DNA of 44,380 nt. Source: Candidatus Shapirobacteria bacterium (GTDB lineage: Bacteria > Patescibacteriota > Microgenomatia > UBA12405). How positions within the stretch are numbered: position 1 is the first letter of the stretch; every line of letters starts with the position of its first letter. The DNA lies in NCBI GenBank assembly GCA_030698565.1, contig JAUYJS010000003.1, positions 142,187 to 186,566 of the forward strand, given 5' to 3'. This document shows, piece after piece, positions 1 through 44,380 of the stretch. The translations under genes were made by a program, and so were the position numbers. The notes beneath the pieces are model-generated. The model saw only the letters and a list, made by a program, of their open reading frames with translations. It searched no databases and had not been told where the DNA came from.

Positions 1-7
1 TATTAAT

Positions 8-90
8 AATTTAAAACATAAATTTAGGAGCGCAGTCATCTGAGTGGATATTACGAAGGCGCGAGCACCGCAAATTTAATGTTTTAAATT
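8..90. repeat. Imperfect inverted repeat (8-25 vs 72-90) enclosing a 46-nt GC-rich core; direct TATTAATAATTT at 1-12 and 97-108
   Basis: AATTTAAAACATAAATTT pairs with AAATTTAATGTTTTAAATT apart from one extra base. The core AGGAGCGCAGTCATCTGAGTGGATATTACGAAGGCGCGAGCACCGC stands out from the AT-rich flanks. Confidence 0.4.
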
Positions 91-115
91 ATAGGTTATT
101 AATAATTTTCTCCAC

Positions 116-124
116 TTATCCACA
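116..124 (+). promoter_or_regulatory. Single perfect DnaA-box consensus TTATCCACA next to an AT-rich tract
   Basis: Exact 9-mer read in the sequence. Only one perfect box is present, plus a 7/9 match near 43-51. Confidence 0.2.
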
Positions 125-236
125 TCAACATCTTATATATTTATTTATATATAATCAATAATTATTATAAGATTTATTTTAGCTTCAAAAATTACTTTTA
201 TAACTCCAATTTATTACATAGGCTATAATAAAACCA

Positions 237-1292
237 ATGGACTATTCCAAAACCTATCAAAAATTAATTAAAGAATTTCCTAATTTGGAAATTTACCAAA
301 ATCATCTCCTTGCCCCCTACACCACCCTCAAAATCGGCGGCCCTGTCGATATCTTTATTAAGACCAAAAATGATTTTCAATTTAAATCTATCCTAAAAGA
401 CCTCAATAATTTACCAATTACCATTCTAGGCAATGGCTCCAATGTCCTAATTTCCGACTCTGGTATTAGAGGTATTGTTATTAAGCCTAGCTCGCAAAAA
501 ATAGATATTTTAAATAAGCATTCATTAGCTAGTTCCGATCTAAAACCTGCAATATCTAGCAGACGAACCGAAAACGAACCAGAAAAATATCTTAATTTTC
601 AAGATATTGACTACAATGAATCCCAAAATCCTACCGTTAAAGTCAAAATTTCCGCCGGTGTTTCCCTCCCCTATGCCATCAACTTTTTAATTAACCAAGG
701 AATTACTGGTCTGCAATGGTTTGCCTATATCCCCGGCACAATCGGCGGCGCTATTATTTGCAATATTCATGGTGGCCATTATCATTTTTCTGACTATATT
801 GAAGAAATAAGGGCGTTCGATCTCAAAAGCCAAAAATTTATTGTCTTTAATAAATCAGATCTCAAATGGGATTATGGCCAATCTTATTTCCAACAACACC
901 CTAATTTAGTTATTTTTTCAGTCACTCTAAAACTATTTTTAGGTGACAAAGACAAAGCTAAGTTGGTCGTTCAAACTTGGATTCAGCAAAAAATTAAGGT
1001 TCAACTCATGAATTCCGCCGGTTCTGTCTTTAAAAATCCTTCCTTAAAAGACTGCTTTGCAGTCTGGGGCGAGCAAAAATCCGCCGGTTGGATTATCGAC
1101 CACGAATTAAATTGGAAAGGAAAAACCATTAATGGTGCTCAAATTAGTCAGAAACACGCCAATATTATTATAAATACTGGCCACGCCACCGCCCAAGACT
1201 ACTACACATTAGCTCAATCTATTAAGCAAGAGATCAAAAATCGATTCAATATCGATTTAGAAATGGAAGTTAAATTATTGGGAGAATTTTAA
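237..1292 (+). CDS. murB: UDP-N-acetylenolpyruvoylglucosamine reductase
   Basis: N-terminal YTTLKIGGP FAD-binding signature, GNGSNVL, C-terminal SAGWIID...GAQIS.KHAN motif. Length is typical of MurB. Confidence 0.85.
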   Translation: MDYSKTYQKLIKEFPNLEIYQNHLLAPYTTLKIGGPVDIFIKTKNDFQFKSILKDLNNLPITILGNGSNVLISDSGIRGIVIKPSSQKIDILNKHSLASSDLKPAISSRRTENEPEKYLNFQDIDYNESQNPTVKVKISAGVSLPYAINFLINQGITGLQWFAYIPGTIGGAIICNIHGGHYHFSDYIEEIRAFDLKSQKFIVFNKSDLKWDYGQSYFQQHPNLVIFSVTLKLFLGDKDKAKLVVQTWIQQKIKVQLMNSAGSVFKNPSLKDCFAVWGEQKSAGWIIDHELNWKGKTINGAQISQKHANIIINTGHATAQDYYTLAQSIKQEIKNRFNIDLEMEVKLLGEF

Positions 1293-2164
1293 GAAGTTAA
1301 CACTTTCCATACAAATTTCGGCAACTCTAATTGCCTTCGCCATCTTTTTGGTTCCCTTATTAGAGAATATAACCACTCAAAACCCATTCTTCTCCATAAT
1401 TTCGGCGCTCGCTTAAGTTCCCCACTATAATAATCAAAACTTCTACCTACCCCCATCACTAAGCCTATACTTAACTCCCTTAGATTCTTTTCAATCCATT
1501 CCTCTTGCCGCTTCATTCCATACGCCACAAATAAGATGTCAGGCTTCGCCCGCCGTAGCTTTGGCGAAAGAGGGTTTAGATTACCACCACTTTCCGCACC
1601 AACAACATTCAATTTAGGATATTTATTTTTAAAATATTTTGCCGTTCTTTCCGCCCGATTTTCCCATCCACCTAAAAAATAAACCTTATAATCTTTTTTT
1701 GCAGCCAACTCGCACAAATCCTTCATTAAATCACTTCCCGAAGCCAACTCATCCTTATACTTGCCCTTTAATATTTCCATTCCAACCTGAAACCCAAAAA
1801 TAATTTTTCTCAGCATTAAATTTTTTTTCTGTATTTCCCTGGCCCATACCAATCCAATTCCATCCATTACATTCAAATCTGTTTTTTGAAGTATATTAAA
1901 AAAACGGCTATCTTTGGCTGTTATCATCATAAATTCCGGATTAACTGTTGCTAGCCACTTAGGCTTCCGTAGCTTTAGAGAAGAAGCCCCAAGCCACCTC
2001 TCCACCACTTTTAGCACCGCATGTCTTCCACTGCCAAAAATAGGAACACCCCATAATTCCCAATGGTTTCCATCAAAAGATTCTGTTTGGGTAACTTGAT
2101 TTTTACTAATTTTTATTTTTTTTTGTTCCATTTTTCTTTCTAAAACTGTTTTCCTCAGGTTCAA
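1289..2164 (-). CDS. WecG/TagA/CpsF-family glycosyltransferase (an internal ATG at 2131 is an alternative start)
   Basis: Motifs VNPEFMM, DGIGLVWA, VYFLGG and YGMKRQEEW are typical of the glycosyl transferase WecG/TagA family. Its stop overlaps the murB stop convergently. Confidence 0.75.
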   Translation of the reverse strand: MNLRKTVLERKMEQKKIKISKNQVTQTESFDGNHWELWGVPIFGSGRHAVLKVVERWLGASSLKLRKPKWLATVNPEFMMITAKDSRFFNILQKTDLNVMDGIGLVWAREIQKKNLMLRKIIFGFQVGMEILKGKYKDELASGSDLMKDLCELAAKKDYKVYFLGGWENRAERTAKYFKNKYPKLNVVGAESGGNLNPLSPKLRRAKPDILFVAYGMKRQEEWIEKNLRELSIGLVMGVGRSFDYYSGELKRAPKLWRRMGFEWLYSLIREPKRWRRQLELPKFVWKVLTS

Positions 2165-2579
2165 AAACCAAATTTTTATTACAAAACCATTTTTTTAAAA
2201 TTTTAGATGAAAAATTAAAAATTTTTCTCGACTGTCCAATTTTATCACTTAAAAATTTTAAAAAATGGTCAAAAAAAATATTTTACAACATCTCATAGTT
2301 ATTTTATATAAAGATTTATATTAAATATATCACTATTAATTACCTATTTTACTATAGGTAAAGCTACTTTAAAACAAAAACTATCATAATTTCTATATTT
2401 AGAATTAAATATTTATTCAAAAAATTAACGTAATAATAGGAAATAAATATAATAATTAGTAAAATATAATTGATTTATTTTAAAAAATTAAAATACTCTT
2501 ATAGAGATAGTTATTTTATAAAAAAAGAAACAAAAAAGTTAGAATAAGAAAAACTATAAGAATGAAAGACTCAACTATA

Positions 2580-3581
2580 TCAGCGTATTGCCCGTCGATA
2601 AGTCTCTAAATTTTCAATCGCAATCCCTGTCCCCTTGATCACACAAAACTGTGGCTCCAGGGCCACATGAGCCGAAACACCAATTTCCCTAGTTACTAAA
2701 GTATTAAAATTCCTAAGCTGTGATGTTCCTCCCGATAATACAATCCCCCTGTCGATAATATCAGCCACTAATTCCGGCGGCGTAATTTCCAAAGTCGCCC
2801 TAATTGCATTTATTATCTGATCCAAAAGTGGTCTTATCGATTCATATATCTCATCCGAATCTATAACTAAATTTTTTGGCAACCCATAAATAGAATCTCT
2901 TCCATTTATCTCCATAGTTTCGGGTCTTTTTAATTTAATAGCGCTACCCAATTGTATTTTTAAATTTTCCGAAGTTTGTTCTCCTATTACCAGGTTATGT
3001 TGTTTTCTTATATATTCAGTAATAGCTCGATCTAGTTTATTGCCGCCCACCCGAACGCTTTTGTGAGTTACTACACCGCCCAAAGCAATCACGGCAGCCT
3101 CGGCCGCACCACCACCGATATCGACAATCATGTTACCAAAAGCTTCAGACACCGGAATCTTAGCTCCAATTGCTGCGGCTAACGGTTCATCAATCAAATA
3201 AGCCTTTCTGGCCCCGGCCGATAAGGTGGCATCTAAGACAGCTCTTTGTTCAACCTGAGTCACTCCCGCTGGTACACAAACCATTACTTCTGGACCGAAA
3301 AACCAAGCACTACCCATTACCTGGCGCATGAAATATCTCAACATGGCCTCGGTTACCTCATAATCAGCAATTACTCCATCCTCAAGCGGCTGAATAACTT
3401 CAATATATTCTGGAGTTTTCCCTAACATCTTTTTAGCCTCATTGCCCACAGCTAATAATTTTCTATCTTCAACACCAATTGCCACAACTGTAGGCTCATT
3501 TAGAACAATACCCTCGCCCGCTTCCCAAACCACAGAATTGGCCGTGCCTAAATCAATACCCAGTTTTTTGAATAATTTCAT
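2580..3581 (-). CDS. mreB: Rod-shape-determining actin homologue MreB
   Basis: GIDLGTANSVV phosphate-1 motif, DIGGGAAE, LSGGTSQL; about 333 aa. Confidence 0.9.
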   Translation of the reverse strand: MKLFKKLGIDLGTANSVVWEAGEGIVLNEPTVVAIGVEDRKLLAVGNEAKKMLGKTPEYIEVIQPLEDGVIADYEVTEAMLRYFMRQVMGSAWFFGPEVMVCVPAGVTQVEQRAVLDATLSAGARKAYLIDEPLAAAIGAKIPVSEAFGNMIVDIGGGAAEAAVIALGGVVTHKSVRVGGNKLDRAITEYIRKQHNLVIGEQTSENLKIQLGSAIKLKRPETMEINGRDSIYGLPKNLVIDSDEIYESIRPLLDQIINAIRATLEITPPELVADIIDRGIVLSGGTSQLRNFNTLVTREIGVSAHVALEPQFCVIKGTGIAIENLETYRRAIR

Positions 3582-3655
3582 AATTATTACTCAATTTTAA
3601 CAATAAATAAGCGTTTGTTTTCCTTTAATACTATTTACTGAGATATAATATATAC

Positions 3656-4861
3656 ATGGCAAATCCTTCCGACAAAAAAAGTTTAATCATCATTTCATCT
3701 GTCTTATTTTTAATCATCTCTTCTACTTATTTTATTTCTATTTTTGCCCGTGGTTATCAGGTTGATTTTAAAGGCACTCCTTCTCTAAAAGCTACTGGTA
3801 TTATATCTGTCACTTCCAAGCCAAAATCTGCCTCAGTCTATATCAACGACAAGCTAACTACGGCGACAGACGACACTTTAAATTTACCTCCAGGAGAGTA
3901 CCAAGTTAAAATCGCCAAAGACGGTTATTTACCCTGGCAAAAAACTTTCAAAGTCAAAAAAGAGTTAGTGTACCAAACAGATGCTCAACTTTACCGTTCC
4001 GTTCCAGATTTAAAACCTCTAACTTTATCTGGAGCTATAAACCCTACTGTTAGTCCCGATGGTACCAAAATTATTTACGCTGTTGCTTCTGCCTCAGCGA
4101 GCCGAGACAACGGTCTTTACTTAATTCAACTCAACGACAACTTACTTTTATTAAAAAGAAACATTCCCAAACAAATAGCTGCCAATACTTCAAATATCGA
4201 TTGGGCCAAATTTACTTTTACCTTTTCCCCTAATTCCGCTTCCGTTCTAGCTTTTAATCCAGTGACCGATATTAATTATCAACTTTTACTAGAATCCACT
4301 ATTACTCCCACTAAATTAATTGACATTACCCCAAAACTTATTTCCATCCAAGACGAATGGGCGAATCAATCAAATCAAATTATTACTGGTAAAATAGGTG
4401 CTATCCCACCAGAATTAAAACCTCTGGTTTCCACAGATTCCGCCAAAAACTTTTCCCTTTCTACCACTGAAGATAAAATCCTTTATTTAGCCAAAGCCGA
4501 CGGCACACTTCCCGATCACATCATTCCCCCACCCCCTGCCCAAAGAACCCAAGTTCAAACACGCCAAATTAAAAAAGACAATTATTACGTTTATGATTTA
4601 AAAGATGATACTAATTTCCTTTTAGGCTCTAAAAATAACATCTTCGAGCCTTATTGGTTACCCAATTCGGACAATGTTATTTATGTCGACAACGACAGTA
4701 TCAAGGTTACCGACTATGATGCTACCAATCTACAAACATTATTTGCTGGAGACTTCGACAAAAATATAGTTATTCCCTGGACCGACGGTAGCCGTATTGT
4801 TACATTCACCACAGCCTACAAAGGTTCCCAGGAAAATCTTTACACAATTACAATTCGCTAA
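3656..4861 (+). CDS. Membrane-anchored PEGA-domain protein with a beta-propeller-like C-terminal region
   Basis: N-terminal TM helix. PEGA-like segment SVYINDKL...PPGEYQVKIAKDGYLPWQKTFKV. TolB-like repeats (SPDGTKIIYAV). Confidence 0.6.
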   Translation: MANPSDKKSLIIISSVLFLIISSTYFISIFARGYQVDFKGTPSLKATGIISVTSKPKSASVYINDKLTTATDDTLNLPPGEYQVKIAKDGYLPWQKTFKVKKELVYQTDAQLYRSVPDLKPLTLSGAINPTVSPDGTKIIYAVASASASRDNGLYLIQLNDNLLLLKRNIPKQIAANTSNIDWAKFTFTFSPNSASVLAFNPVTDINYQLLLESTITPTKLIDITPKLISIQDEWANQSNQIITGKIGAIPPELKPLVSTDSAKNFSLSTTEDKILYLAKADGTLPDHIIPPPPAQRTQVQTRQIKKDNYYVYDLKDDTNFLLGSKNNIFEPYWLPNSDNVIYVDNDSIKVTDYDATNLQTLFAGDFDKNIVIPWTDGSRIVTFTTAYKGSQENLYTITIR

Positions 4862-4864
4862 AAT

Positions 4865-5194
4865 TTACTGACACTTAGAATTTTCTAGTTGATCAATTTC
4901 GGCCAAAATCTCTTTCTCTTCCCCCATAGTCAAGCTAATTGAGTCTAAATATTTATTTGTCAAAGCATCTATTTTTAAATCCACTTGCTCTACTTCCATA
5001 CAATTTACACTAGAATCTTCTAGATCAGCGTTTGGTAAAACTACTGGATTAAGTATTGTGACCCCCAAAACTGATGAATTTGAATAATCTGTCAAATCAT
5101 TACTTTCGGCTACAAAACGTAATGGTACTAGCACCATCAAAGCAACCACAAAACTAACAATCAAAGTTCTTGAATTACGACAATTATCTTTCAT
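4865..5194 (-). CDS. Small hypothetical protein with an N-terminal TM/signal segment
   Basis: ORF with hydrophobic N-terminus LIVSFVVALMVLVPL; no recognisable family. Confidence 0.4.
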   Translation of the reverse strand: MKDNCRNSRTLIVSFVVALMVLVPLRFVAESNDLTDYSNSSVLGVTILNPVVLPNADLEDSSVNCMEVEQVDLKIDALTNKYLDSISLTMGEEKEILAEIDQLENSKCQ

Positions 5195-5238
5195 ACATTT
5201 AGTATTAAATTTATTTATTTTTTTGTCAAGCGTTCGGT

Positions 5239-5244
5239 TATAAT
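5239..5244 (+). promoter_or_regulatory. TATAAT -10 hexamer candidate for the tRNA pair
   Basis: Exact TATAAT about 80 nt upstream of tRNA-Pro; only a weak -35. Confidence 0.25.
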
Positions 5245-5268
5245 AGCAATACTAAAGCAAAAAAAAAC

Positions 5269-5324
5269 GGGTTTACCCGCCGTAGCCTTTTTGGCGGGTT
5301 TACCCGCCGAAGCTTTAGCGAAGG
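5269..5324. repeat. Two tandem GC-rich hairpins (GGCGGGTTTACCCGCC type) upstream of tRNA-Pro
   Basis: CGGGTTTACCCG and GGCGGGTTTACCCGCC palindromes plus a CCGCC...GGCGG pairing, read directly. Confidence 0.5.
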
Positions 5325-5398
5325 CGGGGATTGGCGCAATTGGCTAGCGCGCAGCGTTCGGGACGCTGAGGTTGCTGGTTCGAATCCAGTATCCCCGA
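5325..5398 (+). tRNA. tRNA-Pro (anticodon CGG)
   Basis: Hand-folded cloverleaf: acceptor CGGGGAT/ATCCCCG with C1-G72, D stem GCGC/GCGC, anticodon stem CAGCG/CGCTG, loop TTCGGGA, T arm GCTGG-TTCGAAT-CCAGT, discriminator A. No encoded CCA. Confidence 0.85.
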
Positions 5399-5411
5399 CA
5401 ATTAAAATCTT

Positions 5412-5483
5412 GTCCCTATAGTTAAATGGATAGAACGGCCGCCTCCTAAGCAGCAAATCCAGGTTCGATTCCTGGTGGGGACA
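5412..5483 (+). tRNA. tRNA-Arg (anticodon CCU)
   Basis: Hand-folded: acceptor GTCCCTA/TGGGGAC, D arm GTTA-AATGGATA-GAAC, anticodon loop CTCCTAA, T arm CCAGG-TTCGATT-CCTGG. One C-A mismatch in the anticodon stem. Confidence 0.75.
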
Positions 5484-5486
5484 CAC

Positions 5487-5600
5487 TATTTCCGCAGATT
5501 CTAATCTCACTATTTACTTTTCTCCGCAGGTATTTTTATTTCTCCGCATATTTACTTGGTCATTTTACATGATCCTCAAAGACAATCTATTTCCGCAACT
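5487..5600 (+). repeat. Four spaced direct copies of T(T/C)TCCGCA immediately downstream of the tRNAs
   Basis: TATTTCCGCAG (~5490), TTCTCCGCAGG (5521), TTTCTCCGCAT (5541), TATTTCCGCAA (5591). Confidence 0.45.
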
Positions 5601-6107
5601 TTCCTTATTTGATATAGCAACACACCACATCAAATAAAATCTATAAGTAACAATATCCCCGAATTCAAGCCCACACCCCAAAAATAACCTACAAAACATA
5701 GCTTTTCTTATAAATTAACGTTTTATTCTTTAATATCTACTTTTTACTTATTTTAGGGCTTTTTGAAATACATCAATTTATAACAATCTATAAAGAAATA
5801 CTTAATTTATTCACATATCTTAAAAATTAACTCATCGCCAAATATATTCTTAAGCTTTATTCTTTTCCTGAATTATTTAAAGTTTTGTTTTAACTTTTTA
5901 TATCCCATAATAGGCTATAAAATATAGTCAATATTATCATTTAGACACCTGCTCACCCTATCCCAGTTTCACTATTTAAAAAAAACAAATTCATCATTTA
6001 AACAACAAAAAGGGCAAAAAAGAATCAACGGCTTACCTTAGCACTAAAAATTAACTCTGCCAAATGTAATAACATAGCATTGTTAGTATTTTTGAATTCA
6101 AAAAAAA

Positions 6108-7343
6108 CTATCGCGTCATTATAACACTTCGGAAATTATCCTTTAAAAACAACTCTTTGGCTAAATTTTTGACTTCTTTTAACCCTACTTTTTTATATTT
6201 TTCTAGTTCATCCTCTATCTTTTCCAATTTTCCTTCCAATAAAATCTTTTGACCCACAAAAGTTGACCAAAAATCACTTCTATCCATCATTAATTTTGTC
6301 TTACCGTTTAAATATTCTTTCGCTCGATTCAATTCTTCTTCTTTTAAATTATTTCCAATCAACAACATCTCTTCAATCGACAACTCCAATGCTTCATTTA
6401 ACCTATCTTGTTTAACTCCCGACTGTATCCCTAAAAAACCCGCTTCCTCAAAAAGGTCCGACACTGGCATCACATAATACGCCAAAGCTCTTTCTTCCCT
6501 AATTTTTGTATAAAGTCTTGATGAAGTGTTACCTGCCAAAATTATGTCCAAAAGCTTAAAAGCATATTTACGGTCGTCTTTCCAAGAAATAGCCGGCACA
6601 CCCACACAAAAATGACCTTGTTCAATTTCCTTTTTCTTAATTAACTCTTTTTCAGGATTAATATTAACTTTTACCAAAGGCAATTTCGATGCGTTTTGAT
6701 TATGCCAATTTTCAAAATAAGAGTGAATTAATTTTAAATCTGATTCTTTTGTATCCCCAGCGATGACTACTACAATATTTTTCGGATTGAAGTATTTATT
6801 TCGATAATTTACAATATCAACTCTTTTGACACCAACCACATCTTCTACCTCTCCAGAAATATTCCAACAGCCACTTGATCCTTCATAAAAAAATTTAATA
6901 AAATCACCCGATAATCCCATCATTGGGTTATCCTGATACATTCTAATTTCTTCAGCAATCACTCCTCTCTCTTTTTCTACTTCAATTCCATCAAAAGTCG
7001 AATTAAAAAGGATGTCAGCCAGAAGCTCAGCCGCCCATGACAAGTTTTCCCGAACTGTCGTTACATAATAAGAAGTCATTTCCTGACTGGTACCAGCATT
7101 GTAACTTGCACCCTTACTATCAATTTCATTATTAATGTCTATCGGCGTCGGTCTTTTAATTGTTCCCTTAAAAGCCATATGTTCCAAAAAATGACTCAAG
7201 CCAAATTCATTCGCCCTTTCATATTTGGATCCAATCTTAACAAACACCTCAACAGTAACTGATTTTAAACCTTTTAAAGGTACCACTACACCTCTAATTC
7301 CATTACTCAAAACCGTTTCTTTAATTTTTGTTTTTTCTTCCAT
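6108..7343 (-). CDS. M16-family (pitrilysin/insulinase-like) zinc peptidase
   Basis: Inverted zinc motif HFLEHMAFKGT (HxxEH); two-domain length of about 411 aa. Confidence 0.8.
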   Translation of the reverse strand: MEEKTKIKETVLSNGIRGVVVPLKGLKSVTVEVFVKIGSKYERANEFGLSHFLEHMAFKGTIKRPTPIDINNEIDSKGASYNAGTSQEMTSYYVTTVRENLSWAAELLADILFNSTFDGIEVEKERGVIAEEIRMYQDNPMMGLSGDFIKFFYEGSSGCWNISGEVEDVVGVKRVDIVNYRNKYFNPKNIVVVIAGDTKESDLKLIHSYFENWHNQNASKLPLVKVNINPEKELIKKKEIEQGHFCVGVPAISWKDDRKYAFKLLDIILAGNTSSRLYTKIREERALAYYVMPVSDLFEEAGFLGIQSGVKQDRLNEALELSIEEMLLIGNNLKEEELNRAKEYLNGKTKLMMDRSDFWSTFVGQKILLEGKLEKIEDELEKYKKVGLKEVKNLAKELFLKDNFRSVIMTR

Positions 7344-7487
7344 CTTTCAAGTAATAATTAATCAATTAGCATTTAATCACACCGATTGCTTTATACAGTT
7401 TGATATATTATATTTTTCCCTTCCTATTTATATCTCAATATTCTAACAACCACCTCATTAATATTCAATCTGCTATTATAATATATT

Positions 7488-7859
7488 ATGCCGCCAATTA
7501 CCCCCGACCTTTCTGCTAATATAATCTCGACACTCTACTTATTATTTAGCCATAACTATATAGTTTTTGCCTATTTTACTGGATTAGTAATTAGCATTTT
7601 TTTAAGTCTTTATCGTCCCTCCCGATATGCTACACTTCTACTTTTAGGCTTCGCCTTATTAACTTTTAGCTACGAATATGACAAACATATTGTTGATGGT
7701 TTAAGGGACCAAACACTAACATCTCTGATTACCGCCAAACCCCATTATACTGTCCAACGTTGGATAAATATTGCTGTTGGTGAAATTCTACCCATTTTTT
7801 TTTACACCCTCGGTTGGTTTCTGATTTTTCTAGCCCTAATCAAGAAATCAAAAAATTAA
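7488..7859 (+). CDS. Small polytopic membrane protein, hypothetical
   Basis: Three to four hydrophobic helices. The 3' end overlaps the leuS stop region by 20 nt, convergently. Confidence 0.45.
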   Translation: MPPITPDLSANIISTLYLLFSHNYIVFAYFTGLVISIFLSLYRPSRYATLLLLGFALLTFSYEYDKHIVDGLRDQTLTSLITAKPHYTVQRWINIAVGEILPIFFYTLGWFLIFLALIKKSKN

Positions 7860-10320
7860 TCATTTTCCCCGGCACATAAATTTCTTTGTTAATTATTTTA
7901 CCTTCAAGCCACGGTTTTACTCTATCATTTTCCTTGGCCATCTTTAAAATCTCTTCCTTTTCTTCTTGCCTATCCGTATCCAACTCAATTTGACCTCTCA
8001 CCTTACCATTAATTGCCACAGCAATAGTTACCTTTTCTTCTTTTAAATATTTTTCATCTATCTTTGGCCATTCACTCACATGAACCGAACCATAATTTTC
8101 ATCACTCTTTTCTAACTGTGAATATAACTCTTCAGCAGTATATGGTGCAAATGGAGCAATTAGCTTAATTAAAGTCTGAATCGATTTCAAATTTATATTT
8201 TCTTTTAATGCCGTCAAACTATTTAACGCCTCCATACTTTTAGCAATGGCTGTATTAAATTTGAAGCTATCTATATCCTCAGTCACTCCTTTAATTAATT
8301 TATTAATTATCACTTCAGCATTTTGACTGCTAACAGTCTCATTACTACTCTGATTATTTATCTGTCCCTTAATAAATAACTCAAACCTATCTAAGAACCT
8401 TTTTACCCCCATAAGAGTATTTTCATTCCAAGCCATCGTCCCATCAAATGGTCCGATAAACATCAAATACATCCTCACCACATCAACCCCGTATTTCTCA
8501 GCTACAACCTCGGGCACAATTACATTACCTTTTGATTTACTCATCCTCTGACCATCAGGACCTAAAATAACACCGTGTGACAATCTTTTAAAATAAGGCT
8601 CATCGACTGGCACTTTGCCTAAGTCATACAAAAACTTGTAAATAAATCTAGAATAAAGCAAGTGTAAAGTGTTATGCTCATCCCCACCAATATATACATC
8701 CACTGGCATCCAATACTTCATCTTCTCAAAATCAGCAAAAGTTTTTTCATTAAATGGATCAATGTATCTCAAAAAGTACCAGTCCGACCCAGCCCAGTTA
8801 GGCATTGTGTCCGTTTCCCGCTTGGCTGGTTCACGACAAATAGGACAAACTGTATCAACCCAACCTGGTATCAGTGATAAAGGACTTTCTCCATTATCTG
8901 TTGGTTCATAATTCTCCACTTCCGGTAATTTAATTGGTAATTCCGTTTCTGGCACCGGTTGCCAATTACACTTCTCACAATAAACCATAGGTATTGGCTC
9001 ACCCCAATAATGTTGTCGGCTAAAGATCCAATCTCTCAAATGATAAGACGACTTAGCCTCACCAATTTCTTTTTCCTGTAACCAGTCAATCATTTTTTTA
9101 ATAGCATCTGCTGGCTTCATACCATTTAAAAAATCCGAATTAATTATTTTCTCTTCATCATCATAAACACTAATTATTTCCAATCCAAATTTTTCTGCAA
9201 ATTCTTTATCCCTATCATCATGGGCTGGCACGCCCATAATTGCTCCAGTCCCGTAATTTGGCAACACAAAATCAGAAATCCAAATTGGAATTTCTTTTCC
9301 GGTCGCTGGATTAAGGACATACAAACCAGAAAATACTCCAGTTTTTCCTTTGGTTAATTCGGTTCTCTCTAGATCACTTTTCTTCCGTACATTTTCAACA
9401 TAATTTTTGATTTTCTGTAGGGGCGATTCATGAATCGCCCCTACATTATTATTTAAAATTTCATCAACTAATTCATGCTCCGGTGCAACCACCATAAACG
9501 TCGCCCCAAACATAGTGTCCGGTCGGGTGGTAAAAATTTCCAAATGTTGTAGGGGCGATTCATGAATCGCCCCTACAATTTTAAATTTCACATTCGCCCC
9601 TTCCGATTTCCCAATCCATTTAATTTGGGCTTGTTTGACTTTTTCAATAAACGCCGTCTTGTCTAATCCCTCAATTAATTTATCAGCATAGTCAGTAATC
9701 TTAACTACCCATTGATCAATATTCCTTCGACTCACTTCAGTTCCGCATCTCTCACATCTACTATTGACCACCTCTTCGTTAGCTAATCCAATTTTACACG
9801 AGGGACACCAATTAATCGGCATCTTTTTTTTGTAGGCCAATCCAGCTTTAAATAATTGAATAAAAATCCATTGAGTCCATTTATAATATTTAGGGTCTGT
9901 TGTGTTAACTTCCCGGCTCCAATCAAATGAAAAAGCCAATTGTTTCATTTGGGATTTGAATTTATCAGTATTATCTTTAGTTACTTTTTGTGGTGGCTGT
10001 TTGGTTTTGATCGCATAGTTTTCTGTTGGCAATCCAAACGCATCCCAACCCATGGGAAACATCACATTAAATCCACTCATTCTCTTGAATCTGGCATAGA
10101 CATCAGCCCCGGTAAAACTAAAAGCATGACCGACATGCAATCCACTACCCGACGGGTATGGAAATTCCACTAAAATATATTTCTTATCTGTACGCACAGA
10201 CCCTTGTGTCTGTGCTTTCTTTGAACAGACACTACGGTCTGTTCCTACAAAATCATTCGCTCTATACAATTCCGGATGCTTTTCCCAAAATTCTTGCCAC
10301 TTTTTTTCATTCTCTACCAT
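7840..10320 (-). CDS. leuS: Leucyl-tRNA synthetase carrying four in-frame palindromic-element insertions
   Basis: HIGH motif (GLHVGH), KMSKS, TTRPDTMFG editing-domain motif, WxFSRQHYWGEP. Confidence 0.92.
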   Translation of the reverse strand: MVENEKKWQEFWEKHPELYRANDFVGTDRSVCSKKAQTQGSVRTDKKYILVEFPYPSGSGLHVGHAFSFTGADVYARFKRMSGFNVMFPMGWDAFGLPTENYAIKTKQPPQKVTKDNTDKFKSQMKQLAFSFDWSREVNTTDPKYYKWTQWIFIQLFKAGLAYKKKMPINWCPSCKIGLANEEVVNSRCERCGTEVSRRNIDQWVVKITDYADKLIEGLDKTAFIEKVKQAQIKWIGKSEGANVKFKIVGAIHESPLQHLEIFTTRPDTMFGATFMVVAPEHELVDEILNNNVGAIHESPLQKIKNYVENVRKKSDLERTELTKGKTGVFSGLYVLNPATGKEIPIWISDFVLPNYGTGAIMGVPAHDDRDKEFAEKFGLEIISVYDDEEKIINSDFLNGMKPADAIKKMIDWLQEKEIGEAKSSYHLRDWIFSRQHYWGEPIPMVYCEKCNWQPVPETELPIKLPEVENYEPTDNGESPLSLIPGWVDTVCPICREPAKRETDTMPNWAGSDWYFLRYIDPFNEKTFADFEKMKYWMPVDVYIGGDEHNTLHLLYSRFIYKFLYDLGKVPVDEPYFKRLSHGVILGPDGQRMSKSKGNVIVPEVVAEKYGVDVVRMYLMFIGPFDGTMAWNENTLMGVKRFLDRFELFIKGQINNQSSNETVSSQNAEVIINKLIKGVTEDIDSFKFNTAIAKSMEALNSLTALKENINLKSIQTLIKLIAPFAPYTAEELYSQLEKSDENYGSVHVSEWPKIDEKYLKEEKVTIAVAINGKVRGQIELDTDRQEEKEEILKMAKENDRVKPWLEGKIINKEIYVPGKMINFLIS
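9417..9444. repeat. Family A palindrome GTAGGGGCGATTCATGAATCGCCCCTAC inside leuS
   Basis: Perfect 28-nt palindrome, translated as VGAIHESPLQ (NNNVGAIHESPLQKIK). Confidence 0.9.
9549..9576. repeat. Family A palindrome inside leuS (second copy)
   Basis: Identical 28-mer, translated VGAIHESPLQ just N-terminal of the TTRPDT editing motif. Confidence 0.9.
10190..10215. repeat. D-like hairpin GTACGCACAGAC-CCTTGT-GTCTGTGC inside the leuS N-terminus
   Basis: 8-bp stem; encodes AQTQGSVRT on the coding strand. Confidence 0.75.
10223..10248. repeat. Family D hairpin GAACAGAC-N6-GTCTGTTCCTAC inside the leuS N-terminus
   Basis: Same element as the intergenic copies at 25546, 32248 and 34039. Encodes VGTDRSVCS between the N-terminal helix and the HIGH region. 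Confidence 0.85.
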
Positions 10321-10367
10321 AGCTAGTATTCTACTATAAAAAACAAAAAAGGTGATATATTTTATAT

Positions 10368-11354
10368 ATGTCCCCGCTAAGAAAATCTATTGCTATTAGT
10401 TTTTTATCTTTATCCATAGGTATCTTAATTGGTTTTGGAATTTACTACCGCTTTATTGATAGCAAACAACTCGGAATTTTAGTCGAGACGAGAAACAAAC
10501 AAAACTATCAATTTATTAATCCATTGCTCGAATGCGATAATAATATGGCTAGCGACGATCTAAACTTAAACAGTTTAAAACATAAAATCGAAGGTTTTCT
10601 TGACAATGAAATAGAGGCAAAACATATTAGTCTAGCTTCTATTTATTATCGTGATTTAAATAACGGCCCTTGGTTTGGAATTAATGAAAGAGAGCTTTTT
10701 TCTCCAGCTAGTCTAGTCAAAGTACCACTAATGATTGCTTATCTAAAAGCATCCGAGTCAGACCCAAATATATTAAACCAGCAATTAACTAACACTAAAA
10801 CTTATAACCCCAAAGAACAAAATATTGCTCCGGATGAAGTTATTGAAGACAATAAAAGCTATACCATCGATGATCTTATTAGAAGAATGATTGTTTATTC
10901 TGACAATCTTGCCTACGATCTGCTTTCTGAAAATATGGAGGACCAAAAAATCGTACAAGTTTTCAAAGATTTAGATGTTGATATTTCCCAAGCTTATACT
11001 GATCCCAACGGCAATATATTATCAGTCAAAGACTATGCTTCCTTTTTTAGAATCCTTTTCAATTCCTCTTATTTGAGCAAGGCTAATTCAGAAAAAGCTC
11101 TCCATCTTCTTTCGCAGACTACATTTAAAAATGGAATTGTCGCCACATTACCTAAAAATATAATCACCTCTCACAAATTTGGCGAACGGTATTATACTGC
11201 CAATCAAGAACGCCAACTCCATGACTGTGGCATTGTTTATTCACCCAATAAACCTTTTCTTATTTGCATCATGACCCGAGGTTCAGATTTTAACACCCTT
11301 TCAAACACCATAAAACAAATATCTTCTATGGTTTACCAAAAAAATAGTAAATAA
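10368..11354 (+). CDS. Class-A beta-lactamase-related serine hydrolase, membrane-anchored
   Basis: N-terminal TM; SxxK (SLVK), SDN (YSDN) and a KFG triad-like motif in the expected order. Confidence 0.6.
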   Translation: MSPLRKSIAISFLSLSIGILIGFGIYYRFIDSKQLGILVETRNKQNYQFINPLLECDNNMASDDLNLNSLKHKIEGFLDNEIEAKHISLASIYYRDLNNGPWFGINERELFSPASLVKVPLMIAYLKASESDPNILNQQLTNTKTYNPKEQNIAPDEVIEDNKSYTIDDLIRRMIVYSDNLAYDLLSENMEDQKIVQVFKDLDVDISQAYTDPNGNILSVKDYASFFRILFNSSYLSKANSEKALHLLSQTTFKNGIVATLPKNIITSHKFGERYYTANQERQLHDCGIVYSPNKPFLICIMTRGSDFNTLSNTIKQISSMVYQKNSK

Positions 11355-12146
11355 TTAATTTAAATCAAAAACAATATTACCCTGAATATCAGTCCTTTTT
11401 ATTGTGACTCCATATTTTTCCAAGTTTTTTAGAACCTGGTCTTTTGGATGACCAAATTTATTATTTTTGCCAACACTAATAACTGCAATTTGTGGTTGAA
11501 TCACTTTTAGTAGATCCTCACTTGTAGCTGTATCCGACCCATGGTGCGACACTTTTAAGACATCTATCTTTCTATTCATTCTGTTTTGCAAAATCCGCCA
11601 AGCTATTTTATCTTCTACACTGCTAGGCGCATCACCAGTTAATAAAAATTTCTTATCCTTATAACTAAGTAAACCTACCACCGACATATCATTATTATCT
11701 AATCCCCCGTTTTCTTCATTTTCTTCAGGACTTAATATCTCAAAACTAATCAAACCAAATTTAATTAAATCATTTTGGGCTAAATTTGTAGAATAATTAA
11801 TTTGTTCAAACTTACCCTTTGGCTTGCTACTACTATAAACACTATCAATCTTATAACTTTTTAAGATATCTCTAATACCGCCGGCATGATCTTCATCCCA
11901 ATGAGTCACTACTACTGCCTCAATCTTCCTATCCCAAAAGGGTACAAAATTTTCCAAACAGCTTAACATCTTTTTATTTTCTGCTCCAGTATCAACCAAC
12001 ATTTGAGTATTTTTATGACTTATTAATACCCCATCTCCTTGCCCCACATCACAAAAAATTATCCGATATTTATCATCTGGCCAGACCGTTATTATAAAAA
12101 TTAACAAAAGAAATAAACTAATTAAAATTAAAATTTTATTTCTCAT
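11355..12146 (-). CDS. comEC: ComEC/Rec2 C-terminal metallo-beta-lactamase domain as a separate ORF
   Basis: HWDEDHAGG (HxHxDH) and SHHGS motifs, with an N-terminal TM helix. Confidence 0.75.
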   Translation of the reverse strand: MRNKILILISLFLLLIFIITVWPDDKYRIIFCDVGQGDGVLISHKNTQMLVDTGAENKKMLSCLENFVPFWDRKIEAVVVTHWDEDHAGGIRDILKSYKIDSVYSSSKPKGKFEQINYSTNLAQNDLIKFGLISFEILSPEENEENGGLDNNDMSVVGLLSYKDKKFLLTGDAPSSVEDKIAWRILQNRMNRKIDVLKVSHHGSDTATSEDLLKVIQPQIAVISVGKNNKFGHPKDQVLKNLEKYGVTIKRTDIQGNIVFDLN

Positions 12147-13005
12147 GTGATCTTTTCAAAATAAAACTAAAAATTATCAAATACCAACCCCAAAACAACC
12201 ACCAATTAAAATTAATATTGGCACTCACCCAATTCATACTACCCAACCCATCTATTATCACCGCCATATATTTCAGCATCGGATAAATTGCCCACAAAAT
12301 TATTTCCCCAATGATTGGCAAAAAAATTCCAATCAGTGTTCCCGCAAACCCAACTAAAGTTATAGTTTCGACTAATACCAAAACTAAAACATTGCTTATT
12401 GGTGAAATTAAACTTATCTTTCCAAAAATCAAAGCCAAAATTGGTGAAATTAAAAGACTCACCCAAACCACTGTTCTACTTTGCAAAATTATTTCTTCTC
12501 TCATACACATCTTCTTTCCATCGGGTTTAAATACCATATCCACGCTGATTACGCCAAAGAATGCCATAAAACTCAACCAAAAACTTACCTCTTTTATTAT
12601 CTGCCAACTAAATAAAATCATTATTAAAACCGTCAACCCAAAACCCCTACCAATATTATATTTCCTCCCCAAAATTTGAGCCCAATAAAATATTGACACC
12701 AAAATTGCTGCCCGAACTACTGGTATTTCCCAACCACTTATACCTACATACCACCAGATAATAAATAAAGTTAAAATAATAATCCGCTTTCGACCCAAAT
12801 ATTTAGCTAAATTTTCAATTAAAGTTTTACTAATTAGCATGACATTAGTGCCACTAACTACCACTAAATGTATCAAACCAGTCTGTTTTAGGTTTTCATA
12901 AAAAGTATTATCAAAACCACTTTTGTCTCCCAAAAGCATCCCTGCCAACAATCCCGCCTCTCTAAAAGGCAATGTTTGGTAAATGAAATCAATCATTAAA
13001 CTCAT
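12136..13005 (-). CDS. comEC: ComEC/Rec2 competence membrane-channel domain as a separate ORF
   Basis: Polytopic membrane protein. LLGDKSG...GLIHLVVVSGTNV is the Competence-domain signature. Overlaps the MBL ORF by 11 nt. Confidence 0.7.
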   Translation of the reverse strand: MSLMIDFIYQTLPFREAGLLAGMLLGDKSGFDNTFYENLKQTGLIHLVVVSGTNVMLISKTLIENLAKYLGRKRIIILTLFIIWWYVGISGWEIPVVRAAILVSIFYWAQILGRKYNIGRGFGLTVLIMILFSWQIIKEVSFWLSFMAFFGVISVDMVFKPDGKKMCMREEIILQSRTVVWVSLLISPILALIFGKISLISPISNVLVLVLVETITLVGFAGTLIGIFLPIIGEIILWAIYPMLKYMAVIIDGLGSMNWVSANINFNWWLFWGWYLIIFSFILKRSHEK

Positions 13006-13559
13006 AAACCGATTTGATCTTTTATTTTTAAAAACATTTTTTCAGCAATCCCCGGCACCAATTTTATTTCCTCAACGCTTTTAAACCCGCCATTTTTTGT
13101 CCGATAATCAATTATCTTTTGGGCCAAGCTCGGACCAACTCCTGATAATTTATCCAATTCCTCTAAACTTGCGTTATTGATCCCAATCTGTAGGGGCGAT
13201 TCATGAATCGCCCCTACATTAGGTATAAAAATCTTCTGCCCATCATTCAAAATCTGCGCTTGGTTAATATTTTTTTCGACCCATTCCAAATCTGCCTCCG
13301 CCGACAAACCACCAGCCATTACCAATATCTCGCTTATCCTTGAACCCCGGTCTAATTTATAAACTCCTGGTTTAATCACCTCGCCCTCTATATCAATAGT
13401 TACTTTATTATCAACTTGTACATCACTTTTTATTAACTCGACTTTCTCAGTTGGCATTAGTTTCTCTTTAAAATTAATTCCAACTCCTACTGCAACCAAA
13501 CCAATTCCTAGTAATAACATCATGTCTATCCATTTCCAGTTTTTAGTAATTTTTATCAC
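13002..13559 (-). CDS. comEA: ComEA DNA receptor (SLBB plus helix-hairpin-helix) with one in-frame palindrome
   Basis: GEVIKPGVY SLBB motif, C-terminal LSGVGPSLAQKIIDYR HhH motif; ATGA overlap with comEC. Confidence 0.8.
   Translation of the reverse strand: MIKITKNWKWIDMMLLLGIGLVAVGVGINFKEKLMPTEKVELIKSDVQVDNKVTIDIEGEVIKPGVYKLDRGSRISEILVMAGGLSAEADLEWVEKNINQAQILNDGQKIFIPNVGAIHESPLQIGINNASLEELDKLSGVGPSLAQKIIDYRTKNGGFKSVEEIKLVPGIAEKMFLKIKDQIGL
13190..13217. repeat. Family A palindrome inside comEA
   Basis: Identical 28-mer, translated VGAIHESPLQ in the linker between the SLBB and HhH domains. Confidence 0.9.
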
Positions 13560-13624
13560 ACTAAAATCTTAACACTTCTGTCCCCGCTTGATTGTCGCTA
13601 AAAAATCCATAATATTATAGTAGT

Positions 13625-14275
13625 ATGCCTCAAATCGTACCCGCCCTTATTTTTGGTTTTTGTTCTTTACTCGCCTATCTTTTTTCGATCACGGCATTAG
13701 TTAACTTCGCCCCACAACTTTTAGCCCTGTCTGCTATTATTTTTCTTCTAATTTTATTTAAACAAAAAACATTTTCTCTCTATTCTATTTCTTTTATTGT
13801 TAGCCTTATCATTTTTACTACTGGTGGCCTTAATTCCCCCGTCTTCTTTTTAATATATTTTTTGCTTTTTACGGTAGCTTTTCAAAACCCACCCAGTACT
13901 ACTTTGGGATTTTCTTTGATTTTAATTATTCTATTATCCCAATCACTAAATTCTTCAGCTTCATTACTCCCCTTATTTTCTTTACTCTTTATTACCCCAT
14001 TGGCCTGGTTTGTTGGTCGGCAATATTTAGATAACCAAAAACTAGGCAGCTTGGTTTCTAAAGATGAAACCGAAGTATTACTTTGGCTATCATTAAATTT
14101 CAAAAATTCGATAATCAAAATAATCGATTCGGTTTCAATTTTAATGTCTACTGCCAAACTATCGCCTTCACAAAAAGAACAATTAGACAACATTAACCAC
14201 GAATCTAAAACCTTATTAAAATCCTCCCAAAAACTTTCTCGGGAAATTGATCAGTCAACTGACGATGAAGACTAA
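13625..14275 (+). CDS. Polytopic membrane protein with a HisKA-like H-box tail and no ATPase domain
   Basis: About five TM helices, then QLDNINHESKTLL, which resembles the SHELRTPL phospho-acceptor box. The ORF ends about 30 aa later. Confidence 0.4.
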   Translation: MPQIVPALIFGFCSLLAYLFSITALVNFAPQLLALSAIIFLLILFKQKTFSLYSISFIVSLIIFTTGGLNSPVFFLIYFLLFTVAFQNPPSTTLGFSLILIILLSQSLNSSASLLPLFSLLFITPLAWFVGRQYLDNQKLGSLVSKDETEVLLWLSLNFKNSIIKIIDSVSILMSTAKLSPSQKEQLDNINHESKTLLKSSQKLSREIDQSTDDED

Positions 14276-15023
14276 AATATTAGTTTTACTTTCTTTTGCA
14301 TTTTTATTTTTTTTATTTAAAAAAAATATTTTAGCTCAATCTTTTTCTTCCTCTTCCTACAAAATCCAATGGGGCAATTTCAATATGACTGCTGGTAAAA
14401 AAACTTCAAGTAGCTACCAACTTACCGACACTGTGGGTCAAAATGCTCCAGGAAAATTCAATAATACTGGTTATATCTTAAAATCCGGTTTTCAATATAT
14501 TTACGACACCTTCTTTTATTTCTCTTTTCAGATTGACGATTTAAGTCTTGATTTTGGCAGTCTTGTCCCGGGTATTGGCACTACTCAAACTAATATAATC
14601 ACCATATCTGCCCCATCGGGCAATGGTTATCAAATTATGGCGGTCGAGAATCATCCACTTCGTCAAAGTTCCGGCACCACCATCCCCGACACCAAATGTA
14701 ACTCCGACAGTTGCAACAAAACTACGTCTGCAGTTTGGGATAGTTCAACTGCATATGGTTTTGGATTTAATGCCATTGGTATAAATAGTAGCGGCGCAGT
14801 CACCAATATCGGCACCTCAAACTATTTTACCGATTCTACTTATTTCCGTCCTTTTGCTAATGCCACCAATACCCCAATTGATGCTCCCCAAATTATCATG
14901 TCAGAAAACTCACCCATCAAAAATCGATCAGCCAAAGTAACATATAAAATCAACATATCGGCGATTCAGTCAGCTGGTAATTACCAAAATGGAATTAATT
15001 TTATTGCCGTACCCAAATACTAA
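14265..15023 (+). CDS. Secreted surface-operon protein P1 (paralogue of P3)
   Basis: Signal peptide MKTKILVLLSFAFLFF...AQS. Shares IPDTxC..C and C-terminal AGNYxN motifs with 16199-17665. Confidence 0.6.
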   Translation: MKTKILVLLSFAFLFFLFKKNILAQSFSSSSYKIQWGNFNMTAGKKTSSSYQLTDTVGQNAPGKFNNTGYILKSGFQYIYDTFFYFSFQIDDLSLDFGSLVPGIGTTQTNIITISAPSGNGYQIMAVENHPLRQSSGTTIPDTKCNSDSCNKTTSAVWDSSTAYGFGFNAIGINSSGAVTNIGTSNYFTDSTYFRPFANATNTPIDAPQIIMSENSPIKNRSAKVTYKINISAIQSAGNYQNGINFIAVPKY

Positions 15024-15025
15024 AT

Positions 15026-15931
15026 ATGAGTAGTTTTAATATTTCATTAACTCCAGCCCAATTCGAATTTACCGCCCAGCCCGGAGCTACTATTATCCAA
15101 GCTTACGAAATTACCAATAACTCCGATAATACGATTTTTTTGTCTTCTTCAGTCGAACCCTGGATCCCCTCAGGAATTGATGGCAACGTTAGTTACGCCA
15201 ATATCATTGCCAACCCAAAAATTATTTTTTCTCTCAATAATGCTGACTTGAATTTAGGACAAGGCTTTAATCTTCAACCTCAAGAAAAACGTCAACTGGT
15301 TTTAAAAATCAAAGTCGACCCACAATCCGAGCTTAAAGATCATTATTATACTTTTTTTATTAACCAAACTTCAATCGGTACACTCGAAAGTCAGCAAAAT
15401 TCTACCCAGGCCAGCGGTAAAATTGGTTCTCACATTCTTTTATCTGTTTCCAATTCCGAACAACAATCAAGTAAGGCTGAAATAAAAAATTTTAAAGTTT
15501 TTCCCAAAATAAAAGATATATTTTTAACTCCGATAAACTTCCAAGCCGAGATCAATAATAGCACTGATTATTTTTTTAAAACTGACGGCCAAATTACCAT
15601 CAACAAAAACGATCTCAAAACTAATGAAACAAGATTAATGCCCAGTAATATTTTGGCTCACCATTCCCGTTCCATTTCTTGTATCGCCAACTCCACTGAT
15701 CCCAAAGCACCGCCAACCAGTGTTAATTGCACTCTCAATCCACCTCTTTGGCCTGGATCTTATACCGCCACACTTTCACTCGACCCCTCGATCAGTAGTA
15801 AACCAATCACCGTCTCCTTTTTTGTCTTTCCGTTTTCTTTGATTGGGTTACTTGGTATTATTTTTATTTTATTTTGGATTTTAAAGACCCATCCTTCTGT
15901 ACGGGCGATTCATGAATCGCCCCTACAATAA
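15026..15931 (+). CDS. Surface-operon protein P2, beta-rich ectodomain with a C-terminal TM anchor; tail encoded by a repeat element
   Basis: C-terminal helix FSLIGLLGIIFILFWIL. The last residues THPSVRAIHESPLQ and the stop lie in the family A element. Confidence 0.6.
   Translation: MSSFNISLTPAQFEFTAQPGATIIQAYEITNNSDNTIFLSSSVEPWIPSGIDGNVSYANIIANPKIIFSLNNADLNLGQGFNLQPQEKRQLVLKIKVDPQSELKDHYYTFFINQTSIGTLESQQNSTQASGKIGSHILLSVSNSEQQSSKAEIKNFKVFPKIKDIFLTPINFQAEINNSTDYFFKTDGQITINKNDLKTNETRLMPSNILAHHSRSISCIANSTDPKAPPTSVNCTLNPPLWPGSYTATLSLDPSISSKPITVSFFVFPFSLIGLLGIIFILFWILKTHPSVRAIHESPLQ
15899..15926. repeat. Family A palindrome variant (GTACGGG...)
   Basis: 27/28 identity to the consensus; supplies the last 10 codons of P2. 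Confidence 0.85.
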
Positions 15932-15965
15932 AAAAATCCCCACAATTTTCCCCAATGTCCCATCC

Positions 15966-16039
15966 GTAGGGGCGACCCTGGCGGTCGCCCTATTATCTAA
16001 TCCATATTTATTCAGGGCGGGGGCTAGCCCCGCCCCTAC
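15966..16039. mobile_element. REPIN-like composite: hairpin B plus a ~21-nt AT spacer plus hairpin C, with inverted GTAGGGGCG...CGCCCCTAC ends
   Basis: B is GGGGCGACC-CTGGC-GGTCGCCC; C is GGGCGGGG-GCTAGC-CCCGCCC. The same ~74-nt unit recurs at 19930, 32163 and 33094. Confidence 0.75.
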
Positions 16040-16133
16040 AACCCTAAATTTACCCACCCTCTTCCCTTTATCGTGCCAATATCTACCTAATTTTATATTT
16101 ATAATTTATCACACAAAGATATTTAACCCCCCC

Positions 16134-16163
16134 TTGACAAACCTCTCTCTTTTTCATTATATT
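16134..16163 (+). promoter_or_regulatory. Sigma-70-like promoter candidate for P3
   Basis: TTGACA (16134-16139), 18-nt spacer, TATATT (16158-16163), about 35 nt upstream of ATG 16199. Confidence 0.4.
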
Positions 16164-16198
16164 TAATTAATATTGTCGACAAATTTTTGGCGGAAAAA

Positions 16199-17665
16199 AT
16201 GAAAAAAATTATTAACAGAGTTTTGGTTTTGAGTGTACTACTCTTTGTCATCCAGTTTTATATCAAAAACCACCCTTTAGAATCGGCCCCATCAACAAGT
16301 GTTAAGGATGTTTTATCTAGTTCTCAACTGTCTTATTTTGCCCGAATCGGTACCGGTACCACTGCTCTAGATACTATTATCGAAGTGTCTAATTCTGGCA
16401 ATCCATCAATCAACACCAATAACCTTTTTGTGGGCGACACTATCGGTATTGGCCGCAGCTCTGGTTTAGGAATTGATAGTTATGTTGTTCGGGATATTGG
16501 TAATACGGCTATCTTTCAAATAAATTCTGCCCTCGCTGTCAACAATGCCAAAGTTGGAAACATGATTATTGCCACTAGATCGGCCATTCATACAATCTAC
16601 TTCACTCCAAAAAGTAGCGTCGCTGGTGGTGCCTGGCAATTTTTAATAAAAGCAACTAGTCGAACAGGAGAAAACCACCAAGACGGTATTCCCGATCAAC
16701 AAGGTTTTGATTTAGGCTCGACTATCCCTTCAGGCGCTGCTACTGGTTTAGGTACCCGTCTCCAAGCCGCCGATATTTCCTGTCCTTTTGGCACCGCCAG
16801 TGTCGGCACCACTGCAGTAGTTAACTCTAATTCTTATCATGTGGTTACCTGTACTCTAGGAGCCGGCATCACCAATCCCATTGATGTCGGTGTCACTATG
16901 GTCATTGGTCGAGAACTTGCTAGTGGTAGCCAATTAATTAATCCAAGCGCCGCCCTAAACCACACCGAAGGCCAAGCTGACACCACTGCTGATGTTTATA
17001 CTTTCATGCTCCGCCACTTGGATTCCTCAAGTGTTCTTCTTGATAGTGATACTACTACCGGCAAAATTGCTGTGGTTGAATCAGTCCGAGTCACGGCTAC
17101 TGTCGACCCGACAATAACTTTTTATATTGATAATATTGGCGTTTCTGCTCCAAGTATGTCGCTTTGCGGTACCACCTTAGCTACCACAGCAGACAACACT
17201 ACTTCTACATCTGTGTCCTTTGGTTCCTTAAACCTTAATGCTTTTAATAATTTAGCCCAAAGACTCTCTTGTATTACCAATGCCGACGGTGGTTATTCGG
17301 TCACGGTTTATGAAACAGGTGTAATGAAAAATATTAATAGTGGCACCACTATTCCCGACACTAATTGCGACGGAGGCTGCAACACTACCACCGCGGCTGC
17401 ATGGGCTACCGATGTCGGTGCCAATGGTTCCGAGTGGGGTTATACCATGCAAAATACTAGTGTTGGTGTCACAATTTTTAATTACCAATCAGGTTGGAAA
17501 GCTTTTGGTATTGGTGCAGCTAACGCTAAAGAAATTATGAAAAATACAAATACACCAGGATCAATTGAGCAAGCCTACATTTGTTATCGAGTTACCGCCA
17601 GTACTATTCAAGAAGCTGGTAATTATGAAAACCACTTAGTTTATACCGCCACAGCTACATTTTAA
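16199..17665 (+). CDS. Secreted surface-operon protein P3 (large paralogue of P1)
   Basis: Signal-like MKKIINRVLVLSVLLFVIQ; IPDTNCDGGCN and C-terminal QEAGNYENHLVYTATATF motifs. The track start at TTG 16187 is less likely than ATG 16199. Confidence 0.6.
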   Translation: MKKIINRVLVLSVLLFVIQFYIKNHPLESAPSTSVKDVLSSSQLSYFARIGTGTTALDTIIEVSNSGNPSINTNNLFVGDTIGIGRSSGLGIDSYVVRDIGNTAIFQINSALAVNNAKVGNMIIATRSAIHTIYFTPKSSVAGGAWQFLIKATSRTGENHQDGIPDQQGFDLGSTIPSGAATGLGTRLQAADISCPFGTASVGTTAVVNSNSYHVVTCTLGAGITNPIDVGVTMVIGRELASGSQLINPSAALNHTEGQADTTADVYTFMLRHLDSSSVLLDSDTTTGKIAVVESVRVTATVDPTITFYIDNIGVSAPSMSLCGTTLATTADNTTSTSVSFGSLNLNAFNNLAQRLSCITNADGGYSVTVYETGVMKNINSGTTIPDTNCDGGCNTTTAAAWATDVGANGSEWGYTMQNTSVGVTIFNYQSGWKAFGIGAANAKEIMKNTNTPGSIEQAYICYRVTASTIQEAGNYENHLVYTATATF

Positions 17666-17673
17666 AAAACAAA

Positions 17674-18654
17674 ATGACAAAAATAACTAAAACATTTACA
17701 TTAATTACAGCCTTATTTTTATTTTCTAGCTCCTTTTATCAAATAAATGCCCAGTCTACTTCCGGTATTTCCGCCATACCTCCCCGATTAGAAATTACCG
17801 CTCTACCAGGTAAAACTATCAGTAAGGAAATTAAAGTTAGGAACGAGTCGAATGTTGAAAGAATATTGTCTACTTCAGTTAAGGATTTTATTGTCACCGA
17901 CGACAAAGGCACTCCGATTCAACTAGATTCTAATGTTTCCCAAAATAACCGTTGGGCTGCCAGTTCTTGGATTCATATTTCGGAAACTAAAATCAAGCTT
18001 AAAGCTGGTGAAACCAAATCATTGATTTTAACAGTCATTGTCCCCGACAATGCTCTGTCTGGAGGTCATTACGCCATGGTACTTCACAGTCCTAAAAACG
18101 AAACCATTCTTACCCAAACCGGATCAGCTGTCGAAACAAATGTTGGAACACTAGTTTATATTACTGTTCCAGGTGATATCAAACAAAATGCCCAAATTAA
18201 GGATTTTTCTGCTCCAAAATTTTTGGAATTCGGACCAGTCAAATTTATCTCCAACATCACCAATCTTTCCGATATACATATCGCTCCTGACGGTGTCATT
18301 GCTATTACCAACTGGTTTGGAGGCAATACCGCCAACATGGCTTTAGACAAAATAAATATTTTCCCCAATACTAGTCGTACTTTTAATAATATCTTAGATA
18401 AAAAATGGTTATTCGGACGCTATAAAGCCCAAATTTTAGCCGGCTACGGAACAGCCGGTGGTTCCTTAGTTGCAACCGTTTTCTTCTGGGTAATTCCATG
18501 GAGATTAATTATTTTAATTCTTATTTTTATCGCTCTAATAATTGCTTTAATTATCTTAAATAAAAACAAACCTCACCGCCAATCTCACGAAACAGTTGAA
18601 GATTTGGAAAAAGAATTGGAAGATTTAAAAAATAAATATAAAGACAATAAATAA
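17674..18654 (+). CDS. Surface-operon protein P4: signal peptide, Ig-like beta ectodomain, C-terminal TM and charged tail
   Basis: Signal ...SFYQINAQS; IPPRLEITALPGKTISKEIKVRNES beta-sandwich-like start; TM LIILILIFIALIIALIIL then ELEDLKNKYKD. Confidence 0.6.
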   Translation: MTKITKTFTLITALFLFSSSFYQINAQSTSGISAIPPRLEITALPGKTISKEIKVRNESNVERILSTSVKDFIVTDDKGTPIQLDSNVSQNNRWAASSWIHISETKIKLKAGETKSLILTVIVPDNALSGGHYAMVLHSPKNETILTQTGSAVETNVGTLVYITVPGDIKQNAQIKDFSAPKFLEFGPVKFISNITNLSDIHIAPDGVIAITNWFGGNTANMALDKINIFPNTSRTFNNILDKKWLFGRYKAQILAGYGTAGGSLVATVFFWVIPWRLIILILIFIALIIALIILNKNKPHRQSHETVEDLEKELEDLKNKYKDNK

Positions 18655-18655
18655 A

Positions 18656-19471
18656 ATATATCTATTTTTAATTTTATTTTCTCTAATTTTTCCCCAATCA
18701 TCATTTGCCCTAGATAAAGTTTCTTCCGCCAATATCACCGTCTCTGCCTCTATCGGAGAAAATCAAGTTACTATCACCGGTTTTACTTCCCCCCAATCTC
18801 GCGTCGAACTTAGTAGTCCCAAAACTTACGCGGTTACTTATAGTGACCCCACTGGCTTCTTTGAATTCGATCGAACTTTACTTCCCAAAGATCCTTCTGA
18901 TCTTTGTCTATCTTCTTTTGATGACTACAATCGTCAATCCACCCCCGTATGTATTCCACCACCCCCACCTACTAATTATCAAACCGACATCGGTCCAATT
19001 ATTTTGCCACCAACCATCGCTCTCAACGCAGCCACGATTCAACCCGGCAGCACTGTCGCCGCTTCAGGCCAAAGCTTACCCAATTCCCAAATCGAAATTT
19101 ATTTTTACAAAGTCGACGATAGTGCCTTGTCCTTTCCCAAAGCTGCCATGGCCTATTCTTTACCCATTCTAACTACAAAATCAGACCATCAAGGTAATTT
19201 TAATTTAAACTTACCCACGGCTTATTCGAGTAATTATCGTCTTTATGTTGCCACCAAATATCAGGATAATTTATCCCCCAAATCCAACACTCTGCTCTAT
19301 GTCATGCCTTCATTAATTTGGCTTTTTTGGTTAGAAAATAAAATATTAATTATTTTTTTGCCACTTTTTATTTTTACCCTTAGCTTTTTTATTTATCTTC
19401 TTGTCCAATATTCTTTACCCAAAAAACATTATCTCCCTGCGATACGAAATTTTTTACCGGCTGTTTGTTAA
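18656..19471 (+). CDS. Surface-operon protein P5, with no canonical start codon upstream of its signal peptide
   Basis: Hand translation of the frame open from 18650 gives IYLFLILFSLIFPQSSFALDKVSSANITVSAS..., continuous with track ORF 19004-19471. C-terminal TM present. The first ATG/GTG/TTG in frame is TTG 19004. Confidence 0.45.
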   Translation: MYLFLILFSLIFPQSSFALDKVSSANITVSASIGENQVTITGFTSPQSRVELSSPKTYAVTYSDPTGFFEFDRTLLPKDPSDLCLSSFDDYNRQSTPVCIPPPPPTNYQTDIGPIILPPTIALNAATIQPGSTVAASGQSLPNSQIEIYFYKVDDSALSFPKAAMAYSLPILTTKSDHQGNFNLNLPTAYSSNYRLYVATKYQDNLSPKSNTLLYVMPSLIWLFWLENKILIIFLPLFIFTLSFFIYLLVQYSLPKKHYLPAIRNFLPAVC

Positions 19472-19499
19472 TTTCCCTTTTCCAGAATATACTAAATAA

Positions 19500-19916
19500 G
19501 TGGCATCAAAAAAAATTATCTTCGTAATTATATTTCTTTCAATTTCGCTGATAGCTTCTATGTTCTTGGTACTAAGAACCACTGTTTTTTTTGGCAAAGC
19601 TACCAGTTCCAACAGTTCACCAATCGTTTTGGAAAATTCCTATCTCTTTGCCTCGCCTATCCAAGCCAAAGCCGATGGCAAAGAAAAAATTAGAATCACC
19701 GCCTTTCTTCTGGATGGTCAAGGTTTAGGCATTTCCAACCTCAAAGTCTCACTTCAATTGCCCCAAAATGTCTCCGTCCTCGCCATCCAATCTGTTACTG
19801 ACGATACCGGTAAAGCCGTCTTCGACCTTTCTTCTAGTGTTGCTAAACAATTAGACATTGCCGCCCAGGTCAACAACAAAACCATCCCCCAAAAAGTTAA
19901 GATTGTGTTTTATTAA
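19500..19916 (+). CDS. Small membrane-anchored Big_1-like (bacterial Ig-like) protein P6
   Basis: GTG start, TM, then ADGKEKIRITAFLLDGQGLGISNLKV...TDDTGKAVFDLSS, typical of invasin/intimin-type Ig domains. Confidence 0.55.
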   Translation: MASKKIIFVIIFLSISLIASMFLVLRTTVFFGKATSSNSSPIVLENSYLFASPIQAKADGKEKIRITAFLLDGQGLGISNLKVSLQLPQNVSVLAIQSVTDDTGKAVFDLSSSVAKQLDIAAQVNNKTIPQKVKIVFY

Positions 19917-19929
19917 AACCCACCCTTCT

Positions 19930-20003
19930 GTAGGGGCGACCCTGGCGGTCGCCCCATTATTTGATCCATTATTATTCAGGGCGGGGGCTAGCCCCGCCCC
20001 TAC
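19930..20003. mobile_element. REPIN-like composite B+C (copy 2)
   Basis: GTAGGGGCGACCCTGGCGGTCGCCCC-ATTATTTGATCCATTATTATTC-AGGGCGGGGGCTAGCCCCGCCCCTAC. Confidence 0.8.
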
Positions 20004-20014
20004 AGAATCAAAAA

Positions 20015-23000
20015 ATGTTATCCTTTTTATACACACTTATGCCTCGGTTACCTCATAAAATTATTTCTATTGGCAATCATTTTTCCTACAAATCCCTTTT
20101 CATTATTCTCTTCTTTTTACTAATTGGTATTGTGGCCTTATTTAAATTTTATCCTCAGAATAAAATTTCTGCTGCCTGGTGGAATGATGGCTGGGGGTAT
20201 CGGAAAGCGGTTTCTATCACTAATTCTAGTAGTACTATCACTAACCAATATGTAAAAATTACCCTTGATACGTCTGCTTTAATCACAGCTGGTAAAATAC
20301 AAAACAACTGCAACGACATCCGTGTTACAAACATCAATGGAAAATTATTAACTCACTTCATTGATGGTGACACTGAATATGATTGCAATGATACTGATAC
20401 ATCCATATATGCTCTAGTTGATTCTATCCCTTCCAATGGAACCACAATTTATATTTATTATGGTAATCCTTCAGCAGAAAATAACGAACCAGTATTAGGT
20501 TCATCAAATTACCCAGCCATTTCATGTCGCAACATTCTTGAACATAGAAGTGATAGTAATGGAACTGGAACATATTATATTACCCCAACAGGAAACCTGA
20601 GCGATAAAATACAAGTCTCCTGTGACATGAGTTACTCTAGTGGCGGGTGGATTCTAGTTTGGCATGGACTTCCATCCGAAGCTATGGTTAGAAACACTAG
20701 TAATGAAAGTGTTAGTTTAAGTAACGACATCATTTTTAACGAGATGCGTATGGAAGGAGTTAATTTAAACTTTAATGTTATCAGCTCTACTGTTGAAACC
20801 GCTAAACTAGCAAAATCCATTCCTCAACATTACTACGAAGTAGATAACACTTCAGATGCTACCAATCCTAAAGTCAATTTTTATGATCTAGACGGTAACC
20901 AAGATGTTCTTTTGTCAAATAACTATTTTATGTATGGATACGGCAATAGTTGGCGAGTCTTTTATACTTGTATAAATGTATCTGGCATAGATTACACTTA
21001 TTTGGGAGGGTATAGTCCAACATGCACTCCCAGAAGTTCATTTAATACTATTAGTGTTAGTTGTACAGGTGGTGGAAACAATTACTGTAATGGTAATGCT
21101 AGAAATACTTCACCAAAAGATAGTGGACTTGGACTATCACTATACGAATACCAAGAAACAAAGGTTTATATTAGAGAAAGCAATATTACTCTTGATGTTA
21201 ATCAAAGTGCTGGCTCACCTTCCACCGAAGAGCAATCCACCGCCCCCGTTGCCTATTGGAAATTTGACGAAGGTGTTGGTACTACTGCATACGATTCCAC
21301 TTCAAACCAAAATAATGCCACTATAAGTGGAGCAGCTTGGAAAACAGAAGATCAATGCATTTCTGGAAAATGTTTAAATTTTCCCAGCAGCGGAAGTATC
21401 ACCGCACTAAGCAATGCTCGTTTAAATTTCAGCACCAATAGTTTCACTATTTCCGCCTGGACACTTCTCCGCGATTATACCTATCCCAAATCAACCTTTA
21501 TGATTTCCAAAGAAGTTAATAATTGTTATGCAACGGGAAACCCTGGTTTTTATATTGGTCACGGTTATCAATCAAACGGCTCAGTCTTTTGTATTAATGA
21601 TGGTACTAATTATATTAATTCAACTCTTACTTATGATTCAGGTTATAAACCAGCCGACACTCAAAATAAATGGACTCATTTTGAATATATATTTGATCGT
21701 ACCGCCGGAAAAATTAAAGTTTATGTCAATGGTATAAAACAATCCAGTGAACTTGATATTTCTTCAGTCACTGGTAGTGTTAATAATTCTAGTAACTTGG
21801 TTATCGGAACACTTCATGGCTGGATGACCGACGGCAAAATAGATGATGTCAAAATTTATCCCTACGCCCGATCTGCAACGCAGATTAAACAGGATTATGC
21901 CGCAGGCAAGGCCCATTCATCTTCAACCAAAGGCACTTCTGTCAACCTCGGCGGCTCTAATCAATCCGGTGACTTTTTATCTAATGGATTGGTTGGATAT
22001 TGGAAAATGGACGAAGGTGTTGGTACAACTACTGCTGATAGTTCTGGGAATGGAAATACTGGAACATTATCAGGAGCTACTTGGTCGAGTGGAAAATTTG
22101 GAATTGGAACAAGTTTTGGAAGTGTCAATAGTAATGTAAGTTTAGGTAGTAGTGCTAATTTAAACACCGGAAATTATTTTACACTATCAGGTTGGTATAA
22201 ATTCAATTCGTTCAAAAGTGAAAACTATTTCTATAATCGTAATGGTCAGTCGGGAACAAGCGGTTTCCATATAGTTTGGATGGCGGGAGCCTCAAGCGAA
22301 ATACGTTATCAATATGCAAACGGTAGTACCTACAATACATTAAATTCTAATAGTCTAAGTTGGAATATTAATCAATGGTATTTTATATCAGTAGTCCACG
22401 ACCTAAATGCAAAAACAATAAATTTTTATCGTGACGGAGTCAATGTAGGAACTGCAAGTTATACAAACACAGCTCTCCCTGTTAGTAGCGGGACTGCATT
22501 TTTAGGAGGATACCAAGGAGATAATCGTTTTGATGGCTCTATTGACGACCTTCGTATTTACAACCGTGCCCTCTCCCCTTCCGAAGTTTCCCAACTTTAC
22601 AATTGGGCACCCGGACCAAAAGCCTACTATAATTTTGATGAGGGTTCAGGTTCTATTCTTAATGATCTATCAGGAAATAATTTTTCTGGTGTACTCAACA
22701 ATGTATCTTTTATTCCAGGTAAATATGGTAGGGCTGGAAAATTCAATGGAAGTGTCGATAGTTATGCCGACATAAACTACCAAGCCATCAATGGCCTTCA
22801 AGATTTTACTACTTCTTTCTGGATGAAATCGTCTGGTAGTGCAGATGGAATTATTTCAGGTGCAGGTAGTAATAGTGACAATGAACTTTTTATTGCTTAT
22901 CAACAGAATTTTGATATCCGAACTAGAAATGTTAATGTTGACACAAACATAAGCACCAATGATGGAGAATGGCACTTCATTTCAGTCACTCGAAACCAAT

Positions 23001-25297
23001 CAACCGGAAACATGGTTTTATATGTTGATGGGATTTTAAAAAACCAAGGCATATCGGGAACTCTGCCATTAAACATATCTTCTGGAGGCTTTATTTTAGG
23101 TCAAGATCAAGATAGTGTTGGTGGTGGTTTTTCCGCTAGCCAATCATACGATGGTCTGTTAGATGACCTCAAAATTTATAATTATATTCGCACTCAAAGA
23201 CAAATAATCGAAGACATGAACGCCGGCCACCCTATTGGCGGCTCCCCTGTTGGCTCCCAACTGGCTTATTGGAAATTTGACGAAGGCTATGGTTCAGCTA
23301 CTTATGATTTCAGTTCTCACAATTACACTGGCACTTTTGGCACCGGCAACTCTGCTCCCACTTGGACCAATGATGGCAAATTTGGCAAAGCTTTGAGTTT
23401 TGTAGACGGTCAATATATCCGAGGACTTTCAGATATTCTTTTGGGTTTGTCTCAAATCACAATTTCTGCTTGGGTTAAACCCATATCCACTACTTATATT
23501 TTCCAACATGGTTCCAGCTACAGCATTAACGGTTATATTAATTATTTTAGGGTTAACTCAACCGGATCAATGACTATTGATATCGAAGATGCAATTACTA
23601 CAGCCCATTTTATCCCTTCAACATCGACGGGTTTGGTCAGTATGAATAGTTGGAGTTACGTCAGTGTAGTGATAAGAAGTAATTTGGTTGATTTTTATGT
23701 CAATGGCAAAAAAGTTTATACCAGCAGTACCTTCAATGGTGCTTACCCATTTCTTAGTACATCTGATGGTTATAAAAACATCGGTCGTTACAATTACAAC
23801 AATAGTGCTATCAGTTATTCTTCAGGCATTATCGACGAAGTCAAAATTTATAATTCTGCATTAACCGACAACGATATTTTACTTGACTATAACCAAGGTA
23901 AATCAATAGTTATGGGTTCCAAAGGTACTGAATCAGATGGTACTACCAATTCATTTTCCGCCGCTCGCGAATATTGCATTCCAGGCGACACTTCCACTTG
24001 TAATCCTCCAATAGCTGAATGGAAAATGGACGAAGGCGTTGGCACGACTGCCTACGATACTAGTGGTAATAATTTACATGGTATTTTAGGCTCAGGCAAT
24101 TCCTCCCCCACCTGGGCCCAAGGCAAAACCGGGTCGGGATTAAATTTTGATGGGATTAATGATTACATTCAAACATCCTCAGCCATTAATTTAGGTTCAA
24201 GTTTTACTATTGGATTTTGGATGAAACCCACTAACCTTCATAATTACGGCGACCCTCTTTCAGCCGGAACTGGCGATAAGTATTTAACTTTTGTCACATA
24301 TGCCGATGGTCATATGGGCTACGGTGTAGGTATTGGTACTTCTTGGGGTACATCAATCAATACCACTGCCGGCAAATTTTCTAATAACCAATGGTATTAC
24401 ATTACCGGTACTTCCAATGGCATAAACACTGAATTGTTTGTCAACGGAATCAGTCAAAATACCGCTCCTAACAATATATCAATTAATCAAGTTATTAATG
24501 TTGGTGCCAGATTGGCAACTGGATATTGGTTTGCCGGAGCAATCGATCAAGTCAAAATCTACAACTACGCCCGCACACCAGCTCAAATATCCTGGGACTA
24601 CAATCGTGGCAAACCAATTGCTTGGTGGAAATTTGATGAATGCCAAGGAACCGCCATTGGTGATTGGAGTATGAATGGAAGCACTGGAACTTTAAATATT
24701 GGTGCCTCTGGTACCCAAAATTCTGTCGGCACTTGTTCTGTCGGCACCTCCGCCGCATGGACCAACGGGGCGAGTGGTAAGCTCAACTCCTCGCTAAGTT
24801 TTGATGGAACAGATGATTATGTTTCAACCAGCATTACTAGAGGATATCTTGGTAGTAGGCTTTCTGTCGCAGTTTGGTTTAAATTCACCGGATCATCAGG
24901 AGACAGTTACAGGCCAATAATTGGAGGTTATGATTCAGGTGCTGGAACAGAATTTTTTATCGGTAAAAATTCAGGCAATACGAATATAGGGCTTCAAGAC
25001 GGAAATTATATTAGCAATATGGTTTCTGGGTCTAATGCTTTTAATGGCAACTGGCATCATTTAGTTTATACTTATGATTCTGGAACAGGTAAAGTTTATT
25101 TAGATGGAAGCTTAAAGAATACTCAGGCTTTTTCAAAATGTAACGACAGTGAATATATCTACATAGGAAAAGAGGATGAAAGTGGAGGATATTTCTTCCC
25201 CGGCCAAATTGATGATGTTCAAGTTTATAACTACGCCCTCACCGCCACACAAGTCAAGGATGTCTATAATAATGGAGCCGTGAATTTTTCAAATTAA
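20015..25297 (+). CDS. Giant surface protein G1: TM anchor, DUF2341, degenerate fibrinogen-like domain, six LamG (Laminin_G_3/ConA-like) domains
   Basis: WWNDGWGYRKAVSITN...IYIYYGNPSA (DUF2341). Six W(K/N)FDEGxG...D.SG...G starts, each closing with (I/L)DD(V/L)(K/R)IYN. The track start at 19961 lies inside the repeat element, so ATG 20015 or 20039 is more likely. Confidence 0.8.
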   Translation: MLSFLYTLMPRLPHKIISIGNHFSYKSLFIILFFLLIGIVALFKFYPQNKISAAWWNDGWGYRKAVSITNSSSTITNQYVKITLDTSALITAGKIQNNCNDIRVTNINGKLLTHFIDGDTEYDCNDTDTSIYALVDSIPSNGTTIYIYYGNPSAENNEPVLGSSNYPAISCRNILEHRSDSNGTGTYYITPTGNLSDKIQVSCDMSYSSGGWILVWHGLPSEAMVRNTSNESVSLSNDIIFNEMRMEGVNLNFNVISSTVETAKLAKSIPQHYYEVDNTSDATNPKVNFYDLDGNQDVLLSNNYFMYGYGNSWRVFYTCINVSGIDYTYLGGYSPTCTPRSSFNTISVSCTGGGNNYCNGNARNTSPKDSGLGLSLYEYQETKVYIRESNITLDVNQSAGSPSTEEQSTAPVAYWKFDEGVGTTAYDSTSNQNNATISGAAWKTEDQCISGKCLNFPSSGSITALSNARLNFSTNSFTISAWTLLRDYTYPKSTFMISKEVNNCYATGNPGFYIGHGYQSNGSVFCINDGTNYINSTLTYDSGYKPADTQNKWTHFEYIFDRTAGKIKVYVNGIKQSSELDISSVTGSVNNSSNLVIGTLHGWMTDGKIDDVKIYPYARSATQIKQDYAAGKAHSSSTKGTSVNLGGSNQSGDFLSNGLVGYWKMDEGVGTTTADSSGNGNTGTLSGATWSSGKFGIGTSFGSVNSNVSLGSSANLNTGNYFTLSGWYKFNSFKSENYFYNRNGQSGTSGFHIVWMAGASSEIRYQYANGSTYNTLNSNSLSWNINQWYFISVVHDLNAKTINFYRDGVNVGTASYTNTALPVSSGTAFLGGYQGDNRFDGSIDDLRIYNRALSPSEVSQLYNWAPGPKAYYNFDEGSGSILNDLSGNNFSGVLNNVSFIPGKYGRAGKFNGSVDSYADINYQAINGLQDFTTSFWMKSSGSADGIISGAGSNSDNELFIAYQQNFDIRTRNVNVDTNISTNDGEWHFISVTRNQSTGNMVLYVDGILKNQGISGTLPLNISSGGFILGQDQDSVGGGFSASQSYDGLLDDLKIYNYIRTQRQIIEDMNAGHPIGGSPVGSQLAYWKFDEGYGSATYDFSSHNYTGTFGTGNSAPTWTNDGKFGKALSFVDGQYIRGLSDILLGLSQITISAWVKPISTTYIFQHGSSYSINGYINYFRVNSTGSMTIDIEDAITTAHFIPSTSTGLVSMNSWSYVSVVIRSNLVDFYVNGKKVYTSSTFNGAYPFLSTSDGYKNIGRYNYNNSAISYSSGIIDEVKIYNSALTDNDILLDYNQGKSIVMGSKGTESDGTTNSFSAAREYCIPGDTSTCNPPIAEWKMDEGVGTTAYDTSGNNLHGILGSGNSSPTWAQGKTGSGLNFDGINDYIQTSSAINLGSSFTIGFWMKPTNLHNYGDPLSAGTGDKYLTFVTYADGHMGYGVGIGTSWGTSINTTAGKFSNNQWYYITGTSNGINTELFVNGISQNTAPNNISINQVINVGARLATGYWFAGAIDQVKIYNYARTPAQISWDYNRGKPIAWWKFDECQGTAIGDWSMNGSTGTLNIGASGTQNSVGTCSVGTSAAWTNGASGKLNSSLSFDGTDDYVSTSITRGYLGSRLSVAVWFKFTGSSGDSYRPIIGGYDSGAGTEFFIGKNSGNTNIGLQDGNYISNMVSGSNAFNGNWHHLVYTYDSGTGKVYLDGSLKNTQAFSKCNDSEYIYIGKEDESGGYFFPGQIDDVQVYNYALTATQVKDVYNNGAVNFSN

Positions 25298-25314
25298 TTT
25301 TAATATTATCCAAC

Positions 25315-25571
25315 GTAGAGACGCACTGTGTGCGTCTCTTTATTTAAAATAAATATTTTATTGTTTGTAGAGACGCATACAATGCGTCTCTACAAAACAC
25401 AACATATCCAATGTAGGGGCGATTCATGAATCGCCCCTACCAACCCGTCATTGCGAGGACAAAGGACGAAGCAATCCCATTCTGTGTAGAGACGCGCTGC
25501 AGCGCGTCTCTACAAATATTCCACCAAATATTTGTTTTTTTCAATGAACAGACACAACGGTCTGTTCCTAC
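25315..25571. repeat. Ordered array of six hairpins: E, E, A, F, E, D
   Basis: E 25315-25339, E 25367-25393, A 25413-25440, F 25447-25478 (GTCATTGCGAGGACAAAGGACGAAGCAATCCC), E 25486-25513, D 25546-25571. Confidence 0.85.
25318..25345 (+). terminator. Intrinsic terminator formed by a family E hairpin plus a T-tract, downstream of G1
   Basis: GAGACGCAC-TGT-GTGCGTCTC followed by TTTATTT, about 20 nt after the G1 stop. Confidence 0.55.
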
Positions 25572-25618
25572 AAATAAATATTGTATTTTAAATTACATTT
25601 TTGTTATTATTTATAATA

Positions 25619-25774
25619 ATGTCCCAATATAGTAAAGATAACGCTCAAATCTTTTATATTACCGAAAACCAAAATACCATAATACTTTTACATGGTTTTA
25701 TTAAAAAAACCAAAAAAACTCCATCAAAAGAAATTGCCATTACTTTTAAAAGATATAAAGATATTATTGACTAA
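25619..25774 (+). pseudogene. 5'-truncated Gp49/HigB-type (RelE/ParE superfamily) toxin remnant, 51 codons
   Basis: AQIFYITENQNTIILLHGFIKKTKKTPSKEIAITFKRYKDI aligns with the C-terminal half of the intact toxin at 33207-33521 (IRVFYCFYRDKTVFVHAIIKKSRKTPTQDIKTAMIRIKQL). The N-terminal half is missing, and the hairpin array abuts the 5' side. Confidence 0.6.
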
Positions 25775-25802
25775 TATATTCTAAAAGATATATAATAAGT
25801 TC

Positions 25803-26090
25803 ATGAAACAAAGAAAATATACTTCTTTTGAAGAATATCTTAAAAAAAGTCTTAAAAATCCTGATTTTAAAAAAGTCTGGGATGATTCTGAAACCGAATA
25901 TCAACTTTCTCGACAAATAATTAAAAAGCGATTAAAAAATAAATTGACTCAACAAGATCTTGCCAAAAAAGCCAACACCACTCAAACGATTATTTCCCGA
26001 ATTGAATCAATGAATGGCAACCCCTCTTTACACTTTCTCAAAAAAATCGCCACCGCCCTCGACGCCAAGTTAAGTATTTCAATAAAATAA
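25803..26090 (+). CDS. XRE-family HTH antitoxin (HigA-like)
   Basis: LTQQDLAKKANTTQTIISRIESMNGNPSL HTH; the C-terminus LKKIATALDAKLSISIK nearly matches 33543-33839. Confidence 0.7.
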   Translation: MKQRKYTSFEEYLKKSLKNPDFKKVWDDSETEYQLSRQIIKKRLKNKLTQQDLAKKANTTQTIISRIESMNGNPSLHFLKKIATALDAKLSISIK

Positions 26091-26102
26091 TTCAAAGGGA
26101 TT

Positions 26103-26375
26103 TCATTCTAATCTCACCACCAATTTACTTCCCAAAGCACTCGCCACTTTCTTTAAAAAATCCAAACTTGGATTTACATCCCCCATTTCAAATCTAGATA
26201 ATGCCGATTGAGTTGTTCCCATCTTTTTTGCCAATTCTTTTTGAGTAATTTTCTTTTGATTTCTAATTCTAACCATATCACTCAATATCTGATACTCTAC
26301 TTCCAAACCATCATAGGTCTTTTTTACTTCAGAATTATTTAATATTTCTTTTTTTATTGTTTCCCAGTTATCCAT
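26103..26375 (-). CDS. XRE-family HTH antitoxin (HigA-like), second paralogue
   Basis: ITQKELAKKMGTTQSALSRFEMGDVNPSLDFLKKVASALGSKL. Confidence 0.7.
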   Translation of the reverse strand: MDNWETIKKEILNNSEVKKTYDGLEVEYQILSDMVRIRNQKKITQKELAKKMGTTQSALSRFEMGDVNPSLDFLKKVASALGSKLVVRLE

Positions 26376-26396
26376 AAAAATAATATAGCATAAACG

Positions 26397-26527
26397 CTAT
26401 ATTTCTGTCAATCGTCTAATTGCTGTTTTTAATTCCCTCTCATCAATCTAGCTCTGCCATCATTATCTAACTTACTCAAAAACTTTACAAATTCATCTTT
26501 TCTCAAAACATATATTTCATAAGACAT
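26397..26527 (-). pseudogene. Internally deleted and frameshifted Gp49/HigB-type toxin remnant
   Basis: Hand translation gives MSYEIYVLRKDEFVKFLSKLDNDGRARLMRGN then a stop, which is N-terminal toxin-like. A shifted frame then gives KTAIRRLTEI and a stop, matching the intact toxin's C-terminal KTAMIRIKQLTNI. The remnant's final stop is 21 nt from the antitoxin ATG, as in the intact module. Confidence 0.55.
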
Positions 26528-26572
26528 ATGTAATTATTATTACATAATTATTTTTTTAATTCATTTTTTAAT

Positions 26573-26610
26573 GAACAGACACAAAGGGGCGATTCATGAA
26601 TCGCCCCTAC
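26573..26610. repeat. Chimeric hairpin: left half of family D fused to family A lacking its GTA
   Basis: GAACAGACACAAA|GGGGCGATTCATGAATCGCCCCTAC. Confidence 0.7.
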
Positions 26611-26621
26611 AGAATCAAAAA

Positions 26622-26738
26622 ATGTTATCCTTTTTATACACACTTATGCCTCGTAATAAACCCACCACTAACATTAGATCCCCCTTTTTGAGGTCGTTAG
26701 ATCCTCGAAGAGGAGGGATTATAGGGGGTTTTAAATGA
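26622..26738 (+). CDS. 38-codon upstream ORF ending in an ATGA overlap with the G2 start
   Basis: MLSFLYTLMPRNKPTT... The first 11 codons are identical to the G1 N-terminal extension; AGGAGG lies about 18 nt upstream of ATG 26735. Confidence 0.3.
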   Translation: MLSFLYTLMPRNKPTTNIRSPFLRSLDPRRGGIIGGFK

Positions 26739-29700
26739 CCCGCTTTTCCTATAAATCCCTTTTCATTATTCTCTTCTTTCTACTGATTGGTATTGTGGCC
26801 TTATTTAAATTTTATCCTCAGAATAAAATTTCTGCTGCCTGGTGGAATGATGGTTGGGGGTATAGGACGAGGGTTGATGTTACCAATTCTTCCGGTTCTG
26901 ATCTTAGCAATCAAAGAATTAAAATTACGCTAAACACCTCTACTCTTATTTCCACTGGCAAGATGCAATCGGATTGTGATGATATTAGAGTTACTAGTCA
27001 AAGTGGTAAACTCCTTGACCATTGGGTAATAAATTGCAATAGTTCTTCATCTTCAGTCTATGTAAAAATGGAGGATCTTCCTAGCTCGGGGTCCAATGTG
27101 TTTGTTTATTATGGCAATCCTTCAGTTTCCAATATTGAGAATACATTGGGATCAACCAACTACCCAGGAACATCATGTCAAATGATGCGTGATCAGGGCA
27201 GTGTTACTTCTGATGGATTATATTACGTCACTCCAGGTGGCAACGATGATAATAAAATCCAGGTTTATTGTGACATGACTACTGATAGTAGTGGTTGGTC
27301 TTTAGTCCTTAACCACGTCTCAAGCTCTACACCTGGACCAAATCCCAACTGGAATCAAGTTGTGAATAATATTAATACATCAGGCACTTACAGTTCTGAC
27401 TTAACTTCGTTTTCCCTTTTTCTTGGAGTAAAGCATTGGAATTATCTAGGTGATTACATTAGAGTTGAAGTTGGATCAAGTCCAACAAGTATTACCAAGC
27501 GCTATGATTACACCAGCTTTTCATTAGATACTGGAAACTACTATGCGCTCACTATGTCTGGTGAAACTCAGATCACGGGAACTGGCTCACCGGGAATTTA
27601 TTCATATCATAATAACAGACCTTTAACTACAACAGATGCGGATCATGACGCCAGTGGAAGCAATTGTGCCAATAGCTATAACTATGCTTGGTGGTATGGT
27701 TCTTGTTGGAACGGAAGTTTTTGGGGTAGTACCGTTAGTCACCAAGATCGAGCATTTTGGACAGGGTCTACCTCTGACTACCATAACTACGGAGGACTAT
27801 GGCTCAAGGGAGACGATTCTATGGAAAATATCTCCACCGGTACCCCTGCCACCGAGGAACAATCCCTTGCCCCCATCGCCTATTGGAAATTTGATGAAGG
27901 TGTTGGTACTACTGCTTATGATTCCAGTTCAAGTGCCTTAAACGGTCTTATTAGTGCTGCCACCTGGCAAACTGAAGACCAATGTATGACTGGAAAATGT
28001 CTCTACTTTAACGAGTCAACAAGTTATGTAAGCTTAGGCACCAATAATACCCTCACTAAAAATATAACCAATATAACTATCAGCGCTTGGGTTAAATTGG
28101 GTAAAGATTTAGGTACCGTGTCCGATAATTATGAAATTATTTCCAACGAATCTTACCAAAATTATGGCTATTTGTTCAGAGTGGAAAACACTACCTCCAC
28201 TGCTACCGCCGGTAAAATTCATTTTAGGTTTAGCCAGGCGGGGGCCAGCACCAATGTTACCGCTCAATCCAATTCTTTTCCCAATGATCACCAATGGCAT
28301 TATCTCGTCGGAACTAAAAATGGTACAGTAGGAAAAATTTATTTAGATGGTAAAGAGATGACACTCTCTACAAATCAATCACTTTCTAATCCAGTGGATG
28401 CCTCCGGCGCTACTCAAATTGGCGGTATATCACAACGATGGAATGGCTTCCTTGACGACGTTAAAGTTTATCCCTATGCTCGATCTGCAACGCAGATTAA
28501 ACAGGATTATGCCGCAGGTAAGTCCCATTCATCTTCCACCAAAGGCACCTCGGCTAATTTAGGTTCTAGTAACCAAAATCTTTCCGCTCTCACCGACGGC
28601 CTAATTGGTTATTGGAAAATGGATGAAAACGTCGGAACAACAACTGTCGATTCTTCGGGAAATAATAATACTGCCACTCTCGGCACCGGCAATTCCGCCC
28701 CCACCTGGTCACCTGGAAAATACGGGGTTGGTTTAAGTTTCAATGGAACAACAAATTACATCAAGGTCTCTTACGATGCTTCATTAAAAAAGCCAGTGAG
28801 TGCAATTACAATGGGAGCATGGGTGAAGCTCAATAGCACCGGAGGTTGGCAGAGTGTGGTCCAATATCCTCAACAAGATGGAAGCCATGTCAGCACTTAT
28901 TTTGATTGGGCAATATATGTTGGTTCAGGGGGAGGGCTTCACACAAGAATTGATGGAGAAAGCTCAGGAACCTATGGTACTATATCTTGGGGTGAGTGGA
29001 CACATGTTGCTATAGCATGGGATGGTTCTTCTACTTTGGTTAAGTACTATATAAATGGAGCGTTAGTTGGAACCTATGATGGAACGAAGACAAGTATAGT
29101 ATATGACAACAACAACCCTGTTTATTTTGGACAAAACGCCGGAGGAGGTGAAAAACTCAGCGGTTCCCTCGACGAAGTCCGTATCTACAACCGTGCCCTC
29201 TCCCCTTCCGAAGTTTCCCAACTCTACAATTGGGCACCCGGACCAATTGGTTATTGGGATTTTAATGAAAATGTAGGCACTACTGCTTATGATAAAAGTG
29301 GTAACAACTACAGTGGATCATTAGGCGCTGATAATTATTCTCCTACATGGGACATTGGAAAATATGGTTCTGGATTAAAATTTAATGGCAATCAATTTGT
29401 AAATTTAACCAGATTTGCCAATAAAGGCATTTCCGTAAATTTATCAAATTTTACAGTTTCAACTTTTATTAAGCCAACATTAATTAATGGAAACTCAAAA
29501 GCCATTTATGTCGAAGGCGCCGGTGGTTCAACTGGTAGTTCTTGGGCAGGTATTTTTTTGGTTAATAATGAAATTAGAGTTCATTTTAAAACTTATAATA
29601 CTGGCGACTTAATTTTATATGATACTGTTGGAGCAAATGTTACTGCTAATAATATTTATTATATTACAGTAACTCGAACCGGAAACAATTTCACTACATA

Positions 29701-32035
29701 TGTAAATGGCATTATTCGCGGCACAGGGACCCATTCAGGGGCCAGTTGGAACAGTTATCCTCCTGGAGTTTCACCCAGCATTGGTGATCACCATTATTAT
29801 TCTAATTCAAAATTTTTTTCAGGGATCATCGACGATGTCAAAATTTATAACTACCCTCGCAACCAAAGACAAATTATCGAAGACATGAACGCCGGCCACC
29901 CTATTGGCGGCTCCCCGGTCGGTTCCCAACTAGCTTATTGGAAAATGGACGAAGGCTATGGATCAACCACCAACAATTCCGGCTTTGGAGGTTCTGTTTT
30001 AAATGGTACTTTTGGCACCGGCAACTCCGCCCCCACCTGGACTAATAATGGTAAGTTCAACAAAGCTTTAAGTTTCGATGGCGGGGATTATACAACCATT
30101 AGTGATAATCCTGCCCTCGATATAGGTTATTCGGGTAGCATTTCCATTTCAGTTTGGTACTACTCTACTACTGCTGATACTAATACCCATACTATTTTAG
30201 CCAAACGCCAAACCGACTCCAGCACTAATACAGATTATATATTATTTATTTCAAATAATTATTTAACCTGGGGGACAGGAGATTCAACTGATTCTGTCGC
30301 CTGGATGTCCATTACTGAGCCATCCAGAAACCAATGGCATCAGATAGTTGCTGTCTTGTCTCGTGATACCAGTCTAACAGGAACAAAATATTTATATGTT
30401 GATGGAAATTTAGTTTCTTCTGGAACTTATGCAACTAAAGCTAATGCAACCAGCACTCCATTATATATCGGTAAATATAATGGAAGTGGAGCTTTTTGGG
30501 AAGGCCTTATTGATGAAGTTAAAATTTACAACACAGCCTTAACTGCTGAAGATATCAAACTAGATTATAATCGAGGTTCTGCCATAGTTATGGGCAATTT
30601 AGGAACCAATTCATCAGGCGCTGTCGATGCTTCTTCAAATAGATCATACTGTATCCCCGGCGATACTTCGACCTGCAACCCCCCAGTCGGCGAATGGAAA
30701 TTTGAGGAAGGTGTGGGGACTACTGCTTATGATACCAGCGGCAATAATAATAATGGAATTTGGCAAGGCACACTTGGCAATCAATGGTCCCAAGGTAAAA
30801 TTGGTAAAGCCGGTAGTTTTAATGGCGCCAATAATTATATTTTAGGAACAAACAATTTAGGAATTTCCGGAAATGCAGAATTTACCATGTGTGCCTGGAT
30901 GAAATGGATCGGAATTTCATGGCCATCAGATTATCCATCATTTATGGGAAACAATTCAACCGGCTCTACCAATAACGGATTAAGTTTTACTGTTTATCAA
31001 GGCAGACCTGCAATTGATTTTTGGGTAAATCGTTGGCGAGCCTCAAACGCCTTATCTTTAAATACTTGGTATTATGTTTGTGGTACTAAAACAGCCGGAA
31101 CAATTTCAACCACATCAAAAATTTATGTAAATGGACAGCTAGTTTCAGGAGCAGTGGAAGGAACTGACACAACACCAAATATTACCGATTCACCTCCTGT
31201 AATAGGAAGGTTAGACGGAACACGTTGGTTTCAAGGTCTCATCGATCAAGCAGAATACTTTAACTACGCCCGCACACCAGCTCAAGTCGCCTGGGACTAC
31301 AACCGCGGTGGACCTGTGGGTCACTGGAAATTTGACGAATGCCAAGGATCTATAGTTTACGATTCTTCTGGTGTCGGCACCACTGGTGGTATATCAATTG
31401 GTACCTCTGGAACCCAAAATTCCCTTGGAACCTGTGCTGTTGGCACATCAGCAGCCTGGACCAATGGCGCTAGCGGTAAACTCAACTCATCGCTAAGTTT
31501 TGACGGAATCGACGACTATATAAACTTAGGAAACAATACCAACTTAAATCCTCAACAACACGGCTGGTCAACATCTTTCTGGGTTAAATCAAGTCAAAAG
31601 ACGAGTCAAAACGGTGGTTATGTTAGGGTTATGGGTAGAATTTCTGGAGGTGCTCCTTATTGGATATTGAGAACTCACACAAATAATGGAGATTATGCTG
31701 TTATGCAAATGTTAGATGCTAGTAGCAACAGTGGAGGTGTCAGCGGAACTAATACAGTTACTGATGGTGTTTGGCATCATCTTGTGTTCGTTTACGATTA
31801 TAATAATTCTAAGTCTTACATATATCTAGACGGAGTTAGGGATGGATATAACGACTGGACAGGAACAAGTATGGGTACTGTAAATCCGTCTCTTCCCCTA
31901 CATATAGGTCAGGCCAACGCTAATTCAGAATTCTTTTCCGGCCAAATTGATGATGTTCGTATTTATAATTACGCTCTCACCGCCACCCAAACCAAAACTC
32001 TTTACAATAATGGGGCTGTGAATTTTTCGAATTAA
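26735..32035 (+). CDS. Giant surface protein G2: TM anchor, DUF2341, canonical fibrinogen-related domain, six LamG domains
   Basis: Same architecture as G1. Fibrinogen-like motifs: SC..., YYVTPGG...IQVYCDM, TTTDADHDASGSNCANSYNYAWWYGSCWNGSFWG. Confidence 0.85.
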   Translation: MTRFSYKSLFIILFFLLIGIVALFKFYPQNKISAAWWNDGWGYRTRVDVTNSSGSDLSNQRIKITLNTSTLISTGKMQSDCDDIRVTSQSGKLLDHWVINCNSSSSSVYVKMEDLPSSGSNVFVYYGNPSVSNIENTLGSTNYPGTSCQMMRDQGSVTSDGLYYVTPGGNDDNKIQVYCDMTTDSSGWSLVLNHVSSSTPGPNPNWNQVVNNINTSGTYSSDLTSFSLFLGVKHWNYLGDYIRVEVGSSPTSITKRYDYTSFSLDTGNYYALTMSGETQITGTGSPGIYSYHNNRPLTTTDADHDASGSNCANSYNYAWWYGSCWNGSFWGSTVSHQDRAFWTGSTSDYHNYGGLWLKGDDSMENISTGTPATEEQSLAPIAYWKFDEGVGTTAYDSSSSALNGLISAATWQTEDQCMTGKCLYFNESTSYVSLGTNNTLTKNITNITISAWVKLGKDLGTVSDNYEIISNESYQNYGYLFRVENTTSTATAGKIHFRFSQAGASTNVTAQSNSFPNDHQWHYLVGTKNGTVGKIYLDGKEMTLSTNQSLSNPVDASGATQIGGISQRWNGFLDDVKVYPYARSATQIKQDYAAGKSHSSSTKGTSANLGSSNQNLSALTDGLIGYWKMDENVGTTTVDSSGNNNTATLGTGNSAPTWSPGKYGVGLSFNGTTNYIKVSYDASLKKPVSAITMGAWVKLNSTGGWQSVVQYPQQDGSHVSTYFDWAIYVGSGGGLHTRIDGESSGTYGTISWGEWTHVAIAWDGSSTLVKYYINGALVGTYDGTKTSIVYDNNNPVYFGQNAGGGEKLSGSLDEVRIYNRALSPSEVSQLYNWAPGPIGYWDFNENVGTTAYDKSGNNYSGSLGADNYSPTWDIGKYGSGLKFNGNQFVNLTRFANKGISVNLSNFTVSTFIKPTLINGNSKAIYVEGAGGSTGSSWAGIFLVNNEIRVHFKTYNTGDLILYDTVGANVTANNIYYITVTRTGNNFTTYVNGIIRGTGTHSGASWNSYPPGVSPSIGDHHYYSNSKFFSGIIDDVKIYNYPRNQRQIIEDMNAGHPIGGSPVGSQLAYWKMDEGYGSTTNNSGFGGSVLNGTFGTGNSAPTWTNNGKFNKALSFDGGDYTTISDNPALDIGYSGSISISVWYYSTTADTNTHTILAKRQTDSSTNTDYILFISNNYLTWGTGDSTDSVAWMSITEPSRNQWHQIVAVLSRDTSLTGTKYLYVDGNLVSSGTYATKANATSTPLYIGKYNGSGAFWEGLIDEVKIYNTALTAEDIKLDYNRGSAIVMGNLGTNSSGAVDASSNRSYCIPGDTSTCNPPVGEWKFEEGVGTTAYDTSGNNNNGIWQGTLGNQWSQGKIGKAGSFNGANNYILGTNNLGISGNAEFTMCAWMKWIGISWPSDYPSFMGNNSTGSTNNGLSFTVYQGRPAIDFWVNRWRASNALSLNTWYYVCGTKTAGTISTTSKIYVNGQLVSGAVEGTDTTPNITDSPPVIGRLDGTRWFQGLIDQAEYFNYARTPAQVAWDYNRGGPVGHWKFDECQGSIVYDSSGVGTTGGISIGTSGTQNSLGTCAVGTSAAWTNGASGKLNSSLSFDGIDDYINLGNNTNLNPQQHGWSTSFWVKSSQKTSQNGGYVRVMGRISGGAPYWILRTHTNNGDYAVMQMLDASSNSGGVSGTNTVTDGVWHHLVFVYDYNNSKSYIYLDGVRDGYNDWTGTSMGTVNPSLPLHIGQANANSEFFSGQIDDVRIYNYALTATQTKTLYNNGAVNFSN

Positions 32036-32052
32036 AATTAATATTATCCATT

Positions 32053-32325
32053 GTAGAGACGCGCTGCAGCGCGTCTCTACAAAACACAACATATCCAATG
32101 TAGGGGCGATTCATGAATCGCCCCTACCAAACGTAAACATTATATTTAATTCCGCCCATTCTGTAAGGGCGACCCTGGCGGTCGCCCCATTATTTGATCC
32201 ATTATTATTCAGGGCGGGGGCTAGCCCCGCCCCTACGTTTTTTTAATGAACAGACACAAAGGTCTGTTCCTACAATCATATTTCCCCATTTATCCGTCAT
32301 TGCAAGGACAAAGGACGAAGCAGAT
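32053..32325. repeat. Hairpin array E, A, B+C, D, F downstream of G2
   Basis: E 32053-32080, A 32100-32127, B+C 32163-32236, D 32248-32273, F-variant 32296-32325. Confidence 0.85.
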
Positions 32326-32847
32326 TTAATCTCGAATCATCTTTCTCTTTATCTCCACCACCCCAGTACAATTCCTCATCATTGCCCGACTTAATTTTTT
32401 CTCAAACCCAACATAAATTATTTTCTTTTTCACTACCTTTGCCTCCAATATTGCTGGAACAATATCTGTATCAGAAGAAATCAAATAACAAACATTATAC
32501 TCATTTTTTAAAGCTCCGGCGGTAATCTCCACCGCCATTTTTACGTCAACACCTTTTTCGTGATACTTACCGTCACTTTTCAACATAAAACCTTTATAAA
32601 CTTCAATTTTTTGTTGTTCTAAATTATAAAATAATGACTGTTGTTGAGCATACATTCCCTCTGCCTTTTTATTTCCAGATTCCCTCTTAATTTCTCCCAC
32701 ACAATATAATATTCTCATTCCTTTTTGCCCAACTACTTTTTCCACTAATTTTCGATAATTAAAATTTGTTAAATGAACTTCAGGACACAAATTTTTACTT
32801 CCATGATAAAAATTACTCCCATCTATTATTACCAATAATTTATCCAT
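32326..32847 (-). CDS. NYN-domain (LabA/DUF88-like, PIN-related) predicted RNase
   Basis: LVIIDGSNFYH..., EKGVDVKMAVEI, YLISSDTDIVPAI. ATG 32847 is preferred over the track's GTG 32862. Confidence 0.7.
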   Translation of the reverse strand: MDKLLVIIDGSNFYHGSKNLCPEVHLTNFNYRKLVEKVVGQKGMRILYCVGEIKRESGNKKAEGMYAQQQSLFYNLEQQKIEVYKGFMLKSDGKYHEKGVDVKMAVEITAGALKNEYNVCYLISSDTDIVPAILEAKVVKKKIIYVGFEKKLSRAMMRNCTGVVEIKRKMIRD

Positions 32848-32868
32848 AGTTAAATTTACCACAAAGCC

Positions 32869-32904
32869 AAAAAAAACCTCCAGGTCCTATTACAGAACTG
32901 GAGG
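32869..32904 (-). terminator. Canonical intrinsic terminator on the minus strand, located upstream of the NYN gene
   Basis: On the minus strand: CCTCCAG-N14-CTGGAGG followed by T8. Confidence 0.55.
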
Positions 32905-32984
32905 GATTTAGCTTATTTAAGAACACCTTAATTCTATCAAGAATCTAAAAATAAACAATAATCAAACCCCTTTTTCTTTTGTCC

Positions 32985-33169
32985 ATAGAGACGCATACAA
33001 TGCGTCTCTATAAAACACAACATATCCAATGTAGGGGCGATTCATGAATCGCCCCTACCAAACGTAAACATTATATTTAATTCCACCCATTCTGTAGGGG
33101 CGACCCTGGCGGTCGCCCCATTTTGTTTAATTCATTTTTATTCAGGGCGGGGGCCAGCCCCGCCCCTAC
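32985..33169. repeat. Hairpin array E, A, B+C; a direct repeat of 32053-32236
   Basis: E-variant 32985-33011, A 33031-33058, B+C 33094-33169. The inter-hairpin spacers are also conserved (AAAACACAACATATCCAAT; CAAACGTAAACATTATATTTAATTCC). Confidence 0.85.
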
Positions 33170-33190
33170 CAAAAACCACATCTTAATTTT

Positions 33191-33208
33191 ATGTAATAAT
33201 AATTACAT
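33191..33208 (+). promoter_or_regulatory. Operator-like palindrome ATGTAAT-N4-ATTACAT overlapping the toxin start codon
   Basis: The same motif sits immediately upstream of the decayed toxin start (26528-26545). Confidence 0.4.
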
Positions 33209-33521
33209 GGAAACATTTTTTATTAACCCAGATTTAAGAGAATATATTTATTCATTGGATAAAGCGACATTATCAAAATTCATTAGATTATCTGATCTGT
33301 TAGAAACATATGGAGAAAAATTGGGCATGCCATATTCAAAAAAAATTCAGAAGAATCTTTATGAATTAAGAATCCATGGTCAACGCGAAATCCGCGTATT
33401 TTATTGTTTCTATCGAGACAAAACTGTTTTTGTCCACGCAATTATTAAAAAATCCAGAAAAACACCAACTCAAGACATAAAAACAGCAATGATAAGAATT
33501 AAACAATTAACAAACATATAA
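33207..33521 (+). CDS. Intact Gp49/HigB-type toxin (RelE/ParE superfamily)
   Basis: 104 aa; LYELRIHGQREIRVFYCFYRDKTVFVHAIIKKSRKTP is typical of phage Gp49-like (DUF891) toxins. The track start at 33123 lies inside hairpin C. Confidence 0.7.
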   Translation: METFFINPDLREYIYSLDKATLSKFIRLSDLLETYGEKLGMPYSKKIQKNLYELRIHGQREIRVFYCFYRDKTVFVHAIIKKSRKTPTQDIKTAMIRIKQLTNI

Positions 33522-33536
33522 CATATATGTTATAAT
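33517..33536 (+). promoter_or_regulatory. 18-bp perfect palindrome TATAACATATATGTTATA overlapping an extended -10 (TGTTATAAT), 7 nt before the antitoxin ATG
   Basis: Read directly; the spacing implies a leaderless or near-leaderless antitoxin transcript. Confidence 0.35.
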
Positions 33537-33542
33537 AAGCTT

Positions 33543-33839
33543 ATGAAAATTTCAAATAAAATAAATCTCGTCCCTTTTTCTGAATTCAAAAAGAAAGCTC
33601 TTATGGATCCTGAAATCAAAGCCGAATATGATCGGCTTGGGCCAGAATACGAAATCATCGAAGCAATTATTCGTAAACGACTTGAAATTGGTATTTCCCA
33701 AAAACAATTAGCCGAAAAAATGGGCACCAAACAATCAGCTCTCTCCCGTCTGGAATCCGGTAACTACAATCCATCTCTCGCATTTCTAAAAAAAGTTGCC
33801 GCCGCCCTCGACGCCAAGCTAAGTATCTCAATGAAATAA
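33543..33839 (+). CDS. XRE-family HTH antitoxin (HigA-like) of the intact module
   Basis: ISQKQLAEKMGTKQSALSRLESGNYNPSLAFLKKVAAALDAKLSISMK. Confidence 0.75.
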   Translation: MKISNKINLVPFSEFKKKALMDPEIKAEYDRLGPEYEIIEAIIRKRLEIGISQKQLAEKMGTKQSALSRLESGNYNPSLAFLKKVAAALDAKLSISMK

Positions 33840-33853
33840 AAAAACACCCTATC

Positions 33854-34181
33854 GTAGGCGCAGACCTTTGTGTCTCTGCCCAAACAACAAATTTTTCAAA
33901 TTAAAATTAATATTATCCAACGTAGAGACGCGCTGCAGCGCGTCTCTTTATTTAAAATAAATATTTTATTGTTTATGAGAGACGCATACAATGCGTCTCT
34001 ACAAAAAAATCCCACCCATTTTTAATTTATTTTTTAATGAACAGACACAAGGGTCTGTTCCTACAAATATTATTTTCCGATTTATTAATACGCCATTGCG
34101 AGGAGGCTTTGCGACGACCTGCCTGCCGGCAGGCAGGAGCAATCCCATTGTCTGTAGAGACGCGCTGCAGCGCGTCTCTAC
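33854..34181. repeat. Hairpin array: D-like, E (with T-tract), E, D, long F, E
   Basis: 33854-33880, 33922-33947, 33977-34002, 34039-34064, 34093-34148 (contains the nested CCTGCCTGCCGGCAGGCAGG), 34154-34181. Confidence 0.85.
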
Positions 34182-34404
34182 AAAATATCAAATTTTATTC
34201 CCCTATCCCATAATCTTATCTTCTAATTTTCTCCAAAATAGCTCAAAAATAAGAATAATCTTTGAATTCCCCCAACTTCCAGTTTACATTCGCCCAACCT
34301 CGTCATTGGCAACCGCCAACATAGATTGCCAACATTTCTCAGAAAACTAATTACAACTACATCACAAACTCTCTTTGAAGTTCAAACAGCCATCCAACCC
34401 ATAA

Positions 34405-34830
34405 TTATTTTTTTCTAAACGTCACCGTTAATTTATTATTTAAAAATGCTCCATTAACACTCGCCTCAAGTTCAAATTGCCTCGCTTCTATTGAAGTCAT
34501 CGTAAAAGTCGCTTTACCCAAGTTATCACTCACACTACTTGCCGGACTCACAGTATTTATACCATTCAAACTCACTGTCTTGCCCGAAATTCCCTTGCCA
34601 CTTCTATCAACCACAAAAACATTAACAACGCATTTGTCTTCCCCATCGGCCACGGCCAAAATTTTTGACCCAATTAAAAGAGATTTACTTAAATCAACCT
34701 TACCCACAGTCGATGCCCGAGTAAAAGTTACTAAGGACTTGGGAATTAGTTGCCAGGCAAAAAAATAAACCAAAACCAACCCCACTATCAACCCAGTCAA
34801 ACTGACTATAAATTGCTTATTAACTTTCAT
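34405..34830 (-). CDS. Small membrane-anchored Big_1-like protein, inverted paralogue of 19500-19916
   Basis: TM, then ADGEDKCVVNVFVVDRSGKGISGKTVSL...SDNLGKATFTMTS. Confidence 0.55.
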   Translation of the reverse strand: MKVNKQFIVSLTGLIVGLVLVYFFAWQLIPKSLVTFTRASTVGKVDLSKSLLIGSKILAVADGEDKCVVNVFVVDRSGKGISGKTVSLNGINTVSPASSVSDNLGKATFTMTSIEARQFELEASVNGAFLNNKLTVTFRKK

Positions 34831-35038
34831 ATCTACTATAATTAAAAGAATATCACAAATTAGTAAAGCAAGTATTTGATACTACTGTATATCTCACTAA
34901 ATTTTATATAAAATCTAGTTAATTGTCAGTTAAACAATCCATTGCTAGTAAAAAATAAGGCCACTTTATCCCTATATTCTTGCCTTAATTAACATTAATC
35001 CATCATCATAAAATCCATTTAATTTAAAATTATAAATA

Positions 35039-35065
35039 TAGGGCGTCCTGGCGGGACGCCCCTAC
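35039..35065. repeat. B-like hairpin TAGGGCGTCC-TGGC-GGGACGCCCCTAC
   Basis: Solitary copy in an AT-rich spacer. Confidence 0.7.
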
Positions 35066-35324
35066 ATTAAATTTTCAAATTTTAACCACAATCTACGTCT
35101 TTAATTATCTTTATATATCAGACTAAAACCTATTAGGTGTTTATCAATCAAACAAATCTGTCAATAAAATAGGCAAAAAAAAACCATATCAAAATACTAC
35201 CTATTCTTTGGCCTTACTATAATTGCACCAACCTGTTTTCATTGCTAATATTTAAACATTTTAATATTTAGACTATGTTTACAGAATAATTATTATTTAT
35301 GATATGAAACATCCCTGTCTTGCT

Positions 35325-35353
35325 GTACGGGCGCCCTGGCGGGGCGCCCCTAC
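35325..35353. repeat. B-like hairpin GTACGGGCGCCCTGGCGGGGCGCCCCTAC
   Basis: Solitary copy in an AT-rich spacer. Confidence 0.7.
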
Positions 35354-35661
35354 ATAAACATTTTTTCCAACCAGCATGAATTTCCCTATCAATTAATATC
35401 ATACTGCATTTTCCGTGCATATCCGAAATTACTTTAATTTTTAATCTTATTAATTAGATATTTAGACTTTAATAGATATAGATCGATAGTAGCTATACAC
35501 ACCGTGCAAGCCCTTGTGAAATTATTAATTCTTAATTATTAATTATTAATTGGCCAAAATCATACTATCAAAATATATCAAAAACTCCATCAAACCGCCT
35601 GTTGACAGCCTTTTTCTTATAGTAGATAAATTATATATATACTAATTAATTTTATATAAAC

Positions 35662-35778
35662 ATGTATAAAAAATATAAAAATAAACCTAAAACTTTATCT
35701 TTGCACTTAAATGCACTAGCAGAAAGACTCGTGCCATTTCTTATCATCGCCACCGCTTTTATGTGGTTGTGGAAATAA
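35662..35778 (+). CDS. Possible 38-aa single-TM micro-protein
   Basis: MYKKYKNKPKTLSLHLNALAERLVPFLIIATAFMWLWK; ends 4 nt before ATG 35783. No homology support. Confidence 0.25.
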   Translation: MYKKYKNKPKTLSLHLNALAERLVPFLIIATAFMWLWK

Positions 35779-35782
35779 CACC

Positions 35783-36295
35783 ATGGACACTGCTCTAAAC
35801 ACCACACTAGAACCATTCAGACTTTGGTTACAAAATAAAAACCTATCTTCATCAACTGTTCGCAATTATGTAGTCGACGTTAATAAATATCTAAAATTTA
35901 TTGACAACAAATACGGACAGCTCGCCAAACAATCCCATCTTCAGTACGGACAGGTCGCGACCTGTCCCTACACAGAATCAAATCTCGAGCAATATATCTC
36001 CTCCATTTCCTCCGACCCCAACAACTCTCGCTATTTAGCTTCCCTAAATAAGTTTTGCCAATTCGCCCTAGATCAAAAACTAATCAAATCAAATCCAATA
36101 AAAAAAATTCTCCATCGTCGTAAAAGTGATTCACAACCTGTCCTAAATACAGAAAACTTAATTTCCCAATATCAAAAACACCTGATTCACAAAAATTTCT
36201 CCCAAAACACTATAAAAAACTATATCAATGACATACACCAGTTTATAAATTGGGCAGAAAAAAACAATCGCCCTGTTAAGGGAGATGTCACGTAG
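35783..36295 (+). CDS. Protein made of two tyrosine-recombinase N-terminal SAM-like (core-binding) modules, with no catalytic domain
   Basis: FRLWLQNKNLSSSTVRNYVVDVNKYLKFI and YQKHLIHKNFSQNTIKNYINDIHQFINW match the Phage_integrase N-terminal SAM-like pattern. Ends at TAG TGA, in the same frame as the next ORF. Confidence 0.6.
   Translation: MDTALNTTLEPFRLWLQNKNLSSSTVRNYVVDVNKYLKFIDNKYGQLAKQSHLQYGQVATCPYTESNLEQYISSISSDPNNSRYLASLNKFCQFALDQKLIKSNPIKKILHRRKSDSQPVLNTENLISQYQKHLIHKNFSQNTIKNYINDIHQFINWAEKNNRPVKGDVT
35944..35971. repeat. Family G palindrome GTACGGACAGGTCGCGACCTGTCCCTAC, in-frame in CDS 35783-36295
   Basis: 28 nt with one arm mismatch; translated YGQVATCPY. Confidence 0.75.
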
Positions 36296-36300
36296 TGACA
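36286..36300. repeat. Small palindrome TGTCAC-GTA-GTGACA carrying tandem in-frame stops TAG TGA
   Basis: Stops at 36293-36298 separate two ORFs that share one reading frame. Confidence 0.7.
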
Positions 36301-36313
36301 GAGGGTTTGTTCA

Positions 36314-39300
36314 ATGAATTTAAAATTTAACCAATCGCAATTCGACCAATATGCGGCTTTTCTAAAAAGCACCGATGCTTCTCCAGCCTCAATTCAAAGA
36401 AAGCTATCCTCCCTCGCTTCTTTCCAAAAATTTTTAATCAAAAAGAAATATATTTCTCCTCCTGTACGGGCGATTCATGAATCGCCCGTACATTCCATTA
36501 CCTCAAAAAAATTTTTCATCCCTTTTTCAAAATATCTTATTATAGCTAGTTTAATCATTATTGCCTCTGGTCTTCTTTATGGCCTTTATACCCAAACCAT
36601 ACTCAAAGCTCAAAAGAACTTAGCTTATTCCACCATTGCCAGTCCAGCTCGACCAGGCCGCTCCTTGTCATTTCAAGGACGACTGACCGATTCTTCAGGT
36701 AATCCAATAAGTTCATCGACCGGTATTATTTTTAGGCTTTACGATACAGCCGCTGTCGGCACAGGCACTTCTCTTTATTCTTCTGACATTGGCAACTCTC
36801 AAACAGTAACACCGGACGAAAACGGAATTTTTTCAGTGGTTATTGGCACCACTCACGGCACCGAAATTTCCGAATCTGTTTTTTCCGAGAACACTGCTGT
36901 GTATTTAGAAATTACCGCCGGCAGTGAAACCATGTCTCCTCGTCAACAAATTGCCACTGTCGCCTATGCTCTGAACGCAGAAACATTACAGGGACTGCCT
37001 CCCTCTGCTAGCGGTCTAAAAGATACTGTCATGGTGATCGACGCTCTTGGTAATTTAAATTTAGGCGAAACTTCCCCTACTATCAAATCTGTCTCAGGTA
37101 CTTTTGCCATTGAAGGTCAAAGCCTACTTCTAAAAGCTTCTGATGGTTCTGGCGGTAACATCGAAATCAATCCCGATGCCGCCGGTATTATTAAACTCAC
37201 CACCGAAGGGGTTGGTACCACAGTTCAAGGCTTTATTTCTGCCACCAACGCCAACTTAACCACGGGTAATTTATACGAAGGCGTCATCAACAATACCAAT
37301 CGCAATTACAACTTTTTAGAATTCAAAAATTACGATGTCGGTACCAGCACTATTGCTTCTCGTTTTACTGTTACAGCCGGGGGTAATGTTACTGCAGGTG
37401 GAAATCTTTCGGTGGGCATTGGCATTACCTCTCCTAAAATTACTCTCACCACTGGTGCTAACAATGGCTATCTACTCCAATCTGATGCCAATGGCACTGC
37501 TTCCTGGGTTTCCGCTTCTGGCATTGGTGGTACCTACACCGCGGGTAACGGTTTGACCCTTTCTGGTTCTCAATTCAAATTAGGCGGAGCCTTAACCGAA
37601 GCCACTAGACTAAATATTGGTTCAACTGAAGTCATGTATCTCTCCACCGCTGGCAATGTTGGCATCGGTGTTACCAATCCTATTGAAAAACTTCACATCA
37701 CAGGCAACATCCTCCAATCAAAATCATCTGATTCTGCTGGTGGTGCTGGTATTTATTTAGGAAGTGATACTGGAAGAAACTGGGGTCTAAGGAAAAGCAC
37801 TACCGGCAATAATTTTAATATCGATTACTATAACAGTTCTTGGAACACAGCTCTTTCAATTCTAAATTCAAATGGCAATATCGGCATCGGTACCACCAAC
37901 CCTCTTTCCAAACTCTACATTTCTGATGTTGGTTTCACTGGTAATTTCTTAACCATCAACGACGGATCTTCCGATCTTGTCAATATCTCTTCTGTCCAAT
38001 CTACTTTCAACAATCCAACTTCCTTCACCTCTGCTGGTGATGTATCAATTGCTTATGACTTAAATTTCACCAACCCCACAGCCTCTTATATCAAATCTTC
38101 TGCACCCATCTACCTTCAATCTGGCGAATCTTTCAATTCTTCTGATTTAATTCTTAGGACTTTTAATGCTGGCGACATTGTCCTCGATGCCGCCGGCGGA
38201 GTCACCCTAGCCCAAGCCCAAAACTGGAATTTGGCCACTTCCACCACCGCCCTAAATGTTCAATCCGGTTTATTAAATTTAGATACAACAAACGGTCGGG
38301 TTGGCATTGGCACTACTAGTCCTGAAGCCGCCCTAGATATCAAAAATGTTTTGACTTTAGACAAAACTGGTTCAGCTAGTGTGATTTTAAATGCTACTGC
38401 CGGAGGATGGTTCTATTTCCAACGTGCCGGAAATAATGAGTTAACTATTAACAATTTAGGCAATGTCGGTATTGGTACTGCCAATCCTCTTTACAAACTC
38501 GAAGTTAATGGTTCTCTTCTTGCCACTACCATTGGTGCTGGTGCTACTGACCCTAATTATTCTTTGTATACCAATGGCAAGTTTGGTGTCGGTTCTACCG
38601 CTTACTTTGCTTCTTATGTGGGTATTGGGACGACGAGTCCAGGTGCAAAGTTAGAAATCAATTCAGCAGCGAATGGATCAGGATATGGATTGAAAATAAA
38701 CACAAATACCAGAACTACAGGCGAGGGGTATATTTGGTTAGGTGACGCCACTACACCTGATTTTTATATAAATACAACTGGCAACGTCGGCATCGGCACC
38801 ACCAACCCCACCCACCTTTTACAAGTCAGCAAGACCACCACTGGAGACGATTATGGCATCAAGGTTATTACCGATGGTGTTTCTTATGATACTGGCATTC
38901 TCATCGGCCGATCCGCTGTCAATGGTGCCGGCATCCGAATGGTCACCGGCACTACCGATTATTTAGGCTTTATGGTCAGCGGTTCTACTTTGCCGGCCTT
39001 CACCACCACTGCCCAAATGGTTCTTAATGAAAGTGGCAATGTGGGTATAGGTACCACCAATCCTGGTTACAAACTCGAAGTTAATGGTTCTCTTTTAGCT
39101 ACCACCATTGGTGCTGGTGCCACTGATCCTAATTATTCTCTTTACACTAATAGTAAATTTGGTGTCGGTTCTACCGCTTACTTTGCTTCTTATGTGGGGA
39201 TTGGGACTACAGGACCAACCGAAAAACTCGATGTGAGCGGTTCTGTCAACGCAACAGATATTAAGATAAGTACTCAATCTCTAGATGCAAGATACAAGAA

Positions 39301-42300
39301 TTTAGATGTTGTAAAATCTCAGATTAGTGAGATAACTGGCACTGGCTATAGTACTAATTATGGCACTAGTTTTGGATATCCTGATTGGGGAAATCTCAGT
39401 TCACTTTTACCAAATGGTACGGTTATATCTTATGGTGGTCGCGGTAAAGTTAGTCAAGTAGGTGACAGAGTTATAATGTTCGTTTATAGAGATGATTGGA
39501 GCTGGTCCTCGTCTGTGTATCTTAGCGATGATGGTCAGACAAGTTATGGAACTTTTCGTTATACTACGGCAACAGTGGGAGGAAATGCCGGCTCACCTCT
39601 CTATGCTGGAGTTTGGAATCAACCCGAAGACGGTAATTATGGCACAATATATGCCAAAGATATAATTTTAGTTAAAGAAAGAGTGGCTTTTGGTAGCAGT
39701 TTTGAGCCTAATACTACATTTATGGTTGGCAACGTCGGCATCGGCACCACCAACCCTACCTCTAAACTGCATGTAGTTGGTAATGGTAATATCACTACCA
39801 ATTTATCTGTTGGTGGTACTCTCACCTTTACTGGTGTTAATGTGGGTACTGGTACTACTGCTCTCTTTGTTGATGGTTCAGATATTGTGACTAAAAGAGC
39901 TTTAGGTGATTTAGCTTTCCTCAATAATACTTCTTTAGGCTGGGTAGCTTTTGGTTCTGCCGCTCAAACTGTTGCTACTGGTACCACCCTTTCCTTTACT
40001 GGCACCAACGGTTTAACCACTACTTCAGTTGGTACAACTCAAATTACTTTTGGTCTAGGTGGTACTTTAACTGCCAACACTTCCATTGGCACTTCTTCTT
40101 TTTCTTTGTCTTTTTTGGGCTTGGGTAATACTCAGTCACTCTATATTGCTTCCAGTGGCAATGTCGGCATCGGGACAACTAATCCAGTAACCAAATTAGA
40201 CATTGTTGGTGGTATACGAATGACTGCTAATAATTCCATACAATTTGGTTCTACTTCCACCTCCATTATTTCAGACGATGGCGGAGATAAAATAAAACTC
40301 AGTGGCTATTCAGGACTAACTTTTTATTCAGCCGTAAATACTGCCGACCATATTTTTACCAACAACCAAACGGGGGAATTGATGAGAATTAAAGGCACTG
40401 GCCTTGTCGGCATTGGTACCACAAATCCTCTTTACACCCTTCAAGTTGGTGGTACCGGCACACTCGGAATCGGTGGTACCGCTTACTTTGCTTCGTATGT
40501 CGGCATCGGGACGACAGGGCCTAGTCAAAAATTGGAAGTGGCAGGAAGTATAGTCATTGCAAAAGATAGTGCTTATCGTTCAAATGATGCTTCCGGCAAT
40601 GACAGATGGCTGATGGGTGTTGCCGGTGCTTCAGGAAGTGAATACACCCAATTTTCTATACCGTCAACTGGTGGGTATCTAAGGTTCACTGACTTAAATG
40701 CTAATGAGTTAGTACGAATTACAACAGCGGGCTCCGTCGGCATCGGTACCACCAATCCTCTTTTCAAACTTGATGTCAATGGCAATGCTAATATTGCCAC
40801 TAATTTAAATGTTGGTGTTGGTCTCACCTCTCCCAAAATTACTCTAACCACTGGTGCTAACAATGGTTATCTACTACAATCTGATGCAAATGGCACTGCC
40901 ACTTGGGTTTCGGCTTCTGGTATTGGTGGCACCTACACTGCCACTAATGGTTTAACCAAGACTGGCTCAGCTTTTGGTCTCGGTGGCACTTTAACCCAAA
41001 ACACTTCCATTGGCACTTCTTCTTTTTCTTTGTCTTTTTTGGGCTTGGGTAATACTCAGTCACTCTATATTGCTTCCAGTGGGAATGTGGGCATCGGTAC
41101 GACTAATCCGGGGGCGAAGTTGGAAGTATCGGGAGCAACAACATTACGGGGAGGAGATTTGCTTGTTGGTGGTGCGGGATGGGATTTGTTAAGAGTGGAT
41201 GTTACGGGAACAGACGAAGGGACTCATATTCTCACCAGAGGACTAACTATTGGAAATGCTTATACAAGCATAGAACCAGCTGATGGTGTTTTATTAGTAA
41301 GTGGCAACCTCGGCATCGCTACCACCAACCCCACCAATCTTCTCCAGGTAAATACTGACACTGCCGGCAAAGGATTCCTTCTCTATGATGATGTTAGTGG
41401 CCGGAATATTGCTTCTCTTACTCGAGGCAGCAGCAGTAATGATCCTGGAATGTTACAACTCTACAATGCTGGCTCTGAAACAATCAGATTTAATGGTGAA
41501 TCTGGAACAACCTCATGGATAAATAATGGCGGCCTAGTCGGCATTGGGACAACAGCCCCAAAATACAAACTCGAAGTTTCCGGTTCTCTTCTTGCTACCA
41601 CCATTGGTGCTGGTGCCACTGATCCTAATTATTCTCTTTACACTAACGGTAAATTTGGTGTTGGTTCTACTGCTTACTTTGCTTCTTATGTGGGGATTGG
41701 GACTACTAATCCAACCCAAAAACTGGACTTGGTGGGTTCTATGAAGTTGGAGAATACTACTACATCAACTACGGGAGTAATCTACAAAGGAACAGACAGG
41801 TTCATCCATAACTTCCAACATCCTACAGGAGGCGGAGCGGTACCAGATGGATATAACACATTTGTTGGAGTAAACTCAGGTAACTTCACCATGGGGTCTA
41901 GCGCTACGGTGGCTTCTCACGGCTCCAGGAACTCTGCTCTGGGTCAGGGTACCCTCCAATTAAACACCACCGGTTACCAAAACTCTGTTGTGGGTGCGAG
42001 TGCCCTCAATTCCAACACCACAGGTTACAGCAACTCTGCTCTGGGTGTGAGTGCCCTCCAAATTAACAACACCGGTTACCAAAACTCTGCTGTGGGTACG
42101 CTTGCCCTCTATTCCAATACCACAGGTTACAGTAACTCTGCCCTGGGTGTAAATGCAGGCAGATATATAACAGGTAATGCAGCCAACGAAACTTCTAATA
42201 CCTCCTTGTATCTAGGAACATCAACTAAAGCTCTGGCAGACGGAGGAAGTAATGAAATTGTAATTGGTTACAATACCACAGGTTTTGGTTCTAACTCCGC

Positions 42301-44380
42301 CGCTTATGGCAACAGCAGTATCACAAAGCACATATTCCAAGCAGGCTCTGTCGGCATTGGCACCACCAACCCCACCTCCAAACTTCATGTTGTTGGTAAT
42401 GGTAATATCACTACTAATTTAACTGTTGGTGGTACTCTCACTTTTACTGGTGTTAATGTGGGTACTGGTACTACTGCTCTCTTTGTTGATGGTTCAGGTA
42501 TTGTGACTAAAAGAGCTTTGGGTGATCTTGCTTTCCAAGATACCACTGATTTAGGCTGGGTGGCTTTTGGCTCTTCAGCTCAAACTGTTGGCATTGGTAC
42601 CACTCAATACTTTACTGGTATTAATGGTTTGACTACTACTTCAGTTGGTACAACTCAAATTACTTTTAAATTAGGTGGAGCCCTGACCGAAGCTACTAGA
42701 CTTAATATTGGCTCGACTGAAGTTATGTATTTTTCCACTGCTGGCAATGTTGGGATTGGAACCACAGGGCCAGATCAAAAGTTAGTTGTAAATGGCGGAT
42801 TAGTTAAGTCAACAAATGTGGGCACACTGGGATTTGTTGCAGATTATACCGGAGGAAAAGCAGCCGCCCTAACTGCCGGAACTTTACGAGCAGCTTTTTT
42901 GTACGATGATTCTGGTTCATTTTCAATTCAAAAAACTCCAAGAGCGAGTGTTTTAACAGGTACAGCAAATGCATCAAACAGTGTCTTTGAAATAGACTCT
43001 TCCGGCAACGTCGGCATTGGCACCACCAATCCAGGCACCAAATTAGATATACTTCAAATTGGCAATACTAATCAATTTAGAACATACACTACAGGCAATA
43101 CCATTGCAGCTCGTACCTATTCCACGACTGATGGATTCGGATTAATTATAAATTCATATCAATCACAAACTGGTGGTGCTCCTTATTTAAGAACCAACGA
43201 TATCGTCGCTTCTACTGGAGATGCATCAGGATCGCAACTCAGGTTTTTTACGAAACCAGCAAGTGGAAATCCAGCAGCAAATATGGTGATAGACAAAGAT
43301 GGCAATGTCGGCATCGGCACCACCGCCCCAATTGCTACCACCTGGGACGTTCCTCAGGCCGCAGCAACATCAATAAAATTGGATCTAAGTGGAGGAAGTT
43401 ATCACGTTACCAATAGCGGTGGACTCTATATTGGAGATGAAGCAACAAATGATATCGGAGGAGCTCATTTTAGCTATGATCAGACCCTAAATAATATTTA
43501 CATCTATGGAATTAAACAGGGTGTTGCAGCTGCAAATACTATATTCCGATCTGGCAACATCGGCATCGGTACCACCAATCCCCTTTATCAACTTCACACC
43601 ACTGGTGTAGCTTTGATTGGTACTAAGCTTGGGATTGGAGCAACGTCAGCTTCTACTTTTAATGTTGTTGGTAATGGTAATATCACTACCTCTTTGTCTG
43701 TTGGTACTTCCCTATCTGTCACTGGTAATGCCTCTATTGGTGGGACTGCTTCAGCTCCTGTATTTTCTGCTTCTTCTCGCTTTTTAACTGCTAATGGTAC
43801 TGTTTCTGTTCCTTCTTACTCCTTTACCAATAGTCTTAATACTGGTCTCTACTTACCTTCTACTGCTGTCTTAGCTATTGGTACTTCTGGGGTGGAGAGA
43901 TTAAGGATTAGTGCTAATGGCAATGTCGGGATTGGGACGACGGGACCTATTTCACTACTTCATGTTTATCAAAATAATGCTGATGTGGGTGTCAGCTCTG
44001 GAATAACTATTGAACAAGACGGTACAGGTGCTTCTATACTTCAATTTTTATTAACAGGAAATTATAGATATACAATGGGTGTTGGTACTAGTGCTAGTGG
44101 TGCTAAATTTCAAATTGGAAGAGGAATTGGTTGGGCAACAGGAATCGATATTACACTTGATCATTCAGGCAACGTCGGCATCGGCACCACCAACCCTACC
44201 TACAAACTTCATATTGTTGGTAATGGTAATATCACTACCAATCTTTCTGTCGGTGGCACTCTCACCTTTACTGGGGTTAATGTGGGTACTGGTACTACTG
44301 CTCTCTTTGTTGATGGTTCAGGTATTGTGACTAAAAGAGCTTTGGGTGATTTAGCTTTTCAAGATACCACTGATTTAGGC
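36314..44380 (+). CDS. Giant membrane-anchored fibre protein, 3'-partial (>2689 codons): SAM-like module, TM helix, about 20 GNVGIGTTNP..KL tail-fibre-type repeats, one YadA/Hep_Hag-like repeat block
   Basis: Hand translation from ATG 36314 stays open with the motif in frame at every point checked, including 37654, 38459, 39728, 41303 and 44168. No ORF of 60 aa or more in this frame appears in the track, as expected if ORFs lacking a stop inside the window were omitted. TM is YLIIASLIIIASGLLYGLY. Confidence 0.8.
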   Translation, partial: MNLKFNQSQFDQYAAFLKSTDASPASIQRKLSSLASFQKFLIKKKYISPPVRAIHESPVHSITSKKFFIPFSKYLIIASLIIIASGLLYGLYTQTILKAQKNLAYSTIASPARPGRSLSFQGRLTDSSGNPISSSTGIIFRLYDTAAVGTGTSLYSSDIGNSQTVTPDENGIFSVVIGTTHGTEISESVFSENTAVYLEITAGSETMSPRQQIATVAYALNAETLQGLPPSASGLKDTVMVIDALGNLNLGETSPTIKSVSGTFAIEGQSLLLKASDGSGGNIEINPDAAGIIKLTTEGVGTTVQGFISATNANLTTGNLYEGVINNTNRNYNFLEFKNYDVGTSTIASRFTVTAGGNVTAGGNLSVGIGITSPKITLTTGANNGYLLQSDANGTASWVSASGIGGTYTAGNGLTLSGSQFKLGGALTEATRLNIGSTEVMYLSTAGNVGIGVTNPIEKLHITGNILQSKSSDSAGGAGIYLGSDTGRNWGLRKSTTGNNFNIDYYNSSWNTALSILNSNGNIGIGTTNPLSKLYISDVGFTGNFLTINDGSSDLVNISSVQSTFNNPTSFTSAGDVSIAYDLNFTNPTASYIKSSAPIYLQSGESFNSSDLILRTFNAGDIVLDAAGGVTLAQAQNWNLATSTTALNVQSGLLNLDTTNGRVGIGTTSPEAALDIKNVLTLDKTGSASVILNATAGGWFYFQRAGNNELTINNLGNVGIGTANPLYKLEVNGSLLATTIGAGATDPNYSLYTNGKFGVGSTAYFASYVGIGTTSPGAKLEINSAANGSGYGLKINTNTRTTGEGYIWLGDATTPDFYINTTGNVGIGTTNPTHLLQVSKTTTGDDYGIKVITDGVSYDTGILIGRSAVNGAGIRMVTGTTDYLGFMVSGSTLPAFTTTAQMVLNESGNVGIGTTNPGYKLEVNGSLLATTIGAGATDPNYSLYTNSKFGVGSTAYFASYVGIGTTGPTEKLDVSGSVNATDIKISTQSLDARYKNLDVVKSQISEITGTGYSTNYGTSFGYPDWGNLSSLLPNGTVISYGGRGKVSQVGDRVIMFVYRDDWSWSSSVYLSDDGQTSYGTFRYTTATVGGNAGSPLYAGVWNQPEDGNYGTIYAKDIILVKERVAFGSSFEPNTTFMVGNVGIGTTNPTSKLHVVGNGNITTNLSVGGTLTFTGVNVGTGTTALFVDGSDIVTKRALGDLAFLNNTSLGWVAFGSAAQTVATGTTLSFTGTNGLTTTSVGTTQITFGLGGTLTANTSIGTSSFSLSFLGLGNTQSLYIASSGNVGIGTTNPVTKLDIVGGIRMTANNSIQFGSTSTSIISDDGGDKIKLSGYSGLTFYSAVNTADHIFTNNQTGELMRIKGTGLVGIGTTNPLYTLQVGGTGTLGIGGTAYFASYVGIGTTGPSQKLEVAGSIVIAKDSAYRSNDASGNDRWLMGVAGASGSEYTQFSIPSTGGYLRFTDLNANELVRITTAGSVGIGTTNPLFKLDVNGNANIATNLNVGVGLTSPKITLTTGANNGYLLQSDANGTATWVSASGIGGTYTATNGLTKTGSAFGLGGTLTQNTSIGTSSFSLSFLGLGNTQSLYIASSGNVGIGTTNPGAKLEVSGATTLRGGDLLVGGAGWDLLRVDVTGTDEGTHILTRGLTIGNAYTSIEPADGVLLVSGNLGIATTNPTNLLQVNTDTAGKGFLLYDDVSGRNIASLTRGSSSNDPGMLQLYNAGSETIRFNGESGTTSWINNGGLVGIGTTAPKYKLEVSGSLLATTIGAGATDPNYSLYTNGKFGVGSTAYFASYVGIGTTNPTQKLDLVGSMKLENTTTSTTGVIYKGTDRFIHNFQHPTGGGAVPDGYNTFVGVNSGNFTMGSSATVASHGSRNSALGQGTLQLNTTGYQNSVVGASALNSNTTGYSNSALGVSALQINNTGYQNSAVGTLALYSNTTGYSNSALGVNAGRYITGNAANETSNTSLYLGTSTKALADGGSNEIVIGYNTTGFGSNSAAYGNSSITKHIFQAGSVGIGTTNPTSKLHVVGNGNITTNLTVGGTLTFTGVNVGTGTTALFVDGSGIVTKRALGDLAFQDTTDLGWVAFGSSAQTVGIGTTQYFTGINGLTTTSVGTTQITFKLGGALTEATRLNIGSTEVMYFSTAGNVGIGTTGPDQKLVVNGGLVKSTNVGTLGFVADYTGGKAAALTAGTLRAAFLYDDSGSFSIQKTPRASVLTGTANASNSVFEIDSSGNVGIGTTNPGTKLDILQIGNTNQFRTYTTGNTIAARTYSTTDGFGLIINSYQSQTGGAPYLRTNDIVASTGDASGSQLRFFTKPASGNPAANMVIDKDGNVGIGTTAPIATTWDVPQAAATSIKLDLSGGSYHVTNSGGLYIGDEATNDIGGAHFSYDQTLNNIYIYGIKQGVAAANTIFRSGNIGIGTTNPLYQLHTTGVALIGTKLGIGATSASTFNVVGNGNITTSLSVGTSLSVTGNASIGGTASAPVFSASSRFLTANGTVSVPSYSFTNSLNTGLYLPSTAVLAIGTSGVERLRISANGNVGIGTTGPISLLHVYQNNADVGVSSGITIEQDGTGASILQFLLTGNYRYTMGVGTSASGAKFQIGRGIGWATGIDITLDHSGNVGIGTTNPTYKLHIVGNGNITTNLSVGGTLTFTGVNVGTGTTALFVDGSGIVTKRALGDLAFQDTTDLG
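36464..36491. repeat. Family A palindrome variant GTACGGGCGATTCATGAATCGCCCGTAC, in-frame in the giant ORF
   Basis: Translated VRAIHESPVH between the SAM-like module and the TM helix. Both arms carry compensatory changes, so the stem is preserved. Confidence 0.85.
37428..37675 (+). repeat. Intragenic repeat blocks reused at 40826-41105 and 42668-42765
   Basis: SPKITLTTGANNGYLLQSDANGTA.WVSASGIGGTYTA.NGLT recurs at 40826. KLGGALTEATRLNIGSTEVMY.STAGNVGIG recurs at 42668. The SSFSLSFLGLGNTQSLYIASSGNVGIG block occurs at 40066-40180 and 40990-41105. Confidence 0.75.
38492..38636 (+). repeat. About 145-nt intragenic repeat; copies at 39068-39210 and 41564-41708, partial copy near 40437-40520
   Basis: YKLEVNGSLLATTIGAGATDPNYSLYTN.KFGVGSTAYFASYVGIGTT, with high nucleotide identity. 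Confidence 0.8.
39728..40063 (+). repeat. About 335-nt intragenic super-repeat; further copies at 42344-42678 and 44168-44380 (cut by the window end)
   Basis: Near-identical DNA encoding GNVGIGTTNPTSKLHVVGNGNITTNL.VGGTLTFTGVNVGTGTTALFVDGS.IVTKRALGDLAF. Confidence 0.8.
41900..42330 (+). repeat. Degenerate 14-15-aa tandem repeats of YadA-head/Hep_Hag style within the giant ORF
   Basis: NSALGQGTLQLNTTGYQNSVVGASALNSNTTGYSNSALGVSALQINNTGYQNSAVGTLALYSNTTGYSNSALG. Confidence 0.6.

What the first reader, a model, noticed from the sequence alone, without database searches (positions are those of the whole stretch)
9417..36491. Only one reading frame of the 28-nt palindrome is stop-free, and every coding copy uses it
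- Frame 1 reads GTA GGG GCG ATT CAT GAA TCG CCC CTA C and is open.
- Frame 2 starts with TAG, and frame 3 contains TGA (AGG GGC GAT TCA TGA).
- The element is a perfect palindrome, so the same holds on both strands.
- All five coding copies (leuS x2, comEA, P2 at 15899, giant ORF at 36464) are in frame 1. They give V-(G/R)-A-I-H-E-S-P-(L/V)-(Q/H).
- This is the signature of purifying selection filtering random insertions, or of an element evolved to be tolerated in proteins.
- The copy at 36464 has compensatory changes in both arms (GTACGGG...CCCGTAC), which implies selection on the hairpin itself.
Basis: seen in the sequence. Interest (0 to 1): 0.75.

Follow-up and report, generated by a model that had tools for sequence, protein, structure and literature searches.

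The report
REP hairpin repeats inside protein genes
The 28-base palindrome is an already described kind of small mobile repeat, a "double-foot" GTAG REP that travels with a RayT-type transposase; here, in a Candidatus Shapirobacteria genome, it often survives inside genes because only one of its reading frames can be translated.

Summary
The window holds nine copies of GTAGGGGCGATTCATGAATCGCCCCTAC, where none is expected by chance. Five lie in real open reading frames, and all five are read GTA GGG GCG ... (VGAIHESPLQ).

That all five share one frame follows from logic alone. Frame 2 starts with TAG and frame 3 contains TGA, so an intact gene can only carry the element in frame 1.

The element is a GTAG-tagged "double-foot" REP, the cognate repeat of a RayT/TnpA-REP transposase clade (Quentin 2018 subclass 2.4).
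- In another genome (L207), exact copies flank such a transposase gene and a third sits inside it.
- That inner copy is in frame 1, between the HUH and Tyr motifs, as in almost all of the closest RayT relatives.
- In-frame REPs inside host genes, including tRNA synthetases, were reported by Di Nocera in 2013.

Comparison with relatives shows the leuS copies are lineage-specific. They sit in surface loops that are insertion hot spots across Microgenomates.

The 36464 copy is weak evidence for selection on the hairpin, because single-arm GTAC variants are commoner. Better evidence exists: a Ser-to-Leu change in the element is paired with a synonymous GCG-to-GCA change that restores the palindrome.

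Verdict: a real feature, a new member of a known kind, of moderate to low interest. No transposase gene lies in this window.

The parts
9417..9444 (.). Exact 28-nt double-foot REP inside leuS (minus strand), frame 1, LeuRS residues 293-302 (VGAIHESPLQ), called site 2
   Evidence: It is absent at this site in L204, and L121 carries a different insert there. L122 keeps it as GTAG...GTAC. In the model it is a loop between helices 283-291 and 298-311, with pLDDT about 62.
9549..9576 (.). Exact 28-nt REP inside leuS, frame 1, LeuRS residues 249-258, called site 1
   Evidence: The close relative L121 has only GTAGGGGGTGGA here. In the model it is the loop of a beta hairpin between strands 238-249 and 259-264. 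The site is an insertion hot spot in 120 homologs.
13190..13217 (.). Exact 28-nt REP inside comEA (minus strand), frame 1, residues 115-124, in the linker between the SLBB and HHH domains
   Evidence: An orthologous copy is present in L121, whose contig starts exactly at the element. L204 and L206 have a different linker there.
15899..15926 (.). Variant GTAC...CTAC that forms the last 10 codons of ORF 15026-15931; the TAA stop follows 2 nt later
   Evidence: Relatives end ...GVRKFKKPKPPLI instead, so the element replaced the C-terminal tail after the transmembrane helix.
25413..25440 (.). Exact intergenic copy, 116 nt after the stop of giant ORF 19961-25297; part of a duplicated 88-nt composite unit
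   Evidence: D17
26583..26610 (.). Intergenic copy with only one tag (AAAG...CTAC), upstream of giant ORF 26735-32035
32100..32127 (.). Exact intergenic copy inside a BIME-like cluster of four different GTAG hairpins (32051-32236)
33031..33058 (.). Exact intergenic copy in a second copy of the cluster (32974-33170)
36464..36491 (.). Variant GTAC...GTAC in frame 1 of the giant ORF (ATG at 36314), residues 51-60, between an N-terminal SAM-like domain and a transmembrane helix
10190..10248 (-). REPIN-like doublet of another GTAG family (GTAG-GAACAGAC..GTCTGTTC, spacer, GCACAGAC..GTCTGTGC-GTAC) in frame in leuS, LeuRS residues 25-44
   Evidence: It folds as one long hairpin, z = -5.8. It is absent in L121. 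pLDDT is below 50 for residues 26-42. The N-terminal site is a hot spot in homologs.
35944..35971 (+). GTACGGACAGGTCGCGACCTGTCCCTAC, another REP family, inside ORF 35783-36295 and read in frame 2 (YGQVATCPY); this is possible only because the tag is GTAC and not GTAG
   Evidence: The same family sits in frame 3 inside the WecG gene of L122 and is absent from the window ortholog.
32021..32236 (+). BIME-like mosaic of four GTAG hairpin families. Related clusters lie at 25283-25515, 32974-33170, 33890-34194, 15966-16039 and 19930-20003.
7840..10320 (-). leuS (826 aa), an intact host gene with three REP-derived inserts

Best explanation
**What it is.** The 28-mer is a "double-foot" GTAG-tagged REP: a G+C-rich hairpin with GGG/CCC at the bottom of the stem, GTAG at the 5' end and CTAC at the 3' end. 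It belongs to the REP family cognate to one clade of RayT/TnpA-REP tyrosine (HUH) transposases, Quentin 2018 subclass 2.4, which is Bertels group 4.

**How it spreads (inferred).** By analogy with E. coli TnpA-REP and IS200/IS605, the transposase recognises the folded single-stranded hairpin together with the GTAG guide. It then cuts and rejoins it, which spreads copies around the genome.

**Why coding copies are in frame 1.** This Candidatus Shapirobacteria genome is 88% coding, so many insertions fall in genes. The tag gives TAG in frame 2 and the loop gives TGA in frame 3. Only frame-1 insertions survive, and only at permissive places: surface loops, domain linkers and C-terminal tails. There they add about ten residues, VGAIHESPLQ.

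**Why the palindrome is maintained.** It is maintained at the DNA level because the hairpin is what the transposase recognises.

**Shown versus inferred.**
- Shown: the identity of the repeat class, its association with RayT genes elsewhere, its presence or absence among relatives, its location in loops, and the frame logic.
- Inferred: that a RayT mobilises it in this particular genome, and the biochemical mechanism.
For: **Anatomy.**
- 9 copies against 0 expected.
- Stable hairpin: DNA -14.4 and RNA -21.9 kcal/mol, z about -8.
- The window holds many sister GTAG hairpin families, arranged in BIME-like clusters.

**Link to RayT.**
- L207 is a textbook REPtron. A RayT gene (3001-3528) has exact 28-mers at 2893 and 3538 and a third exact copy inside at 3274, in frame 1.
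- L014 likewise has an upstream copy (one mismatch) and an exact internal copy.
- 120 loci from many phyla were fetched only because they contain the 20-nt core. Three of them have the element inside a RayT ORF, directly after the HUH motif.
- A profile search found at least 7,997 RayT relatives. Among the top 120, 114 carry a [VIRGT][GRA]AI[HRPQD]E[SL][PLS]-type peptide; in every one of the 85 whose HUH-to-'IIGRFK' segment could be delimited, a peptide of this type lies in that segment.
- A syntenic Shapirobacteria relative (L204) encodes a RayT: Pfam Y1_Tnp 47.7 bits, and NCBIfam REP-associated tyrosine transposase 73 bits against a cut-off of 80.

**Published descriptions.**
- Quentin 2018 (PMC6006769) describes double-foot REPs, the patchy multi-phylum distribution, and in-frame REPs inside subclass 2.4 tnpA-REP genes.
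- Di Nocera 2013 (PMC3733652) describes intragenic GTAG REPs, including in tRNA synthetases.

**Insertions rather than ancestral sequence.**
- L121 (88% nucleotide identity in leuS) lacks both leuS copies and the N-terminal doublet but keeps the comEA copy.
- The basal state at LeuRS site 1 is a 22-residue segment without an insert. Different REP families occupy the site in different lineages, confirmed at the DNA level in L204, L205 and L206.

**Permissive sites.** All three LeuRS inserts are loops of lowered confidence in an otherwise good model. They fall at gaps against the T. thermophilus enzyme.

**The same 28-mer in frame 1 of real genes in other phyla.** Hosts include SMC, a Ser/Thr kinase, an amidase, a MurD-like ligase (two copies), a P-type ATPase and a prepilin peptidase.

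**Hairpin constraint.** GCG/TCG changes to GCA/TTG as a compensated pair, and one side of the change is synonymous.
Against: - No RayT gene lies in the 44-kb window. The rest of the 186-kb contig and of the genome could not be read.
- The RayT seen in the relative L204 carries other REP types, not this 28-mer.
- No clean empty-versus-filled pair was found, so no target-site rule could be derived. Net length differences are +18, about +30 and -21 nt at different sites.
- L121's "empty" site 1 carries GTAGGGG. This could be a footprint of a lost copy or a pre-existing target.
- NCBIfam scores the L204 protein just under its cut-off.
- The RayT profile search was biased toward proteins that carry the motif, because the query contained it. 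An unbiased search with the motif-free L204 RayT found other REP-encoded peptides at this site and none with AIHES.
Confidence: 0.8

Rival explanations
1. **Pre-adaptation through the transposase gene.** Frame 1 is open not merely by luck plus filtering. A copy of the REP resides in frame 1 inside the RayT gene itself, between HUH and Tyr. Any variant with a frame-1 stop would therefore kill its own transposase. Progeny copies inherit translatability, which makes in-frame insertions in host genes unusually harmless. This adds to the main explanation rather than excluding it.
For: - The internal RayT copy is in frame 1 in L207, L014, L049 and L058, and in L208-L210 for the Leu variant.
- 114 of the top 120 RayT relatives carry the peptide.
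- The fraction of coding copies in the window (5/9) fits near-complete tolerance of frame-1 insertions.
Against: - The direction of cause is unknown. The REP may simply have inserted into a permissive loop of RayT, as it does in other genes; Quentin 2018 reads it that way.
- Nothing shows that the internal copy is a source of new copies.
- Other REP families use frames 1, 2 (with GTAC) and 3 in host genes.
- The search that produced the 114/120 figure was biased toward the motif.
Confidence: 0.3
2. **Domesticated function.** The hairpins inside genes act in the mRNA (ribosome pausing, stability), or the added peptide does something useful in LeuRS, ComEA and the other hosts. On this view the copies are kept by positive selection.
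For: - The hairpin is very stable as RNA.
- An orthologous comEA copy is retained in L121 and the leuS site-2 copy in L122.
Against: - Close relatives lack the leuS copies.
- Unrelated REP families, and also no insert at all, occupy the same loops in other lineages.
- The host proteins are unrelated to each other.
- The inserts map to low-confidence loops and tails.
Confidence: 0.05
3. **Chance or artefact.** The identical 28-mers in many phyla are coincidental members of a vast set of GTAGGGGCG...CGCCCCTAC hairpins, or the copies inside genes are assembly chimeras at repeats.
For: - Many hairpin families share the same tag and stem bottom.
- Contigs L121 and L122 break at or near copies.
Against: - The exact 28-mer co-occurs with one RayT clade in four or more unrelated taxa.
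- Independent assemblies agree on the orthologous copies.
- L123 matches the window with 0 mismatches over 5,354 nt.
- All host ORFs stay intact and in frame.
Confidence: 0.02

Closest known systems
Double-foot GTAG REPs associated with TnpA-REP subclass 2.4 / RAYT group 4 (Quentin et al. 2018, PMC6006769)
   Same: - GT[AG]G at the 5' end and its complement at the 3' end.
- Three G-C pairs at the foot of the stem.
- Patchy distribution over many phyla.
- Copies flank the transposase gene, and a copy lies in frame inside it between HUH and Tyr.
   Different: - Host lineage: Candidatus Shapirobacteria (Patescibacteria, the Candidate Phyla Radiation or CPR), which does not appear in the passages of that paper I read.
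- About half of the copies in the window are intragenic.
- The cognate transposase was not seen in this window.
Intragenic GTAG/CGTC REPs (Di Nocera et al. 2013, PMC3733652)
   Same: - Single REPs or dimers inserted in frame in genes of known function, including tRNA synthetases.
- Some hosts are hit twice.
- Copies occur at N- and C-termini.
- The TAG of the tag can act as a stop codon.
   Different: - That survey covered cultured genomes such as O. terrae and R. conorii.
- Here the same loops of LeuRS are hit recurrently by different REP families across a whole CPR class.
Rickettsia palindromic elements, RPE (Ogata et al. 2000; cited in PMC3733652; details partly from my own knowledge)
   Same: Selfish palindromic repeats inserted in frame in essential genes of a small genome, and tolerated at surface positions.
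   Different: - RPE-1 is about 100-150 bp, against 28-30 nt here.
- There is no sequence relation.
- RPE-1 has no known GTAG tag or RayT link.
REPINs and RAYTs of Pseudomonas (Bertels and Rainey 2011, PMC3116915) and E. coli REP/BIME with TnpA-REP (Messing 2012, PMC3479197; Corneloup 2021, PMC8266576)
   Same: - Hairpin plus GTAG guide.
- Inverted doublets as the unit; the leuS N-terminal doublet and the L205 doublets look like this.
- Mosaic clusters.
- A single-copy Y1 transposase.
   Different: - Those REPs are imperfect palindromes with a tag at one end, and are almost entirely extragenic.
- They belong to other RAYT groups (2 and 3).

Membership tests
GTAG-tagged double-foot REP (TnpA-REP subclass 2.4 type) | Short (20-40 nt) G+C-rich stem-loop | tested here: met
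   The 28-nt perfect palindrome (30 nt with the flanking T and A) folds into a 13-bp stem with a 4-nt loop, z about -8.
GTAG-tagged double-foot REP (TnpA-REP subclass 2.4 type) | 5' GT[AG]G at the foot of the stem and C[TC]AC at the 3' end, with three consecutive G-C pairs at the stem bottom | tested here: met
   The element reads GTAG-GGG...CCC-CTAC in 6 of 9 window copies. Of 128 cross-phylum copies, 75 have GTAG and 79 have CTAC.
GTAG-tagged double-foot REP (TnpA-REP subclass 2.4 type) | Dispersed multicopy family, often in clusters or inverted dimers | tested here: met
   There are 9 copies in 44 kb, BIME-like clusters with other GTAG hairpins, and doublets in leuS of the window and of L205. 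The genome-wide copy number is unknown.
GTAG-tagged double-foot REP (TnpA-REP subclass 2.4 type) | Copies flank a RayT/TnpA-REP gene (REPtron) | tested here: met
   This is met for the sequence family: L207 has exact copies on both sides of a RayT gene, and L014 has one upstream. It is not seen in this window, and the rest of this genome was not available.
GTAG-tagged double-foot REP (TnpA-REP subclass 2.4 type) | An in-frame REP inside the tnpA-REP gene between the HUH and Tyr motifs | tested here: met
   Seen in L207, L014, L049, L058, L208 and L210, and as the peptide in 114 of the 120 closest RayT relatives.
GTAG-tagged double-foot REP (TnpA-REP subclass 2.4 type) | Cleavage and mobilisation by the cognate transposase | not testable with these tools
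   This needs biochemistry or strain-resolved population data.
Repetitive extragenic palindromes in the strict sense | Extragenic location | tested here: not met
   5 of 9 copies are inside ORFs. Published surveys already allow intragenic REPs.
Rickettsia palindromic elements (RPE-1) | Palindromic unit of about 100-150 bp, Rickettsia-specific sequence families | tested here: not met
   The unit is 28-30 nt and the host is a Shapirobacteria genome. It works in a similar way but is not a member.
MITE | 70-300 bp with terminal inverted repeats and target-site duplications | tested here: not met
   The element is 28 nt and no duplication is visible at any junction.
Intrinsic terminator | G+C-rich hairpin followed by a run of T | tested here: not met
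   The flanks are ACATTATT, ACAATTTT, ACCAACCC and the like, with no T run, and five copies are translated.

The most novel reading that the evidence does not exclude
The REP and its transposase may be coupled through the reading frame. One copy is translated in frame 1 inside the RayT gene, so the repeat is kept stop-free in that frame. Every daughter copy is then pre-adapted to be a harmless ten-residue loop. In Candidate Phyla Radiation genomes, which have almost no intergenic space, REPs would then become a steady source of new surface loops in essential proteins, with LeuRS as a recurrent hot spot. Insertion may also be aimed at pre-existing GTAG sites. Two hints point that way: L121 has GTAGGGG at the empty leuS site, and L204 has GTGGTAGAGG at the comEA site.
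Probability: 0.25. Interest if true: 0.55.

Novelty: new member of a known kind. Interest (0 to 1): 0.3.

Why it matters
- **Annotation.** It explains odd G+C-rich ten-residue peptides (VGAIHESPLQ and its relatives) that interrupt conserved proteins in Patescibacteria and many other phyla. These should be annotated as REP insertions, not as protein motifs.
- **Assembly.** Metagenome contigs tend to break at these repeats (L121 starts exactly at one; L122 starts 17 nt from another).
- **Evolution.** Recurrent hits by different REP families on the same LeuRS loops give a natural map of insertion-tolerant sites in an essential enzyme.
- **Mechanism.** The frame link between a REP and its own transposase is a testable idea about how a selfish repeat stays harmless.

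None of this changes the known picture of REP/RayT systems.

Tried and rejected
1. **E. coli RayT probe.** A sequence recalled from memory, used as a phmmer probe on all loci, found almost nothing. A real Shapirobacteria RayT from L204 worked.
2. **Neighbouring ORFs.** A Pfam scan of 150 ORFs next to the element in other phyla showed only unrelated housekeeping genes and no enriched family. This is expected for a dispersed repeat.
3. **Metagenome scan for LeuRS loci.** It returned mostly distant taxa (46-59% identity) with none of these elements. It therefore gave no strain-level empty sites.
4. **Exact-protein look-up of MreB.** It returned only the same genome (L123, 0 mismatches).
5. **Chance coincidence across phyla.** I first explained the identical 28-mer in many phyla as coincidence within a huge hairpin superfamily. 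I dropped this after finding the RayT link.
6. **A simple excision footprint in L121.** Deleting 18 nt from the filled allele still leaves 4 of 5 mismatches. The question stays unresolved.
7. **Target-site duplication or fixed insert size.** None is consistent across sites.
8. **Rfam.** Only two tRNAs were found in the window.
9. **Alternative genetic code (TGA read as sense).** Rejected, because comEA ends in TGA and the ORFs behave under table 11.
Full report
**1. The observation**

The 28-nt palindrome GTAGGGGCGATTCATGAATCGCCCCTAC occurs nine times in the window with at most three mismatches. None was found in 100 dinucleotide-preserving shuffles.
- Six copies are exact.
- 15899 is GTAC...CTAC.
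- 26583 has a tag on one side only.
- 36464 is GTAC...GTAC.

Read directly, frame 1 is open, frame 2 begins with TAG and frame 3 contains TGA. The same holds on both strands because the sequence is its own reverse complement.

Five copies lie in open reading frames, and all are in frame 1:
- LeuRS residues 249-258 and 293-302.
- ComEA residues 115-124.
- The last ten codons of ORF 15026-15931.
- Residues 51-60 of a giant ORF that starts at ATG 36314 and runs off the window.

The hosts are real genes.
- LeuRS aligns with the T. thermophilus enzyme at E = 4e-204.
- ComEA has SLBB and HHH_3 domains.
- ORF 15026-15931 is conserved in relatives.
- The N-terminus of the giant ORF resembles the integrase-SAM-like domains of the ORF just upstream.

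The shared frame, however, is a logical necessity. A gene carrying the element in either of the other frames would no longer be an ORF.

In the GTAC variants the frame-2 TAG is lost. Frame 2 is then open as well, so "only one frame" does not hold for copies 36464 and 15899.

**2. What else is in the window**

The organism is a Candidatus Shapirobacteria (Patescibacteria / Candidate Phyla Radiation, CPR), judged from the LeuRS relatives. G+C is 38%.

The 28-mer is one of many G+C-rich hairpins that share a GTAG or CTAC tag:
- GTAGAGACGCGCTGCAGCGCGTCTCTAC
- GAGACGCATACAATGCGTCTC
- GTAGGGGCGACCCTGGCGGTCGCCCC
- GGGCGGGGGCTAGCCCCGCCCCTAC
- GGACAGGTCGCGACCTGTCC
- and others

Several of them stand together in mosaic clusters at 25283-25515, 32021-32236, 32974-33170 and 33890-34194. 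Three of the four intergenic copies of the 28-mer belong to a duplicated 88-nt composite.

Other families are also translated.
- A doublet of two inverted hairpins (10190-10248) encodes LeuRS residues 25-44 and folds as one long hairpin.
- A GTAC-tagged copy at 35944 is read in frame 2 as YGQVATCPY. That would be impossible with GTAG.

**3. Insertions rather than ancestral sequence**

- L121 is 88% identical in leuS. It lacks both leuS copies and the N-terminal doublet.
  - At site 1 it has only GTAGGGGGTGGA.
  - At site 2 it has a different insert.
  - Its contig begins exactly at the orthologous comEA copy.
- L122 (93% identical) keeps the site-2 copy with one arm changed, GTAG...GTAC. It also carries a GGACAGG-family REP in frame 3 inside WecG. 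The window ortholog lacks that copy; the difference is +30 nt.
- Among 120 Microgenomates LeuRS sequences, the basal state at site 1 is a 22-residue segment (KIKDxxExLEVF). Many lineages carry different hairpin-encoded peptides there and at the N-terminal site.
- The DNA confirms GTAG palindromes at site 1 in three further relatives:
  - L204: GGGCGAATCATGATTCGCCC
  - L205: a GTAG...CTAC doublet
  - L206: GTAGAGACGCCATGCATGGCGTCTCTAC, in frame 3
- In an AlphaFold model (mean pLDDT 81.6) the three inserts are loops of lowered confidence:
  - residues 26-42 have pLDDT below 50;
  - residues 250-258 form the turn of a beta hairpin;
  - residues 292-297 lie between two helices.
- In ComEA the element replaces the inter-domain linker. 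In ORF 15026-15931 it replaces the C-terminal tail.

**4. Identity of the element**

They span Dehalococcoidia, Ignavibacteria, Clostridia, Acidobacteria, Proteobacteria, Nitrospirae and more, with G+C from 34 to 68%. Most copies carry the same GTAG and CTAC ends.

The link to a transposase came from L204, a syntenic Shapirobacteria contig. It encodes a Y1 HUH transposase:
- Pfam Y1_Tnp, 47.7 bits;
- NCBIfam "REP-associated tyrosine transposase", 73 bits against a cut-off of 80.

Used as a probe, it found homologs in three of the 120 loci. In all three the 28-mer lies inside the transposase ORF, in frame 1, directly after the HUH motif.

L207 shows the full arrangement. A RayT gene is flanked on both sides by exact 28-mers and has a third exact copy inside it.

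A profile search found at least 7,997 relatives, which JGI names "REP element-mobilizing transposase RayT". In 114 of the top 120, a peptide of the VGAIHESPL/VGAIHELPL type (pattern [VIRGT][GRA]AI[HRPQD]E[SL][PLS]) is present; in all 85 of them whose HUH-to-IIGRFK segment could be delimited by pattern, a peptide of this type falls between HUH and the conserved ...RRKMLLPKIIGRFK segment.

That search was biased, because the query contained the motif. An unbiased search with the motif-free L204 protein against 1.84 billion representatives gave 18,993 hits. None of the top 150 has AIHES. Most have other REP-encoded peptides at the same place, such as VGAGPRACP...GQPQGVAPT, VGATLVVA...RAGTRPAPT and GEHKVRPY.

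So each RayT sub-clade carries its own REP type, and the VGAIHESPL sub-clade corresponds to this 28-mer.

**5. Comparison with the literature**

Quentin et al. 2018 (PMC6006769) describe exactly this for TnpA-Y1 subclass 2.4, which is Bertels RAYT group 4:
- "double foot" REPs with 5' GT[AG]G and 3' C[TC]AC;
- three G-C pairs at the stem bottom;
- a patchy multi-phylum distribution;

Di Nocera et al. 2013 (PMC3733652) report GTAG REPs inside genes of known function, including tRNA synthetases. They also note that the tag's TAG often serves as a stop codon.

Two library searches (one including the term Patescibacteria) turned up no paper describing this in that group. The element is therefore a new member of a known kind.

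**6. The selection arguments**

*Filtering.* The window is 88% coding.
- 5 of 9 copies in genes is fewer than random insertion predicts (p = 0.014).
- It fits the 72% expected if frames 2 and 3 are purged and frame-1 copies are tolerated (p = 0.28).
- The coding share is higher than in other phyla, where 20 of 111 copies lie in a long frame-1 ORF against 35% for random positions (Fisher p = 0.019).
- The numbers are small and the copies are not all independent.

Eight of ten such ORFs from other phyla have clear Pfam domains: SMC, a protein kinase, an amidase, a MurD-like ligase with two copies, a P-type ATPase, a prepilin peptidase and others.

*Hairpin selection.* The 36464 copy alone proves little.
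- GTAC occurs on one arm in five or six other copies.
- In 125 cross-phylum copies, single-arm changes in the four outer pairs (at least 31 copies) far outnumber compensated ones (4 copies).

Constraint on the stem is nevertheless evident.
- Sister families differ by paired changes.
- In RayT genes, the Ser-to-Leu variant (TCG to TTG) goes with the synonymous change GCG to GCA, which restores a perfect palindrome (L208/L209 and L210). A decayed copy in L211/L212 has three unpaired positions.

**7. How it most likely works**

- Shown:
  - the repeat class;
  - its tie to a RayT clade;
  - lineage-specific presence;
  - loop locations;
  - the frame logic.
- Inferred from published work on E. 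coli TnpA-REP and IS200/IS605: the transposase binds the folded single strand with its GTAG guide and cuts and rejoins it.
- Not shown: a RayT in this genome (none lies in the window), the insertion junction, or a target rule.

L121's GTAGGGG at the empty leuS site and L204's GTGGTAGAGG at the comEA site hint at targeting next to GTAG, or at deletion footprints. This remains open.

**8. Verdict**

This is a real and well-defined feature, and an already described kind of element.

The most interesting residue is the idea that residence in the transposase gene keeps frame 1 open and pre-adapts the copies for life inside proteins. I give that about one chance in four.

Noticed in passing
window 19961-25297, 26735-32035, 36314-44380: Three giant ORFs of 1778 aa, 1766 aa and more than 2688 aa (the last runs off the window). 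They have many internal repeats; for example, a motif GNVGIGTTNP recurs about 20 times in the third ORF (D1-D3). REP clusters lie between them.
   Followed up: no
window 35783-36313: ORF 35783-36295 (two integrase-SAM-like domains) is in the same frame as the giant ORF that starts at 36314. Only TAG TGA and a few codons separate them. This could be a split gene or a gene pair.
   Followed up: partly
window 5325-5398 and 5412-5483: Two tRNA genes on the plus strand. The 90-aa "ORF" at 5238-5510 on the minus strand is therefore spurious.
   Followed up: yes
L121:2898-5735 (site 1 of leuS): The allele without the element still reads GTAGGGGGTGGA and so shares 7 nt with the element's end. It is either a deletion footprint or a pre-existing GTAG target.
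   Followed up: partly
L204:565-1128: The Shapirobacteria RayT gene itself carries two GTAG hairpins in frame: VGAGLVPAQ after the HUH motif and GGHKTRPY at the C-terminus.
   Followed up: yes
L049:5509-5569: Inside an Ignavibacteriales RayT gene, a full copy of the palindrome sits between the two halves of another copy (GTAGGGGCGATTC ... GAATCGCCCCTAC). This looks like a REP inserted into the centre of a REP.
   Followed up: no
RayT proteins P0131, P0136, P0155, P0163, P0209 and others: The REP-encoded segment is expanded into tandem runs (HELPLHELPLHESPIHESPI...), which suggests slippage at the half-palindrome.
   Followed up: no
L204:6435-7044: comEA of this relative is split into two ORFs by a frameshift in the linker, at the place where the window gene carries the REP.
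   Followed up: no
window 25448-25480 and 34122-34150; LeuRS of P0011, P0013, P0084: Another widespread G+C-rich repeat (...GCGAGGACAAAGGACGAAGCAATCCC...) lies in the intergenic clusters. A peptide of similar type (ARNEVTKQS...PRND) sits at LeuRS site 1 in other lineages; that the two are the same repeat was inferred from the peptide, not checked at the DNA level.
   Followed up: no
LeuRS homologs P0002, P0004, P0018, P0030, P0038, P0051: Some Microgenomates LeuRS proteins are 940-1000 aa long. They carry large inserts or fused domains such as NUDIX or an alpha/beta hydrolase. P0002 has about 120 extra residues in the editing domain.
   Followed up: no
window 25803-26375, 32326-32862, 33123-33839: Small toxin-antitoxin-like genes (Gp49/HigB-like with an HTH partner, a divergent pair of HTH genes, and an NYN-domain gene) are embedded in the REP-rich spacers between the giant ORFs.
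   Followed up: no

Follow-up and report, generated by a model that had tools for sequence, protein, structure and literature searches.

A 44,380-nt stretch of a Candidatus Shapirobacteria genome (hereafter the window) carries many short GC-rich hairpins bounded by GTAG and CTAC, which raises the question of what these hairpins are and how they came to their positions. A family-by-family Hamming scan of the window found 34 footed GC-rich hairpins between 9417 and 36491 (Table 1), a density of 34 elements in 27 kb, in a genome whose GC content is about 36%: nine of family A, four each of B and C, two B-like, six D, eight E and one G. All 34 elements are units of 25–29 nt. In 30 of them at least one foot is an exact GTAG or CTAC; the remaining four have GTAC, GTAA or ATAG/CTAT. 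When perfect GC-rich stems with a minimum length of 7 bp were sought separately, 36 hairpins were detected, of which 26 are footed by an exact GTAG or CTAC; 20 Markov shuffles gave 0–8 hairpins (about 4), with at most one tagged per shuffle. The family A core GGGCGATTCATGAATCGCCC, identical at 20 of 20 positions in all nine copies, occurred exactly nine times in the window versus zero in 100 shuffles. A sequence-only reading of this DNA had named the stems and put the copies at about 35, at very high density; every named stem was found, but the set does not stay within 15966–34181, where that reading had placed it, since only 24 of the 34 elements lie there and family G is at 35944.

The same reading had described at least seven families with unrelated stems and common GTAG/CTAC bounds. 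The bounds held, whereas the stems fell into three groups: a GGGCG-type (A, B, C and B-like copies, with GGGCG/CGCCC proximal to the foot), an AGACGC-type (E) and a G(G/A)ACAG-type (D and G, which have ACAG in common). A, E and G are 27–28 nt "double-foot" palindromes in which GTAG and CTAC form the outer 4 bp of a perfect palindrome, and in the inverted dimers B-C and D-D' the feet lie on the outside. B and C differ solely by three compensated stem pairs and one loop base. DNA hairpin stabilities ranged from −6 to −14 kcal/mol (z −3.3 to −9.9). The D-D' dimer folded into a single long hairpin (−15.3 kcal/mol), and the B-C dimer folded as two separate hairpins because its arms differ in three pairs. 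Outside GTAG...CTAC, the flanks of 66 independent copies showed no palindromy (2.7 matches per 10 versus 2.5 expected); the GTAG...CTAC hairpin is a discrete unit with sharp borders. Intergenic DNA holds 26 of the 34 elements, for the most part right behind the 3' ends of genes, with clusters at 25315–25571, 32053–32273, 32985–33169 and 33854–34181, and the other eight lie in frame inside ORFs. Two known classes were considered and set aside: intrinsic terminators, in which a T run comes straight after a GC-rich stem and which lie at gene ends only, match just a part of the B, C and single-foot E copies, and IS200/IS605-derived MITEs (PATE) have distinct left and right subterminal hairpins around an IS remnant, whereas these units are single 25–29 nt hairpins with borders at the feet and no IS remnant, TnpA or TnpB was found in the 44-kb window.

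Table 1. Footed hairpins of the window, in order of position.
Element	Position	Strand	Context
A, double-foot 28-nt palindrome	9417..9444	.	in frame, LeuRS editing (CP1) domain, aa 293-301 VGAIHESPL, site 2
A	9549..9576	.	in frame, LeuRS CP1, aa 249-257, site 1
D-like, GTAC foot	10190..10215	+	left half of inverted D-D' dimer; in frame, LeuRS N-terminus
D, CTAC at 3' end on + strand	10223..10248	-	right half of LeuRS D-D' dimer
A	13190..13217	.	in frame, ComEA-like protein, linker between SLBB and HHH domains
A, GTAC/CTAC feet	15899..15926	.	codes most of last ten residues VRAIHESPLQ of ORF 15026-15931, just 5' of stop
B, 5' GTAG foot	15966..15991	+	left arm, B-C dimer copy 1
C, 3' CTAC foot	16015..16039	-	right arm, B-C dimer copy 1
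B	19930..19955	+	B-C dimer copy 2; 14 nt past Big_1 gene stop; terminator-like
C	19979..20003	-	B-C dimer copy 2
E variant, left foot only	25315..25341	+	then TTTATTT; 18 nt past giant gene 1 stop; terminator-like
E2, double-foot 27-mer	25367..25393	.	
A	25413..25440	.	in E-A module
E, double-foot 28-mer	25486..25513	.	
D, 3' CTAC foot	25546..25571	-	
D/A chimera	26566..26610	-	D left arm and loop (GAACAGACACAAAGG) fused to A core and CTAC
E	32053..32080	.	18 nt past giant gene 2 stop
A	32100..32127	.	in E-A module
B, GTAA foot	32163..32188	+	B-C dimer copy 3
C	32212..32236	-	B-C dimer copy 3; then T run; terminator-like
D	32248..32273	-	
E2, degenerate feet ATAG/CTAT	32985..33011	.	
A	33031..33058	.	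in E-A module
B	33094..33119	+	B-C dimer copy 4; terminator-like
C, loop CCAGC	33145..33169	-	B-C dimer copy 4
D-like, imperfect, 5' GTAG foot	33854..33879	+	15 nt past HTH gene stop
E, left foot only	33922..33949	+	then TTTATTT; terminator-like; identical in Logan contig L159
E2, right foot only	33976..34002	-	
D	34039..34064	-	
E, double-foot 28-mer	34154..34181	.	
B-like GGGCGTCC/GGACGCCC, CTAC foot	35037..35065	-	
B-like GGGCGCCC, GTAC/CTAC feet	35325..35353	.	
G, GTAC/CTAC feet	35944..35971	.	in frame (QYGQVATCPYT), Phage_int_SAM-only ORF 35783-36295
A, GTAC/GTAC feet	36464..36491	.	in frame (VRAIHESPV), near N-terminus of giant ORF 36299->44380+

Comparison with related genomes, a check for family turnover that the sequence-only reading had proposed, revealed gains and losses: relatives at 89–94% nucleotide identity have different sets of copies. 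The LeuRS gene of the window has three insertions (site 1, site 2 and the D-D' dimer). Both the dimer and site 1 are missing in relative L280 (93.5% nucleotide identity), where site 1 reads GTAGGGGGTGG and is shorter by 18 nt. The dimer peptide VGTDRSVCSKKAQTQGSV was found in none of seven aligned full-length LeuRS orthologues, an eighth (P0190) being without the region, and four other LeuRS orthologues carry E-type peptides at other positions. Site 2 is also present in relative L281, as a CCCGTAC variant, and is absent from L280; the ComEA-linker copy is common to L280, whose contig begins at that element. Some of these filled and empty sites are unclean: at site 1 the allele shorter by 18 nt already has GTAGGGG, and site 2, like the ComEA linker, shows a replacement rather than a clean insertion. 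The WecG gene of L281 shows a G-type 30-nt gain that is absent from the window and from L287, the outgroup by which it is polarised. In the syntenic 22.5 kb of L287, a more distant relative, no footed hairpin was found. Since close relatives differ in the presence of copies, these results show mobility in the lineage. In the reading frame of the G element at 35944, a GTAG foot would make a TAG stop.

The exact 20-mer A core was found in at least 120 genome stretches of many phyla and in 35 IMG/VR stretches, mostly flanked by GTAG/CTAC; by our own estimate, chance would give about 0.5 occurrences in 596 Gb. In phage structural modules, element A was observed at most gene junctions. The exact 28-mer of A lies in frame in RayT-like genes of other phyla (L084, L049 and L093). 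The L084 gene (5230–5772) is a RayT according to NF047646 (E=1.3e-15), with a weak PF01797 match, and its nearest solved structure is 4ER8, TnpA-REP. Here A sits in the ORF 3' of the HUH motif, as it does in L049 and L093, and VGAIHE(S/L)PL directly follows the HUH motif in nearly all of the best 120 RayT homologues; the RayT motifs NH[IFV]H, WQ and YIxNNP are present in L084 and its homologues. Another RayT, P0113, contains the compensated A variant GTAGGGGCAATTCATGAATTGCCCCTAC; two of the five contigs have this variant again about 1 kb further downstream. Among 120 metagenome loci, 12 RayT ORFs contain E-type hairpins. For families B, C, D and G the tie to RayT is one of anatomy only, by foot and hairpin. 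The named matches of two RayT searches belong to Bacteroidota, Ignavibacteria, Calditrichia, Spirochaetota, KSB1 and similar groups. The proposal that GTAG hairpins are REPs of the RAYT type is supported by A and E inside RayT genes elsewhere, and the phenomenon is not limited to proteobacteria.

The RAYT reading of the hairpins is supported, indirectly but strongly. By sequence they are GTAG-tagged REPs, of the types tied to RayT/TnpA-REP subclass 2.4 (RAYT group 4), and we consider it probable that they were moved by RayT. By analogy, with steps drawn from work on E. coli TnpA-REP and IS200/IS605, we infer a resident RayT acting on single-stranded DNA: each unit would fold into a hairpin when single-stranded, chiefly at the replication fork, the Y1/HUH RayT would bind the stem and the GTAG foot, and its catalytic tyrosine would cut and then rejoin the DNA, so that copies spread. 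The RayT gene would lie outside the window or have been lost recently. Elements have built up in 3' intergenic regions of the Candidatus Shapirobacteria genome, and copies in genes have survived where the sole stop-free frame (VGAIHESPLQ for A) falls in a loop, linker or tail.

A different origin, which we regard as unlikely, is that these are genuine RayT-type REPs in a genome without its own RayT, being relics or having been spread by an outside RayT (from phage or host DNA uptake) or by copying that needs no transposase, for instance gene conversion or template switching where short homologies occur. No transposase or RayT was found in the 44-kb window by Pfam searches of its ORFs or by RayT HMM searches of six-frame fragments of at least 15 aa, as the sequence-only reading had stated; none was found in 40 kb of relatives' DNA, and none among the protein-search matches listed could be attributed to Patescibacteria. 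This origin is also favored by the phage gene-junction copies of A, by the presence of the competence genes ComEC and ComEA, by the GTAGGGG of the empty site 1 allele and by the D/A chimera joined at a GG overlap, the last two of which fit microhomology copying. On the other hand, absence of RayT from 44 of 186.6 kb of one contig proves little, RayT genes are usually single-copy, and the microhomology cases number only two. The nine identical A cores and the clean, outgroup-polarised gain in WecG suit an active enzyme better than relics.

Some copies were multiplied as parts of larger units. The B-C unit (91 nt) is present in four copies and the E-A unit (88 nt) in three, each with a conserved spacer; a 58-nt repeat, which covers the 3' end of giant gene 1 and of giant gene 2 together with the E copy that comes next, is found again at 33890, and the NYN gene is bracketed by clusters of about 200 nt that are direct repeats. 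Copy number is partly due to duplicated composite modules rather than independent events. That it arose mainly by segmental duplication of a few such modules, paralogous giant surface-protein genes and small cassettes, and not by transposition of single elements, is very improbable: solitary copies with unrelated flanks lie in LeuRS and ComEA and in the hyp301, Int_SAM and giant ORFs, the borders of the same 28-mer are sharp throughout many phyla, and single elements come or go between strains. Therefore, duplication adds copies but cannot be their origin. Finally, ordinary terminators or RNA regulatory stems evolved in place and never mobile are scarcely credible, for although the intergenic positions, mostly right behind genes, and 34 terminator-like sites in the region versus 15.3 in shuffles (several B, C and single-foot E copies included) would suit them, the eight copies within ORFs, the double-foot copies without T runs, the same sequences at unrelated loci and in many phyla, and the lack of such elements where a related Shapirobacteria genome is syntenic do not. 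Some single-foot copies with T runs probably now serve as terminators or mRNA-end stabilisers, a use best seen as secondary.

Among known systems, the elements resemble Rickettsia palindromic elements (RPE) in being in-frame palindromic repeats kept in coding genes of a reduced genome. RPE-1-type elements are, however, about 100–150 bp, compared with 25–29 bp here, and they are not known to have a GTAG foot or a RayT link. The E. coli REP/BIME system with TnpA-REP (RayT, PDB 4ER8) likewise combines a hairpin with a GTAG guide for a Y1 transposase; E. coli REPs, unlike the elements here, are longer, bulged and single-footed, and E. coli RayT belongs to subclass 2.2, with no REP in its gene. GTAG-dependent binding and cleavage of single-stranded REP is known only for E. 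coli TnpA-REP. A REPIN, an inverted REP pair with a spacer, is regarded as what RAYT mobilises (Bertels & Rainey 2011, PMC3116915); D-D' folds to one long hairpin as Pseudomonas REPINs do, whereas three compensated pairs separate arm B from arm C. REPIN/RAYT systems are described in that literature as mostly inherited vertically within a lineage, unlike element A, the same 28-mer of which occurs across many phyla. By description, the elements are like the GTAG-tagged REP superfamily, which has 24 published family consensus sequences, 20–40 bp palindromes with a GTAG tag, several families per genome, and singles, head-head dimers and clusters mostly downstream of ORFs, with in-frame intragenic copies known even in tRNA synthetases (Di Nocera 2013, BMC Genomics 14:522, PMC3733652). 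That survey covered 8 phyla and predates common candidate-phyla-radiation (now Patescibacteria) genomes. Subclass 2.4, that is, RAYT group 4, has 'double foot' REPs and a REP within the RayT gene, directly past the HUH motif, and its hosts are Cyanobacteria, Bacteroidetes and 'various phyla', with Patescibacteria unlisted (Quentin 2018, BMC Genomics 19:475, PMC6006769). The window differs from it in its Patescibacteria host, in having no RayT adjoining the elements and in its very high local density. Features shared with subclass 2.4 are a single palindrome bearing GT[AG]G 5' and C[TC]AC 3' (seen in the G copy and the majority of A and E copies), the stem base of three G-C pairs, the RayT motifs noted above for L084 and its homologues, the scatter over many phyla and, for A and E-type in other organisms, the same REP inside the RayT gene. 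The REP phenomenon is already known, also outside proteobacteria; here it reaches a high density in the ultra-small genome of a member of the Patescibacteria, with some copies in frame within essential genes.

We scanned the window for perfect GC-rich stems and found 36 hairpins, 26 of which carried an exact GTAG or CTAC tetranucleotide at the base (the foot), whereas Markov shuffles contained 0–8 hairpins with at most one tagged. A family-by-family scan gave 34 footed elements (A ×9, B ×4, C ×4, B-like ×2, D ×6, E ×8 and G ×1). Folded as single strands of DNA, these elements reach −6 to −14 kcal/mol, far below shuffles, and the core of element A, GGGCGATTCATGAATCGCCC, was present in nine exact copies against zero expected. 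These results demonstrate that the GTAG/CTAC-ended hairpins noticed in the sequence-only reading are real. The range proposed there, 15966–34181, holds 24 of the 34; the remainder lie outside it, and the true span is 9417–36491.

Elements A, E and G form palindromes of 27–28 nt, perfect or nearly so, whose outermost four pairs are GTAG and CTAC ("double foot"), while B has only the 5′ GTAG and C only the 3′ CTAC. B and C were never found apart: four copies of the unit, GTAG-B-24 nt-C-CTAC, are present, the spacer being conserved, and its two stems have GGGCG..CT(G/A)GC..CGCCC in common and differ at three compensated stem pairs. D has a CTAC foot when single and forms one inverted D-D′ dimer, folding as one long hairpin. 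Because of such shared stem features, the seven stems previously taken as unrelated reduce to three groups, although the hairpin families themselves are present. Duplication of composite modules accounts for part of the copy number; the E-A module is present in three copies, and a 58-nt repeat extends over the 3′ ends of both giant genes and the next E copy. Small accessory cassettes appear to gather at the REP clusters as at a hotspot. A third type of repeat, CGTCATTGCGAGGA...GAAGCAATCCCATT, lacks the GTAG foot; two of its three copies stand directly 5′ of an E copy.

Positions of elements, repeats and neighbouring genes in the window
Position	Feature	Detail
9417–9444	Element A in LeuRS (site 2)	VGAIHESPLQ at aa 293
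9549–9576	Element A in LeuRS (site 1)	VGAIHESPLQ at aa 249
15026–15931	ORF	C-terminal tail formed by A
25445–25481	Third repeat type	
25803–26375	Two HTH genes	Between REP clusters
26566–26610	D/A chimera	D left arm and loop, then A core and CTAC foot; joint is a short overlap
32053–33169	~200-nt direct repeats of the E-A-B-C cluster	931-nt spacing; flank the NYN-domain gene
32294–32325	Third repeat type	Interrupted by NYN gene 3′ end
32326–32847 (minus)	NYN-domain gene	
33201–33839	Gp49/HigB-HTH pair	Between REP clusters
33890	58-nt repeat, further copy	
34090–34149	Third repeat type	Inner perfect palindrome CCTGCCTGCCGGCAGGCAGG at 34118–34137
35783–36295	ORF	Starts with integrase-type SAM-like (core-binding) domain, without catalytic domain
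36299–44380	ORF, consecutive with the preceding	Same start, without catalytic domain; >2,690 aa beyond it with ~20 GNVGIGTTNP-type repeats and no Pfam match there

The window (44.4 kb, bacterial, ~33–45% GC) encodes MurB, WecG, MreB, a PEGA protein, an M16 peptidase, LeuRS, ComEC-like and ComEA-like proteins, two paralogous Laminin_G_3 proteins of 1,770 aa each, small toxin-antitoxin-like genes, the NYN gene and a giant ORF running past the window end, together with tRNA-Pro and tRNA-Arg; an Rfam search of the window matched two tRNAs and nothing else. The best named relatives of its LeuRS belong to Candidatus Shapirobacteria (Patescibacteria), and the contig encoding this LeuRS is 186,566 nt long. 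GC skew is strongly negative over 1–20000 (−0.26 to −0.46) and near zero at 20–32 kb. Most elements (26 of 34) are intergenic, mostly close behind stop codons, and a terminator-like score was obtained for some copies of B, C and single-foot E that precede a T run. The other eight lie inside ORFs, each in open frame. Two A copies are in the CP1 editing domain of LeuRS, both encoding peptides at gap positions of Thermus LeuRS, and a D-D′ dimer lies near the N-terminus of the same protein. A is also found in the ComEA-like protein, in the linker between SLBB and HHH, and early in the giant ORF. A Phage_int_SAM-only ORF holds G, where a GTAC foot averts the in-frame TAG stop of a GTAG foot. Among related Patescibacteria, LeuRS varies from 783 to 1,003 aa, and several orthologues also match NUDIX (PF00293; the set noted was P0124, P0138, P0150, P0153 and P0167).

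Three syntenic contigs of relatives were compared, L280 (93.5% nucleotide identity), L281 (89%) and the outgroup L287 (a 1.1-Mb contig, LeuRS 66% identical). Gene order in L287 agrees with that of the window over 22.5 kb, and no footed hairpin was found in that stretch. L280 has the ComEA copy in common with the window, and its contig begins at that element; its LeuRS is without the D-D′ dimer and site 1 A, and has a different sequence at site 2. In L281, site 2 is shared with one substitution, and WecG contains a G-type element, present neither in the window nor in L287, as a clean 30-nt (10-codon) gain. E-type peptides were found at other positions in four of 120 related LeuRS proteins (named matches mostly Shapirobacteria), one of them at the same CP1 site. 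These copy differences indicate that the elements are recent arrivals and still turning over. As side observations, L280 LeuRS has an additional ~130-aa insert after the editing domain (P0122; L280:4001–4424), and relatives' short-read contigs end at REPs: L280:1–28 is exactly element A, and L281 starts (1–20) ~10 nt past LeuRS site 1. The Logan contig carrying an identical HTH protein in sample SRR26726065 is only 956 nt long, and an exact search with the window's LeuRS gave no match.

The L280 site 1 allele without A (L280:3590–3610 versus window 9547–9578) already reads GTAGGGGGTGG; the element's first 7 nt (GTAGGGG) are present, and the difference is 18 nt, not 28 or 30. This allele could be a remnant, or could reflect a target preference or microhomology copying. 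At site 2 and in the ComEA linker, comparison with relatives shows sequence replaced, not simply inserted. These odd sites and the D/A chimera would be compatible with strand exchange at the feet or template-switch copying, in cases too few for a decision. Conserved regulatory stems are ruled out by the presence/absence differences among relatives. On anatomy, DNA uptake sequences were rejected for the several different cores and the recurrence of the same core in many phyla, and CRISPR arrays for the irregular spacing.

The exact 20-mer core of A was found in 35 IMG/VR stretches and, among species-representative genomes, in at least 120, with ~0.5 chance matches in 596 Gb by our own estimate. 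The genome matches listed include Dehalococcoidia, Ignavibacteria, Clostridia, Acidobacteria, Delta- and Gammaproteobacteria, Fibrobacterota, Omnitrophota, Nitrospirae, Planctomycetia, Vampirovibrionales and cyanobacteria; element A is not confined to the window's lineage. GTAG and CTAC, or variants one base away, border the core at these loci, and complementarity beyond the feet is close to chance (2.7 of 10 positions, 2.5 expected). The palindrome thus ends exactly at the feet, indicating that A is a discrete 28-bp unit; insertion into existing hairpins and inverted target duplication, which imply palindromic flanks, were rejected. The E stem pattern, GTAGAGACGC-N3-9-GCGTCTCTAC, was found in at least 120 metagenomic loci on contigs of 28–68% GC. 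Clustering of neighbours gave no recurrent partner gene beside A, only related phage contigs grouping together. One siphovirus-like IMG/VR module of ~55% GC (L012:1–8090; also L001, L004, L005, L007 and L015) has A at most gene junctions, with six copies in 8 kb among major head, adaptor, head closure, neck, tail terminator, major tail and tape measure genes. Phages or prophages therefore have the same REP and could move A between hosts.

In locus L084 (Ignavibacteriales), A is contained in an ORF of 180 aa with a match to NCBIfam REP_Tyr_transpos (E=1.3e-15) and a weak one to Pfam Y1_Tnp; the closest solved structure to its product is that of E. coli TnpA-REP (4ER8), identifying it as a RayT transposase. 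Nearly all of this protein's best 120 homologues have VGAIHE(S/L)PL straight after the HUH strand (MPNHFHGII...), and many show tandem partial duplications. Since phmmer with E. coli RayT gave one weak match on the ORFs of 155 loci, an HMM of the 120 homologues was used instead and revealed two further A-bearing RayT genes (L049 and L093). RayT P0113, from 31%-GC genomes, embeds a doubly compensated A variant, GTAGGGGCAATTCATGAATTGCCCCTAC, with a second copy ~1 kb downstream in two of five contigs. In a second subfamily (WQPRFYDHIIR), an E-type hairpin occupies the linker as VET..ASL(Q) in 12 of 120 listed loci. Across homologues P0001–P0120 and P0241–P0360 (171–302 aa), the linker after the HUH motif is hypervariable, REP halves being partially duplicated in tandem, for example as (IHELP)n, (VGAIP)n and (GLHD)n before VETHGRASLQ; this variation suggests slippage at the hairpin embedded there.

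The window encodes no transposase, as the earlier reading had stated, and RayT HMMs run on six-frame fragments of at least 15 aa from the window and relatives matched only REP-encoded peptides. Among the RayT homologues examined none was attributable to Patescibacteria, a protein search with the E-type RayT returned Bacteroidota-type matches, and no close relative of the window was among the fetched loci. The most AT-rich A-type RayT was rejected as a Patescibacteria candidate, as it adjoins DUF2851 on 31%-GC contigs and has no link to the window's lineage. With none in the window and none attributable to Patescibacteria, we can only infer a resident RayT in this genome. It is conceivable, though rather unlikely, that A is a pan-bacterial mobile 28-mer with an in-frame master copy in a RayT gene (VGAIHESPL), transposase and substrate forming one package carried also on phages, and that a reduced Patescibacteria genome was recently colonised, perhaps without a resident RayT, copies spreading in trans or through template switching at the GTAG foot. 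If this were true, double constraint as RayT peptide and REP substrate would explain why A is frozen across many phyla.

Patescibacteria genomes are ~1 Mb and usually regarded as streamlined, and yet an essential LeuRS tolerates three inserted peptides derived from REPs. Relatives only 6–11% apart offer pairs of filled and empty sites, including an outgroup-polarised 30-nt gain, which is rare for REPs, and such pairs could serve to read off insertion rules; one paper calls the mechanism of REP spread poorly understood (PMC8266576). In addition, REPs break short-read assemblies of such genomes and yield spurious small ORFs and odd peptides (VGAIHESPLQ, VET..ASLQ) in protein databases. Our literature search found no paper tying a RAYT or REPIN to Patescibacteria and no match to the element sequence itself.

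GTAG-tagged REPs have been known since 2013; one genome can hold several families, the units also form dimers and clusters, and some copies lie within genes, tRNA synthetase genes among them (PMC3733652). Elements of this kind are thus already described. The novelty lies in the host lineage, as RayT-type REPs are now seen in Patescibacteria too, in their local density, in the three insertions within LeuRS, in gains and losses between strains, and in how widely a single 28-mer is shared among phyla and phages. TnpA-Y1 subclass 2.4 (RAYT group 4) has "double foot" REPs, also in frame within tnpA-REP between HuH and Y, and motifs NH[IFV]H, WQ and YIxNNP, and is scattered over phyla (PMC6006769). 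The double feet of A and E, their in-frame copies within RayT genes elsewhere, the motifs and the phylum scatter all agree with this subclass, supporting the interpretation of the window hairpins as REP/RAYT-type elements.

Follow-up and report, generated by a model that had tools for sequence, protein, structure and literature searches.

The 74-nt repeat that occurs four times in the 44,380-nt stretch of DNA analysed here (the window) is probably a head-to-head heterodimer of two GTAG-tagged REP hairpins, B and C, with their GTAG tags facing outward; it would thus be a non-autonomous element of the REP/BIME/REPIN class, putatively mobilised by a RAYT. In the reference unit, copy 2 (19930..20003, + strand, 74 nt), a GTAG tag (19930-19933, +) leads into hairpin B (19933-19955, +), followed by an AT-rich spacer (19956-19978, +), hairpin C (19979-19999, +) and a CTAC tag (20000-20003, +). 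The other units are copy 1 (15966..16039, +, 74 nt), copy 3 (32163..32236, +, 74 nt), in which GTAA replaces GTAG, and copy 4 (33094..33169, +, 76 nt), which has a 2-nt indel in the spacer. The positions of the four units in the preliminary description, all on the + strand, were confirmed, and its spacer length of about 21 nt is corrected to a measured 23-25 nt. The inverted-repeat outer ends that it proposed are present as GTAG and CTAC, with the exception of the GTAA that opens copy 3: CTAC stands 3′ of C in all four copies (reading GTAG on the - strand), and GTAG stands 5′ of B in three of them.

When the window was searched at ≤3 mismatches, the 21-nt B core GGGCGACCCTGGCGGTCGCCC and the C core GGGCGGGGGCTAGCCCCGCCCCTAC (25 nt with its tag) gave four matches each, all of them in the doublets, against a chance expectation of 0.00 for both cores in dinucleotide-preserving shuffles. 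The four units are 89.5-98.6% identical to one another in gapped pairwise comparison. Copies 2-4 share a C-rich 5′ leader (AAAACCCACCCTTCT at 19915..19929, +, in copy 2) with a consensus of about 17 nt, TTAAwwCCrCCCwTTCT, whose last dinucleotide in copy 2 is CT, abutting GTAG. Three of the four doublets have CT immediately before GTAG, and CT is the commonest dinucleotide 5′ of the GTAG tags in the window (8 of 30 tags). The leader and positions 20004-20013 also bound the 99-nt segment that differs from a sister strain described below.

Each arm is predicted to fold by itself. The B arm has a GC stem of 8-9 bp and the 5-nt loop CTGGC, and the C arm an 8-bp stem and a 5-nt loop, GCTAG or GCCAG (listed as CCAGC for copy 4). 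Folded as ssDNA, each unit forms two separate hairpins at -22 to -24 kcal/mol, with z-scores of -4.2 to -6.0 relative to shuffled sequence, and the RNA folds, at about -40 kcal/mol, likewise contain two hairpins; over ssDNA and RNA together the z-scores are -4.1 to -6.0. Arms B and C are not paired with each other in the minimum-energy and centroid folds of either strand, and the sequence common to them is confined to the 9-nt outer end, GTAGGGGCG/CGCCCCTAC. The predicted folds leave the outer GTA(G) and (C)TAC free of pairing; with self-folding arms and an open outer GTA(G), either DNA strand presents one REP in the active orientation.

The doublets lie in a region of 33-45% GC encoding MurB, a WecG-type transferase, MreB, a PEGA protein, an M16 peptidase, LeuRS, ComEC, ComEA, two paralogous LamG proteins of about 1,770 aa and small toxin-antitoxin and HTH genes, and sequence nearly identical to the window was found in groundwater metagenomes only. 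Gene content and habitat point to a probable CPR/Patescibacteria-like host with a small, low-GC genome. About 30 GC-rich hairpins of several families, bounded by GTAG or GTAC and CTAC, are scattered over the 44 kb, and GTAGGGGCG occurs 23 times against 0.05 expected; no member of this GTAG...CTAC superfamily was found in the 10 kb upstream in a sister strain. Some families are full palindromes in which GTAG pairs with CTAC, namely A (GTAGGGGCGATTCATGAATCGCCCCTAC) and D (GTAGAGACGCGCTGCAGCGCGTCTCTAC). There are ten A-type copies in the window, exemplified by GTAGGGGCGATTCATGAATCGCCCCTAC at 32100..32127 (given without strand), the other A-type starts being 9417, 9549, 13190, 15899, 25413, 26585, 33031 and 36464. 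The repeat family D7 additionally includes a non-A hairpin at 35035. The A-type palindrome at 26585..26612 (likewise without strand), truncated at its 5′ end, lies upstream of the paralogous LamG gene and occupies the place of copy 2 relative to a shared 3′ flank, AGAATCAAAAAATGTTATCC... Copy 3 belongs to a D-A-B-C-F cluster (32051-32273) downstream of the second LamG gene, and copy 4 to an E-A-B-C cluster (32985-33169). Copies 1-3 lie downstream of + strand ORFs in like orientation and copy 4 between divergent genes.

Head-to-head pairing extends to other families. The E′-E doublet (25315..25393, +) runs from GTAG-AGACGCAC... through a 24-nt AT spacer to a full palindrome ending ...GCGTCTCTAC; the D-E doublet (33922..34002, +) has a 30-nt AT-rich spacer; and the F′-F doublet (10190..10248, no strand given) reads GTAC, a 7-nt spacer and CTAC, and sits in frame in the N-terminal part of LeuRS. 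In the head-to-head pairs, among them the four B-C units, the left arm carries GTAG only and the right arm CTAC only. These three pairs of other families indicate that the doublet architecture is general in this genome and not peculiar to B-C. Hairpins of types A and F lie in frame within LeuRS and ComEA; the B-C doublets are intergenic.

In one metagenome, unitig depth over the doublet was 58-69 at a genome depth of about 33, which corresponds to two copies for each unitig, and every branch of the assembly graph at the doublet led to one of the four copies in the window. Together these data indicate that the genome holds about four B-C doublets, all within 17 kb, a number that falls short of the high, dispersed copy number by which REPs are recognised. 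The flanks of copies 1 and 2 are unrelated except for the short leader, and copies 3 and 4 share 108 of 124 aligned positions (87%) over the 120 nt upstream and lie within a segmental repeat of about 195 nt, present as direct repeats around an NYN gene.

Comparison with a sister strain (contigs L245-L247), whose flanking genes are 95-97% identical, revealed none of the four B-C doublets intact. At site 1 the B arm and 4 nt are swapped for TAAATTCATTTCAGG with the spacer and C kept, and the adjoining A palindrome is swapped for a different one, GTAGGAACATGCCATGGCATGTTCCTAC. The statement that B and C always occur together consequently holds for this genome, where it is true of all four units, and fails at sister site 1, where C stands without B. 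At site 2 the 99-nt doublet segment is replaced by 533 nt containing a DUF559 endonuclease gene, which is bracketed by 23-nt inverted hairpins. The orthologous site 3 has no D, A or B-C element, and site 4 is absent from sister strains together with the NYN gene. Conversely, a whole E′-E doublet is inserted in the sister strain at 19461/19472, where the site in the window is empty, providing a precedent for insertion of a whole unit; in runs X3 and X5 the interval from 19461 to 19472 is occupied by a compact B/C element that is missing from the window. An imperfect 8-nt direct repeat surrounds the E′-E insertion. Y1 transposition makes no target duplications, and the repeat is a counter-sign unexpected for such a reaction.

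Elements of these families are therefore gained, lost or swapped within 3-5% sequence divergence, and whole doublets can be indels, while single arms can also be lost. Stem variants found in groundwater metagenomes are compensatory in both arms, GGGCGACC/GGTCGCCC versus GGGCAACC/GGTTGCCC in B and GGGCGGGG/CCCCGCCC versus GGGCAGGG/CCCTGCCC in C. Taken with the strain comparison, these paired changes indicate turnover within a few percent of divergence and stems under selection for pairing.

Hairpins B and A are distributed far beyond this lineage. The exact B core was found at more than 119 loci in species-representative genomes, and its hosts among the matches listed are mostly Chloroflexota (Ktedonobacteraceae, Anaerolineae), with Clostridia and others also represented. 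Among the matches listed from other phyla, the exact B core is preceded by GTAG at 96 of 139 sites and by GTAC at 10. An upstream hairpin ending in CTAC was found at 26 of the 139 sites, and a head-to-head partner ending in CCCCTAC at a minimum of 17, usually GGGCAGGG...CCCTGCCCCTAC, which is of C type. Most of these exact B cores in other phyla are singletons, and all four are paired in this genome. One Anaerolineales doublet is 77% identical to copy 1 across 79 aligned nt, its 22-nt AT-rich spacer among them, and an Anaerolineae genome (locus L080) contains reiterated arrays of B and its partner. Clustering the ORFs that neighbour the B sites revealed no recurrent gene family.

At least 120 metagenome contigs, of 28-67% GC and from widely differing organisms, contain the exact A core, and 107 of 127 A-core sites on the contigs listed have one tag or more. 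No B or C core was found in the 120 contigs picked by the A core. Among IMG/VR viral contigs, ten contain the A palindrome and none contains B, and no RAYT gene was found in those ten. As judged from these sequence matches, the same 28-nt palindromes appear near-unchanged across many phyla.

RAYT genes were sought in the window and beyond. Searches with E. coli RayT (tblastn) and a custom HMM (E ≤ 1) found no Y1/HUH or RAYT gene in the 44-kb window, and E. coli RayT tblastn and an HMM search found none at the B-core loci (0/119). At ≥80% nucleotide identity to the RAYT gene of locus L176, no RAYT was found at the depth of this organism in the groundwater contigs, the matches being limited to its palindrome and a few fragments at low depth that belong to other organisms. 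Six of the 120 A-picked contigs listed do have the A palindrome inside or adjoining a Y1_Tnp (Pfam)/RAYT-like ORF, and the best NCBIfam match of the A-linked ORFs is 'REP-associated tyrosine transposase', below its curated cutoff. In one case (L191) the RAYT-like gene also stands between inverted REPs whose GTAG tags point outward, as in a classical REPtron.

A protein search with one A-linked RAYT, from which the insert had been removed, collected at least 1,126 homologues (subfamily 1), several of which are called RayT by JGI and UniRef. An A-type peptide directly follows the HUH motif in 99 of the best 120 homologues (VGAIHELP in 67, VGAIHESP in 18). All three loci picked by protein have an A-type palindrome in or flanking the gene: in Candidatus Falkowbacteria (CPR) and Thermoflavifilum it is part of the RAYT ORF, and in an Anaerolineales genome it flanks the gene. 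The in-frame palindrome GTAGGGGC(G/A)ATTCATGAAT(C/T)GCCCCTAC encodes VGAIHE[S/L]PL, in which S versus L tracks GCG/TCG versus GCA/TTG, the Ala codon changing silently so that pairing is restored and the palindrome kept, suggesting that the DNA hairpin is what is conserved. In a second subfamily, with at least 7,997 matches, VGAGSEPAPT (encoded by GTAGGGGCAGGTTCTGAACCTGCCCCTAC, with a C-like stem) occupies the same position after the HUH motif, and many members have the palindrome expanded or divided into a head-to-head pair, for example VGAGSKPAL...RAGLEPAPT. The only link between B and a RAYT that was found came from a short query in which the peptides of B and C were fused to the HUH motif: a truncated RAYT pseudogene (L263) has GGGCAGGGGCAAGCCCTGCCCCTAC and GTAGGGGCAACCCTTGCGGTTGCCCC, variants of C and B, right behind its HUH motif, separated by 16 nt and facing tail-to-tail instead of head-to-head. 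By type, then, A is firmly, C well and B weakly tied to RAYT genes, and in other organisms, one of them a CPR bacterium, the same hairpin types are in physical linkage with RAYT-family (Y1/HUH) genes.

We suggest tentatively, with somewhat less than even confidence, that at least two large, cross-phylum RAYT subfamilies carry their own REP palindrome in frame after the HUH motif, where it would be maintained at the DNA level, whether single, expanded or divided into a head-to-head doublet. The RAYT gene would then contain a built-in 'seed' or self-recognition site, which would explain near-identical 28-nt REPs in genomes of 28-67% GC and in viral contigs, and would fit both the intergenic doublets and the tolerated 10-aa inserts in LeuRS and ComEA of a streamlined CPR-like genome. 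It is part of this lead that the in-frame RAYT palindrome would have two alternative states, single palindrome and head-to-head doublet. A literature search for the tag sequence and the hairpin-encoded peptides gave nothing relevant, and in the literature searched no description was found of RAYT genes with their own REP palindrome in frame, making this a more novel lead than the doublets themselves.

Four other explanations of the doublets were weighed. The most serious, to which we nevertheless give only a minor share of probability, regards them as a passive local repeat spread by segmental duplication, gene conversion and illegitimate recombination, with no dedicated enzyme acting on the doublet. 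The confinement of about four copies to 17 kb, the 87% identity of the 120 nt upstream of copies 3 and 4 with the direct repeats flanking the NYN gene, and the resemblance of the compact element in X3 and X5 to a deletion between GGCGG microhomologies all agree with it; the flanks of copies 1 and 2, unrelated beyond the short leader, the E′-E doublet at non-homologous sites in two strains, and the occurrence of the same GTAG-tagged hairpins in many phyla, in or beside RAYT genes, do not. Slightly less probable still is a role at the RNA level, in which the doublet, transcribed at gene 3′ ends, would shield the mRNA from 3′ exonucleases or attenuate read-through. The preference of REPs for the 3′ ends of genes (Di Nocera et al. 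2013, PMC3733652) is in keeping with it. The location of copies 1-3 downstream of like-oriented ORFs, the very stable predicted RNA hairpins (-40 kcal/mol) and compensatory stem changes compatible with selection on RNA all suit such a role, for which there is precedent, mRNA protection or attenuation of read-through having been shown for some REPs. Against it, a U-tract after C is missing in three of the four copies, copy 4 lies between divergent genes, no Rfam match falls on the doublets (at the gathering threshold, two tRNAs are the only matches in the whole window), and the units are dispensable, being absent at the orthologous sites of a strain 95-97% identical. An RNA role is in any case compatible with the REP heterodimer as a secondary effect.

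It is very improbable that the hairpin clusters are gene-cassette recombination sites of an integron/attC-like kind, with doublets marking boundaries for a tyrosine recombinase. Small accessory genes do lie between clusters (XRE HTH proteins, a HigB/HigA-like pair and the NYN nuclease), direct repeats of a cluster lie on both sides of the NYN gene, which is absent in sister strains, and the ORF at 35783-36295 has integrase SAM-like domains; but these are N-terminal domains only, with no catalytic domain following in the 170-aa ORF, the hairpins are without attC-type core sites, and palindromes lie in frame within LeuRS, ComEA and RAYT genes. Least credible of all is a protein- or peptide-coding module with one open frame per strand. 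The preliminary description was right that a frame runs open through the unit: frame 0 is free of stops on both strands of every copy, and the peptide it quoted, VGATLAVAPLFDPLLFRAGASPAP(T), is correct for copy 2; A-type palindromes are moreover translated within LeuRS and ComEA in the window. All four doublets are nonetheless intergenic, the ORFs through them (15912-16166, and one with a TTG start at 19961) being mechanical calls, the 2-nt indel of copy 4 alters the frame between the arms, and an open frame over about eight AT-rich codons is not improbable (about 0.2 by our own estimate for both strands). Since the units are intergenic and the indel shifts the frame, the open frame in the B-C units is without coding meaning.

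For the preferred explanation, a RAYT-mobilised REP heterodimer, a mechanism can be outlined from known systems. RAYTs bind a single-stranded REP together with its 5′ GTAG, and not the complementary strand, and cleave at CT 5′ or 3′ of the REP hairpin, GTAG acting much as the guide sequence of IS200/IS605 does (PMC8266576). We infer that a RAYT encoded elsewhere in this genome would bind the single-stranded hairpins with GTAG as a guide, cut at the adjacent CT and rejoin the strands, so that doublets or single arms would be moved or exchanged. The interior might also be swapped between conserved GTAG/CTAC ends, which would explain the replacement of A by another palindrome at sister site 1, the unlike cassettes that two strains carry between similar flanks at 19461, and the A palindrome in the place of copy 2 upstream of the paralogous LamG gene. 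The doublet as a mobile unit is favoured by homologous spacers with unrelated 3′ flanks and by the whole E′-E doublet that is an indel between strains, and disfavoured by the replacement of B alone at sister site 1 and by the mostly solitary exact B core of other phyla (at least 17 of 139 sites with a head-to-head partner); as far as sequence comparison goes, copying of the B-C doublet as a unit to at least three to four non-homologous sites is supported. Much of the spread of the four copies may have come about by local duplication or recombination within REP clusters rather than by frequent transposition, given how few and how closely packed the copies are and how much flank copies 3 and 4 have in common. 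With about four doublets within 17 kb, two of them in a repeat of about 195 nt, transposition of the B-C unit itself stays putative.

With these doublets, the range of a known repeat class, the GTAG-tagged REP dimers, would reach into a groundwater bacterium that is streamlined and probably CPR-like; they also provide a clear case of REP element turnover at the strain level. Of wider value are the apparently near-unchanged 28-nt palindromes found across phyla and in frame in the RAYT genes thought to mobilise them, and the fact that palindromes can sit inside essential genes. If confirmed, these observations would offer a testable handle on how REP families are founded and kept in step with their transposase.

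Comparison with known systems places the B-C unit among the GTAG-tagged REPs, which form head-to-head heterodimers whose conserved spacers measure 20-100 bp (Di Nocera, De Gregorio & Rocco 2013, BMC Genomics 14:522; PMC3733652). Like them, the hairpins described here are short GC-rich stem-loops with terminal GTAG, belong to several families per genome and lie in some copies inside genes, and the doublet shares with their heterodimers the outward GTAG termini, arms differing in both stems and loops, and a spacer within the 20-100 bp range (PMC3733652). The Chloroflexi family GTAG-23 is embedded in CCGSSCC...GGSSCGG palindromes (PMC3733652), as are the hairpins at loci L002, L066 and L080. The host lineage differs, being a probable CPR bacterium outside the eight phyla of that paper, as do the copy number of about four with an AT-rich spacer and the many units that are full palindromes, with GTAG pairing with CTAC. 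As far as the account in PMC3733652 extends to such elements, the in-frame A and F types in LeuRS and ComEA recall Rickettsia palindromic elements (RPEs) and the intragenic REPs of Opitutus terrae, although the likeness to RPEs concerns these neighbouring families only, the B-C doublets being intergenic.

The REPIN architecture proposed in the preliminary description stands in part. As in REPINs (Bertels & Rainey 2011; single-copy RAYTs), two inverted REP-type hairpins with a conserved spacer and GTAG/CTAC ends would be copied as a unit, and singletons would arise by decay of one arm, as at sister site 1. REPIN arms, by contrast, are near-identical and form one long hairpin, whereas B and C differ and fold separately; REPIN populations number tens to hundreds of copies rather than four; and REPINs come with a cognate RAYT, none of which was found within the 44-kb window. 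The doublet also resembles the E. coli BIMEs, in which Y and Z REPs alternate in orientation and are set apart by linker motifs, in its two inverted REP types, conserved linker and mosaic clusters with other repeats; it differs from them in that the B-C pair is not tandemly iterated in the window and that its stems are perfect, missing the bulge needed by E. coli TnpA_REP (PMC8266576). The B-C unit is thus closest to a head-to-head heterodimer of GTAG-REPs, and has more in common with an E. coli BIME than with a true REPIN.

Two large subfamilies of RAYTs, the Y1/HUH transposases tied to REPs, carry a REP palindrome in frame directly after the HUH motif, where it encodes the peptide VGAIHE[S/L]PL in one subfamily and VGAGSEPAPT in the other. 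The embedded palindrome is present as a single copy, in an expanded form, or split into head-to-head doublets, and the S/L variation in VGAIHE[S/L]PL corresponds to a substitution that compensates within the stem of the DNA hairpin. This observation is based on proteins P0018-P0256 and on five recovered loci with embedded palindromes (L260 10289-10316, L261 6283-6310, L176 3001-3044, L186 4789-4874 and L157 495-577). A search of the accessible literature found no description of a REP palindrome in frame after the RAYT HUH motif.

In-frame GTAG palindromes were also found within genes of the window, namely those encoding LeuRS and ComEA and the ORF at 35783-36295 (palindrome at 35944-35971). 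The LeuRS gene contains two such palindromes on the minus strand (9416-9445 and 9547-9578), and LeuRS bears the insert VGAIHESPLQ twice, at aa 249-258 and aa 293-302. Both sites vary in the groundwater metagenome runs X3-X5 through in-frame indels, with 18 nt lost or 63 letters becoming 96. The insert at 9416 is retained in L242, an 88% identical relative. Near the N-terminus of LeuRS, an F'-F head-to-head doublet (10190-10248, minus strand) is likewise in frame and occupies aa 26-43. Compared with Thermus LeuRS, the residues encoded by the in-frame palindromes are all extra. The palindrome in ComEA (13189-13218) encodes the insert NVGAIHESPLQ at aa 114-124.

The exact 28-nt palindrome of family A was detected in 10 predicted viral contigs of IMG/VR (L250-L259; 54-65% GC), three of which contain two copies, and each contig carries 2-8 GTAGGGGCG tags. 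Neither the B hairpin nor a RAYT-like ORF was found in these 10 contigs.

The window encodes two paralogous surface proteins (19961-25297 and 26735-32035) that are ~1,770 aa long and contain six LamG (Laminin_G_3) repeats apiece. A third giant ORF, which starts at about 36600 and extends past the window end at 44380, contains repeats centred on GNVGIGTTNP and includes a 51-nt tandem array (41921-42175). At positions 1-20000 and 32000-38000, C exceeds G very strongly, with a (G-C)/(G+C) skew of -0.13 to -0.46; the skew spans regions with genes on both strands and is about zero within the giant repeat-protein genes.

Within 32043-33169, an NYN-domain gene (32326-32862, minus strand) lies between direct repeats of ~195 nt, each combining a D or E hairpin with an A palindrome and a B-C doublet. 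Related strains of runs X3, X4 and X6 lack the NYN gene. An E'-E doublet insertion in the sister strain (L245 3535-3627 versus window 19461-19472) lies between two imperfectly matching 8-nt direct repeats (TTCGTTAAT / TTGTTTAT). These could be a target-site duplication or, alternatively, microhomology at which the window lineage underwent a deletion. The site of the second B-C doublet copy (window 19915-20013, orthologous to L245 4122-4583) is occupied in the same strain by a 533-nt cassette encoding a 135-aa DUF559 (Vsr-like endonuclease) protein. Mutually inverted copies of a 23-nt hairpin (TCTCCCCTTGACTTAAGGGGAGA) bound the DUF559 gene, and the unit resembles a small mobile cassette that carries an endonuclease gene.

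Follow-up and report, generated by a model that had tools for sequence, protein, structure and literature searches.

Gene content and sequence of the junction

The window, by which we mean the whole 44,380-nucleotide stretch of DNA analysed here, holds two adjacent genes, U (upstream) and D (encoding a giant protein), the features of which are collected in Table 1. Direct reading of the junction showed that TAG (36293-95) closes the ORF of U and is followed immediately by TGA (36296-98), and that five sense codons (CAG AGG GTT TGT TCA) lead from there, in the same frame, to ATG (36314-16), from which D stays open through the end of the window. In the palindrome TGTCAC-GTA-GTGACA, TAG spans loop and first base of the 3' arm, and TGA lies within this arm. 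An earlier note on this DNA had described tandem stops inside a palindrome and five codons between two ORFs of the same frame, and this description is exact. Independent assemblies of metagenome runs X1 and X2, from two groundwater samples, each contain a contig of 3,829 nt that matches the window without a difference over 36000-36455 (word depth 37 in X1 and 30 in X2); the verification by reads proposed in the note thus upholds the sequence, and a sequencing or assembly error is ruled out. An alternative genetic code is likewise ruled out, since TAA, TGA and TAG each terminate other ORFs of the window and long ORFs are unbroken under table 11; the standard genetic code applies.

Table 1. Features of the U/D locus, in window coordinates
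Feature	Position	Strand	Evidence or remarks
Gene U, 170 aa	35783..36295	+	Pfam, AF2 model, dN/dS, stand-alone relatives
Perfect 20-bp palindrome GGACAGGTCGCGACCTGTCC	35948..35967	.	In frame (GQVATCP), B-C loop of domain 1
Helices A2-B2, first half of SAM-like domain 2	36149..36271	+	Pfam and conserved motif
Junction patch, 62 nt	36261..36322	+	Presence varies among strains
Double-hairpin repeat copy	36269..36308	+	CG-CCCT-GTTA-AGGG-AGA-TGTCAC-GTA-GTGACA-GAGGGTTT
Hairpin 1	36271-36282		Within double-hairpin repeat copy
Hairpin 2	36286-36300		Within double-hairpin repeat copy
Tandem stops TAG TGA	36293..36298	+	End of U; TGA in 3' arm of hairpin 2
SD-like GAGGG	36301..36305	+	8 nt upstream of ATG 36314; from 3' end of repeat element
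Gene D, partial, >2,688 aa	36314..44380	+	C2-D2 half-domain (aa 8-45), linker, membrane helix, repeats
Helices C2-D2, second half of SAM-like domain 2	36335..36448	+	Pfam profile positions 46-83
Perfect 30-bp palindrome TGTACGGGCGATTCATGAATCGCCCGTACA	36463..36492	.	In frame (VRAIHESPVH), between half-domain and membrane helix
Predicted membrane helix of D, YLIIASLIIIASGLLYGLY	36533..36589	+	Translation; conserved in alignment A1

The helices of the first SAM-like, or core-binding, domain of U span about aa 4-97; a linker helix follows, and then come the first two helices of a second domain, A2 at aa 123-136 and B2 at aa 141-161. The last nine residues of U are encoded by the repeat element at the junction. 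The product of D begins with (M)NLKFNQSQFDQYAAFLK and continues after the membrane helix as long GNVGIGTTNP-type repeats; beyond the half-domain, Pfam matched no family in the rest of D, an orthologue of which (locus L001) is 4,360 aa long. According to the positive-inside rule, the Lys-rich residues upstream of the predicted membrane helix would place the half-domain in the cytoplasm. As for the two in-frame palindromes outside the junction, GGACAGGTCGCGACCTGTCC is absent from the corresponding B-C loop of homolog P0005 and is shown to be a repeat by contigs of very high depth in metagenome runs, and TGTACGGGCGATTCATGAATCGCCCGTACA belongs to the commonest palindrome family of the window (9 copies; contig depth 235-1990 in metagenome runs).

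The second core-binding domain is divided between U and D

The earlier note had counted two SAM-like modules upstream of the stops and a third downstream. Pfam, profile searches and an AF2 model give a different count: U comprises one complete domain and helices A-B of a second, and the supposed third module of D corresponds to helices C-D, that is, the second half of module 2. When U and D were joined as a read-through fusion, one Phage_int_SAM_1 (PF02899) match was obtained that covers profile positions 1-83 of 83 at fused residues 127-222, and PF02899 reached E=1.4e-15 on the fusion (E=8e-13 on U). For this second domain, U alone accounts for profile positions 1-36 and residues 8-45 of D for positions 46-83, and PF13495/PF13102 matched aa 123-161 of U with the first half of the profile only. 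Since the profile is divided between U and D, the stops fall inside module 2.

Models and profiles of homologs point to the same four-helix arrangement. A profile of continuous homologs matched the integrase N-terminal domains 3nrw, 2key and 5hxy (XerA) across both halves (E 1e-6 to 7e-3), and in the AF2 model of one continuous homolog, P0126, domain 2 is predicted to form helices at 125-134, 139-161, 179-192 and 197-216, confidence being low for the B-C loop. The best PDB matches of this model in Foldseek were recombinase core-binding domains (3nrw with TM 0.71 and rmsd 1.7 A). MAFFT alignments that mixed continuous proteins with those of U and D type were misaligned due to the internal domain repeat and were left out of the AF2 work. 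U itself, whose last domain-2 helix is B, was modelled with a mean pLDDT of 90.8, and helices A2-B2 with about 98.

In four-helix fold and sequence family, U and D thus resemble the core-binding domain of tyrosine recombinases (XerD 1a0p, XerA 5hxy, lambda Int 1z19, Haloarcula tnp 3nrw). Unlike these enzymes, they lack a catalytic domain, PF00589 (catalytic Tyr, Arg-His-Arg) matching neither U, nor the first 400 aa of D, nor all of D; moreover, they have two core-binding domains in a row, situated at the cytoplasmic N-terminal end of a giant membrane protein, with the second domain shared between two polypeptides. Names such as 'site-specific integrase' and 'XerD', which are among those given to U/D-type proteins in public records, are therefore misleading. 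A literature search on SAM-like N-termini of giant proteins in CPR bacteria returned nothing relevant.

The conservation of U and D is concentrated in the divided domain. The most conserved motif of the family, T-I-K-N-Y-I-N-D-x-x-Q-F-I-N-W, lies in the A2-B2 region, with T143, N146, Y147 and D150 near-invariant among 80 cluster representatives, and the C2-D2 helices of D read F-D-Q-Y-A-A-F-L-K ... R-K-L-S-S-L-A-S-F-Q-K-F-L. Among the best 150 relatives of U (representatives of 50%-identity clusters), 137 are short stand-alone U proteins, and such relatives terminate a median of 7 residues past the helix-B Trp. In 14 orthologue pairs, dN/dS was 0.04-0.24 for U and 0.03-0.25 for D.

Split and continuous orthologues

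The survey covered 44 non-redundant split loci of Shapirobacteria and Woesebacteria, all of them divided at the same loop and with U and D adjacent and co-oriented; the sole continuous locus of this clade is L018. The continuous ORF that the earlier note had suggested seeking in orthologues was found in more distant Microgenomates (Collierbacteria-type). Here the HMM matches of U and D lie in one ORF, typically 21-39 nt apart (loci L056, L059, L060, L062-L065, L067-L072, L076, L077, L079, L081, L085 and L086), and the proteins P0016 and P0018 are distant relatives of this kind. The proposal that U and D were once continuous accordingly holds on a deep time scale only. Within the clade, orthologues consistently encode two separate genes, mostly with unrelated junction sequence, which is largely the pattern that the earlier note had named as speaking against its reading of a single interrupted gene. 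Two continuous proteins (P0079, encoded at L018, and P0054) occur within the otherwise split family, indicating that the split is not obligatory and counting against the explanation that we prefer, namely an old fission whose products work together.

Given the continuous relatives, and with both parts intact and under purifying selection, the locus is, on the sequence comparisons, a gene fission that has been kept as two functional genes. In the split genes of Nanoarchaeum equitans and the naturally split DnaE, gene fission is accompanied by fragment complementation. As in those cases, the ancestral gene is continuous in relatives, the cut lies inside a domain, the genes are adjacent and purifying selection acts on both. 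The U/D pair differs from them in that the cut passes through a helical bundle of about 90 residues and separates a small soluble protein from one of more than 2,600 residues. In contrast to split DnaE, the U/D junction bears no intein or trans-splicing signature, and the reassembly proposed for U and D is inferred.

A rival to reassembly of the half-domains is that U and D, though neighbours, work independently, and that after the fission their half-domains came to belong to separate folds or became vestigial. The confident AF2 model of U alone favours such independence and suggests that U might be stable without D, a point against the preferred explanation, and in a few distant loci (L057, L058, L061, L074 and L080) the U gene is 0.5-1 kb away from D. 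However, it is precisely in the half-domains that each protein has its best conserved motif (NYINDxxQFINW for U, RKLSSLxSFQKFL for D), the adjacency and co-orientation hold without exception in the close loci, and in-frame fused forms (L018/P0079 and P0054) exist in the family, so that we regard independence as unlikely.

Junction layouts, coupling and recoding

Relative to U, the frame of D is offset by +1 in 33 of the 44 split loci, by +2 in six and by 0 in five (the window, L001/L002, L003, L012 and L014). The U stop and the D start overlap by 1-20 nt in 35 of the 44, and in 31 the overlap measures 11-20 nt. The conserved start position of D is occupied by ATG in 17 loci, TTG in 13, GTG in eight and CTG in four, with TTG one codon off in two more; the four CTG orthologues have no canonical start nearby and count against the preferred explanation. 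An SD-like motif is missing from 35 of the 44 junctions and present in nine, only where a copy of the repeat lies at the junction. The absence of SD motifs at most junctions is weak evidence for coupling, since the genome is SD-poor in general, and an SD-like motif of any kind precedes only 3 of the 23 ORFs of the window.

As its alternative, the earlier note had offered a deliberate split with termination and reinitiation, and this fits best, since the U stop overlaps or adjoins the D start in 35 of the 44 loci, offsets of 0, +1 and +2 all occur, and SD motifs come only from the repeat; the layouts support the proposal, and from them we infer the coupling itself. Overlapping gene pairs with UGAUG-type junctions, as in the trp operon, are translationally coupled by termination-reinitiation. 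U and D resemble such pairs in being co-oriented with overlapping or abutting start and stop, and in that the orthologues often have a non-ATG start and mostly no separate SD. They differ from trp operon-type pairs by unusually long overlaps (11-20 nt), and in the window the overlap is replaced by an 18-nt spacer, from TAG to ATG 36314, with its own SD on the repeat element.

If instead programmed +1 frameshifting joined U and D in the majority of lineages, those with overlapping genes, the junction of the window would be a variant. The +1 offset in 33 of 44 junctions, with overlaps of 11-20 nt, and the CTG codons in place of a canonical start in four loci speak for such a mechanism. No conserved slippery sequence was found in the overlap-type junctions, the overlap sequences of which differ, and the U stop is preceded by diverse codons (TCT, AAA, ACT, AAC, AAT, GTT, CAA and others). 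The overlap length varies as well, offsets of +2 and 0 are also present, and ATG, GTG or TTG stands at the exact conserved start in 38 of 44 loci, with TTG one codon off in two. Frameshifting is therefore quite improbable.

Still less probable, in our view, is that the in-frame lineages produce a U-D fusion, whether by programmed read-through of the stops or by ribosomes hopping over the hairpin. A stop in a hairpin is known from the recoding sites of phage T4 gene 60 (bypass) and prfB (+1 frameshift), and in E. coli UGA followed by C is a leaky context. The window resembles gene 60 and prfB in having its stop in or beside a stem-loop between coding segments of the same frame; the shared frame recurs in L001/L002, L003, L012 and L014, with stops in a conserved hairpin, and at L001-type junctions the only stop is a UGA with C after it. 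Unlike those recoding sites, U/D have no matched take-off and landing codons (no pair reaching the D frame was found at the window junction) and no slippery site, and their frame relation is not conserved in orthologues: 39 of the 44 junctions are out of frame, leaving 5 in frame, so that neither frame nor stop context is conserved. In the window the two consecutive stops are the opposite of a leaky signal, D retains its own start codon at the conserved position, and in L149 the same insertion is present in a different frame.

A dispersed double-hairpin repeat at the gene boundary

The 62-nt patch at the junction is carried by X1 and X2, whereas the contigs of X4, X5 and X6 have TTGAATTTAAAT in its place, such that U ends with ...WAEIEFK-TAA and overlaps the start of D (TTG AAT TTA AAT); the X6 contig is identical to the window over 73+80 nt of flanking sequence. 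Strains without the patch (flanks 95-100% identical) hence have the split as well, their TTG start overlapping their TAA stop, and 35 of the 44 split orthologues also lack the hairpin element. The suggestion that one gene was interrupted by a hairpin insertion thus fails as the cause of the split, and the element is a later insertion at a pre-existing gene boundary. That the insertion recently broke a continuous gene, leaving U a decaying remnant or the whole gene dead, could draw on the repeat copy at the junction, on the nearly identical strains free of it and on the continuous homologs, but is extremely improbable and refuted by the orthologue survey, as insertion-free strains and 44 genomes are split at the same loop, U evolves with dN/dS of 0.04-0.24, both ORFs are intact and the ATG of D is preceded by an SD.

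By itself the junction hairpin is unremarkable, since the window contains 184 comparable hairpins with arms of exactly 6 bp and loops of 0-8 nt. The 15-mer TGTCAC-GTA-GTGACA is unique in the window, either half of the double-hairpin element does not recur elsewhere in it, no intrinsic terminator was found at the junction, and exceptional RNA stability was not seen there (local fold z = -1.6). Despite these chance statistics, the comparisons identify the hairpin as a genuine element: the junctions of L001, L012 and L014 have all retained hairpin 2, differing only in its loop, and the stem of the repeat family covaries. In a hand-picked set of one length class, 98% of the cells of the hairpin-2 alignment are paired, pair 20-26 occurs as CG (5), AU (3), GC (1) and UA (1), and none of 500 shuffles reached the observed score. 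The TGA of the 3' arm is common to the window, L001, L012 and L014, and the TAG is strain-specific (AAG in the other three).

Metagenome contigs contain 61 exact-pattern copies of the double-hairpin repeat, with at least six on the 337-kb contig Ga0209340_1000008 and two on Ga0209340_1000003; only two of the 61 lie at U/D junctions, and in 16 a start codon follows 5-22 nt past the 3' end. Further copies were found in L001, L003(-) and L027. In L149, hairpin 2 of the junction insertion is shorter by 2 nt, and the reading frame of U crosses the element and ends in an ATGA overlap. Rfam gave no match at gathering score to the element in the window and in eight element-carrying loci, no consistent target-site duplications were apparent by eye around the element, and neither terminal inverted repeats nor an associated transposase was identified for it.

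Dispersed palindromic repeats, also in frame within genes, are known as Rickettsia palindromic elements (RPE), E. coli REP/BIME and Neisseria Correia elements. The U/D element shows the dispersed copies, compensatory substitutions and insertion polymorphism between close strains expected of REP/RPE-like repeats; like all of these families it is short, multi-copy, hairpin-forming, mostly intergenic and tolerated in frame in ORFs, its presence varies between close strains and its stems are kept by compensatory change. Its small size of about 40 nt, its two hairpins and its purine-rich 3' end (GAGGGTTT) set it apart from them. A search for literature on in-frame palindromic repeats in CPR bacteria found nothing relevant.

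Proposed origin and working of the gene pair

The junction is neither that of a pseudogene nor a recoding site. At the level of sequence comparison we have shown that the fission, always at the same loop, is fixed in a large clade, that both parts are under purifying selection, and that the junctions have a layout typical of coupling. We consider it likely that U and D are a real, conserved gene pair derived from an old fission, with coupled polypeptides and half-domains that reassemble, the repeat insertion being secondary. According to this explanation, a giant surface protein, anchored in the membrane of Microgenomates (CPR) bacteria, would once have been encoded by a single gene, which underwent an ancient fission into U and D, the break falling in the B-C helix loop of the second of two N-terminal cytoplasmic core-binding ('SAM-like') four-helix domains. 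U would have received domain 1 and helices A-B of domain 2, and D helices C-D of domain 2, a single membrane helix and an extracellular repeat region thousands of residues long. The two would be translated from a single mRNA into separate polypeptides, initiation of D being coupled to termination of U, and the half-domains would re-associate non-covalently, so that U would act as a soluble subunit in the cytoplasm, bound to the tail of the giant protein. In the lineage of this strain, the ancestral overlap junction, with TTG 14 nt before TAA, would have been replaced by the repeat-bearing 62-nt patch; the repeat copy supplies the TGA, the strain-specific TAG (from AAG), the SD-like GAGGG and the ATG, the shared frame of the two window ORFs then being a chance outcome of the patch length.

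More tentatively, and with less probability than the explanation just given, the pair may represent a natural, reversible form of split-domain docking selected in more than 100 CPR lineages, and the repeat of about 40 nt a portable translation-initiation cassette that has repeatedly colonised the boundary. If this were true, the cassette would combine a structure with an SD in SD-poor genomes, rewriting stop, spacer and start at once.

Implications

As U/D-type proteins have no catalytic domain, the labels 'integrase' and 'XerD' inflate the counts of mobile-element genes in CPR genomes. The locus also calls for caution in that in-frame tandem stops between homologous-looking halves do not alone prove a pseudogene or recoding. 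A tiny dispersed hairpin repeat can rewrite a gene boundary, including its stops, SD, start and frame relation, with both genes surviving. In U and D we have a clean and deeply sampled fission through a small domain, long kept and with occasional fused forms, which may help in studying how split domains persist.

The junction and the reality of its stops

An upstream ORF (protein U) and a giant downstream ORF (protein D) had been described in the earlier note as lying in one frame and separated by tandem stops within a small palindrome, and direct reading bore out these coordinates, five codons (CAG AGG GTT TGT TCA) lying between TGA and the ATG of D. Contigs of 3,829 nt from two public metagenome runs of different samples were identical to positions 36000-36455 (word depth 37 and 30), showing that the stops are not an assembly artefact. 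Since all three stops end other ORFs of the window (TAA 17, TGA 3 and TAG 2 times), the standard code applies. Hairpins with arms of exactly 6 bp are common by themselves (184 in 44 kb), and no exceptional RNA stability was seen at the junction (local fold z = -1.6); arm length and fold being unremarkable, we judge the junction hairpin to be real on comparative evidence.

Features of the window, in window positions
Feature	Position	Strand	Remarks
U ORF	ATG 35783 to TAG 36293-36295	+	170 codons; direct reading
Second stop TGA	36296-36298	+	directly after TAG; direct reading
D ORF	ATG 36314 onward	+	frame of U; open at window end, >2,688 codons
Palindrome TGTCAC-GTA-GTGACA	36286-36300		both stops inside
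Perfect palindrome family	9416-9445, 9547-9578, 13189-13218, 15903-15922, 25413-25440, 26585-26608, 32100-32127, 33031-33058, 36463-36492		nine copies
Paralogous proteins	19961-25297; 26735-32035		~1,770 aa each; six LamG_3 (concanavalin-like) repeats plus pentaxin, fibrinogen-C or DUF2341 matches
Small Big_1 (invasin-like Ig) protein	19500-19916
Small Big_1 (invasin-like Ig) protein	34405-34830	-
Gp49-family gene	33123-33521
Two adjacent tRNA genes	5325-5398; 5412-5483

One domain divided between two proteins

The earlier count of two SAM-like modules in U and a third in D had to be revised, as the stops cut inside the second SAM-like domain. In Pfam searches U gave a Phage_int_SAM_1 match (E = 8e-13) and, at residues 123-161, a second set of SAM-like matches to the first part of the profiles only, while residues 8-45 of D matched profile positions 46-83 only. 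An artificial read-through U-D fusion gave one match, covering profile positions 1-83 over residues 127-222, which places the stops within the second domain instead of between it and a third. Profile A2, built from continuous homologues and the fusion, matched integrase N-terminal domains over both halves (3nrw, 2key, XerA 5hxy and a recombinase-like chain in 9i5v). The AF2 model of P0126, a continuous distant homologue, contained two four-helix domains, the second with helices 125-134, 139-161, 179-192 and 197-216 and a low-confidence B-C loop; its best PDB fold matches were recombinase core-binding domains (3nrw, TM 0.71, rmsd 1.7 Å), with weak Foldseek E-values (0.06-1). The AF2 model of U, built from an 80-sequence alignment (mean pLDDT 90.8), had 123-136 and 141-161 as its last helices, followed by a short disordered tail. 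The SAM-like parts thus share the fold of recombinase core-binding domains, but U and D are not themselves recombinases; a recombinase catalytic domain was found nowhere in either. Beyond its half-domain, D consists of a Lys-rich linker, one hydrophobic helix (approximately residues 74-92) and long GNVGIGTTNP-type repeats, for which Pfam gave no match. By the positive-inside rule, the SAM-like parts would be cytoplasmic and the repeats outside the cell. At this end of a surface protein, the tandem core-binding-like domains could bind DNA or a partner protein.

Conservation of the split

Relatives retrieved from Woesebacteria and Shapirobacteria in a protein search with the fusion fell into two classes, namely proteins of ~180 aa ending just past NYINDxxQ(F/Y)I(N/S)W and long proteins starting ~10 residues ahead of FxQYAA(F/Y)LK...RKLSSLxSFQKFL; both parts were spanned only by P0016 and P0018, which are distant. 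On the contigs of five relatives the U and D genes were adjacent and co-oriented, with conserved synteny. A scan of species-representative genomes added 80 loci, and every stop-to-stop segment was then screened with HMMs built on U and on the N-terminus of D. The once-continuous gene proposed earlier was found in distant loci (Collierbacteria and other Microgenomates), where U and D share one ORF and the HMM matches typically lie 21-39 nt apart; in the close clade, however, 44 non-redundant loci carry them as separate adjacent ORFs and only one, L018, is continuous. In a rough NJ tree, split and continuous forms occupied separate clades. U had 610 relatives in an exhaustive HMMER search, whose best 150 cluster representatives comprised 137 short stand-alone and 13 long proteins, and 80 short relatives ended a median of 7 residues past the conserved helix-B Trp. 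Nei-Gojobori dN/dS ranged from 0.04 to 0.24 in U and from 0.03 to 0.25 in D. The 44 split loci, the fixed end point and the low dN/dS together indicate that the fission is old, precisely placed and maintained. U and D are two genes, with a conserved split within one domain and both parts under purifying selection. Independence of the two is possible but unlikely, since in each protein the half-domain is the part conserved best and fused forms occur inside the close family (P0079, which is L018, and P0054).

Several loci had other peculiarities. In the distant L057, L058, L061, L074 and L080, the U-type and D-type genes do not abut, the former being 0.5-1 kb upstream. The continuous P0054 (1,064 aa) has an intein-like insert (CVTGDSKL ... 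VANGIIAHNT) at residues ~770-1040 of its repeat region. Many public MAG records with this locus, which is clearly of CPR type (among them L009, L013, L015, L017 and L066), bear titles such as 'uncultured Gammaproteobacteria/Pseudomonadales', 'Methanoperedens', 'Bathyarchaeia', 'Spirochaetia' or 'Balneolaceae', which points to mislabelled or contaminated bins.

Junction types and start codons

The U/D junctions are of the coupling type. Relative to U, D is offset by +1 in 33 of the 44 loci, by +2 in 6 and by 0 in 5; its start lies 11-20 nt ahead of the U stop in 31, with an overlap of 1-4 nt in four and a gap in nine. The conserved start position of D is occupied by ATG in 17 loci, TTG in 13 (two more have TTG one codon off), GTG in 8 and CTG in 4. 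Only nine loci have an SD-like motif at D, each from a repeat element; the genome is SD-poor (3 of 23 window ORFs have such a motif, GAGGG ahead of D being one). Programmed +1 frameshifting from U into D is unlikely: a conserved slippery site is absent, overlap lengths differ among loci, and the conserved position retains a start codon in most of them, the four CTG loci standing apart.

The four loci with CTG where others use ATG, GTG or TTG are L028, L030, L031 and L037; the segment has no canonical start in L028, L030 and L037, and only a TTG 32 nt ahead of the U stop in L031. These could be inactive copies, or D could start there by rare initiation at CTG or by reinitiation that needs no canonical start. 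Many window ORFs have an upstream TATAAT-like box within ~5-15 nt of the ATG (e.g., 237, 3656, 7840-10320(-), 13625 and 34405-34830(-)), which suggests that leaderless or very short-leader mRNAs are frequent.

A dispersed double-hairpin repeat carries the stops

Contigs of X4, X5 and X6, metagenome runs from other studies, aligned on both flanks and had TTGAATTTAAAT in place of 36261-36322, the flanks of one X6 contig being identical to the window. In this patch-free variant, which is of the common +1 overlap type, U ends ...TGG GCA GAA ATT GAA TTT AAA TAA and D begins TTG AAT TTA AAT AAA TTT AAC.... The 62-nt patch of the window contains CGCCCTGTTAAGGGAGATGTCACGTAGTGACAGAGGGTTT. The window junction recurs in L001/L002, L012 and L014, where AAG replaces TAG and the other changes fall mainly in the two hairpin loops, and was kept in L001 despite saturated synonymous sites (window vs. 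L001, pS 0.72). The same insertion occurs in L149 with a second hairpin one bp shorter (TGTCC-GTA-GGACA), and here U runs through the element (..SRPVKGDVRRTEGFVQ) to an ATGA overlap with D; the extra A.T pair of the window-type stem shifts the frame and brings TGA into it.

L004, L027, L030, L037 and L039 have related double-hairpin copies in their U tails, and copies at other places were found in L001, L003 (minus strand) and L027. When metagenomes were scanned for CCCTGTNAAGGGAGA-N10-18-AGAGGGTTT, 61 copies came up, at least six of them on one 337-kb contig and only two at U/D junctions. The second hairpin varied in sequence and length with its palindrome kept, one stem pair occurring as CG, AU, GC and UA in a 10-sequence set. 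Sixteen copies precede a start codon on the same strand by 5-22 nt, and the remainder include copies between co-directional genes and within ORFs. Neither an Rfam family nor a terminator signature fitting the element was found. The hairpin holding the stops is part of this dispersed repeat and a later arrival. Read-through or hopping across the junction is unlikely, given the two stops in the window, a U/D frame relation that is not conserved, the same element out of frame in L149 and, for hopping, a search that found no landing codon. Recent pseudogenisation is excluded by the split orthologues and the strains without the element.

Surroundings

The region is a surface-protein gene cluster. 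A family of perfect palindromes of up to 32 bp with the core GGGCGATTCATGAATCGCCC is spread through the window; five of the nine copies are in ORFs, of which 7840-10320(-) has two and 13002-13559(-), 15026-15931 (at its end) and D have one each. Intergenic arrays of varied GC-rich palindromes in similar order (AGAGACGCGCTGCAGCGCGTCTCT, AGAGACGCATACAATGCGTCTCT, GGGCGACCCTGGCGGTCGCCC, GGGCGGGGGCTAGCCCCGCCC and GAACAGAC-N6-GTCTGTTC) lie at 15.90-16.04, 19.93-20.00, 25.31-25.57, 32.05-32.27, 32.98-33.17, 33.92-34.18 and 35.04-35.35 kb and are reminiscent in arrangement of mosaic REP/BIME clusters. GC skew is strongly negative (-0.26 to -0.46) over positions 1-20000, though genes lie on both strands, and near zero at 20-32 kb.

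Implications for the U/D family

In the searchable literature we found no description of the U/D family, its split or the double-hairpin repeat. Overall, the locus combines known kinds of feature, namely gene fission, coupled overlapping genes and a REP/RPE-like repeat. U and D would be translated separately from one mRNA, with initiation of D probably coupled to termination of U, and the half-domains may then reassemble, in which case U would serve the giant protein as a cytoplasmic subunit.

Follow-up and report, generated by a model that had tools for sequence, protein, structure and literature searches.

A probable giant, membrane-anchored surface fibre with a split SAM-like domain encoded in a Shapirobacteria-like genome

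In the 44,380-nt stretch of DNA analysed here, referred to as the window, one frame stays open from an ATG at position 36314 to the last base. This gene probably encodes the N-terminal ~60-70% of a giant Patescibacteria (Shapirobacteria-like) surface fibre with the build of a phage tail fibre or Bdellovibrio mosaic adhesive trimer (MAT), anchored by a transmembrane (TM) helix and carrying a split cytoplasmic SAM-like domain. By analogy with MAT and phage fibres, a role in contact with another cell or surface is plausible. The following features were assigned.

35783-36295, plus strand: small 170-aa ORF with a complete SAM-like domain and the first half of a second
36293-36313, plus strand: junction with the stops TAG TGA (36293-36298), an SD-like AGAGGG (36300-36305) and an 8-nt spacer before ATG 36314
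36314-44380, plus strand: probable giant fibre gene, 2,689 codons, 3' end outside the window; family with 449 matches at E <= 1e-10
36335-36448, plus strand: second half of SAM-like domain 2 (aa 8-45), PF02899 positions 46-83 of 83, E 0.0014
36464-36491, no strand assigned: 28-nt perfect palindrome GTACGGGCGATTCATGAATCGCCCGTAC, in frame in the putative cytoplasmic linker and encoding VRAIHESPV
36533-36604, plus strand: TM helix (aa 74-97), the only Kyte-Doolittle peak > 1.6
36611-37033, plus strand: membrane-proximal domain (aa 100-240), 73-79% identity in the best-matching relatives, matches in 90 of 120
37031-37651, plus strand: second proximal region (aa 240-446), likewise conserved, best-matching relatives 50-62% identical, matches in 85 of 120
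37652-44380, plus strand: putative shaft, a module chain delimited at intervals of 55-271 aa by 20 GNVGIGTTNP..KL.V units plus 4 YVGIGTT variants
39239-39721, plus strand: near-orphan insert within the shaft (aa ~976-1136)
41855-42337, plus strand: 17-residue repeat block (aa 1848-2008), N-T-T-G-x-x-N-[ST]-A-x-G-x-x-[AS]-L-x-x
44166-44380, plus strand: third copy of a 215-nt cassette, 92% identical to 42342-42556, with the window ending inside it

The open-ended frame is a genuine coding gene. Translation from ATG 36314 to base 44380 gave 2,689 codons and zero stops, as claimed in the original prediction, and each of the other five frames contains 126-231 stops. The nearest in-frame stops upstream are the TAG (36293-36295) and the TGA (36296-36298) of the junction. 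Given the base composition of the region, the probability of such a stop-free run by chance is ~1e-66. The codon-position profile is that of a real gene, with a G-rich position 1 and a GC skew of -0.50 at position 3, and this position-3 skew is the same as in every other plus strand gene in the window. The ORF track does show only short ORFs here, located at 39637-39924 (minus), 40573-40863 (minus) and 44079-44330 (plus), and the giant is absent from it because the ORF listing drops ORFs running off the end. These three internal ORFs were treated as by-products of the long frame. An alternative genetic code was considered and rejected, since table 11 leaves the housekeeping ORFs read uninterrupted and TAG and TGA occur together at the junction.

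Among the 2,689 residues, the sole hydrophobic segment spans aa ~66-97 with a core helix at 74-97, in agreement with the single TM helix proposed earlier. The giant as read contains zero cysteines and has no signal peptide; a 73-aa stub, predicted to be cytoplasmic, and then the TM helix are found instead. Stub and helix would act as a signal anchor (N in, C out), a predicted topology in which the other 2,590+ residues would be exported. In 78 of the 120 best relatives the TM segment is followed by an FQGRL motif 20-80 aa further on, and in the relatives listed the membrane-proximal domain is placed right after the TM segment. Its core (aa ~111-215) was modelled by AlphaFold2 as a beta-sandwich with a pLDDT of ~90. 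The Foldseek matches of this domain were all of a generic kind (Ig-like, prealbumin-like, Big-1 and phage minor-tail; best E 2.6e-4), and its profile gave only an insignificant CBM3 match (E 0.34) against PDB sequences. The conserved beta-sandwich of ~105-140 aa would adjoin the membrane and the cell wall. The second proximal region includes the first GYLLQSDANGTASW module (37466-37507), which also occurs in a Winogradskyella protein of 833 aa that ends in S74. Two copies of GYLLQSDANGTA.W are located at aa 385-398 and 1518-1531. Their presence had been described correctly, but the suggestion that they are typical of phage tail-fibre-like proteins needs correcting, as no phage-genome match was obtained at E <= 1e-3; this motif is shared with cellular S74-terminated Bacteroidota proteins.

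The prediction of about 20 GNVGIGTTNP units in the shaft was matched by 20 G-x-V-G-I-G-T-T-x-P units, found together with 4 YVGIGTT variants, and on the DNA level the unit forms a 19-copy family. The extended pattern G-x-V-G-I-G-T-T-x-P-x-x-K-L aligns onto GNLGLGTAAPTSALHV, GLVGINTAAPLQKLHV and GNVGIGATAPTAKLEV of Bd2133. About 24 beta-helix-type modules, each marked by GNVGIGTTNP..KL.V, would form an intertwined homotrimeric shaft, of which the part in the window would span ~100-155 nm at 0.4-0.6 A per residue, as in Bdellovibrio fibres. Trimerisation, length and binding function of the giant are predictions from homology. The insert, formerly described as unique (about 39240-39720), is a near-orphan. 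When a fragment of aa 969-1141 was searched, its core (~aa 980-1135) had no homologue among the best 120 family members and no match in phage genomes, and the single match in 1.84 billion representative proteins was P0121, a 288-aa protein with 41% identity over 98 aa (E 7e-6).

The counterpart of the repeat in which the window stops, 42342-42556, is itself 89% identical to 39726-39940. Several such shaft cassettes of 150-300 nt are duplicated at 78-92% identity, so that in-frame assembly errors in copy number are possible. Probably ~1,200-1,900 residues including the tip are missing from the giant, because its syntenic full-length relatives have 3,895 aa (P0004, with an S74 end and SDQRLK at residue 3379) and 4,620 aa (P0001, with a Peptidase_G2 end) and finish in self-cleaving chaperones. 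Peptidase_S74 with SDxxxK is carried by relatives. In phage fibres the self-cleaving chaperone domain drives trimer folding and then is cut off. As in the syntenic full-length relatives, the chain would end beyond the window in a self-cleaving intramolecular chaperone of the Peptidase_S74 or G2 type. A search for a contig extending the gene, using the exact 40-mer 43970-44009, matched nothing in the genome or metagenome contig sets. With the small ORF as query, the only contig retrieved was one of 3.8 kb from a public Logan assembly (L001, run SRR26726065), which likewise stops inside the giant gene; it is an exact substring of window positions 34156-37984 including an identical junction, and it may come from the same source as the window. 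The family is under-counted because its genes break short-read assemblies.

One search assigned 449 clusters to the family at E <= 1e-10. These are uncharacterised proteins of 1,500-4,700 aa, labelled in the databases as "tail fiber domain-containing protein" or, wrongly, as "site-specific integrase". The view of the giant as membrane-anchored and tail-fibre-like was supported by matches to PHROG tail-fibre profiles, MAT structures and phage genes, by the S74 domains of its relatives and by the one TM helix. PHROG 9942 matched with E 3.2e-52 in 8 stretches and PHROG 18345 with E 3.3e-35 in 6 stretches, which links the giant to phage fibres of the Peptidase_S74 types such as the K1F endosialidase and the T5 L-shaped fibre. 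It differs from these in being cellular, membrane-anchored and far longer, and in its proximal 340 aa and insert, which are without a phage match.

MAT fibres are trimeric intertwined beta-helices with the capping-loop consensus V-G-G/N-pi-x-x-P-x-x-x-L (Caulton et al. 2024, PMC10769870). In these proteins a signal peptide is directly followed by a ~130-aa domain that is conserved and rich in beta structure, and one Bdellovibrio MAT binds prey glycans (PMC10769870). Bdellovibrio bacteriovorus MATs such as Bd2133 (8ond), Bd1334 and Bd3182 are among the closest known systems, and the giant matches solved MAT pieces in sequence. A phmmer search against PDB gave 8ond_A (Bd2133) with E 4.3e-9 in three aligned stretches and 8ojn_C with E 6e-4, both as motif-on-motif alignments with low identity confined to motif-rich segments. 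The repeated motif of the giant resembles the published capping loop (PMC10769870). Further common traits are a mosaic with shuffled module order and the S74 chaperone ends found in the giant's relatives, and the beta-rich domain conserved close to the cell may be another. Bdellovibrio, moreover, is a bacterium living on other bacteria. In contrast, the full-length relatives of the giant are ~4 times longer (3,900-4,600 aa versus ~1,000, or 417-1,915 in Table S3 of PMC10769870), anchoring is by a TM helix that carries a cytoplasmic SAM-like stub, in place of the signal peptide of MATs, and the giant is accompanied by a split partner gene. No Patescibacteria are among the MAT-bearing taxa listed (PMC10769870).

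Proteins of Bacteroidota and other diderms annotated with a tail fiber domain, such as the 833-aa Winogradskyella protein in L010, share with the giant a GY[VL]LT[ST]DANGTASW module as well as capping-loop motifs, and their S74 end recurs in relatives of the giant. They differ in their size of 300-850 aa, in having signal peptides and in lacking a cytoplasmic domain. A Zixibacteria protein has an FQGRLTD-type domain immediately after the signal peptide. A search seeded with this Zixibacteria N-domain and aimed at Bdellovibrio MAT N-domains yielded 14 small unnamed proteins and no Bdellovibrio protein. For Absconditicoccaceae, which are Patescibacteria too, giants of >1,500 aa with a TM segment or signal peptide and adhesion-type domains have been proposed as host-recognition candidates (PMC13059738). 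The window encodes two more giant surface proteins, which are lectin-like (LamG x6, fibrinogen_C) and of that kind. With these beside it, and with its gene truncated before any binding tip, the giant is at most a conjectural candidate for the major host- or partner-contact fibre of the original prediction. In contrast, tail-fibre/S74 fibres and SAM-like anchors are not listed there (PMC13059738).

In the literature retrieved, experimental work on host recognition and attachment by ultrasmall Patescibacteria centres on type IV pili. Within the literature searched, no paper was found that links Patescibacteria to S74/MAT-type fibres or to SAM-like membrane anchors. The parts of the fibre are the same as those of phage tail fibres and of the prey-recognition fibres of Bdellovibrio; if extended like those, it would reach a length of the order of the cell's own diameter. 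A surface fibre serving other purposes than contact with a partner or host, e.g. as an envelope or glycocalyx-like spacer, in aggregation or surface attachment, or as a phage decoy or shield, is in our opinion unlikely. The characterised relatives, namely phage fibres and spikes and the Bdellovibrio MATs (PMC10769870), are recognition devices, and the shuffling of modules among relatives suits diversifying recognition better than a structural spacer. Such other purposes would, on the other hand, fit the finding that no tip or binding domain is visible and that the family is very large; the other lectin-like giants of the locus could be the real binders, and the literature merely infers adhesion for giant CPR surface proteins (PMC13059738).

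The cytoplasmic foot of the putative contact fibre is divided between two genes. The original prediction of a SAM-like module in the giant was correct as to type, but a whole module is not present, since Pfam covers only 46-83 of 83 positions. The missing first half is found in the upstream ORF 35783-36295. This ORF encodes a complete recombinase-type SAM-like domain at aa 17-99 (nt 35831-36079; PF02899, E 7.9e-13, profile positions 10-83 covered), followed by the first half of domain 2 at aa 123-161 (nt 36149-36265), where PF13495 profile positions 1-36 fall on aa 126-160. It has neither a TM segment nor a recombinase catalytic domain. Against fused homologues, the small ORF aligns colinearly over the first ~185 columns, and aa 8-45 of the giant align to the second half of domain 2 in these proteins.

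The SAM-like domain of the small ORF resembles the core-binding type of the XerC/XerD recombinases (E 8e-13) and differs from it in belonging with a TM-anchored fibre, either fused to it or split off. The NCBIfam models XerC and XerD reached 50.2 and 49.9 bits versus cut-offs of 335 and 330, with matches only to N-terminal profile positions. Pfam matches above the curated cut-off were limited to SAM-like N-terminal families, and no Phage_integrase catalytic domain was among them. Judged by these profiles, the "integrase" label of family members is a misannotation.

That the small ORF and the giant form one polypeptide by recoding (a +1 frameshift in relatives, stop bypass in the window), or that a fused gene was recently inactivated by mutation to give the split seen in the window, is improbable. 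More distant relatives (L008, P0059, P0060, P0071) do carry a single fused ORF in which two complete SAM-like domains precede the TM segment, and both window ORFs share one frame. In the window, however, two consecutive stops, the SD-like AGAGGG and an ATG are found where homologues start. The split arrangement was present in all eight relatives examined, and many assemblies show it conserved, at 35-78% protein identity and alongside 47 standalone homologues of the small ORF (133-215 aa), which is unexpected of a recent pseudogene. In 8 out of 8 split relatives the giant is read in the +1 frame with respect to the small ORF, with an overlap of 11-23 nt, and two of them (L005, L006) lack an ATG, GTG or TTG start at the conserved N terminus, so that recoding into one polypeptide is possible there. 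Several relatives nevertheless have a stop 1-2 codons before the start of the giant that closes its frame and leaves scant room to shift.

With two separate proteins, the half-domain of the stub and the half in the small protein would reassemble non-covalently into a four-helix SAM-like domain, thereby docking the 170-aa protein on each chain of the fibre at its cytoplasmic foot. This reassembly is put forward as a hypothesis, and the stub could instead be a vestige. More speculative, and doubtful at present, is a functional two-piece adaptor in which the 170-aa protein completes the four-helix bundle at the foot and its complete DNA-binding-type SAM-like domain couples the fibre to DNA or to another cytoplasmic partner. 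If true, the fibre would be a transmembrane tether or signalling device and not a passive adhesin, and the coupling might link host contact to DNA uptake in competence-dependent episymbionts. The conserved fission within a small helical domain provides a clean natural case of a split domain.

As far as its context tells, the giant is a native cellular gene, because it has housekeeping neighbours and tRNAs, the same position-3 skew as these and a gene order kept in relatives. The neighbours are MurB-, MreB- and LeuRS-like ORFs, named by eye from their translations, and an Rfam scan detected nothing beyond two tRNAs. A 735-kb Shapirobacteria contig has the same order of LamG giant, Gp49-HTH, Big_1, small SAM-like ORF and giant fibre, and a 355-kb contig has it in reduced form. 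In the Shapirobacteria-like lineage the locus is a conserved surface-protein island, centred on a fibre of ~4,000 residues. A DGR link was considered and rejected: a bAvd-like gene lies 3' of the fibre in relative L015, but the ORFs next to it are TPR/Wzy-like, and a reverse transcriptase was not observed.

A phage or prophage tail-fibre gene lying in the contig is a very improbable explanation. The PHROG tail-fibre matches and the similarity of 25-38% identity to fibre and spike genes of cyanophages, Flavobacterium phages and Pelagibacter phages would be expected of such a gene; the N-terminal TM anchor with a cytoplasmic domain, a synonymous-site strand bias identical to that of the housekeeping neighbours, the chromosomal synteny kept in two large relative contigs and the proximal 340 aa free of phage matches argue against it. 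Moreover, no capsid, portal, terminase, tail tube or integrase catalytic gene was found among the window ORFs scanned or read, a set that leaves out several smaller ORFs.

The 17-residue block, carried by 43 of the 120 best relatives, includes a tandem array at 41926-42150 with a period of 51/102 nt (TRF). AlphaFold2 predicted a beta-solenoid with two short strands per repeat (pLDDT 62.9), and segments of phage tail spikes and fibres show 34-38% identity to the block. With this model Foldseek reached no significant match (best E 0.26); generic solenoids came up together with a few phage tailspikes, and a YadA head was not among them. The earlier description of the block as YadA-head-like was not upheld, since Pfam YadA_head (PF05658) is silent on it at E <= 5. 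A YadA-type trimeric autotransporter adhesin is hardly credible: the N-x-A-x-G repeats are reminiscent of those in YadA heads, a SadA fragment is the best match of the block profile among solved structures (E 0.061) and relative P0007 carries a precomputed YadA_head match, but PF05658 matches only 1 of 16 homologous blocks (E 0.0097), Foldseek detected no TAA head, the anchor seen in the window is an N-terminal TM helix where a C-terminal outer-membrane barrel would be expected, and the full-length relatives finish in S74 or G2 chaperones and not in YadA anchors.

A promoter and terminator scan of 34300-36700 gave results no better than shuffles. The 20-nt core of the palindrome in the linker between stub and TM helix is present in 9 copies in the window versus 0 expected.

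Translation bore out the predicted open reading frame of the giant fibre. From the ATG at 36314 to the last base of the window at 44380, 2,689 codons follow each other without a stop, while 126-231 stops occur in the remaining five frames. The closest in-frame stops upstream are TAG at 36293 and TGA at 36296, and the base composition of the region gives an open frame of this length a probability of about 1e-66. Only three short ORFs had been listed in this region because run-off ORFs were omitted from the listing. Codon position 1 of the giant is rich in G and its position-3 GC skew is -0.50, as in the other plus-strand genes of the window. No cysteine is found in the 2,689 residues present. 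The following features surround the gene, which is real and native:

5325-5484 (+), adjoining tRNA-Pro(CGG) and tRNA-Arg(CCT)
19961-25297 (+), TM-anchored giant surface protein of 1,778 aa with DUF2341 and six Laminin_G_3 domains (domain scan)
26735-32035 (+), TM-anchored giant surface protein of 1,766 aa with DUF2341 and six Laminin_G_3 domains (domain scan)
35783-36295 (+), small ORF of 170 aa encoding a whole SAM-like domain (positions 10-83 of the 83-position profile), followed by just the first half of another (positions 1-36)

Further ORFs of the window resemble MurB, MreB, LeuRS, ComEA and a two-piece ComEC, as judged by eye from the translations. The best named relatives of the giant belong to Candidatus Shapirobacteria and other Microgenomates, and its first 420 aa share 55-60% identity with Shapirobacteria MAG contigs. 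The window and a 735-kb Shapirobacteria contig have one gene order in common, in which a LamG giant is followed by the Gp49-HTH pair, a Big_1 protein on the opposite strand, the small SAM-like ORF and the fibre; a reduced version occurs on a 355-kb contig. The housekeeping-like neighbours, the Shapirobacteria relatives and the common gene order therefore mark a native chromosomal gene of Patescibacteria, and an origin as a prophage gene was rejected in view of the cellular character of the neighbours examined and the gene order. Both LamG giants of the window additionally carry pentaxin-like or fibrinogen_C domains. Since both full-length relatives likewise have a LamG giant upstream of their fibre, these genes constitute a conserved surface-protein island.

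Some observations were made on the neighbouring genes. The ORF at 5238-5510 (-), overlapping both tRNAs, is probably spurious. By eye, two overlapping ORFs at 11355-12146 and 12136-13005 (-) appear to be a split ComEC, one with the membrane 'competence' portion and the other with the metallo-beta-lactamase portion, followed by the ComEA-like ORF at 13002-13559. Four consecutive ORFs of 258-492 aa at 14247-18654 (+) are Ser/Thr-rich with N-terminal hydrophobic segments and look like secreted or surface proteins. The regions 33123-33839 (+) and 32326-32862 (-) hold a pair typical of a toxin-antitoxin module, composed of a Gp49-like (DUF891) and an HTH_3 gene, with an NYN-domain gene beside it; the pair was also found at the locus of the related protein P0004.

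The feature that a specialist would not expect is the split cytoplasmic domain. The giant had been credited with a SAM-like module. A match is present, but residues 8-45 cover just the second half of the profile (46-83), the remainder being encoded by the small ORF. When both pieces were aligned with single-ORF fused homologues (P0071, P0059 and L008), the small ORF occupied columns 1-185 and the giant started at the second half of domain 2, followed by the TM segment and LSFQGRLTD. As predicted, there is one TM helix, the sole hydrophobic segment lying at residues ~66-97. Among the 120 best relatives, 58 have a short stub with the TM segment at 41-140 and 18 have it at 236-340; in the three of these 18 that were examined (P0059, P0060 and P0071), it is preceded by two complete SAM-like domains. 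The split with an adjoining small ORF was found in 8 out of 8 relatives examined (L002-L007, L015 and L016). Standalone homologues of the small ORF (47 proteins of 133-215 aa) are mostly named 'recombinase XerD', but neither the small ORF nor the giant contains a recombinase catalytic domain (NCBIfam scores of ~50 bits vs cut-offs of ~330).

We read the split as an old gene fission within a four-helix SAM-like domain, whose two halves would reassemble non-covalently. In some relatives, joining of both ORFs by recoding is also possible. In the window, both lie in one frame, with TAG TGA, then AGAGGG and then an 8-nt spacer leading up to the ATG. All eight relatives have the giant in the +1 frame, overlapping the small ORF by 11-23 nt, and in two of them (L005 and L006) its conserved N terminus lacks ATG, GTG and TTG, offering CTG or ATT only. 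Termination-reinitiation coupling or +1 frameshifting could account for this junction.

In one search, 449 relatives of 1,500-4,700 aa were found at E <= 1e-10, many with an N-terminal Phage_int_SAM_1 and a C-terminal Peptidase_S74. Their database names, 'tail fiber domain-containing protein' or 'site-specific integrase', are automatic. PHROG tail-fibre families matched the giant with E-values of 3e-52 and 3e-35, and the sole solved structures matched by sequence were pieces of Bdellovibrio fibres, Bd2133 (8ond, E 4.3e-9) and 8ojn. By sequence the giant is thus homologous to phage fibres and to the mosaic adhesive trimer (MAT) fibres of Bdellovibrio. MATs are intertwined trimeric beta-helices on the predator surface, whose edges bear capping loops with the consensus V-G-G/N-pi-x-x-P-x-x-x-L; the fibres terminate in an S74 chaperone or in diverse adhesive tips, and one MAT binds prey glycans (Caulton et al., PMC10769870).

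About 20 repeat units had been predicted, and we counted 20 G-x-V-G-I-G-T-T-x-P units plus 4 YVGIGTT variants; the two GYLLQSDANGTA.W motifs are present as well. Because the repeated motif falls on GNLGLGTAAPTSALHV, GLVGINTAAPLQKLHV and GNVGIGATAPTAKLEV in the Bdellovibrio alignments, the units are read as capping-loop-type motifs at module edges, and the shaft as a putative chain of ~24 beta-helix-type modules. On a scale of 0.4-0.6 A per residue (135 aa/60 A, 922 aa/~550 A and 370 aa/~145 A; PMC10769870), the extracellular part present, with its 2,590 residues, would be roughly 100-155 nm long.

Residues 100-240 are the best-conserved part (73-79% identity in the best-matching relatives), matched in 90 of the 120 best relatives and directly following the TM segment in those listed. 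AlphaFold2 with 25 homologues confidently modelled aa ~111-215 as a beta-sandwich (pLDDT about 90), for which Foldseek returned only generic Ig-like, prealbumin-like, Big-1 and phage minor tail matches (best E 2.6e-4); tblastn against phages gave no match. A Zixibacteria protein has the same proximal domain, but straight after a signal peptide, a layout that recalls the MATs. The GYLLQSDANGTASW module is shared with an S74-terminated Winogradskyella protein of 833 aa. The insert, presumed globular and called unique, is indeed a near-orphan, its one match among 1.84 billion representative proteins being a 288-aa TM protein; within the fragment used for searching (aa 969-1141), its core matched neither the 120 best relatives nor phages. 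A block of 17-residue repeats, present in 43 of the 120 best relatives, shares 34-38% identity with segments of phage spikes and fibres and was modelled with moderate confidence (pLDDT 62.9) as a regular solenoid with two strands per repeat. Its supposed membership of the YadA heads was not sustained. Pfam YadA_head found nothing in this block and hit 1 out of 16 homologues (E 0.0097), Foldseek found no trimeric autotransporter head with the model, and SadA was the best PDB profile match (E 0.061). The positions of modules differ between relatives; the family is therefore mosaic.

The giant presumably is oriented N-in/C-out, trimerises and folds with chaperone help. Contact with another cell is our best guess for its role, because its characterised relatives serve in recognition and every cultivated member of the Patescibacteria has been reported to be an obligate episymbiont (PMC12206443). 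The predicted rank of 'the major fibre' cannot be claimed. The MATs described in 2024 include examples of 417-1,915 aa from other phyla, none from Patescibacteria (PMC10769870), and giant adhesion-type surface proteins have been noted in general terms for other Patescibacteria (PMC13059738). In the literature searched, no paper on S74 or MAT fibres, or on SAM-like membrane anchors, in Patescibacteria was found.

The window breaks off inside a 215-nt cassette, which occurs here for the third time and is 92% identical to its copy at 42342-42556. As the database entry of the small ORF belongs to a contig of 186,566 nt, the gene may continue beyond the window in the source. The Logan contig L001, identical over its whole length to 34156-37984 of the window, also ends within the giant gene. 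In 5 of the 7 closest relative loci the contig ends within a few kb of the gene start; evidently, genes of this family fragment short-read assemblies. The syntenic full-length relatives comprise 3,895 aa, with an S74 domain bearing SDQRLK at residue 3379, and 4,620 aa, with a G2-type chaperone. Judged by these, ~1,200-1,900 residues, chaperone and tip among them, are probably absent here. In L015, a Shapirobacteria relative, a bAvd/23S_rRNA_IVP-family gene lies 1.2 kb 3' of the full-length fibre (18923-19282, -); its neighbours are TPR and Wzy_C-like, with no reverse transcriptase seen among them.

Another group of repeats was represented by the perfect palindrome GGGCGATTCATGAATCGCCC, mostly inside GTAGGGGCGATTCATGAATCGCCCCTAC, with 9 copies in the window vs 0 expected:

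9421, 9553, 13194, 15903, 25417, 26587, 32104, 33035 and 36468, 20-nt cores

Five of the nine lie in frame within coding sequence (LeuRS twice, ComEA, the end of ORF 15026-15931 and the cytoplasmic linker of the fibre), each adding a '(G/R)AIHESP(L/V)' peptide. The palindrome is a REP- or RPE-like element tolerated by proteins. At the matching linker position L003 has 'VETHDRASL', perhaps from another element of this kind. A second palindrome, GGACAGGTCGCGACCTGTCC, occurs once (35948-35967), in frame within the small SAM-like ORF. About 230 nt upstream of this ORF, a 7-nt tandem repeat (AATTATT x4.6, 35520-35551) sits in a 950-nt AT-rich intergenic region, and a tandem array with a period of 51/102 nt was located at 41926-42150. 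The plus strand is strongly G-poor across the whole 44 kb. This strand asymmetry is extreme: at codon position 3, GC skew is close to -0.5 in almost every plus-strand gene (-0.30 to -0.66) and +0.4 to +0.8 in every minus-strand gene, and intergenic DNA has a GC skew of -0.16 to -0.44.
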